Of a stretch of 41,456 bases of DNA, positions 1 through 41,456 are shown piece by piece. Location: contig JAJRZV010000069.1 in assembly GCA_024275095.1 (NCBI GenBank), positions 1 through 41,456 of the forward strand. The letters are read 5' to 3'. The translations under genes and the position numbers were made by a program. The notes beneath the pieces are model-generated. The model was given only the letters and a program-made list of their open reading frames with translations. It did no database searches and was not told where the DNA came from. This DNA comes from a bacterium (GTDB taxonomy: Bacteria; JAJRZV01). Every line of letters starts with the position of its first letter. The stretch's first letter is position 1.

Positions 1-1
1 C

Positions 2-1387
2 ACCAAGGGGATAGAGGCCATTAATGAGCACCAATGGGAAAAGGCTCTTGAATATTTTTCTGAAGCAGAGAAGTATTCTCCGAAGGATCCTGATGTATTG
101 TTTTACAAGGGCGTGGTGCTGGAAAGTCTCGATCGTACAGTAGAAGCGGCGGAATATTACAGAAAGGCTCTGGGTGTTTCACCTGAAAATGTTGACATTA
201 TCGCTGCGCTCATGCGCGTTCTCTTGCGTCTGAAAAAGCCCGGTGAAGTTGTTAAACTAAAAGCACGGGGCAAGGAGAGTTTTCTTTACAAAGGCATTGC
301 ACTGGTAAAGTTAGGAAAATACAAACACGCGATTCGTTTCTTAGAAAAGGTAAAGTTTACTGATAAAGATTTGGAAACGCTTAGGCTTTACTGGCTGGCT
401 CTTGCATATGGTAAAGAAGGACAAACGGAGAAAGCAGGAATTATATTTCAGACGGCAAGGGAGCTGGAAGGAGTTCCCCTGCAGCCTTACCCACGGGAAA
501 AGAAACGTCGCATGCAGGCGCGTGTGTCAATATCCTATGAGTTTGACTCAAATCCGCGTTTGTTACCGGAGGACCGTGCTGCAGGTGAAAAAGGCAACAG
601 AGGCGTTTTCAGGGGGGCGTTGTATGCTGATCTCATGAATTCAAAATATGTTTTAATAGGTGCAGCAGGGTCCATATACCAGACGCTTTACGAACGCAGT
701 TTGGAACGATATGAAGTATCATCTGTGTCCGGGTTTGCGGGAGCGAGTTTTTCTTTTCCACATCCATTAAACTTTCTGAGGGCGCGATTGGAGATTTCAT
801 CAACTTTTTCTACCTTCGGCAACACACCCTATGTGTTTTCCCAGAATTTTACGATTGAGGTGGCTGCTGCTGAAAGTAACTTTACTGAAAGTTTTGTGAG
901 AGCTTATGCAGCAAATTCTTTTTTTCTCAATGAAAAGCATCATTTGAGCACAGGTAGAGATACAGAGCCTATGGGTGAATGGGGTGTGGGGGCAGGCCAG
1001 CGTTTTTTCCTGGGAGGATGGCTCCTGAGCATGTTTTTGGGAGTGTCAGCCTATGACGCAAAGTCTGATATGTGGGATTATTACACGGGACGTACAGATT
1101 TACTGATTTTTAATGATGCATCTTTTTCTTTGAAAAGTCCGCGCATTTACGGTTTTTCAATATACACGGGTACACGGTATGAATACAGGGATTACATTCA
1201 CCAGGATGCAGAAACGTCCGGTATGCGTCGTAAAGACAGGCGCTGGACAACGTGGTTGATTGTATCTCGAGAGCTTCCTTTTTCTTTAAGCGTGTTCATT
1301 CGAGGGTTTTATGAGCAAAACAACTCTATTCCACTTTACACATACAAGAGATTTACCGGTGGGGTCGGGCTTGAGTACCGGTTTTAA
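2..1387 (+). CDS. TPR-repeat outer-membrane beta-barrel protein (Slam/DUF560-like), 5'-truncated by the window edge
   Basis: The frame is open from base 2 (TKGIEAINEHQWEKALEYFSEAEKYSPKDPDVLFYKG...). TPR-like helical repeats are followed by VSISYEFDSN, amphipathic strands and a C-terminal ...GVGLEYRF barrel signature. Confidence 0.75.
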   Translation, partial: TKGIEAINEHQWEKALEYFSEAEKYSPKDPDVLFYKGVVLESLDRTVEAAEYYRKALGVSPENVDIIAALMRVLLRLKKPGEVVKLKARGKESFLYKGIALVKLGKYKHAIRFLEKVKFTDKDLETLRLYWLALAYGKEGQTEKAGIIFQTARELEGVPLQPYPREKKRRMQARVSISYEFDSNPRLLPEDRAAGEKGNRGVFRGALYADLMNSKYVLIGAAGSIYQTLYERSLERYEVSSVSGFAGASFSFPHPLNFLRARLEISSTFSTFGNTPYVFSQNFTIEVAAAESNFTESFVRAYAANSFFLNEKHHLSTGRDTEPMGEWGVGAGQRFFLGGWLLSMFLGVSAYDAKSDMWDYYTGRTDLLIFNDASFSLKSPRIYGFSIYTGTRYEYRDYIHQDAETSGMRRKDRRWTTWLIVSRELPFSLSVFIRGFYEQNNSIPLYTYKRFTGGVGLEYRF

Positions 1388-1388
1388 T

Positions 1389-1438
1389 TTGTGTCAACAA
1401 TTTGACACAACATATCCTTTTGTGTTTATTCTTTGACA
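1389..1438. promoter_or_regulatory. Tandem enhancer-like sites (candidate sigma54-activator UAS)
   Basis: Perfect inverted repeat TTGTGTCAA-caat-TTGACACAA (1389-1410). A second copy of the core TTGTGT-N6-TTTGACA lies at 1420-1438, 31 bp downstream. Confidence 0.6.
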
Positions 1439-1469
1439 ACAAGATGGGCGAAGTTGTTGCACGGTTTGT

Positions 1470-1482
1470 TAAGTCTTTGATT
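1470..1482 (-). promoter_or_regulatory. IHF binding site
   Basis: TAAGTCTTTGATT is the exact reverse complement of the consensus WATCAANNNNTTR. It lies between the UAS and the -24/-12 element. Confidence 0.6.
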
Positions 1483-1519
1483 TTCAATAAAAATATTTTG
1501 ATGTCCGTGAAGCCCTGGT

Positions 1520-1535
1520 TGGCATGTTTATTGAT
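1520..1535 (+). promoter_or_regulatory. sigma54 (RpoN) -24/-12 promoter, GA variant at -12
   Basis: TGGCATGTTTATTGAT versus consensus TGGCACG-N4-TTGCW. It lies about 50 bp upstream of the FecR ATG, which has an SD (GGAGG). Confidence 0.6.
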
Positions 1536-1583
1536 TGTTTTATCTGGAAAGCGAGGAGGCTTGTTTGGAAGGGAGGTGGAAGG

Positions 1584-2492
1584 ATGAAAAAGTGGGTGCC
1601 CGTTTGCACGGCAATGTTGTTTGCCATTGCATCGCAGGGTATATGCTCAATAGGTAAAATTGCGGGTTTGGAAGGTAGGGTGTGGATTGTAAGAGCTGGA
1701 CAGACCATACCTGCTCGCTTATCTATGCGGGTAGAACAAGGGGATGAAATTCGTACAGGTGAAAATGGAAAGTGCAAGGTGCTCTTCAATGACGATACAC
1801 TTTTGAAAATAGGTGAAAGCAGCGCTGTAGACCTTACTAAATATGTGGTAAAGCCTGCAGAAGATACACGTGTTTCCACTCTGAAACTTCTTTTCGGTCG
1901 TGTGAGAGCCGTGATTACGCGGTTCTTCAGCTCATATAATTCCCGCTTTTTTATTCAAACACCAAACGCGGTTACCGGCGTGAGAGGAACGGATTTCTTC
2001 GTCGGGTACGAAAATAACCGTACCGAGGTGTATGTGTTTGATGGAAAGGTTACAGTAGCAAATTTGCTCGGCGAGGCCAAAAGGGAAATTGTACTGACTT
2101 TTGATAGCGCCACACGCATAGAAGGAGCCAACCCGCCCGTGGAGCCGTTCACGCCTTCCAGAGAGGAAATTATGTACATGAGGATAGGAGGTAAGGTGTT
2201 TCAGGAAGGTAGGCTTCCTCTGAATCGGCTTAGGGACGCGTTTATCCAGCTGGCAAAAAAGGCTTCACTCAACGAAGCCTGGAAACTCGTATCTTCACAA
2301 GCCATTGAGAAGTCAAAACCGAGAAGAAAGGGTGGAAAAGGTATTACACCAGGAGAGCGGTTTCGAAGAAATGGTGGGTTCCATGAAACTCCTTTCTTTG
2401 AAAATATGGAAACGCGTCCAATGCCCATACCTCAGGAAGTGGATAGGGTGGGTGTAAGGGTAAAGGTTTATCATCCTGTGGATGCAAGATAG
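1584..2492 (+). CDS. Exported FecR-domain protein
   Basis: Start reset to ATG 1584 (SD gggaggtgg). Signal peptide; FecR-domain motifs GDEIRTGENG, FNDDTLLKIGESS and TPNAVTGVRGTDF. Confidence 0.85.
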   Translation: MKKWVPVCTAMLFAIASQGICSIGKIAGLEGRVWIVRAGQTIPARLSMRVEQGDEIRTGENGKCKVLFNDDTLLKIGESSAVDLTKYVVKPAEDTRVSTLKLLFGRVRAVITRFFSSYNSRFFIQTPNAVTGVRGTDFFVGYENNRTEVYVFDGKVTVANLLGEAKREIVLTFDSATRIEGANPPVEPFTPSREEIMYMRIGGKVFQEGRLPLNRLRDAFIQLAKKASLNEAWKLVSSQAIEKSKPRRKGGKGITPGERFRRNGGFHETPFFENMETRPMPIPQEVDRVGVRVKVYHPVDAR

Positions 2493-2504
2493 GGAGGTGG
2501 GGCT

Positions 2505-4241
2505 ATGCGGGTTCATAAAGCGTTGATTATATTATCCGGGATGATATTGATAATAGCCGGTGTTTCATGCGTGCCTCAGCCAGGAGAAAAACCCGTGGAG
2601 CGCGTCAGTATCGGTATTGACCGGGCTCCAGTAAACTCAGAGGATGGAGGAGAGACCAGTGCCAGTTTTTATAATCTTGTAAGTAGCCCCGGTGGATCCG
2701 AGTGGCTGGATATTGCCACCTCGCTTCAGGTGTCAGGACCGGACATTCAGCTGATTCGGATTACACAACGTGGTTTTGTACCAGCATTTGAGTTGGAAGT
2801 GCCCATTGGTTCCGAGCGGAGGTTTCAGGTGGATTTATTCGCGGATGATCCTGCTACCCAGTGCCCGGTGGATCTGTTTTCTACCTCGACCGAGGTGAAT
2901 CTTTTGCAGGTACAGGAGGTGGAACTCCGCTTGCCCCCTTCTCCAGCTCCGGCAGTGGTCGTTAATGGACGTGTCCACACTCAGGGAGAAAACCCCCGGC
3001 CCGTCTCCGGAGCGAAACTTCTTCTCCATGACATCATCGCTGATGTGGACATGCCACTTCCCCCGGCACTGGCAGTTTCTGGTGCTGATGGCTTGTTTGC
3101 CATACCGTGTGTGCCCGCAGGAAGAAAGTACATTCTGACTGCACTGGATTTCTCCACAAATATGGGAGGAGTCACTCGTTTCGACACCATCGCAGGCGAG
3201 GGAGTGTTTGTTGATGTTGAGTTAAACATGAGCATTGAGGAGGCTCTCGCGAGCAGTCAGAACGGAGGTGAAGAAACAAGCACTTCGTCTCCAGATGAGA
3301 ATAATACGGTTACAACAAGCGAGGGGACCTTTACCGTGTCCCTGGATGTAAAGCCATCTTCTGGAAATGTTTATGATGTGGGAGTGCCGTTTGATATTTC
3401 CCTGACCGTTAAGGATGACAATGGCAATATAGCCAGCATTAACGCAGTCGCTGATTTGAGCGCCTCCGTGGACGCAGAACTTTCACAAACCACCGTAAAC
3501 ATAATAAATGGTCGAGCGCTGGTGTCCCCGGGAGTGATCTTCCACAGAGGTGGTAGCGGATGTGTGTACGCTACGTTGACGTCTTCTAACGGCGAAGACC
3601 TCGGTGAAGTGAGCAAGTGCATTGATCTTGGAGATGTGCCGGAGAATATAACCCTGAGCAGTACATTTTATCAGGGCGAGCTTCTAATTGGGGCAGAAGG
3701 AGTAACTTCTGCGCTCGCTGAAGAACCTTTAACGGCACAAGTTTCGTTTAACGGACCTAACTCGAGGTTTGTTGGGGGCATTTCTATCCATGTTTATAAT
3801 GTTACTGCTACGCTTCAAGAGCTTTCTCTTTCCTTCGTAGAAAAGGTAAATGCTTCTCGTATGGAAGACGCCAACTCTGGCCGGATGGAATGGCTCGATG
3901 TACCTCTTGCAGGAGTGACCGTCTATGTGAATGGAGTATCGAACGGTGTATCGTTTGAAGAATATGCAAAAATTACTGATGGACACATTTTCATTCACTT
4001 CATTCAGGACGTAAATACGGGGGAATTGACTGCCAAAGGAACTATATGGCTGAAGGTGTTTTCAATAGCCCTTAACGGTGAAATTCAAATTACATGTCAG
4101 GAAGGGTACTGTCAGCCCGATGTGGGTGGTGTGGACCTTCTTGGAAATTATTCAGCGTCTTTTGTGTTTGGGTCAGGGACTACATCCTCGTCAGGCGGTT
4201 CTACTGATGCTACCGGTACAACGCCTGCTGCGGGGTGGTAG
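2505..4241 (+). CDS. Large acidic lipoprotein with carboxypeptidase-regulatory-like/Ig-like beta-sandwich domains
   Basis: SD GGAGG; lipobox IAGVSC; VNGRVH...PVSGAKL...SGADGLFAIPCVPAG resembles a CarboxypepD_reg-like domain; Ser/Thr-rich linkers. Confidence 0.65.
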   Translation: MRVHKALIILSGMILIIAGVSCVPQPGEKPVERVSIGIDRAPVNSEDGGETSASFYNLVSSPGGSEWLDIATSLQVSGPDIQLIRITQRGFVPAFELEVPIGSERRFQVDLFADDPATQCPVDLFSTSTEVNLLQVQEVELRLPPSPAPAVVVNGRVHTQGENPRPVSGAKLLLHDIIADVDMPLPPALAVSGADGLFAIPCVPAGRKYILTALDFSTNMGGVTRFDTIAGEGVFVDVELNMSIEEALASSQNGGEETSTSSPDENNTVTTSEGTFTVSLDVKPSSGNVYDVGVPFDISLTVKDDNGNIASINAVADLSASVDAELSQTTVNIINGRALVSPGVIFHRGGSGCVYATLTSSNGEDLGEVSKCIDLGDVPENITLSSTFYQGELLIGAEGVTSALAEEPLTAQVSFNGPNSRFVGGISIHVYNVTATLQELSLSFVEKVNASRMEDANSGRMEWLDVPLAGVTVYVNGVSNGVSFEEYAKITDGHIFIHFIQDVNTGELTAKGTIWLKVFSIALNGEIQITCQEGYCQPDVGGVDLLGNYSASFVFGSGTTSSSGGSTDATGTTPAAGW

Positions 4242-4257
4242 ATAAAAATGCATGTGA

Positions 4258-4758
4258 TCAATAGTAATAGTAATCTGGTGATGGAGCAAAGAACGCTCCA
4301 AAAAAACCCAGAGCGAATGAAACCATCCAGTAAAGTAAGCCCATTACCGCCATAGCAATCGCCAGATACCCCACCCACTCCTTGCCCTCCCGGCCTGCGG
4401 GCAATGACCCGTCCGCAGCCGGGAGCTTATTTAATGCGATAAGAATAAGATCTATAATGGCCCATAGACCCAGACCACCCAGTGTTACCAATTTCAATAT
4501 CCCCAAAAATGTATAGCCTAAGTAAAATCGATCAATACCCAAACCTCCGAGAAACCATGAAAGCAGAAGTGCAACAAGCCATTCTTTACGTTCCCCGGTT
4601 GGGAGGTGTGATGGTGCGGAAGGGGCTGGATGGAAAGGGGACGGATGCGGTGGAGTATGCTCATGAACAGAGGCATCCTGTGAAGGCACAGGGGTTCCAC
4701 AGGCAGGACAAAATCGTGCTTCCGATGGAATCGCTTTGCCGCATTTGATGCAGTACAT
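4258..4758 (-). CDS. Zinc-ribbon + TM2-domain membrane protein
   Basis: MYCIKCG...FCPACG zinc ribbon, Pro-rich linker, TM2 motif ALLLSWFLGGLGIDRFYLG...LGGLGLWAIIDLILI. Confidence 0.9.
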   Translation of the reverse strand: MYCIKCGKAIPSEARFCPACGTPVPSQDASVHEHTPPHPSPFHPAPSAPSHLPTGERKEWLVALLLSWFLGGLGIDRFYLGYTFLGILKLVTLGGLGLWAIIDLILIALNKLPAADGSLPAGREGKEWVGYLAIAMAVMGLLYWMVSFALGFFGAFFAPSPDYYYY

Positions 4759-4764
4759 GGAAAA

Positions 4765-4793
4765 AACATAACGAAAATTTCAGGTGCTTTCAA
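4765..4793 (-). promoter_or_regulatory. sigma70-type promoter, probably leaderless transcript
   Basis: Minus strand TTGAAA-N17-TATGTT-N6-ATG(4758), with no SD. Confidence 0.5.
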
Positions 4794-4925
4794 AGAATTT
4801 TTTATTTATGAGGAAGAACGCAAAAAAGGCAAAGGCATAAAAACGGAAAATTACTAACAATTTCGTGTTTGTGAGTATCAGCTTGAAAACCTGTAAGGAT
4901 TGACTTTTTGCTGTGGAATCAGGTT

Positions 4926-6542
4926 TTAGAGATTTCGCAGTTCTCTTTTCAATATCTTGCCCGAGGGTGTCATCGGCAGCTCTGTTACGAACGCCCATTC
5001 CCTGGGGATTTTATAACCTGCAATGTGGTTTCTGAGGAATTTTTCCAGTTCTTCTTGGGATACTGTTTTTCCCTCTCTCAGTACGATGAATGCTTTAACC
5101 CTTTCTCCCCACCTCTCGTCTGGAACACCAATAACTGCCGCTGCTTTAACAGCATGGTGTTTGAGAAGGGCATTCTCGATTTCGGCAGGATATATGTTGA
5201 CTCCTCCGCTGATGATCATATCCTTTTTGCGGTCCATGATGTACAGGTAACCTTCTTCATCGAGGGTACCAACGTCCCCTACGGATAAATACTCTCCTGC
5301 CATGGCCTCACGAGTTTCTTCTTCTCGTTTGTGATAGCCGTTCATGAGAAAAGGGGTTGTTATGAATATTTCGCCAGCTTCACCTGGTGGAAGTTCACGC
5401 TTGTTTTCATCAAGGATTTTTATCGCATTGTATGGAAATACTTTGCCTACAGAATGTGATTTCTTCGGAATATCGCAAGGCCTAAGAACGGTGTTAATAC
5501 CTGTTTCGGTGGCTCCGTAAAATTCGTAAAGTACAGGACCAACCTTTTCAACGAATTTTTCTTTTAAATGAGGACTCAGCGGTGCAGCTGCACAGATAAC
5601 GCATCTGAGCACGTTTCCGGAAAGCAACTTTTCATCCCTTTCTAGTGAATCCAGAACATCAATGAGCATAAACGGGACAATAAAAGTTGATGTGACATTG
5701 TGCTTTGTAACTGCTTCGAAAAACATTTCCGAGCGAAAGCGTGGAAGTATGACAAGAGTGGCTCCGAGCACAAGGTTGAGCTGCATGAAAAAGAGTGGGG
5801 CACTGTGGTAGAGAGGACATACCACCAGGTGTACGTCATCACCTCTGAGGCCGAACTCGTAGGCCACGGATGAGACGAAGAGCATGGTGGTGCGTGGTGA
5901 TATGGAACGTCGTGCCCCCTTGGGTTGCCCCGTGGTGCCTGATGTATATACCAGAACTTCAGAATCACCGGCAGGTGGCTCCCACCTTCCGGCTTCACCC
6001 ATGCTCAGGGCGTCTTCGTAGGGCACCCCATTTCCCCTACTACCGCCCATCACAATGAAATTCCGAAATGCAATTCCGCTTTTTTTTATTTCTTCCGCAA
6101 CTTCCTCATGACATACGACATCCTTACACTCCGCATCTTCGAAGATATACCGCAACTCTCCTGCTTTCAGGCGCCAGTTGACAGGGATGATGGAAAGTTT
6201 TGCAAGACTGGTTGCTGTCCATACTTCTGGAATTTCGGGTGCATTGGGTGTAACGAGAGCTAATTTGTCACCGGGCTTCATTCCTGATGTAGTGAAATAC
6301 TGGGCCAGCGCCTGCGAACGCTGAAAAAGGTCTCTGTATGATCTCGTGTTTTCCCCCCATACAACGGCAACTTTATCGGGTTGATTGATGGCGTGGCGCC
6401 GGATAATTCCTGCGATCCCTTCACTTTTTTTGAAGACAAGGCGCTTGAAAAGGTCGACGGCAATATCGCGTTTTTTTATACGTGCTTCTTTTATGAGGTA
6501 GCCAATGGTTTTCAGGGCATAACGTGCTCCTGGATTGCTCAC
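4926..6542 (-). CDS. Acyl-CoA synthetase / AMP-binding (ANL) enzyme
   Basis: Motifs YTSGTTGQPKG, FYGATE, GDVG...DRKKDMIISGGVNIYPAEIE and PSGKILKRELR. Confidence 0.93.
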   Translation of the reverse strand: MSNPGARYALKTIGYLIKEARIKKRDIAVDLFKRLVFKKSEGIAGIIRRHAINQPDKVAVVWGENTRSYRDLFQRSQALAQYFTTSGMKPGDKLALVTPNAPEIPEVWTATSLAKLSIIPVNWRLKAGELRYIFEDAECKDVVCHEEVAEEIKKSGIAFRNFIVMGGSRGNGVPYEDALSMGEAGRWEPPAGDSEVLVYTSGTTGQPKGARRSISPRTTMLFVSSVAYEFGLRGDDVHLVVCPLYHSAPLFFMQLNLVLGATLVILPRFRSEMFFEAVTKHNVTSTFIVPFMLIDVLDSLERDEKLLSGNVLRCVICAAAPLSPHLKEKFVEKVGPVLYEFYGATETGINTVLRPCDIPKKSHSVGKVFPYNAIKILDENKRELPPGEAGEIFITTPFLMNGYHKREEETREAMAGEYLSVGDVGTLDEEGYLYIMDRKKDMIISGGVNIYPAEIENALLKHHAVKAAAVIGVPDERWGERVKAFIVLREGKTVSQEELEKFLRNHIAGYKIPREWAFVTELPMTPSGKILKRELRNL

Positions 6543-7531
6543 CGGTTCACCTCCTTAGACTCGAGAATACTTGTGTAAAATTCTTCTTCTTTTTCAGCTA
6601 TTGCCCCGAGCAAGATGCCTGCTTCATCGAATCCGTAGGGTTCAGGACTCTCGCTGATTTCTTTGAGTAGCATGGCGAGACGACTCCACAGCCTTGCACT
6701 TTCAGCCATAAGGAAAGACATTTTGTGTGTAATAATGTCGGGAAAACTTTTTCTTACTTCTCTTAAAAACTCAGCGTACATGATCCGAAATCCTCCACCC
6801 CCGGTGCCGCGGCGTTCAATCACCTGGTACGCAAACCTGGCACACCATTTCCAGTCGTGAGCTCCGGCCCACTCCGGGAATTTGCTCGCAAGGAGTTTCA
6901 TACGTTCTATGGGAGGATCACCAATCCCTGCCGAGAGCATATCACGGGCCTGCGTGAGAAGGCTCTTTTTTATCGCCTTTTCCATATCTATGCGTTCCGG
7001 CCGTAATACAGGAGCATAATTGTGATCAATATAAAAGGGTGGAGTAGAGGATGACCAGGCCTTTTCCAGCGAGTCATATGAAAGCTCCAGCAGACCCGGC
7101 CAGGTTGTGTCGCTGACGAATACTACTTCGCGTTTATCGTCGAATCCCCACACGGTGATTACGTGACCTGCGAAGTGGGTTTGGGATTGGTAATAGTCAA
7201 TGTAGAATATATCAGTCTGGAGGATGGCAGGTATGTTACGAACAATATGCTTTTTTAGGGAGTCCAGAGCGGCAGGGTCACCAATTCTCCACGAGAAAGG
7301 TGCCTCGATACTGTTGAAAAATTCTCTCTCCAGCCCGGCACTTCTCACCATGATAGAATGTGAAGGTGATGCTTCGGGGTTGTGAAAATAGAAGAAACCA
7401 AGGCCTGCGCCCAACCCGAAGCACGATGCTTCGCTTACAGGATATCCATAGTATTCCATGATGTCACGTATTGCGGAGGATGCACAGTGTCGCCCCGGCT
7501 GGTGAACCCATTGTGTGATAAGATAACTCAC
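6539..7531 (-). CDS. BtrH-like (BtrH_N + DUF4872) Cys-His acyltransferase/peptidase-fold protein
   Basis: HQPGRHCASSAI, SEASCFGLGAGLGFFY, HFAGHVITVWGFD and ERRGTGGGGFRIMYAEFL, as I recall them for this family. 4-bp overlap with the ligase gene. Confidence 0.8.
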   Translation of the reverse strand: MSYLITQWVHQPGRHCASSAIRDIMEYYGYPVSEASCFGLGAGLGFFYFHNPEASPSHSIMVRSAGLEREFFNSIEAPFSWRIGDPAALDSLKKHIVRNIPAILQTDIFYIDYYQSQTHFAGHVITVWGFDDKREVVFVSDTTWPGLLELSYDSLEKAWSSSTPPFYIDHNYAPVLRPERIDMEKAIKKSLLTQARDMLSAGIGDPPIERMKLLASKFPEWAGAHDWKWCARFAYQVIERRGTGGGGFRIMYAEFLREVRKSFPDIITHKMSFLMAESARLWSRLAMLLKEISESPEPYGFDEAGILLGAIAEKEEEFYTSILESKEVNR

Positions 7532-7608
7532 AGGTAAGGATTATACATTTAAACGCAAGGTGAAAGAACTTTAACAGCCTCTGCACGAAATTTTGTGAGA
7601 ATGCTATA

Positions 7609-8409
7609 GTGATAAACATGAAAAGTGATCAGGACGTGGCAGAGACTCTTCGCAGGCTATATCTTCATTACACCAGGAAATCTTTTCTTCGCACAGACCC
7701 TGTCGTTCTTGTACACCGGTACTCCAGTCCACAGGATATTGAATGTACAGGATTTCTCGTTTCCCTTTTTTCTCTTGGTAGGATTGAGAGCATTCTCAAT
7801 TTTTGCTCATCTTTTCTGACAAGGCTCGGCAATGCTCCTTATGAGAACCTTGGTGACGGCAAGGGAATAGAAAACTTTGTGCCGGACAGGCCTTACAGGT
7901 TTTTCTCGCGCGAAGATGTGGTGGCAATTTTTCAGGCAACCTCGCAGGTTATTAGAGAGAACGGTTCTGTTGAAAGTGTTTTTCAATCTTTCTACTCTCA
8001 GACAAACAGGAATCTTAAACGCGGTACAGAGCAGTTCATGCTTTACATGAGGCAACTCGCCCGCAGGGAGTCTCACGGAATAAAAGTGGCGTTTCCGCTT
8101 CCATCAACATCTGCGTGCAAACGGTGGCTCCTGTTTTTACGCTGGATGGTAAGGAAAGACAATGTGGATTTTGGTATATGGAAGAGCGTAAACCCCTCGG
8201 AGCTTATTATCCCTCTCGACGTTCACGTGTTCAGGGCAGCACAACGTCTGGGACTGACAACCAGGAGAAGTGCCAGCTGGGCGGCAGCAGCGGAAATAAC
8301 TGAAAAACTTAAAAAAATTGACCCCACGGACCCTGTCAAGTATGATTTTGCACTCGTGAGGGTGGGTTACTTTGAGTACAGGAGGAGTGCGTATGGCAAA
8401 ACGCTCTGA
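7609..8409 (+). CDS. TIGR02757 / DUF2400 family protein (HhH-GPD-related)
   Basis: DPVVLVHRY, SACKRWLLFLRWMVRKDNVDFGIW, LIIPLDVHV and DPVKYDFAL. Confidence 0.92.
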   Translation: MINMKSDQDVAETLRRLYLHYTRKSFLRTDPVVLVHRYSSPQDIECTGFLVSLFSLGRIESILNFCSSFLTRLGNAPYENLGDGKGIENFVPDRPYRFFSREDVVAIFQATSQVIRENGSVESVFQSFYSQTNRNLKRGTEQFMLYMRQLARRESHGIKVAFPLPSTSACKRWLLFLRWMVRKDNVDFGIWKSVNPSELIIPLDVHVFRAAQRLGLTTRRSASWAAAAEITEKLKKIDPTDPVKYDFALVRVGYFEYRRSAYGKTL

Positions 8410-8764
8410 AAGGGAACAGGTTGTACACGATTGGGTTGTGGAGCAGGTGGCGGCGCACCTGGGAAAGCGCTACAGGGATATCCGTGTTAACCCGGGTAAT
8501 GAAGAAAATGCTGCGGTTGAGGGAAAGTATCCAGATGTTGTCGTTGTCAGTCACGGTGTGGCGGTTGAGGTGTACGAAGTGGAAACAGAGAGTACAGTTA
8601 ACGAGGAAGAAGCAAACCAGTGGGCAGAATTTTCAAAACTTCCGGCCAAGTGTACTGTGCTCGTACCTGCTTCACTGCTCAAAAAAGCACGCGAGCTGGT
8701 ATGGGACAAGAAAATTGCTTCCCGTATCAAGGTGGCTTCATATGAACTTCTTATTAAGGGGTAG
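8393..8764 (+). CDS. Small hypothetical protein, PD-(D/E)xK nuclease-like fold
   Basis: Start ATG 8393 after SD aggagga. Helix with H, then YPDVVV...VYEVET. Overlaps the DUF2400 gene. Confidence 0.6.
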   Translation: MAKRSEREQVVHDWVVEQVAAHLGKRYRDIRVNPGNEENAAVEGKYPDVVVVSHGVAVEVYEVETESTVNEEEANQWAEFSKLPAKCTVLVPASLLKKARELVWDKKIASRIKVASYELLIKG

Positions 8765-8767
8765 GGG

Positions 8768-11269
8768 ATGAAAGAGAAATTTGAATACCGCCCTGAAGAT
8801 ATTGAACAAAAGTGGCAACAGCGGTGGGATTCTGCCGGGATCTTTCATGCAGAACCTGTGTCAGAAAAGCCGTGTTTTTATTTGCTTGAGATGTTTCCAT
8901 ATCCTTCAGGGCGAATACACATGGGGCATGTGAGAAATTACTCTATCGGAGACGCTTATGCGAGATTTCTCATGATGAAAGGATACAACGTGCTCCATCC
9001 GATGGGCTGGGATGCTTTCGGGCTGCCCGCAGAAAATGCAGCTATTGCTCACGGCGAACATCCCCGGGTCTGGACGGAAAGAAATATCGAATATATGCGG
9101 GAGCAGTTGAAGTCTCTGGGATATTCCTATGACTGGCGTAGAGAATTCGCCACGTGTGATCCTGAGTATTACCGGTGGGAACAGGAATTTTTTATCAAGA
9201 TGATGGAAAAGGATCTGGTTTATCGCAAGGAGTCACTTGTAAATTTTTGTCCTGATTGTAATACCGTACTTGCCAATGAACAGGTGGAAGGTGGCTGCTG
9301 CTGGCGTTGCGGTACAGAAGTGGAATTCAGGCGTCTACCTGGATGGTTCATGCGAATTACCAGATATGCGGACGAACTCCTGGAGAGCATGGAAGAACTC
9401 AGGGAAGGATGGCCTGAGAGGGTTCTGACCATGCAGGAGCACTGGATTGGGAAAAGCGAAGGGCTGGAAGCAGAATTTCCGGTGGCGGATTCGGATTTGA
9501 AAATTCGTTTTTTTACTACACGTCCCGACACTATTTTTGGGGTGACCTTTATGGCGATGGCCCTTGAGCATCCCCTTGTGGAAGAAGTGTCCCGTGTGGG
9601 AGGGAAGGAGAAAGAAGTGCAGCGGTTTGTCTCTGAAAGCCTGAGAAAGCGGGTTTCAGGAGAAATGGACGAAGCACTGGAAAAAGAAGGTGTTTTCACC
9701 GGAGCATATTGTATCAATCCACTCACGGGTGAACGTGTGCCCATTTATGTGGCTAATTTTGTTCTTATGGAATACGGGACCGGTGCCATTATGTGTGTCC
9801 CTGCACATGACCAGAGAGACTTTGAATTTGCCAGGCGTTACAGGATTCCCATCAGGCTGGTTATCCAGCGGAAATCAGAGCCGCTGAGAGAAGATAAGCT
9901 TGAGGAGGCATGGGAGGGGGGAGGGTATCTGGTAAACTCAGGCCGGTTTAGCGGAATGGAGAGTGAAGCGGCCAAGGATGCAATTATCCGATACTGTGAA
10001 GAGAACAACATGGGCAAGCGCGCGGTAAATTATCGTCTTAAGGACTGGGGTATTTCAAGGCAGCGATACTGGGGTGCTCCTATTCCTGTCATTTATTGTG
10101 ATGATTGCGGTACGGTTCCTGTGCCCCTGGAACAGCTTCCCGTAAAACTTCCTGACAACGTGGAAATTACCGGAAAAGGCCGGTCTCCCCTGGCAGCTCA
10201 CCCTGAATTTGTTAACACCACGTGCCCTCGATGTGGAAGAGCTGCGAGAAGAGAGACGGATACCATGGACACCTTTGTGGAATCGTCCTGGTACTTTTTG
10301 AGATTTGCGTCTCTGAACAATGAAAACCGCCCATTTGATACCGATGAGGTTCACCGGTGGATGCCTGTTGACCAGTATATCGGTGGTATTGAACACGCTG
10401 TGTTACACCTCCTTTACGCAAGGTTTTTCACCAAAGTTCTCAGAGATCTCGGATATATAAATGTATCTGAGCCGTTTAAGAGGCTACTGACCCAGGGTAT
10501 GGTCATCAAGGATGGAGCTAAAATGAGCAAGTCACGTGGGAATGTTGTTGACCCCGATGACATCATTAAACGGTACGGTGCAGATACAGCTCGTGTTTTC
10601 ATCTTGTTTGCGGCTCCCCCGGAAAGGGACCTCGAATGGAGCGAGGCGGGTGTGGAGGGTGTGTACCGTTTTCTCCAGCGCGTATGGCGCGTGGTCAATG
10701 TGCTCAATGACAGGGTGCTTGGCTCTATAAACCTGGAGGAAGGCGAGGCAGGTAAGGAATTTGTAAATCTCCGCAGGACCGTGCACAAAACCATCAAGGA
10801 AGTAACAGAGGAGTTCCTCACACGGCTTCACTTTAACAAGGCGCTTTCCCATTTAATGGTATTGCTCAATGAACTCAACCGCATTGCAGAGACGCAGAAG
10901 ATTACAACTACAGGAGACAGGGAAGCAGTGCATGAAGCTGTAGAATGTTTCCTCAAGATGCTCGCTCCGTTTGCTCCGCACATTGCCGAGGAACTCTGGG
11001 AACGTACAGGAGGGAAGGGTTTTGTTTCGATAGCGGAGTGGCCGGTGTACAATGAAAGTTTGATAAAGGAGGAGGTTATAAAAATTCCTGTACAGGTTAA
11101 TGGTAAACTCAGAGGAGAGGTTGAAATACCCGTAAACGCAGGAAAAGACGAAGCATTTGAAATGGCCCGTACGGTTCCTCGGGTGCAGCGTCATTTGGAC
11201 GGGAAAGAAATTGTGAAGGTGATTTTTGTGCCTGGCAAAATACTCAATATCATTGTAAAAAGTCAATAA
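8768..11269 (+). CDS. leuS: Leucine--tRNA ligase
   Basis: MFPYPSGRIHMGH (HIGH), GTGAIMCVPAHDQRD editing domain, KMSKS, C-terminal VQVNGKLRG. Confidence 0.99.
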   Translation: MKEKFEYRPEDIEQKWQQRWDSAGIFHAEPVSEKPCFYLLEMFPYPSGRIHMGHVRNYSIGDAYARFLMMKGYNVLHPMGWDAFGLPAENAAIAHGEHPRVWTERNIEYMREQLKSLGYSYDWRREFATCDPEYYRWEQEFFIKMMEKDLVYRKESLVNFCPDCNTVLANEQVEGGCCWRCGTEVEFRRLPGWFMRITRYADELLESMEELREGWPERVLTMQEHWIGKSEGLEAEFPVADSDLKIRFFTTRPDTIFGVTFMAMALEHPLVEEVSRVGGKEKEVQRFVSESLRKRVSGEMDEALEKEGVFTGAYCINPLTGERVPIYVANFVLMEYGTGAIMCVPAHDQRDFEFARRYRIPIRLVIQRKSEPLREDKLEEAWEGGGYLVNSGRFSGMESEAAKDAIIRYCEENNMGKRAVNYRLKDWGISRQRYWGAPIPVIYCDDCGTVPVPLEQLPVKLPDNVEITGKGRSPLAAHPEFVNTTCPRCGRAARRETDTMDTFVESSWYFLRFASLNNENRPFDTDEVHRWMPVDQYIGGIEHAVLHLLYARFFTKVLRDLGYINVSEPFKRLLTQGMVIKDGAKMSKSRGNVVDPDDIIKRYGADTARVFILFAAPPERDLEWSEAGVEGVYRFLQRVWRVVNVLNDRVLGSINLEEGEAGKEFVNLRRTVHKTIKEVTEEFLTRLHFNKALSHLMVLLNELNRIAETQKITTTGDREAVHEAVECFLKMLAPFAPHIAEELWERTGGKGFVSIAEWPVYNESLIKEEVIKIPVQVNGKLRGEVEIPVNAGKDEAFEMARTVPRVQRHLDGKEIVKVIFVPGKILNIIVKSQ

Positions 11270-11281
11270 GGGAGGTGCATT

Positions 11282-11473
11282 ATGGCTCTCGATAAAGAAC
11301 TTCTTGAAATACTCGCCTGCCCCAAATGCAAGGGGGATGTGGAGCTTGACTCGTCGGGCAAGTGGATACTGTGTAAAAAGTGCGGGATTAAGTATCCTGT
11401 AAGAGATGACATCCCGGTTATGCTGATTGAAGAAGCGGTGCCTATAGAGGAGAGAAAGGAAGGCAATGCTTGA
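11282..11473 (+). CDS. Trm112/YcaR family protein
   Basis: LLEILACPKCKG...YPVRDDIPVMLIEEA; SD ggaggtg. Confidence 0.93.
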   Translation: MALDKELLEILACPKCKGDVELDSSGKWILCKKCGIKYPVRDDIPVMLIEEAVPIEERKEGNA

Positions 11474-12227
11474 GACGATTACAAACCTGCTGCAGCAACT
11501 GATTGCGGCAGCAAAAGCTGCACCCCAGACAGCATTCGAAATTGCACTTTTTTATTCTATTGTCATGTTTGCTTTTTTTGTTGCTGCTGCCATTCGGCGC
11601 TCACGCAGCGCCTTTGTTTTCGGAGTTTTGCTGGCCATTGGCATCAGCGCCGCTTTTGCCGCGGTTAAACTGATTAAAGCTCCAGCACCTGCTCCCAAGC
11701 CGCCTCCCGCTCCTGTGGTTAAATATATCAAGGTTGAAGTAAAAGCTGGAAGTGCGGATGAAGCTGTTTCACTTTTTACAGAAAAAGTGTTTGACAAGGC
11801 ATTGGGTTTGAAAAAATTAGGGTTTGCCAAGTTGCCTCCTTATCAAAGAGAGATCATTACCAACAGGCTTCTTTCTATAGCTGAAATCGTGGTTCAGGAC
11901 ACACCTGAAGGTGTGGTGGCTTCAGGGCGTGTTGAGGAGGACAAGTTGTATGCACTGCTGGCCGGTCTTGGTTATACGCGGACGGGGAGGAGGGTGTATA
12001 TTCAAATTATCAATTACAGTGATGCAGGTCTCACGGAAGGGGAAGCCGAAGCCATAGCAGAAGGAATTAAGCGTACGTCAGTGTTTTTCCTGGATAACAA
12101 GCTCTTCTCAGACGTTGAGCACCTGAAGCAGGAACTTGTGGGCATGGAAATAAAAAAGGGGCTTTCCATTGCAGATGTGACAGGAACATCTACAAGTATC
12201 AGTATCGTGCTCAAACGGGAGAAGTAA
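11466..12227 (+). CDS. Hypothetical membrane protein (2 TM, Pro-rich linker, soluble domain)
   Basis: Two hydrophobic segments, then APAPAPKPPPAP. Overlaps the upstream stop; SD aggaagg. Confidence 0.75.
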   Translation: MLETITNLLQQLIAAAKAAPQTAFEIALFYSIVMFAFFVAAAIRRSRSAFVFGVLLAIGISAAFAAVKLIKAPAPAPKPPPAPVVKYIKVEVKAGSADEAVSLFTEKVFDKALGLKKLGFAKLPPYQREIITNRLLSIAEIVVQDTPEGVVASGRVEEDKLYALLAGLGYTRTGRRVYIQIINYSDAGLTEGEAEAIAEGIKRTSVFFLDNKLFSDVEHLKQELVGMEIKKGLSIADVTGTSTSISIVLKREK

Positions 12228-12232
12228 TTGCA

Positions 12233-12454
12233 ATGCCCATATACGAATTCAAATGTCCACGTTGTAACTGCGTGTTTGAGGAATTGATTACCAGCTCAGA
12301 GGAAGAGGTAAAGTGTCCTTCTTGTGGAGAAAAAGATGTGAAAAGGCAAATGAGCACATTTGGCTTCGGTGGTTCCGACGCGTCAGGTTCGGGGGGAGGT
12401 GGAAGGAATCCGTGCAGTTCTTGTGCGGCAAAAACCTGTTCAAGCTGTCGTTGA
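12233..12454 (+). CDS. FmdB-family zinc-ribbon protein
   Basis: MPIYEFKCPRCNCVFEEL...CPSCG...KRQMSTF, with a C-terminal CxxC...CxxC tail. Confidence 0.92.
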   Translation: MPIYEFKCPRCNCVFEELITSSEEEVKCPSCGEKDVKRQMSTFGFGGSDASGSGGGGRNPCSSCAAKTCSSCR

Positions 12455-12870
12455 TTGTTTTTTTCTTGGTCGGGATTCAATGTGCTCCCAGGATATCGCC
12501 TGCTTTAAAGACTCAGGTTCCCGAGCCCCTGGTGGATAGAATCAATTCTCTTTTTCGTATTCTCAAAGTGCTCAGAGTTAACCATTATGAAACGAGGTCT
12601 TACATTCGTGATTTTTTCCTTAATGACCAGGACCTTGATCGTTTCGTTGTTCAAACGACGCTGAGACTAATTCAGGCCCGGGTATACGATATGCTCATCA
12701 GAGATTTCCGCATCAAAGAGGTGCGTGTTTCTGGAAGGCGTGCAGTGGTCAGGGTAGAATTTTGGGGTAGTAAACGTTTCCCTCTGTTCAAGGGGAAAAG
12801 TGAGGAGGTTCAGCAATGGGTGTTGAGAAACGGGCGGTGGTATCTCGAACCACCGCAATTCTTTCAGTAA
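12412..12870 (+). CDS. Hypothetical lipoprotein (possible NTF2/SnoaL-like fold); start uncertain
   Basis: GTG 12412 follows ggaagga (TTG 12451 is an alternative). Lipobox-like FLVGIQC; C-terminal AVVRVEFW...QQWVLRNGRWYL. Confidence 0.6.
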   Translation: MQFLCGKNLFKLSLIVFFLVGIQCAPRISPALKTQVPEPLVDRINSLFRILKVLRVNHYETRSYIRDFFLNDQDLDRFVVQTTLRLIQARVYDMLIRDFRIKEVRVSGRRAVVRVEFWGSKRFPLFKGKSEEVQQWVLRNGRWYLEPPQFFQ

Positions 12871-13613
12871 TTATTTTGTGTGTCTTTGTTATTCCTCTGT
12901 ATCTTAAAGCTGACGAGCGCGGTCGCGAGATCATGCAAAAGGTTCATGATCGTGAGACCCCCCAGACTGTTAAAACCCGTCTGAGAATGAGGCTTATTGA
13001 TAGACGGGGCAGAGAACGCGTCAGAGAGATTATTTCGCTGGCGAAAAAGGAAAAGGGCCTGACCAAATCCATTGCCAAATTTATAAAGCCCGATGATGTC
13101 AAAGGAACCGGTTTTCTGCAGGTGGAAGAATCGAAAGGTAAAACCGTTCAGTATCTTTATATCCCTGCGCTCAAGAAAGTACGGAGAATTCCGAAAGGAG
13201 AAAAGAGCAGTCGCTTCATGGGCTCAGATTTTACCTACGAGGACATGGAAATTCGTGAAGTGGACAAAGATGAGCATACGTTTTTGAGAGAGGAAGAGTT
13301 TGAAGGATACAAAACATACGTGATTGAGAGTGTACCCAGGGACCCGGCGTCATCGCAGTATTCAAAGGTTATCAGCTGGATCAGGGCGGATAACTACGTG
13401 CCCGTGCGAATTGATTTTTACGATAAAAAGGGTAGGCTTAAAAAGAGGCTGCTTGTGAAAGAGCTGAAACTTATAGATGGTTACTGGACAGCAACACTGA
13501 CTGAAATGGAGGATTTCCAGCGTAAACACAAGACCATTATGGAACTTCTACAGGTAAAAAATAACGAACCCATAGATGACTCGCTTTTTTCAATTAGAGC
13601 ACTGAAACAATAA
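12816..13613 (+). CDS. Outer-membrane lipoprotein-sorting (LolA-like) protein; start may be GTG 12837
   Basis: Signal peptide; FIKPDDVKGTGFL, QYLYIPALKKVRRI, FMGSDFTYEDM and IDFYDKKGRLKKRL. Confidence 0.9.
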   Translation: MGVEKRAVVSRTTAILSVIILCVFVIPLYLKADERGREIMQKVHDRETPQTVKTRLRMRLIDRRGRERVREIISLAKKEKGLTKSIAKFIKPDDVKGTGFLQVEESKGKTVQYLYIPALKKVRRIPKGEKSSRFMGSDFTYEDMEIREVDKDEHTFLREEEFEGYKTYVIESVPRDPASSQYSKVISWIRADNYVPVRIDFYDKKGRLKKRLLVKELKLIDGYWTATLTEMEDFQRKHKTIMELLQVKNNEPIDDSLFSIRALKQ

Positions 13614-13618
13614 CAGAT

Positions 13619-15073
13619 TTGATGAAGTTTTTTTCTACTTTTTTATTTTCTCTTTGTGCTGTAGTACTCACAATGTTCCCTTTTGCTCTGCATGGTGATG
13701 AATTTGATCTCGGGATTTTCGGCCAGGAAGAAAAGGCCGTGACATTCAACCTGAAAGGCACATTTTACAGCAAGGTGGTGGCGGATTATTACAGAGACAA
13801 TCCCTACGAAGATTTTTTTGAATGGCGCAACAAACTGTTCGTAGAGGCGGATTTCAAATTACCCAAAAGGTGGGAAGCATTTGGATCAGTGAGGATAGAC
13901 TACAATGTGCTTGCATCAGAGGACAGGGGACGCGGGCAGGTGAAGTTTGATGTTTACGAGCTGTACGTTAAAAAGACCTTTGGTAATTTTGATCTTTATC
14001 TTGGTAAAACGACTGTTACGTGGGGTCTTGCAGATGTGAGTCAGCTCGACATTGTGAATCCGCGGGATTTCACGGAAGGGCCGTTTCTTGAGACCGAATT
14101 TTCAAAAGTGCCCCTGGTTATGGCCAGGCTCATTTATTATCCGGATGATTTTACAGAACTGGAAGGAGTTATCATACCCTTTTACCGTCCTGTGAAATTT
14201 GAGCTTGTAAATACTGATTGGTCCCTCATCACCCCCGAGATGCTCAGTGAGAGCGACATGCCGCAGGACCTTGGAGGTGTGGATGCACTCCGTGATGGTC
14301 GCGTAAATCCATTTGTGAAGGATTATCCTCCGGATGCTTTTTTCCCCCCCGAGCTCGGGTTCCGGTTTACACGTCGAGGCGGCAAGGTTGACTACACCGT
14401 GGTTTTATTCGCTGGATATACTGATTTTCCTTTACCCCAGTTTAATCCGGACTATGTGAGAGCCCTTGAAATCAAGAACCCTGATGCATCAGCCGAAGAG
14501 AAACTATTCGGAATAGAACTTGTGGATATGATAACCTATTCCAAGCCCATGGATGATCAGGACTTTTCTGTGTTAAAGCCCGAGTATGGTTTTTTTGCAG
14601 GAGGAGGGCTTTCTACCGACTTGAAAGGTTTCGGCGTTCGAGGAGAGATTTTTTCGAACCTTCCGGGATACTTCATTGGCCAGAACCTCGAGATAGTAAA
14701 AGAGCCGACCATAGGTTTCAACACTGGTGTGGACAAACAGTTTCTTGGGGACCACGTGTATATTAATATTTTTTATCAGGGGATTTTCGTGCCTGGAATG
14801 GATGAGGACCTTTTCCTTACAGAAAGAATCAATCATATGGCCGGAGGCATCTTGCGCCTTAAATGGGACGATTGGCACATAAGTGCAGAGGCGGGATTTA
14901 CAGTGGATTTCACATTCGGGGATTTTCTCATAGCTCCTCGCCTGTCGTATGAGGTCAGTGATGTCATCAAGGTTAACGCGGGAACTCAAATTCTCAGTGG
15001 CGACAGGGAATCGCCATTTGGATATTTTCGTGAAAACAGTGCATGGTATATTCAAATGCGATGGATACTGTGA
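13619..15073 (+). CDS. DUF1302-like outer-membrane beta-barrel protein
   Basis: Signal peptide; YELYVK...DLYLGKTTVTWG...DIVNPRD; C-terminal FGYFRENSAWYIQMRWIL. Follows the LolA-like gene, as is usual for this family. Confidence 0.72.
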   Translation: MMKFFSTFLFSLCAVVLTMFPFALHGDEFDLGIFGQEEKAVTFNLKGTFYSKVVADYYRDNPYEDFFEWRNKLFVEADFKLPKRWEAFGSVRIDYNVLASEDRGRGQVKFDVYELYVKKTFGNFDLYLGKTTVTWGLADVSQLDIVNPRDFTEGPFLETEFSKVPLVMARLIYYPDDFTELEGVIIPFYRPVKFELVNTDWSLITPEMLSESDMPQDLGGVDALRDGRVNPFVKDYPPDAFFPPELGFRFTRRGGKVDYTVVLFAGYTDFPLPQFNPDYVRALEIKNPDASAEEKLFGIELVDMITYSKPMDDQDFSVLKPEYGFFAGGGLSTDLKGFGVRGEIFSNLPGYFIGQNLEIVKEPTIGFNTGVDKQFLGDHVYINIFYQGIFVPGMDEDLFLTERINHMAGGILRLKWDDWHISAEAGFTVDFTFGDFLIAPRLSYEVSDVIKVNAGTQILSGDRESPFGYFRENSAWYIQMRWIL

Positions 15074-16110
15074 AGTTAAAAATCGCGGCGAAGCAAAACA
15101 TTTTATGTGTTTTATGGCTCTCTGGTGTGTTTGTGCAGCCGCTCGTGGGCGAGGCTTTGCCGGTTGCGGAATGTAAGAATTGTCATGCCCGGGAGGTGGC
15201 TGAATGGAAGCGTTCACGTCACGTATTACAAAAGGGTCTGGAAGCTGTGATGGAGTATTCGGCTCAAAACCCTGACGAAAAGGAGTGGTGTTACAGGTGT
15301 CATTTTCCTGACTGGGAAGTGCTTGGACGGTCGAAAGGCACGAGGCGTGTTGGTTGTGTGTTTTGTCATTTTACAAAAGGATTGGCAAATGATCGCCAGT
15401 GGCCGTATGTGATTGCTACGGGGATATTTGTTTACGGGCCGGAGGGTCGTGCGGGTGGTTCGGGACATGGGTCAATAAAGGCGTCTTTTTTTAGCACATC
15501 CCGGTTTTGCAAAGGATGCCATACCTGGAAAACGCCTGCTGGTGTTTTAATTATGGGAGAAGATGATGCTTCAGGCCCCTCGAAACAGTGCCAGGATTGT
15601 CATATGAAAAGTAACGGAACTATCAGCCACACTTTTGAACCTTCAATGCGTGCGCTGGTTGTAAAAGCCTCGTGTGAATATCCTGCGGATGGTACGGTCG
15701 TGGTGACTGTAACTCTGGAGAACAAGTCCGCACATTTTTATCCTGCAGGAATCGTCCCTCCATCCCTCGAATTGACTCTCGAATATGAGGATGGGGTTAC
15801 ACATACAACCGTGGAACACCGGGCATTTGGCCGCGTTCTCTCGGATAGTGAGTATAAAATAATCAACGACCCGTCAAATGCTTTCTTCTACGCTTCAATG
15901 GTTGTGGATGATACGCGTTTAAAGCCTTTTGAAAAGAAACGACTTCACCTGAAGTATTCTCCCGGATGGAGAAAACAGGGTAAACTTCTGTTTTCTGCGG
16001 AACTTAAAGATGGAGAGGTAATTAAAGAATTGCTTTTTTCACTTATATGTCCGACTATTAAAAAGGAAGAAGGTGAGGACACCATTCCCCCACCTTCTGT
16101 GAATCATTAA
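15070..16110 (+). CDS. Exported pentaheme c-type cytochrome (c554/c552-like) with C-terminal beta-rich domain
   Basis: Five CxxCH motifs: CKNCH, CYRCH, CVFCH, CKGCH, CQDCH. Signal peptide. GTG 15070 overlaps the upstream TGA (ATG 15043 is an alternative). Confidence 0.85.
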   Translation: MKLKIAAKQNILCVLWLSGVFVQPLVGEALPVAECKNCHAREVAEWKRSRHVLQKGLEAVMEYSAQNPDEKEWCYRCHFPDWEVLGRSKGTRRVGCVFCHFTKGLANDRQWPYVIATGIFVYGPEGRAGGSGHGSIKASFFSTSRFCKGCHTWKTPAGVLIMGEDDASGPSKQCQDCHMKSNGTISHTFEPSMRALVVKASCEYPADGTVVVTVTLENKSAHFYPAGIVPPSLELTLEYEDGVTHTTVEHRAFGRVLSDSEYKIINDPSNAFFYASMVVDDTRLKPFEKKRLHLKYSPGWRKQGKLLFSAELKDGEVIKELLFSLICPTIKKEEGEDTIPPPSVNH

Positions 16111-16124
16111 GTTAAGCCTGAACC

Positions 16125-16370
<246 letters not shown>

Positions 16371-16484
16371 TCAACAGAATCTGCGCTTGTTTTTTGTGGC
16401 CGTTTAACACTATCAGGCCCTGGTTGAAATGCCCCTGACAGGAAGGAACAAACCTTATAAAAACACGGAAGAAAAGCCTCGCTG

Positions 16485-16952
16485 TTATTTTTTTCTATTG
16501 TTATCCCGGTGTTTGCGGTTTGGTTTTTTTCGCTGATAGAAAGCACGGACCTGTGTGAATATGCCACCACGTGTTTGAAATCTGCCGACCACCTCCATTT
16601 CTTCAGGAGATGTAACGGAGACAAGATCATCGAGAATTTTGTTTACTGCCTCTTCCATATATATTCGCACCTGTCGAAAGGCGTAAAGGTAATATTTAAG
16701 GGATTTGAGTTCAATAATTTTTTTTCGGGGTATGTATCGAATGGTAATTGTGCCAAAGTCCGGAAGTTCTGAAAAAGGACACAGCGATGTAAATTCTTCT
16801 GTGGTATAGGTGACTTCTGTCCTCCCCCCGGGGTTTGTAAAATCAAGAGTTTTCAAAAGCGACGTGTCTATGTCCTCAGGAGAAAATGTTTGTCCCAGAG
16901 TTTTTTTGGCCTTTTCTTCTGTGCAGGAGGGTTTTCTATCTTCATATATCAC
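16485..16952 (-). CDS. queF: NADPH-dependent preQ0 reductase (type I QueF)
   Basis: EFTSLCPFSELPDFG (catalytic Cys/Asp), ELKSLKYYL QueF motif and FQTRGGI. Confidence 0.9.
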   Translation of the reverse strand: MIYEDRKPSCTEEKAKKTLGQTFSPEDIDTSLLKTLDFTNPGGRTEVTYTTEEFTSLCPFSELPDFGTITIRYIPRKKIIELKSLKYYLYAFRQVRIYMEEAVNKILDDLVSVTSPEEMEVVGRFQTRGGIFTQVRAFYQRKKPNRKHRDNNRKK

Positions 16953-16972
16953 CTGTGTCCTCCAGGTGTGTC

Positions 16973-18553
16973 TTATTCGCGACTTTTTTCGGCTACATTG
17001 TGAATGGGTATGAATATTCGAAATGTCGTACCTTTGGCTTTGCCCGATTCCACCTGTATTTCCCAGCGATTTTTATCGGCAATACGTTTAACAATGGCAA
17101 GTCCAAGACCTGTACCCCCGGGTCGCGTGGTATAAAAGGGCTCAAATATGCGACGCACATCTTTTTCAGGAATGCCCGGGCCGTTGTCAGTGACGCACAA
17201 CTGGGCGAATGAGCCGTTAACATTTACTTTGATGTTGATTTCATTACCTACCCCCGTCTCTACAATGGCATTGTGAGCATTGCTGAGCAGATTGTAAAGT
17301 AACTGTCGGTATTCATCACGCAGTGCGTATGTATTTACGGGTGTTTCCGGGTATTTGCATGTAATAAGCACCCCGTCGGTAGCGTAAATTTTCTGGAGTG
17401 ACTGAATAATCTCTTCTGTTTCCGCACACACGTCAAAAATTGTAGGTTCTGCCCTGTTACGGGGTCGTGAGAGGTGCAAAAACTGACGCAAAAGATTGGA
17501 AATTCTACCTACATTGTCCAGGATAATTCCCATTTTTTCTCTGATACTTTCCACGTTGGGGTATTTGTCTCTTAACAAAAGTTCTGCAGATGTACGAATA
17601 ATGTGTAGCGGATTGTTAATTTCGTGAGCCAGGCCTGCAGCTACTTCTCCCAGTGTACCCAGCTTTGAACTCTGGAGAAGTTCTCGGTAAAGTTCTCCGA
17701 TCTCGGTGAGGTCACGCATGACAGCCACGACATGCTTTTTTCCCTGGTAGCTTACAGGTTCAATAGAGACGGCCATTTCTCTGACCTCACCTGTTTGAGC
17801 AGTAATTCTTATTTCTTCCATGCCGGCACTTTTTCCTTCAGAAAGTACTTTTTTGAAGGCCTGATTCCAGCGATTGCGGTGGGCCTCGTTGATGATGGCC
17901 TCTACATTTAGGATTTCTTTTTCCGTATTGATGAATTTCCAGAATGCATGGTTTGCAAAAACAACCTTCCCGTGAGAGTCGATAAGGAGCATGGCATCTC
18001 CTGAGGTATCGACAACTATCCTGTAGAGTTCTTCTGTCTCTTCAAGGGCTTCCTTTGTTCTTTTTAACTCGGCATACTGCCTTGCATTCATGATTGCGGT
18101 GGAGGCGAAAGCTGCAAAAATTTCCAGATACTCCAGAGCATCACGTGAGAAGTTTTTTTCAGGACTTTTTCCAAATATTCCCAGTGCTCCGAATGGTTCC
18201 CCGCGGTGTTTGAGTGGTACAGCCAGCAGGGTTTTTACCCCTGCTTCCACATAAGCGGGCACGCTATCAGGATGCTCAGGATAGTTATCCAGCACAAGAG
18301 GCTGGTTCGTACGAACCACGTAACCAGCGACTCCACCTGCATTTTTCATGCGGATGCGTTTGATGTTTTCTGGAAGGTTGTAGAGGTACGGATAGAAGAT
18401 ATGTCCATCCGGGTCGAGAATGCCGATTGCTCCGGCATCTGCCCGGAAAAACTCAACAGCCCTGGTGACGATTTTTTCTATAAGGACCGTGTAATTCAGC
18501 TCCTCGAGTATTTCCTTTGATACCTCAAGGAGTTTTTGAAACCGAAGATCCAA
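16973..18553 (-). CDS. Cytoplasmic GAF-PAS sensor histidine kinase (NtrB-like)
   Basis: GAF (LLAVPLKHRGEPFGAL), PAS, H-box LAHEINNPL, N-box NLLSNA, DNGPGI, FEPFYTT and GTGLGL. Confidence 0.93.
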   Translation of the reverse strand: MDLRFQKLLEVSKEILEELNYTVLIEKIVTRAVEFFRADAGAIGILDPDGHIFYPYLYNLPENIKRIRMKNAGGVAGYVVRTNQPLVLDNYPEHPDSVPAYVEAGVKTLLAVPLKHRGEPFGALGIFGKSPEKNFSRDALEYLEIFAAFASTAIMNARQYAELKRTKEALEETEELYRIVVDTSGDAMLLIDSHGKVVFANHAFWKFINTEKEILNVEAIINEAHRNRWNQAFKKVLSEGKSAGMEEIRITAQTGEVREMAVSIEPVSYQGKKHVVAVMRDLTEIGELYRELLQSSKLGTLGEVAAGLAHEINNPLHIIRTSAELLLRDKYPNVESIREKMGIILDNVGRISNLLRQFLHLSRPRNRAEPTIFDVCAETEEIIQSLQKIYATDGVLITCKYPETPVNTYALRDEYRQLLYNLLSNAHNAIVETGVGNEINIKVNVNGSFAQLCVTDNGPGIPEKDVRRIFEPFYTTRPGGTGLGLAIVKRIADKNRWEIQVESGKAKGTTFRIFIPIHNVAEKSRE

Positions 18554-18568
18554 TGTTGTCCCCGGTGG

Positions 18569-19000
18569 TTAAAATATTTCCATCTCTTCCAGTGCTTTTT
18601 CCACCGACTGGAGCAGAACGGCAACATCCCCCAGGGAGACTTTCCTGCTGAAACTGACGATCAGCACATCTCGCCCTGTTTCTTCATCGCCTACCGATAC
18701 CCAGCGTTGCTGTGTTTTCTGGAAACCTAGACGTTCCAGGGGCCCACCTATGGTTTCCATTTCGTTCTCAACATGTTTTTCGATTTCGTGATCTGTGTAG
18801 ATATCTTATGTGATTACGGCGTCGCGTTTGTCGTAGGCAACTTCTACAACCATGTTGTCCTGGGTCAGGAAGATCCCCGAGGGAATGCTTCTCCCGTCAG
18901 GCTGCATCTCCCAGAGTTCCACACGATCACCCGAGATAACAGGATGATATTTTGTACCAGTCAATACCCTTTGCAGGGCTTTTGCTAATTCTTCAATCAT
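18569..19000 (-). pseudogene. Hypothetical ~143-codon protein split by one in-frame TAA (18806-18808)
   Basis: ORFs 18806..19000 and 18569..18760 are in the same frame and join as ...KRDAVIT*DIYTDHEIEKHVENEMETIGG... with no other stop. Confidence 0.65.
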
Positions 19001-19007
19001 ACTGTAT

Positions 19008-19037
19008 ACTTTACTTCGTAGATACGGTGGTTATCAA
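19008..19037 (-). promoter_or_regulatory. sigma70-type promoter, probably leaderless
   Basis: Minus strand TTGATA-N18-TAAAGT-N7-ATG(19000). Confidence 0.45.
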
Positions 19038-19064
19038 CGCCCTTTTTACAGGAGGTTACCCAAG

Positions 19065-19280
19065 ATGGCAAGAGTTACTATAGAGGATTGCCTGGAGAAG
19101 CTTAACAACCGTTTTCAGCTGGTGCACCTGGCAGCTCGTCGGGCCAAACAGCTGATAACAGGGGCCCGACCTCTTGTAGAAAACAAGGATAATAATAAAG
19201 AAATTGTACTTTCTCTTAGAGAAATTGCAGCAGGCAAGGTGCTGCCTCGCGAAGAAGAAGACGAAGGGGAAACGTTTTAA
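19065..19280 (+). CDS. rpoZ: RNA polymerase omega subunit
   Basis: [30 protein letters not shown]...ALREIA-like SLREIAAG. Confidence 0.98.
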
Positions 19281-19391
19281 CCTCTTATACCCGCAGGTCC
19301 CGTTTCGCTTTCTGTTGAGTGAAATAAACACAGTTGACACGTATGGGTACGTGCCTGTTTTAAAGTTGTTTTTTGTGGCAATATATCTAAC

Positions 19392-21530
19392 ATGAGACTT
19401 GAAGATGTACTCGAAAAGGTAAGAATGTACCGCAAAGAAGCGGATCTTGATGTAATAAAAAGAGCCTATATTTTTGCGGCACTTCACCACGGAGCGGATA
19501 AAAGACGCTCCGGCGAACCATTTATCGTGCATCCCCTGGAGGTCGCAGGAATTCTTGCTGATATGAAGTGTGATGAGGTTACTGTAGCTACCGGGCTGCT
19601 TCATGATGTCGTGGAAGATACCAGCATCACCACCGAGGACATCAGAAAGTATTTTGGCGATGAAATCGCTTTTCTGGTTGATTCTGTGACGAAAGTAGAA
19701 AGTGTGGCTTTTCAATCCCGCGAGGAAAAACAGGCGGAAGCTATACGCAAGGTGCTTTTGGCCATGGCGCGTGATGTAAGGGTGATTCTGGTTAAGCTTT
19801 CCGACAGACTTCACAACATGCGCACCATTATGTACCTGAACGAGGATAAAAGGCGTGCTGTAGCAGAGGAGACCTTGGAGGTTTATGCGCCTCTGGCTCA
19901 CAGGTTAGGTATTTACTGGCTGAAGACCGAGCTGGAGGACCGGGCTTTCGAGGTGCTCAGACCCGAAGAATACGCAGAAATTTCGAAAAAGATCAATTCA
20001 TTGAAGAAAGAAAAAGAAAAGTATATTCAGGAAATGTGTTCCAGAATTCAGTCCATTTTGAAAAGGGAAGGGATTAAATGTGAAGTGCAGGGACGATTTA
20101 AAAGTCCTTATTCCATTTACAGAAAGATGTTGAGGGATAACCTCACCTTTGAAGAGGTGTACGATGTTATCGCATTTCGGGTGCTTGTGGACACCGTAAG
20201 GGATTGCTATTCGGCTCTCGGGGTCATACACCTGAATTTCAAGCCCATTTTTGAGAGATTTCGTGATTATATCAGCCGTCCCAAACCAAACAATTACAGG
20301 TCACTTCATACCACTGTGGTGGGCGAAGACGGACAGAAAATGGAAATTCAGATCAGGACTTACGAGATGCACCGTGAAGCCGAGGAGGGTGTTGCTGCCC
20401 ACTGGACGTATAAGGAAGGAAAGGGACGCCCTGAAGAATTGCAGATTTATGCATGGTTAAGAAGGCTCCTGGAAATGAGGGAAGGATCAACCGACCCCGT
20501 CCGGTTTGTTTCTGATGTGAAGGAGGAACTCTTTTCTGATCAGGTGTTTGTGTTTACACCCAAAGGAGACGTGGTGGAACTTCCCAGAGGAGCCACACCT
20601 GTAGATTTTGCTTATGCTATTCACACTGAGGTTGGACACAGGTGCATTGGGGCTGAAGTTAACGGCCGCATGGTGCCTCTTGATACCCCGCTGGAGGTGG
20701 GTGATCGTGTGAGAATTATCACCGGAAAGGAACCTAATCCCAAAAAGGCATGGCTCGCCTTTGTAAAAACGGGCCGGGCACGTTCAAAAATCAGGGCATG
20801 GATTAACGCAAAGGAAAGGGAAGGCCTGATCAGGGTTGGTCGCTCCTTGCTTGTTAAAGATTTAAAGAAAAGATTGCGCAAATTTAAAAAGAGCGAGATG
20901 GAAAAGAATATAGAAGAGGTGGCTCATGAAATGGGGTTTAAGGACGTGAGCGGCTTTTACGCAGCCATTGGAGCTGGAAAGATCTCTATTCATACAGTGT
21001 TACATAGATTGTTGCCGAAAGAAGGTGCCGAAGAAGCGGGGGCAAAAGAAAAACAGCCTTCCTTGCGCACTCTTATACAGCGATGGAGTGACGGCAGAAG
21101 CGAAATTATTGTCGACGGCATGACCGACGTGTATGCCAGGTTTGCGAGGTGTTGTAATCCTTTGCCAGGAGAACCCATAGTTGGCCATGTGTCCGTAGGT
21201 AGAGGACTGGTCATTCATTCCGCGCGTTGCAGTCGAATAGAAGCTGTACCAGAGGAGAGATTGGTGCCGGTGCGATGGGGCATTAAGGAAGGCACCCCTC
21301 GCAAAACAAAACTTAAAATTTACTGTGAAGACAGACCAGGTGTGCTTGCTTCTATTTCTCATGCTATTTCCAAGGAAAATATTAATATTTCTGATGTGTC
21401 ATCACGTGCAGTAATGACTGGCAGGGTGCTCATTTCTTTAAGCATAGAGGTTGTTAATTTTCAGCAGTTGAGAAAGATTCTTAAAACTGTAGAGATGACC
21501 AAGGGGGTGTTAAATGTGCAGAGGGTTTGA
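19392..21530 (+). CDS. rel: Bifunctional (p)ppGpp synthetase/hydrolase (long RSH)
   Basis: HD domain LLHDVVEDT, synthetase YRSLHT/EIQIRT, TGS VFTPKG...DFAYAIHT, ARCCNPLPG, C-terminal ACT DRPGVL. Confidence 0.97.
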   Translation: MRLEDVLEKVRMYRKEADLDVIKRAYIFAALHHGADKRRSGEPFIVHPLEVAGILADMKCDEVTVATGLLHDVVEDTSITTEDIRKYFGDEIAFLVDSVTKVESVAFQSREEKQAEAIRKVLLAMARDVRVILVKLSDRLHNMRTIMYLNEDKRRAVAEETLEVYAPLAHRLGIYWLKTELEDRAFEVLRPEEYAEISKKINSLKKEKEKYIQEMCSRIQSILKREGIKCEVQGRFKSPYSIYRKMLRDNLTFEEVYDVIAFRVLVDTVRDCYSALGVIHLNFKPIFERFRDYISRPKPNNYRSLHTTVVGEDGQKMEIQIRTYEMHREAEEGVAAHWTYKEGKGRPEELQIYAWLRRLLEMREGSTDPVRFVSDVKEELFSDQVFVFTPKGDVVELPRGATPVDFAYAIHTEVGHRCIGAEVNGRMVPLDTPLEVGDRVRIITGKEPNPKKAWLAFVKTGRARSKIRAWINAKEREGLIRVGRSLLVKDLKKRLRKFKKSEMEKNIEEVAHEMGFKDVSGFYAAIGAGKISIHTVLHRLLPKEGAEEAGAKEKQPSLRTLIQRWSDGRSEIIVDGMTDVYARFARCCNPLPGEPIVGHVSVGRGLVIHSARCSRIEAVPEERLVPVRWGIKEGTPRKTKLKIYCEDRPGVLASISHAISKENINISDVSSRAVMTGRVLISLSIEVVNFQQLRKILKTVEMTKGVLNVQRV

Positions 21531-21540
21531 CTTAGGAGGT

Positions 21541-21732
21541 TTAAGCAGATTTGGTTACAAGTCCCTTTTTAATACAGGCGGTGCACACTCTCATGCGCCT
21601 CACCTTTCCATTGACGAGAACTCGGATTTTTTTTACATTTGGTCGGAATTTTCTGGATGAGCGCTTGTTAGAATGACTCACACGGTTACCAAACACCACC
21701 GATTTTCCACACACTTCACATCTGTACGCCAT
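21541..21732 (-). CDS. rpmB: 50S ribosomal protein bL28
   Basis: True start ATG 21732 (SD aggagg): MAYRCEVCGKSVVFGNRVSHSNKRSSRKFRPNV...VCTACIK. Both CxxC pairs are present. Confidence 0.97.
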   Translation of the reverse strand: MAYRCEVCGKSVVFGNRVSHSNKRSSRKFRPNVKKIRVLVNGKVRRMRVCTACIKKGLVTKSA

Positions 21733-21757
21733 TTCCAGCCTCCTGAAACTGGGCAGC

Positions 21758-21786
21758 ATGATAAAAGGCATAACTTTTTTTGTCAA
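21758..21786 (-). promoter_or_regulatory. Near-consensus sigma70 promoter of rpmB
   Basis: Minus strand TTGACA-N17-TATCAT. Confidence 0.75.
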
Positions 21787-21796
21787 GGAAGAACGA

Positions 21797-22810
21797 ATGA
21801 ACGGAAGTAAAAAAGTCATTGGTGTGCTTGGTGGTGGTTCGTGGGGCACAGCCCTTGCCCAGCTCGCTGCAAATAATGGTTATCGTGTAATAATGTGGTG
21901 TTATGAACCCGATGTTGCAGAGTCTATCAATAAGAACAAAGAGAACTACCGTTATCATCCTGGAATAAAACTCAGTGATAATATTCATGCGACACTGGAG
22001 GTGGCCGAGGCTGTTGAGGGGATGGAAATTATCGTATCGGCCGTGCCTTCTTTTGCAGTACGAGAAATATGGGATCGGGCCAAAGGGTATGTAAGCGAAA
22101 AGGCCGTTGTTGTGAGTGCGACGAAGGGTATAGAAGAAGACACATTGATGCGCATGAGTGAGGTTATACTTCAGGTCACTGGAGAAAATACGCGTGTTGC
22201 TGTGCTTTCAGGTCCCAGTTTCGCCAAGGAGGTTATCAGAGGCCTGCCGGCTGCTGTGACCGTAGCTTCTTCTCATGAAGATGCTTCTCGGCTCGCGTGC
22301 GAGGTATTTCACTCATCACGCTTCCGTACATATATTCATCACGACGTTGCCGGCGTAGAAATTGGAGGTGCAATTAAAAATGTGATGGCAATAGCTGTGG
22401 GGCTTTCAGACGGTCTGGGTTTTGGACTGAATACGCGTGCTGCATTGATTACACGGGGCCTGCATGAAATCATGCGTCTTGGAGTGAAGATTGGTGCTGA
22501 TCCTGTAACCTTTTCAGGACTTTCAGGTATGGGCGATCTGGTCCTCACAGCCACAGGTGACCTGAGTCGAAACAGGCGTGTGGGGTTGGGGCTTGCCAGG
22601 GGTAAAAAACTTGAACAGGTATTGAAAGAATTGGGGGAAGTGGCAGAAGGGGTAAAAACAGCACCTGTTGCACTGGCTCTGGCATCCAAATACAATGTGG
22701 AAATGCCTATAACCCGAGAGGTAAATGCGATCTTGTTTGAGGGAAAGGACCCGGTTTCTTCTGTGAAGGATTTGATGACAAGAGAAATGAAAACAGAAGT
22801 GTACTGGTAA
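21797..22810 (+). CDS. gpsA: NAD(P)H-dependent glycerol-3-phosphate dehydrogenase
   Basis: GGGSWGTALA, ATKGIE, LSGPSFA, GGAIKNVMAI, GDLVLTATGDLSRN and VAEGV. Start set at ATG 21797. Confidence 0.97.
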   Translation: MNGSKKVIGVLGGGSWGTALAQLAANNGYRVIMWCYEPDVAESINKNKENYRYHPGIKLSDNIHATLEVAEAVEGMEIIVSAVPSFAVREIWDRAKGYVSEKAVVVSATKGIEEDTLMRMSEVILQVTGENTRVAVLSGPSFAKEVIRGLPAAVTVASSHEDASRLACEVFHSSRFRTYIHHDVAGVEIGGAIKNVMAIAVGLSDGLGFGLNTRAALITRGLHEIMRLGVKIGADPVTFSGLSGMGDLVLTATGDLSRNRRVGLGLARGKKLEQVLKELGEVAEGVKTAPVALALASKYNVEMPITREVNAILFEGKDPVSSVKDLMTREMKTEVYW

Positions 22811-22816
22811 GAGAGG

Positions 22817-24286
22817 ATGGAAGGTAAAAAAATCTTGCAGGTGGATACCGGGAGTGAAAACTCCTATCAATTAAGGGAGAAGTGGCTTGAGGTCCTTCCT
22901 CTTGAGGATAAGGATGCCAAACTTTTCGAGCTTGAAATGTTGTTGAGGGGAATGGATCGCTTTTTCAACGTGAGAAATCTTCCTATTGCAGATTTGGAAA
23001 ATGTGGTGCTCAGAAATTTTCACAACGAAATGAAGGTTGTGGTCATGGGGATTGACAGGTGCATTCTTCTGCTCAAGTCACTTTTGCCACCGGAAGATGC
23101 AAATGTATTCAACTTTCAGATGTATCTCGAAAACTCCCTCTTGATAGATTATGCAAGAGATAAGTTTATTCTGAATAACCTGCGCCAGACTCATCCAAGA
23201 GAAAGCCTCTATCTCATGTTGCTGGCTTTTATTAATTTTTCGGTCATTCTCAAAGCCCTTCTTAATCTCAAACATATCTCCTACATGGCTTTTCATCATA
23301 CAGGTCAGATTGTTTCCCGTGAGATCGCCATCAATCGTTTTTTCAATCCGATGGAGATGCCCGCATTTTCTCCCAGATATGACAAGATCACCATTCCCGA
23401 GTTGAAGAAAGCTGTTGCACGCATTAAGAATTCGAAGGTTCGCTCTACTTATTCTATTATTATACTTGCTCTTCTTCGCTCACTCAGGTACCTGGAACAT
23501 GTGAATCCAGACGTCAATTCAAAAGATCATTTAAGATTTTACACACTTATATTTTCGCTTTTGCGTTCAGAGATCGAGTCGCTGGTGAAGTTTATAGAAG
23601 GTGAGGGTGCCAGGAGGATTAAAGAGGCGGGTATCTCTGAAGATGAACGGACTGAGCACCTGGAGCGTTTTGATTCCGTGGCATTTCAGATCGACATCGA
23701 ATCCAAAAAAGTGTACAGGCAGGTGCTCAGGGACATACTTGAGGTGAGCAGCCTTAATCGCCTGCGGAGTATGGTGGAAAGCGCAAAAGGTATTCTCAGA
23801 AACATTCTCGAACAATCGGTGGTGTTGCTTGCCCACGGGCTGGATGAGAACATTGATGGAAGGGTTATTTTTCCTGATTTTATTCCGAGGTTTGAGCAGT
23901 CGGTAAGGCTGCGCGAGGATATTTTTATTTTTATCAAGATTCTCGAGGCGGTGGAAAGGTCGTTAGACGGGGCAAAGGATGCGGAGATACCACGCAGGCG
24001 GATACTCAGTGTAATAAACGATTATATTTCCTACTTTATGAATCTCAGTTTCAATTATGTCAGGTATTCTGATTCGGAAGAGTTCATAGACTTTTTCAAC
24101 TATGTCAGCAGTTTAAAAAAGTCGGACCTCGAAGAAAAGCGAAAGTTCAACGAATTCAGGTTTAAAGTACACGTGTTTAAAACTTTTCTTGAGACCACCT
24201 TGGGTTTGATTAATAACCGTGCGGAACTTTCCGGTGTTCCTATTGATCAGGAACACGCCATGGAAATATACAGGCAATTTCTCTGA
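22817..24286 (+). CDS. All-helical hypothetical protein (489 aa)
   Basis: Long ORF in the operon with gpsA, with an SD. No catalytic motif recognised. Confidence 0.85.
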   Translation: MEGKKILQVDTGSENSYQLREKWLEVLPLEDKDAKLFELEMLLRGMDRFFNVRNLPIADLENVVLRNFHNEMKVVVMGIDRCILLLKSLLPPEDANVFNFQMYLENSLLIDYARDKFILNNLRQTHPRESLYLMLLAFINFSVILKALLNLKHISYMAFHHTGQIVSREIAINRFFNPMEMPAFSPRYDKITIPELKKAVARIKNSKVRSTYSIIILALLRSLRYLEHVNPDVNSKDHLRFYTLIFSLLRSEIESLVKFIEGEGARRIKEAGISEDERTEHLERFDSVAFQIDIESKKVYRQVLRDILEVSSLNRLRSMVESAKGILRNILEQSVVLLAHGLDENIDGRVIFPDFIPRFEQSVRLREDIFIFIKILEAVERSLDGAKDAEIPRRRILSVINDYISYFMNLSFNYVRYSDSEEFIDFFNYVSSLKKSDLEEKRKFNEFRFKVHVFKTFLETTLGLINNRAELSGVPIDQEHAMEIYRQFL

Positions 24287-24355
24287 ACTGCGAAGGGTGC
24301 GTCACTGCCTGCAGTCCAATCGGTACTTGCGGATACGTTTTCTGGATGTTCACTT

Positions 24356-27300
24356 ATGATTGATGTCATCGCTGTAAAAGTCGGCGCTATTGTTGAGAGG
24401 TTGCTTCAAAACAAAACTGTCCTTGTCGTTTCTGATGAAAACAACTCAACGTTGTTTTTTGAGTCACTGCAATGCCTGACTGATTGCATATATTGTTTTT
24501 ACGGCGACTCTTTTCTCAGAGACGTGTTGCGCTGGTATGAAACAGAAGAAAAAGAGGGAGCCGTAATTGTTACCACACAGGATGTGCTTCGGAGGGGGCT
24601 TCCAACCCGGGCGGCCCTGAAAAAGGAGTCACTTACAATTCGCCGGAATCAACACGGGGTGCGTCAGCCTCTTGTGGATTTTCTTATTGCTCAGGGATAC
24701 TTTCGTGTCCCGGTGGTTGAATCGCCGGGCGAATTTGCAGTAAGAGGCCTGGTTGTGGATGTGTTTCCCCGGGGCGAGATGCAACCTGTGCGCGTGCAAT
24801 TTTCCGGTGGACGTGTTGATAGGTTGGGATTTTTTGACCCTGTGACTCAAAGAACAGAAAACGAAATTTTTTGCTACTCATTTGTTGCAGAGCACGCACC
24901 TCGGTTTCGTTACGTGCCTTTTCTTTCGGTCATGCCATCTGATTTTGAACTTCTGGTGGATGAATGCATCAGCTTGCTTCATGATGGCGCTGGCTCATTG
25001 GTGCCTGAATCTATAAATTACAGAGTACTTTCTCCTTTATCTGAAGTTTGCAGCAACAGCGCAGCTGGGGAGGCACGCCTGGAAGAGTTCATCAGTTACC
25101 TTAAACGTTCTTCGAGGCGCTTTTTCTCGTCCATGAAATCATTTATCAACGAACGGCTTGAAAAAGGATGGACTGTGGTTTTTGCATGTCCCAATCCTTT
25201 CCATTTAGAAAGATTTTATGAGGAGTTTCTTAATGTTGGATTGAGTCCCGTGATCTGGAAGGCGAATCTTTCTCAACTGGTACAGGGGAGAAAAACAAAA
25301 AAAGCGGGAAAGTTGTATATGGTGGTGGCTCCCGGTGCTCCATGCCTGGACCTTGAAAGTGTCCAGTTTTCCATAATCACTGCTTCGAGAATATTCGGCA
25401 CAAGAGGAGCAGAGAAAAAGAGAACAGCTCCTCAGGCCCATTCACTGAGGGATATTGTCAGAGGTGATTTTGTGGTGCATAGAGATTATGGAATCGGGAG
25501 GTTTGAAGGTATTGTCCAGGAGACTGTAAGAGGGGTGACAAAGGAGTTTTTGAAAATTGTCTACGCGGGAGGAGATCGTCTGTTTTGTCCTGTTGAGAAT
25601 ATGCATCTGGTACACAAATACCTCTCACCTTCAGGGAAAGAGCCGCATCTGGACAAACTGGGGGGACGTGCATGGCAGATCCGTAAACGGAAAGTGCGGA
25701 TGGCCGTGGAGAAGGTTGCACACGAGCTTCTGGAAATATATGCGAAAAAGGAAACGGCACGACCCATCAAGTTTTCTCGACCGGGAGAATTGTACGAAGA
25801 GTTTGAAAAAACATTTCCTTATGAAGAGACGGAGTCACAACATAAAGCAATTGAAGAGGTAATAAACGATCTTACTTCCGAATATATAACCGACCGCTTG
25901 ATTTGTGGAGATGTGGGTTTTGGCAAGACCGAGGTTGCACTCAGGGCGGCTTTTAAAGCTGTGGAAGACGGATTTCAGGTGTTGCTTCTTGCACCGACCA
26001 CACTTCTTGTGCATCAGCACTACAGGATATTTTCCGAGAGATTGAAGTAATTTCCCGTGATTGTAAGGTCATATAGCCGACTTGTACCCAAAAAAGAACG
26101 TGACACTATTTTACAGGAGCTCCTCAGGGGAGAGGTGGACATCCTTATAGCGACCCACGCTGTGATTACAGAAAAGGTCAGGTTCAAAAATCTTGGGTTG
26201 CTGATTATAGATGAAGAACATCGCTTTGGAGTGCGGCACAAAGAGTACTTTCGCAAGATGAGGGAGAATGTGGAGGTGCTTTCGCTCAGTGCAACCCCCA
26301 TACCACGTACACTTTACATGGCACTGGCAGGAATTAAACAAATGAGCATTATTGATACCCCGCCACCCGATAGAAAAGCGGTAAAAACCTACATTGTGGA
26401 GTATTCTGAAAGTCTTGTAAAAGAAGCCATTGAACGTGAAATTGAACGCGGAGGGCAGGTTTTTTTTATTCATAACAGGGCCCGTGAGATTGATTTTTAC
26501 GTAAGAAAAATTCGTTCACTTGTTCCTGAAGTCAGGGTTATAGGAGCACATGGTCAGTTGCGCCCCCGTGAACTTGAAAATCGTATTATCGCGTTTGTGT
26601 CGGGAAGCGCGGACGTCCTGGTTTCCACCAACATCGTGGAGGCCGGACTCGATATGCCGCGTGTGAATACCATTATCATTAATAACGCTCATTCGTTCGG
26701 ACTCGCAGATCTCTACCAACTGCGGGGAAGGGTTGGCAGGTCCCCTGTTCAAGCCTATGCGTACCTGCTTTTGCCTCCAGGGTTTACTGTAAGTGAGGAA
26801 GCGAAGAAAAGACTGCTTGCCATGAAACGATTTGTAGAGCCAGGGTCTGGGTACCGCATGGCTCTCGAAGATCTTGAGATAAGAGGTGCAGGAACCCTGC
26901 TGGGAAAGCACCAGTCAGGCAAGATGGAAGAGGTGGGTATTGATTTTTACCTTGAGGCGTTGAGGCATGCTGTGCTGCAAAAGCGGGGGAGGCCGGAGGA
27001 GCCTGCTGGTCATATGTGTTGCGTCAGGGTCCTTGCTGAGGCCCGGATCCCTCGATGGTACATAGCAGAAGAAGAGGTGAGGCTGAAGGTGTACAGACGC
27101 CTTTCACGCATAGAGTCGGAAGAGGATGTAGACGAGATTTTTCAGGAAGTCCGCGATATATTTGGACCTCCTCCATCAGAGGTGGAGTTTCTCTTTCAGG
27201 TGATGAAGTTTAAATTGCGAATGACATTGCTGGGGGCTGAAAATGTGGAAGAACAGCAACCAGGCCACTTTAAGGTGTCTCTCCGAGAGGGCTGGATTTT

Positions 27301-27364
27301 TGTGAAAAAAGACATTGATATGAAAGGGGTTGTGGTGGATATCAAAATGAGGGGTGTGCCGTGA
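24356..27364 (+). pseudogene. mfd: Transcription-repair coupling factor, interrupted by one in-frame TAA at 26048-26050
   Basis: UvrB-homology GEFAVRG, CarD-like VVHRDYGIGRF, Walker A GDVGFGKT, then ERLK*FPVIV, DEEHRFG, SATPIPRTL, QLRGRVGR, DLEIRGAG and a TRCF domain. Both ORFs are in one frame (1002 codons joined). Confidence 0.92.
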
Positions 27365-27457
27365 TAAAATGCCATAGGGTTGAAAACGTCGGCGAGGTTT
27401 TTTCCATGGTTGAGCAGGTAATGAAAGAAATTGCAAGACCTAAGGAGGTACGGGTTG

Positions 27458-28354
27458 ATGAATAAAAGAGCAACGTTCCTTGTTTTGATGACTTTCCTCT
27501 GGGTTGCAGGCGGGTGCACTCATAAAAGACCACAGGGCCGTGTGATTGCAAGAATTGACGGTGAAGTATTCACCATTGACGATTTGCGTGCGGAACTCTC
27601 TTTGCTCAAACCCAGAGAATTGAAAGCCCTTGGTGCGAACGCGCAGAGAAGGCTTCACTTTATGGAAGGCCTGATTGAACGATGGAAAATGTATGCGGCG
27701 GCCAAAAAGGAAGGGATTGACCAGCTTCCTGAAATGAGAGCTCTGGTGCGAGCATATGAGACACGTCTTCTTCAGAGAAAGTACCTGGAGCAGAAAGTTC
27801 CTTCAGTAAAGGTCGGATTTAAAGATGTAAAAGCCTATTACGACAAGATCAAAGACGAACGTTACCTGAGCAGGGGAATGGTAAGGGTCAGGCGGATCGT
27901 GGTGAAGACGAAGAAAGAGGCGGACGAGGTTCTCAAGGCACTGAAGAGAGGGGAAGATTTTGGCAAACTGGCGGGTGAATATAATACCATCCCTCGCCTC
28001 AAGGCAAAAAAGGGGGATCTGGGTTATCTTGGCCGCGGGGTACTGCCTCCGGAGGTGCAAAAAGTTGTTGATAAAATGAACAAAACACTGGAGGTGGCCG
28101 GCCCTATTAAGACCCGCGAAGGGTATGAGTTTGTACAATATATAGATCGTATAAAAAGGGCCTATGTGCCACTTGAAAAGGTTTACAACGACCTTGTTGA
28201 AGAAGTGAGTGCCAACAGGCGAGCTCAGGCGTACAAAAAGCTGAAAGAGGAGATAGAAAAAAAGTTGAAGGTTGAGGTAAAAGAATCTTTGATTAACGAG
28301 TTTATAAAGAAACAGGCGGGTAAAATTAGAGTAAAAGCACGTACCAACAAATGA
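27458..28354 (+). CDS. PpiC-type PPIase/foldase lipoprotein
   Basis: SD aaggagg; lipobox VAGGC; GEDFGKLA...KGDLGYL parvulin motifs. Confidence 0.85.
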   Translation: MNKRATFLVLMTFLWVAGGCTHKRPQGRVIARIDGEVFTIDDLRAELSLLKPRELKALGANAQRRLHFMEGLIERWKMYAAAKKEGIDQLPEMRALVRAYETRLLQRKYLEQKVPSVKVGFKDVKAYYDKIKDERYLSRGMVRVRRIVVKTKKEADEVLKALKRGEDFGKLAGEYNTIPRLKAKKGDLGYLGRGVLPPEVQKVVDKMNKTLEVAGPIKTREGYEFVQYIDRIKRAYVPLEKVYNDLVEEVSANRRAQAYKKLKEEIEKKLKVEVKESLINEFIKKQAGKIRVKARTNK

Positions 28355-29319
28355 ACGTTCGCCTTATTCAAAAATGTGTGTGTATGTTTGTTGTATGCGT
28401 GTGTGGCTGTACTATAAAGCAAAGTGGTCCTGTGGTTGTAGCTCTGGTGAATGGAAGAGAAATCACTTCAGCGGATATAAAAAAGGAACTGATACTCACG
28501 TCAGGCCAGACCCTGCGGGATGAATTGCGGAAGGCCGCACTTTCTGAAAATCCACGGGTGCAGGCGGGATTGAAACTTCAAATTCTTTCGAAATTGCTGG
28601 ATGAACTTTTGCTGGAAGAGGAGGCAAAGAATCGCGGTATTAATGTTTCGTCAAAAGAAGTACAGCAGGAGCTGAACGCGCTTTTCCGGTCTTATCCCGG
28701 AGGTTTTACTGTATATTCTGCTGTTCATTCAGGAGTGTCTATTAGAGACGTTAAGGAAAATCTCAAACGTCAGTTATTGATAAAAAAGCTTCTCGAACAG
28801 GAGGCCGGCAAGGTAAAAATCAGTGAGGAAGAAATAAAAAAGTATTATGACTCGCATTCTGAGGAATTTTACCAGTCCGATCGGGTGCGGGCTCGTCAGA
28901 TTGTTGTACCGGATCTCAGCAGAGCGAAGAAAATACTTGAGCTTCTCCAGCGACCCGGTGGCCGCAAGCGCTTCGCAGAATACGCACGGAAATACTCTAT
29001 TTCACCAGAAGCCAAAGACGGGGGGGATCTGGGTTACTTCAGCGAGGATGAGGTGCCTCCACAATTTAACGTGTGTTTTAAACTTCGCAGAGGTGAGGTG
29101 AGCCGGATAGTGAAGTCGCCTTACGGGTATCATATCTTCATGGTAGAGGACCGGCAGCCGGGCAGGCAGCGTTCGTTTGAGGAGGTAAAAGAGGAGATTC
29201 GAAATCTATTGATGGAACGCAAGAGGAAAGAGATCGTCCAGAATTTTATCACGCGTTTGAGGTCTAAGGCGGAAATTGTGGTATATGAAGACCGTCTTGC
29301 AGGGGTGAGTCTGTTTTGA
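28351..29319 (+). CDS. PpiC-type PPIase/foldase (PrsA/SurA-like)
   Basis: VALVNGREIT, FAEYARKYSISPEAKDGGDLGYF and SPYGYHIF. Confidence 0.9.
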   Translation: MNVRLIQKCVCMFVVCVCGCTIKQSGPVVVALVNGREITSADIKKELILTSGQTLRDELRKAALSENPRVQAGLKLQILSKLLDELLLEEEAKNRGINVSSKEVQQELNALFRSYPGGFTVYSAVHSGVSIRDVKENLKRQLLIKKLLEQEAGKVKISEEEIKKYYDSHSEEFYQSDRVRARQIVVPDLSRAKKILELLQRPGGRKRFAEYARKYSISPEAKDGGDLGYFSEDEVPPQFNVCFKLRRGEVSRIVKSPYGYHIFMVEDRQPGRQRSFEEVKEEIRNLLMERKRKEIVQNFITRLRSKAEIVVYEDRLAGVSLF

Positions 29320-30242
29320 TTAAAGTGAAGTTAATTGTTATGGCCCTGTGTGCTGTGTGGACTTTCCAGGCTGGTGCCGAATTTACTTTCATCGACGGAG
29401 TGGCTGCTGTAGTTGACAGTAACCCCGTAACCGTATCTGAGGTTAAGGCTGCTGCAAAAGTGCTTTCTGAAATGGGAAACAGGGATACCACCTGCCGGGA
29501 AGCTCTGGAGTACATGGTGGATATGAATATACTGGAAAAAGAAGCGGGAGAACGGGGCCTCAAGGTTACGGATGAGGAAGTGGAAACGGCAATAAAGGCT
29601 GTTGCCACGAGAAACAATTTCAGCTATAGACAACTAAAAGAGGTGATCGAAGCAAAGGGCATCCCTTTTTCAGTGTACAGAAACATTGTGAAGTACGAAT
29701 TGTTGAAGGATCGTTTTATCAGAAGTGTAATTCAGCCAGAAACCATGGTGGGACCGTCCGATGTAAGAGCACTTTATAGTGAATTGCATAAGCAGGGATT
29801 GAGACCGGTTAGCGTGGTTGTGTTCGTTGGCAGGAACAGAAAACAGGTAAGCAAAGCACGTCTTTTGCTGACAGAGGAAAAAGATTTTAAACACGTAAAC
29901 CAGGAATTCCCGGAGGTGGTTTCAACTCCCATCAAAAACGTATGGCCTGAAGACCTGAACCCTCAGGTAAAAACCGTTCTCCAAAATCTCAAACCCGGCG
30001 AGATGTCGGATATTTTTCAAATTGGTGAGAAGTGGGGCTTTGTTCTCTTTACCGGGCTTGATGATAATGATTCGGCTCAAAAGATTCCCCCGGAGGTATA
30101 TTCGCGGCTGGAGCAAATGGCGCTGCTCAAGAAGATTAACGAGGAACTGAAAAGGAAACTCGCACGGTTCAGGACAAAGCATTTTGTAGAATTCTTACAG
30201 GTTCCAGGATGTGAAGAGCCGTTAGCAAATAACAAGCAGTAA
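29316..30242 (+). CDS. surA: SurA N-terminal domain chaperone
   Basis: IDGVAAVVDSNPVTVSEV and VTDEEVETAI. Lies directly upstream of pdxA. Confidence 0.75.
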   Translation: MIKVKLIVMALCAVWTFQAGAEFTFIDGVAAVVDSNPVTVSEVKAAAKVLSEMGNRDTTCREALEYMVDMNILEKEAGERGLKVTDEEVETAIKAVATRNNFSYRQLKEVIEAKGIPFSVYRNIVKYELLKDRFIRSVIQPETMVGPSDVRALYSELHKQGLRPVSVVVFVGRNRKQVSKARLLLTEEKDFKHVNQEFPEVVSTPIKNVWPEDLNPQVKTVLQNLKPGEMSDIFQIGEKWGFVLFTGLDDNDSAQKIPPEVYSRLEQMALLKKINEELKRKLARFRTKHFVEFLQVPGCEEPLANNKQ

Positions 30243-30255
30243 AAGGAGGTTGACA

Positions 30256-31305
30256 ATGTCAGATTCTGCCCCTGTGATAGGAATTACAATGGGAGACCCT
30301 ACAGGTATAGGGCCGGAGATCATTGTGAAAGCGCTGACTAAAACCACAGTCACCTCCGAAGTGAAGCCGATTGTCTTCGGGGATAAGGGAGTACTTCGCA
30401 AAACACTCGATGAATTGAAGGTTAAAGCTGATGTGAAGGTTGTTAATAATTTACGCGAGGCACGCCCCACCCGTAAAACCATTTGTGTGAGGAATGTTAC
30501 CAATCTTAACCTCGGTCGACTTCGCTACGGCCGTCCGGATAAAAATTGCGGCAAGGCAATGGCCGCCTATATTCGTACTGCCACCCAGGCTGCAATGGCC
30601 GGAGAAATTGATGCAATTGTGACAGCTCCCATCAACAAGGAGGCCATGAACAATGCTGGCGTGAAATATGCAGGACATACGGAAATGATGGCAGAAATGA
30701 CAGGCACTGAAGATTATGCCATGATGCTTGCGGGGACGAAGTTAAAAGTGGTGATGGTTACGACACACGTACCGCTCAGGGATGTTCATACGGGACTGAC
30801 ACCCGGTAAAGTATTCAAAGTTATTAAGCTTACCTGTCTTTCTCTTATTGAATTGTTCGGTGTGAGAAATCCTCGAATAGCTGTTACGGGGCTTAATCCA
30901 CATGGTGGAGAAGGGGGACTTTTCGGATATGAAGAAAGGGAGTTGATTTTACCTGCTGTAAACAATGCCAAAAATCTGGGTATCAATGTGAGGGGACCGC
31001 TTCCGGCAGACACGGTTTTTTATTTTGCGCTTAAAGGTGAGTATGATGCAGTGGTGACCATGTATCACGATCAGGGTCTTATCCCCCTTAAAATGCTCCA
31101 CTTTACAGATGCGGTGAATGTAACGCTGGGCTTGCCGGTAATTCGCACCTCAGTGGACCACGGCACTGCTTATGACATTGCAGGCAAAGGAATCGCCAGT
31201 TACGGGAGCCTGCTTGCTGCAATTAAGATGGCGGGAAGGATGGCCCGGGAGAAAAAAATCTTTCATCTTCAAAAAGAAGAAAAGAGACGCCGCAGACGCC
31301 TGTGA
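30256..31305 (+). CDS. pdxA: 4-hydroxythreonine-4-phosphate dehydrogenase
   Basis: TMGDPTGIGPEI, TAPINK, GHTE, GLNPHGGE, MYHDQG and RTSVDHGTAYDIAGKG. ATG 30256 follows AGGAGG. Confidence 0.97.
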   Translation: MSDSAPVIGITMGDPTGIGPEIIVKALTKTTVTSEVKPIVFGDKGVLRKTLDELKVKADVKVVNNLREARPTRKTICVRNVTNLNLGRLRYGRPDKNCGKAMAAYIRTATQAAMAGEIDAIVTAPINKEAMNNAGVKYAGHTEMMAEMTGTEDYAMMLAGTKLKVVMVTTHVPLRDVHTGLTPGKVFKVIKLTCLSLIELFGVRNPRIAVTGLNPHGGEGGLFGYEERELILPAVNNAKNLGINVRGPLPADTVFYFALKGEYDAVVTMYHDQGLIPLKMLHFTDAVNVTLGLPVIRTSVDHGTAYDIAGKGIASYGSLLAAIKMAGRMAREKKIFHLQKEEKRRRRRL

Positions 31306-34148
31306 ATTGGGACAGGCCAATTGTCATTACAGGTGCGCGTGAGCACAATTTGAAAAATATAACAGTTTCCCTCCCAAGAGAGGCTTTTATCGTTATCACA
31401 GGCATATCTGGTTCAGGTAAATCCACCCTGGCATTTGACATTATTTATGCCGAAGGCCAGCGCAAGTACATAGAGTCTCTTTCTGCATACGCAAGGCAGT
31501 TCCTTGAGCGCATGCAGAAGCCTGATGTTGATGAAATCTCGGGCTTGTCTCCGACCATTGCCATAGAACAGCGCAAAGCAGCTTACAATCCCCGCTCTAC
31601 TGTGGGTACTGTGACGGAAATTTATGACTACCTGCGCCTTCTTTTCGCCCGTGCGGGCAAGGCGTATTGCCCTCGATGTGACATTCCTATTGAAAGCATG
31701 AGTGCTGAGGAAATTGTTCAGCGCATTTTTCAATACTATACCGACCAGCTGATCAATATTTATTCCCCGGTTGTTCGTGGCAGAAAAGGAGAATTCAAGC
31801 GCGAATTTCAGGCCTATTTGCGTCAGGGTTTTGTGAAATTCCGCATTGACGGGAAAGTGACGTCAGATCCACTGGCGATGAATATAGACAAGAAAAAGAA
31901 GCACCACGTAGAGGTGCTTGTGGACGAGGTGGAAGTCGTTCCTGAAGAGAGAGGTCGTGTTTTCGAATCCGTTGCTCTTGCGCTTGACCTTTCGGGAGGC
32001 CTGGTGTGTGTAGAAACACAGTCTGGTGCAAAAGAGACGTGGAGCGAAAAATACGCGTGTCCACAGTGTGGCTTCACCTTTTCTGAGATATCTCCCAGGA
32101 CATTTTCGTTCAACAGTCCTTATGGTGCGTGCCCCTCTTGCAGTGGACTCGGCACCCTTAATGATTTTGATCCCTTGCTGGTGGTACCCGACGAGTCGCT
32201 TTCTTTGCGGGAGGGAGCCATCGCACCTTTCCGGGGACGTAACAGCGGTTTTTATACTCAAATGCTTCAATGTGTTGCAGACCATTTTGGTTTTGATACG
32301 GATGTACCTTTCCGTGAACTGCCCGAATATGTGAAAAAGATCATTTTTTACGGTTCGGGAGACGAAGAAATTGACTTTTACATCCGAACCGATCGCACCT
32401 TTTATTTCACACGTCCCTTTGAAGGGGTGATACCTCTGCTCGAAAGAAGATATCGTGAAACAGAGAGCATGAGCGAACGTGAAGAACTCGAGCGCTTTAT
32501 GAGACACAGACCGTGTCCCGATTGTGGCGGTTCGCGCCTCAAAAGAGAATATCTTCATGTAAAATTCAGTGGCAAAAACATTCATGAACTCAGTGATATG
32601 AGCGCGTTCGAACTCAGGCGATTCCTGAGTTCCGTGAAGTTAGAAGGAAAGGAAAAAATCATCGCGGAAAAAATTCTTGCGGAGGTCATTCGGCGGCTTT
32701 CGTTTATGGAAGATGTGGGACTCGGGTATTTAAGTCTCAGCCGCCCGGTACATACACTCTCTGGTGGAGAATATCAGCGCACCAAGCTGGCCACCCAGGT
32801 GGGCTCGGGGCTTGTTGGAGTTATATATGTACTGGATGAACCCAGCATTGGTCTTCACCCTCGTGACACCTGGAGATTGTTGAAAACGCTGAAAGGCCTG
32901 CGTGACCTTGGGAACACGATTATAGTGGTAGATCACGATATGGACACCATTCGTCAGGCAGACTGGATTCTCGATCTGGGTCCTGGTGCGGGGGAGGCGG
33001 GAGGATACGTTGTGGTTGAAGGGCCACCGGATGATGTGGCCGCATGTGATAAGTCTTACACCGGCCAGTACCTCAGTGGACGTTTAAAGATTGAGATGCC
33101 TTCGCGACGGCGTCATCCACGCGGATACATCTGGCTCAAGGGTTGTACTCACCATAACCTTAAAAACATTGATGTAAGAATTCCACTGGGTGTGTTTGTA
33201 TGTGTAACAGGTGTGTCAGGCTCGGGTAAAAGTACACTTGTAATGGATATCCTTTATCCCGCATTGAAGGGACGTCTTACACGCAGTCGTGTTGTGGCAG
33301 GTGCTTTTAAAACGCTGGAAGGCTGGGACCAGGTGGACAGAGTTATAGAAGTGGACCAGAGTCCTATAGGCCGCACACCCCGCTCAAATCCCGTGACATA
33401 TATTGGAGCATTTACACCGATAAGAGAGTTGTTTGCAAAGACTCGAGAGGCTCGTATGAAAGGTTACCGCCCGGGTCATTTCAGTTTCAATGTAAAGGGT
33501 GGACGCTGTGAAGCATGTAAAGGGGATGGATACATCAAAATAGATATGCAGTTTATGCCTGATGTATATGTAAAGTGTGATGTGTGTGGTGGAAAACGTT
33601 TCCACAGTGAAACGCTGGAGGTTCGCTTCAAGGGTAAGAATATTTATGAGGTTCTGGAACTTACGGTAGATGAGGCATTGGAACTTTTTAATAACATACC
33701 AGCAGTAAAACGCAAGCTGGGCCTGCTTCAGGAGGTGGGCCTGGGCTACATAAAGTTAGGGCAGCCTGCACCCACGCTTTCCGGGGGAGAATCACAACGC
33801 ATCAAACTGGCCAGGGAACTATCAAAACGTGACACGGGCCGGACTCTTTACATACTGGATGAACCGACCATTGGCTTACATGCCCATGACGTGAGCAAAC
33901 TTTTGAAAGTTCTGGAACGACTGGTAGATGCTGGTAATACGGTGGTGGTGATAGAGCATAACCTGGATGTGGTAAAGTGTGCTGACTGGATTATAGATTT
34001 GGGACCAGAGGGTGGTGAAAACGGTGGTCGCATTGTTGCAGAAGGTGCCCCGGAGGAAGTTATGCAAAATCCCAATTCTTATACCGCAGAGCACCTGAGA
34101 ATGTATCTTTCTCTTGAAAAACGTGTTGAACAGGGAACACCGGCTTAA
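31302..34148 (+). CDS. uvrA: Excinuclease ABC subunit A
   Basis: GAREHNLKN, two Walker A motifs (GISGSGKS, GVSGSGKS), two LSGGE signatures and zinc fingers. Confidence 0.99.
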   Translation: MNWDRPIVITGAREHNLKNITVSLPREAFIVITGISGSGKSTLAFDIIYAEGQRKYIESLSAYARQFLERMQKPDVDEISGLSPTIAIEQRKAAYNPRSTVGTVTEIYDYLRLLFARAGKAYCPRCDIPIESMSAEEIVQRIFQYYTDQLINIYSPVVRGRKGEFKREFQAYLRQGFVKFRIDGKVTSDPLAMNIDKKKKHHVEVLVDEVEVVPEERGRVFESVALALDLSGGLVCVETQSGAKETWSEKYACPQCGFTFSEISPRTFSFNSPYGACPSCSGLGTLNDFDPLLVVPDESLSLREGAIAPFRGRNSGFYTQMLQCVADHFGFDTDVPFRELPEYVKKIIFYGSGDEEIDFYIRTDRTFYFTRPFEGVIPLLERRYRETESMSEREELERFMRHRPCPDCGGSRLKREYLHVKFSGKNIHELSDMSAFELRRFLSSVKLEGKEKIIAEKILAEVIRRLSFMEDVGLGYLSLSRPVHTLSGGEYQRTKLATQVGSGLVGVIYVLDEPSIGLHPRDTWRLLKTLKGLRDLGNTIIVVDHDMDTIRQADWILDLGPGAGEAGGYVVVEGPPDDVAACDKSYTGQYLSGRLKIEMPSRRRHPRGYIWLKGCTHHNLKNIDVRIPLGVFVCVTGVSGSGKSTLVMDILYPALKGRLTRSRVVAGAFKTLEGWDQVDRVIEVDQSPIGRTPRSNPVTYIGAFTPIRELFAKTREARMKGYRPGHFSFNVKGGRCEACKGDGYIKIDMQFMPDVYVKCDVCGGKRFHSETLEVRFKGKNIYEVLELTVDEALELFNNIPAVKRKLGLLQEVGLGYIKLGQPAPTLSGGESQRIKLARELSKRDTGRTLYILDEPTIGLHAHDVSKLLKVLERLVDAGNTVVVIEHNLDVVKCADWIIDLGPEGGENGGRIVAEGAPEEVMQNPNSYTAEHLRMYLSLEKRVEQGTPA

Positions 34149-34154
34149 GTTTTT

Positions 34155-35546
34155 GTGATTCTGTCGAGGTCAAATGTGAAAGCCCACAGGATATTTGCAA
34201 AAGTGAAAAGCTTTGTTTTAAGAGAAGGTCTTATCCGCGAAGGGGATGCAATTATCGCAGCTGTCTCAGGTGGTCCAGATAGCGTGGCCATGCTGGATAT
34301 GCTTTTGCGTCTTAGAAGACATATCCCCTTTTCAGTGACTGTTGCTCACTATAATCATCGAGTGAGGGGGGCTGAAAGTGATCGTGACGAAACCTTTGTG
34401 AGGGAACTCGCCAGGCGGGAAGGACTTGATTTTGTTTTTGCACGGCGGAAAGCTTCTAAAAAGATGAAGACCTCGGAGTCCGAGTTGCGGAAGGCACGTT
34501 ATCGGTTCCTTCTTCAACTGGCTGACCAGATGGAGGCGAAAATCGCACTCGCCCACCACCGTAATGACCAGGTAGAAACAGTCCTTATGCGCATTTTTAG
34601 GGGTACGGGAGTAAAGGGACTACCTGCAATGCGTCCTGTTTCCGGGCCTCTCATCAGACCGCTTCTGTGTTTGTGGAGATACGAAATAGAGGATTATGTG
34701 CATGAAAGAAGATTGGAATACGTTGATGACGTAACCAACAGAGATGAGCGTATTCCCCGCAATTTCCTCCGGCTCAGGGTTATCCCCATGGTGGAAAAGA
34801 TGTTTCCGGGAGCGTCGGACGCGGTATTGCGACTTGCAGAAAGTGCTTACGAGGACACGCTTTTTCTCGAAGCTCTTGCCAGACGCTTTATTTCCCATGC
34901 TTCGCTTCAAAAAGAAACAGCAGTGTATTCACTCGATGAGTTGCGATCCCTTCCTGTAGCTCTCAGAAAGCGTCTTATTCGTATCACTGTAGAAACAATA
35001 ACAGGTAATGTACCTTCGTGGAAATTTGTGGATCAGGTGGAAAATATTGTGTTCTCCACCGAGGCTGTTGAGTCAAAAGGGAGTGGTGTTTATGTGTACA
35101 GGGAAGGTCATTATTTGGTGATTACGCGGGGAAGAAAAAATCGAAAGGTTGTGTACCGTTACATGGTTGAAAATCCTGGCACTACACTCCAGATCGTGGA
35201 AACAGGCGTTGAAATTACTTTTGAAGAAGAAACAGGACCTGCGGTCGCTTTTGACAGGACCTGTGAAGCAGTCGTTGACATGGACAAAATTGTTTTCCCG
35301 TTGTGTATCAGAACCTGGAAAGCGGGTGATCGGTTTCTACCTTTTGGAGGCCCGGGGCAGGTTAAACTCAAAGAATTTTTTGTGGCGGAGGGAGTACCGT
35401 CACACCTTCGACATTATTATCCTGTTGTTGAAGATGCACGTGGAGAGATTATCTGGATTGCTCCGTTGAGGATTGGCCAGAAGGTTGCTGTTTCTGCAAC
35501 AACAAGGCGGATATTGAAAATGTGTATTAAAATACCTGGAGATTGA
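34155..35546 (+). CDS. tilS: tRNA(Ile)-lysidine synthetase
   Basis: AVSGGPDS PP-loop, AHHRNDQVET, IRPLL, RNFLR and a C-terminal TilS_C domain. Confidence 0.97.
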   Translation: MILSRSNVKAHRIFAKVKSFVLREGLIREGDAIIAAVSGGPDSVAMLDMLLRLRRHIPFSVTVAHYNHRVRGAESDRDETFVRELARREGLDFVFARRKASKKMKTSESELRKARYRFLLQLADQMEAKIALAHHRNDQVETVLMRIFRGTGVKGLPAMRPVSGPLIRPLLCLWRYEIEDYVHERRLEYVDDVTNRDERIPRNFLRLRVIPMVEKMFPGASDAVLRLAESAYEDTLFLEALARRFISHASLQKETAVYSLDELRSLPVALRKRLIRITVETITGNVPSWKFVDQVENIVFSTEAVESKGSGVYVYREGHYLVITRGRKNRKVVYRYMVENPGTTLQIVETGVEITFEEETGPAVAFDRTCEAVVDMDKIVFPLCIRTWKAGDRFLPFGGPGQVKLKEFFVAEGVPSHLRHYYPVVEDARGEIIWIAPLRIGQKVAVSATTRRILKMCIKIPGD

Positions 35547-35689
35547 AAAATTATTAATATGCACAAGTGAATATTTTGGTAAAACTTGAAATCGCAGCAG
35601 GTATTAGTTTCAGGATTTTTTGACGTTGTACTTTATGAAAGTTTAGGATTATGTGGGAGTAAAAAAGTTCTCAGTGATGGAGGGGAATA

Positions 35690-36541
35690 ATGAAGAAAGT
35701 AGCAATACTTGGTGCAGGTACCATGGGCAGTGGCATCGGATATGATGTCGCTCGTTCAGGATATTTGGCCAGCCTTTTCGATGTATCCGGGGCAGTGCTG
35801 GAAAAAGCGCGTTCTTATCACGAAGGTCTGCTGAAACGTGCTGTGGAAAAGGGTCGGATGAGCGAAGGGGATGCCTCTGACACGAGATCACGTCTTTCCT
35901 ATACCACCAGTGAAAAGGAATGTCTTGAAGGCGCGGATATAGTGATAGAAGCTGTACCTGAGAATCTGGAGTTGAAAAAGGAAGTGTTCGGTAAGATAGA
36001 AGAACTTGCGCCGGATCATGCAATTCTGGGAACAAATACCAGTTCCCTTTCCATTACCGGTATTGCTTCAGAGCTGAAGAATCCGGAACGCGTTGTGGGT
36101 ATTCACTTTTTCAATCCCGTGCCTGTAATGAAGCTCGTTGAAATAGTGAAAGGCCTCACCACTTCTCAGGATACGGTAGCAAAGGCTGTAGAGTTCGCAC
36201 GGTCGCTGGGTAAGACCACAGTTGTGGTGAATGATAGCCCTGGTTTTGTTACTACGCGGATTGGGCTTGTGCTCATTGCCGAGGGTATCCGTGTGTATGA
36301 AGCCGGCGTTGCTTCGATGGAAGATATAGACACCGCCATGAAACTCGGCTACAACATGCCCATGGGACCGTTTGAGCTGGCAGATCTCATCGGTCTTGAT
36401 GTGGTTTATAACGTTCTCAAGGCCATATATGCAGAGCTGGGAGATCCGCGTTACGCGCCTCCTTTTACTCTCAAGAAATATGTAACAGCGGGAAAACTGG
36501 GACGTAAAACAGGCGAAGGTTTTTACAGGTACGAAAAGTAA
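35690..36541 (+). CDS. 3-hydroxybutyryl/3-hydroxyacyl-CoA dehydrogenase
   Basis: GAGTMGSGI, IEAVPE, TNTSSLSI, GIHFFNPVP, PMGPFELADLIGLD and LGRKTGEGFY. Confidence 0.95.
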   Translation: MKKVAILGAGTMGSGIGYDVARSGYLASLFDVSGAVLEKARSYHEGLLKRAVEKGRMSEGDASDTRSRLSYTTSEKECLEGADIVIEAVPENLELKKEVFGKIEELAPDHAILGTNTSSLSITGIASELKNPERVVGIHFFNPVPVMKLVEIVKGLTTSQDTVAKAVEFARSLGKTTVVVNDSPGFVTTRIGLVLIAEGIRVYEAGVASMEDIDTAMKLGYNMPMGPFELADLIGLDVVYNVLKAIYAELGDPRYAPPFTLKKYVTAGKLGRKTGEGFYRYEK

Positions 36542-36558
36542 TTCTGGAGGTCCATCAG

Positions 36559-37350
36559 GTGCAGGATGTTCTTTACGAGAAAAAAGGCTACGGCGGTTGG
36601 ATTATTATTAACCGGCCGGAAAGGCGAAATGCTTTCCGCTATCAGACAGTGATGGAGCTGAGAGATGCTTTGCGCATTGCCATAAGTGATAATGAAGTGG
36701 CTGCAGTTGTCATCACGGGTGCAGGGGGTGAGGCTTTTTGTGCCGGTGGTGATATCGAGGAAATGAAGGAATTTGATGCCCGGGCTGCCCGTGATTTTCT
36801 TTTTAATTTTGCACATTTGCTCTTCGAGATACGCACAGCTCCCAAGGTGGTGATTGCAGCAATAAATGGATATTGCCTTGGCGGGGGTAATGAAATTAAC
36901 CTCGCATGTGACCTTTCTGTCGCAACAGAAGGTTCTGTGTTTGGACAGACCGGCCCTGCTGTCGGTGCCTCACCCGTAATGGGCGGTCCTCAACTTTTAC
37001 CTTTTATCGTGGGTGACAAAAAGGCGCGGGAAATTATGTTTCTCTGTTACAAATACTCTGCCCGTGAGGCCGAGAAAATGGGATGGATTAACAGGGTTGT
37101 TCCCGATGGGGCCCTGGAGAACGCGGTGACGGAATGGGTTGAACAAATTGCACGTTTGAGTCCACAGGCACTCAGAATTGCAAAGGAAACACTTAACCTT
37201 TCAAATGACCGTTTTTTTTCTTCACTTTTGCATGCAGCAGAAGTTTTGGCGTTAACATACGAAAGTGATGAATTTCAAGAAGGCATGAGGGCGTTTCTTG
37301 AAAAACGGCACCCGCACTTCAGAAAGAGCCCTGCATGTGATAAAAATTAA
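36559..37350 (+). CDS. Crotonase-superfamily enzyme (MenB/BadI/Oah-like subgroup)
   Basis: INRPERRNA, AFCAGGD, GYCLGGGNEI and FGQTGPAVG. Confidence 0.88.
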   Translation: MQDVLYEKKGYGGWIIINRPERRNAFRYQTVMELRDALRIAISDNEVAAVVITGAGGEAFCAGGDIEEMKEFDARAARDFLFNFAHLLFEIRTAPKVVIAAINGYCLGGGNEINLACDLSVATEGSVFGQTGPAVGASPVMGGPQLLPFIVGDKKAREIMFLCYKYSAREAEKMGWINRVVPDGALENAVTEWVEQIARLSPQALRIAKETLNLSNDRFFSSLLHAAEVLALTYESDEFQEGMRAFLEKRHPHFRKSPACDKN

Positions 37351-37365
37351 GAAAGGGAGGCCGGC

Positions 37366-37746
37366 ATGAACCTTGAACAAACCTTAAAAGCTTTGCTGGA
37401 GAAGGTTCAGAGCATTTCCCGCTCTGAAACCGTTGTGGGTGAACCGAGGCAAATAGGAGAGGCCACGCTTGTGCCTATTTCGCGACTACGCGTGGGTTTT
37501 GCAGTGGGTACTCACGACCGAGGCCAATCAGAAGCAAAAGGGAAGGCCGAGGGCGGTGTGACAGGTGGGGGAATCCTTGTGGACCCTGTGGCCATTCTTT
37601 ACATTAACAAAGAAGGTCAGGCTCAACTGTTCTTGCTGGCCAAGGAGGGTACTCCCGTGCTTGCTCGTATTATAGATCTTATTCCTGATGCTGTTGACCG
37701 CATCATTGGCAGGAAAAAAGAGGAAGAGGGGAAGCAAAAGGATTGA
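37366..37746 (+). CDS. GerW/YtfJ family protein
   Basis: ETVVGEP...TLVPISRLRVGFAVG...GGVTGGGILVDPVAIL. Confidence 0.85.
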   Translation: MNLEQTLKALLEKVQSISRSETVVGEPRQIGEATLVPISRLRVGFAVGTHDRGQSEAKGKAEGGVTGGGILVDPVAILYINKEGQAQLFLLAKEGTPVLARIIDLIPDAVDRIIGRKKEEEGKQKD

Positions 37747-38582
37747 TTCCGGCTTTTTCAACCCATTTCTTTGTATACGCTCCGCTCAGCGTAAACCATC
37801 TTCGTATGCTTGTTAAACACGGGTTTTCGTATGTTGAACTGTGGTGTGCGGAGGGACATATTCACTTTGCTCCGCAGTCATGGAGGGAACTGAAAAGATG
37901 GTGTGCAGACTGCGGGGTTCAGGTAAAAGCAGGGCATGGTCCTTTTTACGATCGGGTAACGCAGGATCCTTCTCTTCGTCGTGTTTTCCATCTTTCGGAC
38001 GAAGGGTCTTCCGGCCGGGAGGCCATGGACTGGACTCGTCGCGCTCTTGAGTTTTTGAGTGAGTTACAGGCAGAAATAATGGTCATACACACAGGATTCC
38101 ACAAGGGTGACCTGTTCGTGCGCATGGATCGCCTGGCAGAACGTGTAAGAACAATACTCGATGAATGGGATATTAGTCTTGCATTTGAAACTGAACCCCA
38201 TACTTACTGCAGTGCATCCGTAATGACCACGTTCATTGAGACGTATCTGGATGCGCACCCCAGGGCAGGAATATGCCTGGACCTGGGCCATGCGAATGTG
38301 TACGGTGGTGTGATGGAAGAGCTGAAGAGCGCGACGAAACGGCTTCTGTACGTGCACGCATCCGATAATTCAGGAACAGCCGATGCCCATCTGGTTCCTG
38401 GAGAAGGAAATATTTCCTGGAGCAGGGTTCTTGAGGAGCTCGAAAAGAGAAAAACTCCCCTTCAGTATTTTACACTTGAGATAAGAGACCATACGCGTGG
38501 AAAGGCCACATTCAGTGAACTGGAAAATGTAATAGAGCAGTGTGCCAGGTGGAGAGATGAACACAGACGTTATTTCTCGTGA
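37743..38582 (+). CDS. Sugar phosphate isomerase/epimerase family TIM barrel (AP_endonuc_2)
   Basis: LAFETE, CLDLGHAN, HASDN...DAHLVPGEGNISW and TLEI. Confidence 0.88.
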   Translation: MIPAFSTHFFVYAPLSVNHLRMLVKHGFSYVELWCAEGHIHFAPQSWRELKRWCADCGVQVKAGHGPFYDRVTQDPSLRRVFHLSDEGSSGREAMDWTRRALEFLSELQAEIMVIHTGFHKGDLFVRMDRLAERVRTILDEWDISLAFETEPHTYCSASVMTTFIETYLDAHPRAGICLDLGHANVYGGVMEELKSATKRLLYVHASDNSGTADAHLVPGEGNISWSRVLEELEKRKTPLQYFTLEIRDHTRGKATFSELENVIEQCARWRDEHRRYFS

Positions 38583-39627
38583 GACTATTGAAAAATCCCT
38601 GAAAGAACATACGCATTTCTCTGCGTCCCTTCAGAAAGTGATTCTTCTCAAAGGTGATGCTTCTACACGCAGCTATGCGCGCCTTACGCTCGTAAATGGC
38701 ACGAGCCTTGTGGCCATGATTCTGGGTAATCCTGAGAAGGCAATTGTTCCAGAAGAATTTGTTGAAGCGCAGGCTTCCTTTTCTGAACTTCCTTTTATCA
38801 ATATACACCGGTATCTTCAAAGAGCTGGTGTGCGGGTTCCGGAGATATACGGATACGATCGGAAAAAAGGTATCCTGTATCTCGAAGATTTTGGTGATCA
38901 ACTGCTCGAAGGTGTGGTTCACAGAGTCGGACATTTTCCTGTGGAACTTTATCAGTGTGCTATTGACGAAATGGTAAAAATGCAGGCGTTCAGCCTGGAG
39001 CATAAAGACAGAAGCTGTTACGCATTTCGTCTTGCTTTTACAGAGGGTGTGTTTTTCTGGGAGTTTGATCACTTTGTCGAATACTGCGTGGAAAAAGAAT
39101 TTCGCCTTCCCCTTTCACGCGGAGAAAAAAGCAGCATGCTGGATTTGTTCAGAGCGGCTTCTCAAACCCTCGCAAAACATTCACGTGTGTTCACCCACCG
39201 GGATTTTCACAGTCGAAACCTTATGGTTCTTTCGGACAGATGCATTGGTGTTCTGGACTTCCAGGATGCAGTCACCGGACCCGTTTTTTATGACCTCGCG
39301 TCACTGCTCCGGGATGCTTATGTGGAAGTGCCAGAGGAGATGGAGGACAAACTACTCGCGTATTACAGTGAAAGTGCAGTTTCCTATCTCACTGGAGCTG
39401 AAATGGAAGATTTTCAATATCTATTCGAACTGAGTGCCTTGCAACGTGATCTTAAAGCAGCGGGCAGGTTTTGCTATATTAAGCTGAAAAAACACAACCC
39501 TGCGTTCATGGTGCATGTTCCTCCTGCGCTGAGAAAAGCAGTAAGAGCTGCCCGCTGTCTTGAGAAAATGAGTTCGGAATGGAAAATAATCTTAGAGGTG
39601 GTAGAGAAACTTCTGGCGAGCATGTGA
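38557..39627 (+). CDS. APH-family phosphotransferase, AmgK-like (MurNAc/GlcNAc anomeric kinase)
   Basis: LKGDASTRSYAR, YLEDFGD, HRDFHSRNLM, LDFQDA...YDLASLLRDAY and QRDLKAAGRF. Confidence 0.88.
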   Translation: MNTDVISRETIEKSLKEHTHFSASLQKVILLKGDASTRSYARLTLVNGTSLVAMILGNPEKAIVPEEFVEAQASFSELPFINIHRYLQRAGVRVPEIYGYDRKKGILYLEDFGDQLLEGVVHRVGHFPVELYQCAIDEMVKMQAFSLEHKDRSCYAFRLAFTEGVFFWEFDHFVEYCVEKEFRLPLSRGEKSSMLDLFRAASQTLAKHSRVFTHRDFHSRNLMVLSDRCIGVLDFQDAVTGPVFYDLASLLRDAYVEVPEEMEDKLLAYYSESAVSYLTGAEMEDFQYLFELSALQRDLKAAGRFCYIKLKKHNPAFMVHVPPALRKAVRAARCLEKMSSEWKIILEVVEKLLASM

Positions 39628-40700
39628 TGCCTGCCCAGGAAAAGAATTTAGTATGGGTGATGGAGCGCGTGCCTTCCGAACGTTTCCCCTATCGTCTGAC
39701 AATCCAGACTGAGGCCGGTAGAGTGATACTTGCTCTGCGTGTGCAGGATCGGTGGCCCGGTTCCAGAGGAAACATTTTTTGCATCCGAGACGAGGGCAGG
39801 AGTGGCCTTCCAGAACCCTTGGAAGAGGTCGAACGTGTCCCCGTAGTCTCGTTCAAACGATACGGCCACCGTGTTTCGGTGGTGCTTCAACGTGCTTCGT
39901 GTCGGAAGTGTGATTTTTTGTTTTTAAAAAAGTCGTATAAGACAAAAAGCGGATTTTATGAACAAATATTCTGGCAGACGGAACAGGCTCTGCGTGAGAG
40001 GCGTCCCCGGGTGAAACTCAGCATCAGGGGGTCTCCTGCACTGGAAATATTGATTGATAGAAACGAGCGTTATCCATGGCGTTTCCCGGGTTGCCGTGTT
40101 GAAAGGGAGTCTCTTCCTGCTGGAGATTATGCACTTCTCGGTAACGGAGTGATCCAGGCTGTGGTGGAGCGCAAGACATACTCTGATTTACTGGCTGCCT
40201 TTGGTATTCTTCCATCCTTTCATCAACGGCTTAACGAAATGGAGTCCTACCCACGGGCAGCTCTCGTAATTGAGGCACACTACGCGGATTTTCTGAACCC
40301 CTCACGCAATCGCTTTTACAGCATTTCTTTTACCACCCAGGCCATTGCCGAAATTTACGCACTGCACCCACACCTTCAAGTTGTATTTGCTGGTAATCGG
40401 AAACTTGCCAATTAATGGACATTAAACTATTTTCAAAAGGTTCTTGCGCGCTTGCAGGAGTCAGCACGGATGCCTGCTGTTGCTGAAGAGATGCTGGAGC
40501 ACTCGATTGAAAGGTCGCAACCCCTTCACTGGAAGGAAATTGAAAGAAGTCTCAAGAACAGCACGCTGGAATGTTTTACATTGAGGGATTTGATGGAACA
40601 TTTCGTCGATGCTTCTGAAAAAAGTATCCGGAAGGCTCTGAATTCTCTCAAAAAGCAGGGCATCGTGGAATGTACAGGCCGCGGTCGTGGTGCAAAATAG
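39627..40700 (+). pseudogene. ERCC4/XPF-domain nuclease with C-terminal winged-helix-like domain, split by an in-frame TAA at 40413-40415
   Basis: ILIDRNERYPW, LPAGDY and VVERKT (GDXnERK ERCC4 motif). The frame continues as RKLAN*WTLNYFQKV... into FTLRDL...SIRKALNSLKKQGIVECTGRGRG. Confidence 0.82.
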
Positions 40701-40707
40701 GTGAAGG

Positions 40708-41456
40708 TTACTTGATGCGTGCCAGGACTTTATGCCCTTTTTTTAAATTCAACGTTATCCGGGCATTTCCCTGATTAACGGAAATTTCGAGCAGTCCTCT
40801 GCTACCCGGAAGTGCAAGGGGTGTACCGGGAGGGACACTGGCATAGCATTTTCCGACCTGAATTGTGTTCGGGAGTGTTTCTACTTCAACCTTTTCAAAA
40901 CGCTCATCCCATTCAATATTGGTAACGGCATTGCCGAAGCGGTCAAAAAAGAGAATTTCACCTTCCCAACCATTTTCTGCAGGTCGAGGTTTTGGAATGG
41001 ATAGTTTTGTAAATGGGGGTGCACAGGGTATTCCCAGTCCGTTGAGTGGGGTCCCTGATGCTATGTGTGCACCAACCGGTGCAAATACATCCCGGCCGTG
41101 GAAAGTACTGGATATTGGATGGAGTAAATGTTGTGATGTGTAATCGATTTCTCGGATTTCTTCTGCATCATCCAGTGCGAACGAAAACACCCCGTTGTCT
41201 GGCCCTACAAACACATGTTCCATATACCGTACGATAAGTCCACGTCGCTGTGTGCCGACTCCCGGGTCAACCACACAAATGTGTACAGTTCCTGGAGGGT
41301 AAAAACGCCATGAAGTTTGAAGGAGAAATTGAGCATGAAGTATGTCTCCTGGTTCAATCATGTGGGAAATATCAACGATTGTAGCTTCTGGAGAGATTGA
41401 AAGAATAATTCCTTTCATCGCACCCACATATTCATCCTGAAGCCCGAAATCAGTAA
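40708..41456 (-). CDS. SAM hydroxide adenosyltransferase (DUF62, chlorinase/fluorinase family), 5'-truncated by the window edge
   Basis: The frame is open to the window end (TDFGLQDEYVGAMKG). Motifs VVDPGVGT, GPDNG, STFHGRDVFAP, DRFGNAVTN and LEISVNQG. Confidence 0.95.
   Translation of the reverse strand, partial: TDFGLQDEYVGAMKGIILSISPEATIVDISHMIEPGDILHAQFLLQTSWRFYPPGTVHICVVDPGVGTQRRGLIVRYMEHVFVGPDNGVFSFALDDAEEIREIDYTSQHLLHPISSTFHGRDVFAPVGAHIASGTPLNGLGIPCAPPFTKLSIPKPRPAENGWEGEILFFDRFGNAVTNIEWDERFEKVEVETLPNTIQVGKCYASVPPGTPLALPGSRGLLEISVNQGNARITLNLKKGHKVLARIK

Follow-up and report, generated by a model that had tools for sequence, protein, structure and literature searches.

In-frame TAA codons in three genes of a draft bacterial genome: probable base-level noise in a metagenome assembly

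Three genes with a single in-frame TAA

The window, that is the whole stretch of 41,456 nucleotides of bacterial DNA that was analysed, exhibits three genes each containing one in-frame TAA codon. The genes and the codons are as follows:

18569..19000, minus strand: small gene, function not assigned, 143 codons with one internal TAA
18806..18808, minus strand: in-frame TAA in the small gene, codon 65, aligned with Glu in the sole homologue
24356..27364, plus strand: mfd (transcription-repair coupling factor), 1002 codons with one internal TAA
26048..26050, plus strand: in-frame TAA in mfd, codon 565, seen in the sequence; the homologue column is variable
39579..40700, plus strand: ERCC4-domain nuclease gene, 373 codons with one internal TAA
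40413..40415, plus strand: in-frame TAA in the ERCC4-like gene, codon 279; the homologue column is mostly Glu

The positions and frames of these codons, first described in a first-pass annotation of the window, are borne out by our analysis. Their contexts are ERLK*FPV in mfd, KLAN*WT in the ERCC4-like gene and AVIT*DIY in the small gene, the +4 bases after the three codons are T, T and G, and each gene stays in frame past its TAA with no second internal stop. TAA also acts as a genuine terminator in the window: 14 of the 30 main ORFs close with it, among them the one finishing at 1385-87 and leuS.

The ERCC4 domain of the nuclease (residues 169-282) covers the stop at residue 279. The 119 homologues, about 355 aa long, are uninterrupted across this position and exhibit glutamate in 107 cases, glutamine in six and alanine in six, followed by an invariant tryptophan. 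The shortened product of this very contig (278 aa, P0121) is present in the database, on one contig only. A putative GAA>TAA change is thus well supported for this gene by the aligned sequences.

The two halves of the small gene share one frame in which each scores as coding, with positive codon log-odds of 0.22 and 0.24 compared with 0.22 for gpsA. No Pfam family was matched and a word-based homologue search returned nothing, but a full HMMER scan identified one homologue of 139 aa (P0243, E-value = 9e-17) aligned over residues 8-143, on both sides of the stop. With glutamate at the stop position of this one homologue, a GAA>TAA change is supported as the predicted origin of the codon.

For mfd, six Pfam domains (UvrB_inter, CarD_TRCF_RID, DEAD, ResIII, Helicase_C and TRCF) are present on either side of the stop, which lies inside the DEAD domain (residues 493-653). 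An Mfd match is found in all 31 genomes compared, and the internal stop occurs in the copy of this genome only. The stop column is highly variable among 120 homologues (G43 A21 S11 D10 P10 N7 K7 E6 R4 Q1), with asparagine in the nearest relative. A metagenome scan for close relatives by means of Mfd yielded none among 80 loci, the best match having 48% identity. The suggestion that all three codons derive from GAA accordingly holds well for the ERCC4-like gene and, by its sole homologue, for the small gene (glutamate at the stop column in two of the three genes); mfd gives it no specific support.

Single stops and frameshifts across the genome

Premature stops were sought genome-wide by homology to two distant reference genomes (G020, and 1.07 of the 2.25 Mb of G028). 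All 30 "relatives" among the species genomes are related at the level of "same domain" only, and the present genome is the only species representative of its phylum-level lineage among the genomes compared. A strict screen against G020 returned 20 stops (14 TAA, 3 TAG, 3 TGA), reduced to 13 TAA, 3 TAG and 1 TGA by the removal of three antisense-frame matches. The union of the relaxed screens against G020 and the 1.07 Mb of G028 held 17 TAA, 5 TAG and 7 TGA. On visual inspection five of these TGA were judged to lie at alignment edges, at gaps or in antisense matches and were discarded; a TAA in rplU was added separately. The final tally of single in-frame stops in conserved genes is 18 TAA, 5 TAG and 2 TGA, about 25 sites in roughly 1000 screened genes. 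Premature stops at this density affect about 2% of conserved genes and occur roughly once in every 38 kb of the coding sequence covered, with one lesion per affected gene.

The affected genes include prfB, valS, trmD, efp, accD, dnaE, rplU and the gene of a hydrogenase small subunit. A SufB-like gene carries one internal TGA, and an HhH-GPD glycosylase gene other than mutY itself carries a TAA. The prfB gene retains the canonical CTT TGA C site of the programmed +1 shift, and is therefore regarded as a working gene, yet it exhibits a TAA at about codon 105. Strong alignments also revealed four out-of-frame junctions, in argS and in NtrC-like regulator, OadA/Pyc-like and AcrB-like genes, each of which we read as the probable loss of one A from a run of A.

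The same filters were applied to both reference genomes as controls. Of the 11 stops in the strict control, 10 fell in alignments containing at least two, and none was a single TAA; the relaxed control gave 4 and 3 stops, every one at a gap or an alignment end; the frameshift control gave one weak case and none, respectively. Three internal TAA codons in 41 kb are thus unremarkable for this genome (the probability of three or more at a mean of 1.0 is 0.08) and exceptional against the two reference genomes, with no comparable TAA stop. Inspection by eye of 23 sites revealed no shared context or downstream motif. Thirteen of 22 sites lie less than 5 kb from a contig end, against 45% expected (P = 0.13). 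Two other approaches, de novo counting of open frames bounded by stops and screening by codon log-odds with a start and Shine-Dalgarno filter, were too noisy and were not used for the verdict; true gene junctions, such as that at 22808-10, were flagged.

Termination and decoding

Homology-anchored ends of 556 genes indicate TGA as the main terminator (316 genes), followed by TAA (202 genes, 36%) and TAG (38 genes), at 48% G+C. No excess of back-up stops follows TAA in these genes; nearby stops are in fact fewer than after TGA. A tRNA with a UUA anticodon was found neither among the 45 tRNAs predicted by ARAGORN nor among 43 hits to Rfam RF00005, in a genome that is 97% complete and in which its absence is not proven: tRNA-Asn, tRNA-Ile and tRNA-Ala(UGC) are missing from the same assembly. 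Apparent "tta" anticodons among 1201 ARAGORN hits at a very low threshold were treated as noise. Inspected by eye, RF1 exhibits its PVT and GGQ motifs, and RF2, of which prfB is the sole gene found, exhibits SPF and GGQ in addition to the programmed shift site.

The residues aligned with the stops differ from gene to gene. Glutamate is the commonest, being conserved in the hydrogenase (4/4) as in the ERCC4-like gene; the column holds glutamine in rplU (5/5), aspartate in valS (3/3), A, A, V, A, A in trmD, and D, D, S, S in a methylthiotransferase. TAA as a regular sense codon was rejected on these grounds: it is still a frequent terminator, no UUA tRNA was found, the release factors are normal and the residues are mixed. 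Selenocysteine insertion depends on TGA and a SECIS element, and pyrrolysine insertion on TAG and the pyl genes; the three codons in the window are TAA. A new genetic code is also argued against by the scatter of TAG and TGA stops and of one-base deletions, even in indispensable genes. The pattern named beforehand in the first-pass annotation as speaking against recoding was in part recovered, all three stop codons occurring at mixed residues; the lesions extend, however, beyond dispensable genes.

Partial read-through of UAA and UAG, by an ochre-type suppressor tRNA inserting Glu or Gln or by weak termination, appears very unlikely. It would account for the excess of TAA and TAG (23 of the 25 stops, the UUA-anticodon suppressor being specific for these two codons), for the otherwise intact state of the essential genes with stops, for glutamate as the most frequent aligned residue and for the preference of TGA over TAA as terminator. 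A suppressor could be absent from the assembly, as at least three tRNA genes are, and the lineage has no sequenced relatives. It is nevertheless hard to reconcile with the failure of the ARAGORN and Rfam searches, with termination by TAA at more than a third of the anchored genes and so few back-up stops, with the usual motifs of RF1 and RF2, and with the lack of a common sequence context. No single inserted residue would suit both the invariant glutamine of rplU and the A/V column of trmD, and read-through rescues neither the SufB-like TGA nor the four frameshifts, including that of argS, which point to a general source of lesions. In its stronger form, a lineage without sequenced relatives reading UAA and UAG through even in prfB, valS, trmD and rplU, with UGA as the dependable stop, the proposal is slightly less probable still. 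Two genome-wide code screens, where they deal with prokaryote assemblies, ascribe UAA/UAG sense readings to contamination.

Mutation spectrum and assembly signature

Among the codons that a single substitution can turn into a stop, GAA is the most frequent in this genome (51.8 per 1000). A pure G>T/C>A model predicts TAA, TAG and TGA in the proportions 55:25:20, and is not rejected by the 18:5:2 observed (P = 0.06). The share of TAA (18/25) exceeds the predictions of uniform or overlap-derived spectra (P = 0.0007 to 0.003). TGA (2/25) is scarcer than predicted by every mutation model (P = 0.04 to 0.09; 0.09 under G>T only), a deficit that also counts in favour of read-through. Coding-strand C>A should yield about one quarter of the G>T-class stops, and Ser, Tyr or Cys stands at few of the stop columns. 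G>T at a Glu codon does not explain the columns of rplU (Q) and trmD (A/V). Like the shares of TAA and TGA, these deviations count against the noise explanation.

Most contig ends exhibit an exact overlap of 141 bases (100% identity) with another end, which is the mark of short-read de Bruijn assembly. Eighteen longer overlaps between contig ends contain 1-4 mismatches, 13 of the 39 mismatches belonging to the G:C<->T:A class. Contigs of de Bruijn assemblies are built from words found in the reads, a point in favour of real alleles; such an assembler normally retains only words present in reads, usually more than once, which speaks against noise. From the stop count we estimate roughly 2-5 errors in 10,000 bases, which is high for an assembly of this type.

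The lesions could also be real: nonsense mutations, mostly of the G:C>T:A type, in a lineage that lacks protection by Fpg and MutY from oxidised guanine. The three genes of the window would then be recent pseudogenes or null alleles still segregating, and nothing would rescue them in translation. We consider this unlikely, though far from negligible. No match to fpg was found in the genome, mutY gives no full-scoring match (best 164 bits for a cut-off of 286), and the glycosylase gene with a TAA would fit the same deficiency, so that a genuine G>T mutational bias of the organism is also possible. The variant branches at contig ends can be taken as population diversity, and the three window genes are ones that we take to be dispensable in model bacteria. 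However, lesions are also found in valS, trmD, argS and prfB, the latter encoding the only RF2 found in a genome where TGA ends most of the anchored genes. Null alleles of these four genes cannot be in the majority in a living population, which argues against real alleles. In addition, a second lesion is absent from all three window genes, and typical spontaneous spectra would be expected to contain relatively more frameshifts than 4 against about 25 stops. Pseudogene formation by nonsense mutation was rejected as a general cause, efp and accD being affected as well and the genes exhibiting no further decay. The first-pass annotation had ranked an artefact or recent pseudogenisation above recoding; recoding is indeed disfavoured, but pseudogenisation does not survive as the general explanation.

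Base-level noise as the preferred explanation

The stops are probably base-level noise in a draft metagenome assembly, mostly G>T at GAA. Several kinds of lesion occur in genes of any importance, and they are nearly absent from the two reference genomes under the same screen, as would be expected of assembly or sequencing errors. Judging from the assembled sequence, an artefact of sequencing or assembly with dominant G>T, rather than a change in the cell, is most likely. The three TAA codons of the window would be single-base lesions of the deposited draft sequence, part of a low, assembly-wide base noise accompanied by rare one-base deletions in A-runs, and most lesions across the genome would be G>T changes at GAA (Glu) codons. 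Their most likely source would be read or library errors, arising for example from guanine oxidation or from PCR amplification of damaged templates, that entered the contigs where read redundancy was low. The genetic code of the organism would then be the standard one, and all three interrupted genes of the window would be intact in the cell.

Comparison with known systems and significance

Draft metagenome-assembled genomes likewise exhibit isolated single-base lesions in otherwise intact genes regardless of essentiality, with all three stop types and homopolymer deletions, here together with the 141-base end overlaps. The lesion density and the dominance of TAA are above the expectation for such an assembly. 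Stop codons are reassigned in bacteria from UGA to Trp or Gly (NCBI tables 4 and 25), and UAA/UAG are read as Glu in peritrich ciliates (table 30). Those systems resemble the present one in exhibiting in-frame stops in conserved and essential genes, often at Glu positions; here, in contrast, TAA is a frequent terminator, no cognate tRNA is found, both release factors are intact, the aligned residues do not agree and the sites number about 25. Ochre suppressors of E. coli, in which a tRNA with a UUA anticodon reads UAA and UAG, are laboratory mutants and not a lineage-wide trait. The resemblance lies in the presence of TAA and TAG with very little TGA; the difference is that no such tRNA gene was found here.

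Costello et al. (2013, PMC3616734) deal with G>T / C>A artefacts that oxidative damage causes during library preparation. The dominant change suggested here, G>T converting GAA/GAG into TAA/TAG, is alike. Artefacts of that kind reportedly appear as low-fraction calls in deep data and with a preference for sequence context, whereas the changes considered here stand in the consensus and exhibit no such preference.

If the lesions are noise, read-level polishing is needed before gene content or genetic code is interpreted for this organism; without it, annotation would treat about 2% of the conserved genes as disrupted. If they were real and read through, the lineage would decode UAA/UAG in a bacterium, a case not noted in those parts of the two genome-wide code screens that bear on the question, and bacteria would thereby gain their first example of naturally occurring ochre-type suppression or of ambiguous decoding of UAA.

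Three genes of the window interrupted by TAA

The window is an entire contig (C32) of genome G000 (2.45 Mb in 136 contigs, 97% complete). Re-reading of its sequence places three TAA codons in frame, each where the first-pass annotation had located it:

24356..27364, plus strand: mfd, TAA at 26048-50
39579..40700, plus strand: ERCC4-like gene, TAA at 40413-15
18569..19000, minus strand: small gene, TAA at 18806-08

In mfd, Pfam domains flank the stop on both sides and the DEAD domain crosses it. The ERCC4 domain of the second gene spans its stop, and 119 homologues about 355 residues long run on past this point. The small gene shows coding signal in both halves, in the same frame, and one 139-residue homologue covers both (E-value = 9e-17; full HMMER scan, 1.84 billion representatives). 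The annotation had called all three stops explicable as GAA to TAA changes. Homologue columns support glutamate in two of these cases: the ERCC4-like stop column, adjoining an invariant Trp, contains Glu in 107 of the 119 homologues (Gln in 6, Ala in 6), and the single homologue of the small gene also has Glu. The proposal is not specifically supported for mfd, where the column is variable (G43, A21, S11, D10, P10, N7, K7, E6, R4, Q1; n = 120) and Asn occupies it in the nearest relative (63% identity). That TAA ends other genes of the window, as also stated there, is confirmed by 14 of the 30 main ORFs.

The 63%-identical relative is the nearest Mfd among 5.8 billion proteins; a metagenome scan gave nothing above 48%, and the 30 nearest species genomes are all related at the "same domain" level only. 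The lineage seems to be without sequenced relatives.

The ERCC4-domain protein (39579-40700) belongs to a widespread family, with about 95 residues beyond the nuclease domain; where named, members are "ERCC4 domain-containing" or "hypothetical", and metagenome genomes of thermophiles and anaerobes are among the sources that are named. A 489-codon ORF between gpsA and mfd (22817-24286, plus strand) matched no Pfam family. A 281-codon ORF without family (19056-19901, minus strand) overlaps the start of an opposite-strand RelA/SpoT gene and may not be a gene.

Genome-wide screen

The three stops belong with other single-base lesions that are thinly scattered over the whole of this draft short-read assembly. 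Open frames of at least 100 residues from two distant references, G020 (complete, 1.54 Mb) and G028 (a 1.07 Mb portion), were run by tblastn against the whole G000 genome, an alignment being removed if a better one in another frame overlapped it. With G020, requiring at least 20 residues and at least 5 identities on either side of the stop yielded 20 stops (14 TAA, 3 TAG, 3 TGA). Three were dropped as antisense-frame matches: two belonged to an alignment on C18 that holds three stops, and the third, on C60, was judged by eye. This left 13 TAA, 3 TAG and 1 TGA. Under relaxed filters, the union over both references was 17 TAA, 5 TAG (including C43:3282, not closely inspected) and 7 TGA. Five of these TGA were rejected on visual inspection as lying next to a gap or a frameshift, at an alignment edge or in antisense matches. 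With rplU, whose stop is nine residues from the start of the alignment and was confirmed by PDB alignments, the total is 18 TAA, 5 TAG and 2 TGA. Three further TAA lie beyond the screen; two are those of the ERCC4-like and small genes, and the third is in a C22 gene for an HhH-GPD glycosylase. Genes hit include prfB, valS, trmD, efp, accD, dnaE, rplU, lon, accC, proB, the NiFe hydrogenase small subunit gene and a SufB-like gene.

The identical procedure, now targeting the two reference genomes, gave 11 stops under the strict filter, 10 in alignments holding at least two stops and the other a TAG in a transposase-like frame; no single TAA appeared in either genome. Relaxed filters gave 4 and 3, every one of them at a gap or at the end of an alignment. 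Four strong out-of-frame alignment junctions were also found in G000, against one weak junction and none in the controls. Judged from the sequence, each reads as the loss of one A from an A-run, in the following conserved genes:

C132, about 7911: argS
C108, about 16703: NtrC-like regulator
C127, about 7960: OadA/Pyc-like gene
C96, about 24105-24168: AcrB-like gene

Decoding of TAA

The annotation had ranked recoding last among its options, and the genome-wide counts agree. Gene ends could be anchored by the C-terminus of a homologue in 556 cases: 316 are TGA, 202 TAA and 38 TAG. A second in-frame stop follows within 10 codons at 35% of TAA ends versus 46% of TGA ends, thus giving no sign of back-up stops behind TAA. 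The UUA-anticodon tRNA sought under the recoding option was found neither among 45 ARAGORN tRNAs nor among 43 Rfam tRNA-model hits in this 97%-complete genome. By the same two methods tRNA-Asn, tRNA-Ile and tRNA-Ala(UGC) are absent from the assembly. Two ARAGORN "tRNA-Pro" calls, agg and ggg (C69:12653-12728, 14846-14930), were missed by the Rfam model, and tRNA-Gln(ttg) is listed twice because the ends of C24 and C121 are the same 141-base overlap.

Both release factors are present with their usual motifs (PVT and GGQ in RF1, SPF and GGQ in RF2). The prfB gene (locus L172) has a canonical CTT TGA C +1 shift site with a Shine-Dalgarno-like run upstream (C21, about 8400-8470), and, roughly 80 codons after this site, an in-frame TAA (C21 8711-8713). 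A true null allele here is hard to accept, since RF2 is the sole factor for TGA, the commonest terminator.

Residues at stop columns in homologues
Hydrogenase small subunit: E (4/4)
rplU: Q (5/5 solved structures, also G020)
trmD: A, A, V, A, A; I in G020
Methylthiotransferase: D, D, S, S
valS: D (3/3)
efp: E, S, S, K, M

Tabulated genome-wide against homologues, the stops are of all three types with mixed residues; even at conserved columns the residue varies from gene to gene, and no common sequence context was seen across 23 sites. Terminator use, the tRNA search, the release factors, the mixed residues and this lack of context jointly speak against a uniform sense reading of TAA. In the parts drawn on here, the Codetta screen (PMC8629427) and a 2026 preprint (10.64898/2026.04.02.715157) put UAA/UAG sense predictions in prokaryote assemblies down to contamination or pseudogenes, and those parts make no mention of bacterial UAA reassignment.

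Excess of TAA

Among codons one step from a stop, GAA is the commonest (51.8 per 1000; AAA 35.7, GAG 28.5, GGA 24.3, CAA 6.8).

Expected TAA:TAG:TGA and P(TAA >= 18 of 25)
G>T/C>A only: 55:25:20; 0.06
Uniform: 41:36:23; 0.002
End-overlap differences, two versions: 38:38:24 to 43:34:23; 0.0007 to 0.003

By these values G>T at Glu codons must dominate if the TAA excess is to be explained; other changes also occur, as in rplU and trmD. TGA is scarce (2/25; P = 0.04 to 0.09 across models). We cannot fully account for the leftover TAA bias and TGA scarcity, taken as one feature. Ochre-type suppression reads UAA and UAG, not UGA, and this match in codon range sustains a small probability for it. Read-through or suppression is nevertheless a long shot, given that no UUA-anticodon tRNA was found, that the residues are mixed and that RF1 and RF2 are present.

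Origin of the lesions

In a self-comparison, most contig ends share exactly 141 bases, at 100% identity, with another end. This is the trace of a de Bruijn-graph assembler at its largest word size, 141 being the usual upper value of MEGAHIT. Since the ends are mostly paired, the assembly graph could be walked and contigs joined; window 41316-41456, for instance, is identical to C111:24831-24971 in reverse. Eighteen longer overlaps carry 1-4 mismatches each. The differences comprise 20 transitions, 13 G:C<->T:A, 3 G:C<->C:G, 3 A:T<->T:A and one indel of A. The data therefore contain variant paths in which G:C<->T:A differences are frequent. "Mercy" k-mers rescue low-depth stretches from single reads. 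In the methods of one paper, as far as drawn on here, this MEGAHIT option was disabled "to increase specificity".

The stops could instead be real nonsense alleles, an explanation that we rank second and consider rather improbable. The whole genome gave no match to fpg (MutM) and none to mutY above the family cut-off, the best reaching 164 bits against 286 in a 232-codon HhH-GPD frame. HhH-GPD regions lie at:

C121:1802-2410
C22:4260-4856, the gene on C22 having its own in-frame TAA

The organism may accordingly have a genuine mutational bias towards G>T. Such a bias would agree with real alleles but would leave null alleles in essential genes unexplained. The involvement of essential genes, and of frameshifts, shifts the interpretation away from young pseudogenes and towards sequence noise. 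Oxidative G>T artefacts are described as arising in library preparation (PMC3616734, in the part drawn on here). We infer that read or library errors, which would be carried into contigs as scattered single-base lesions, are the most likely cause of the in-frame stops of this genome.
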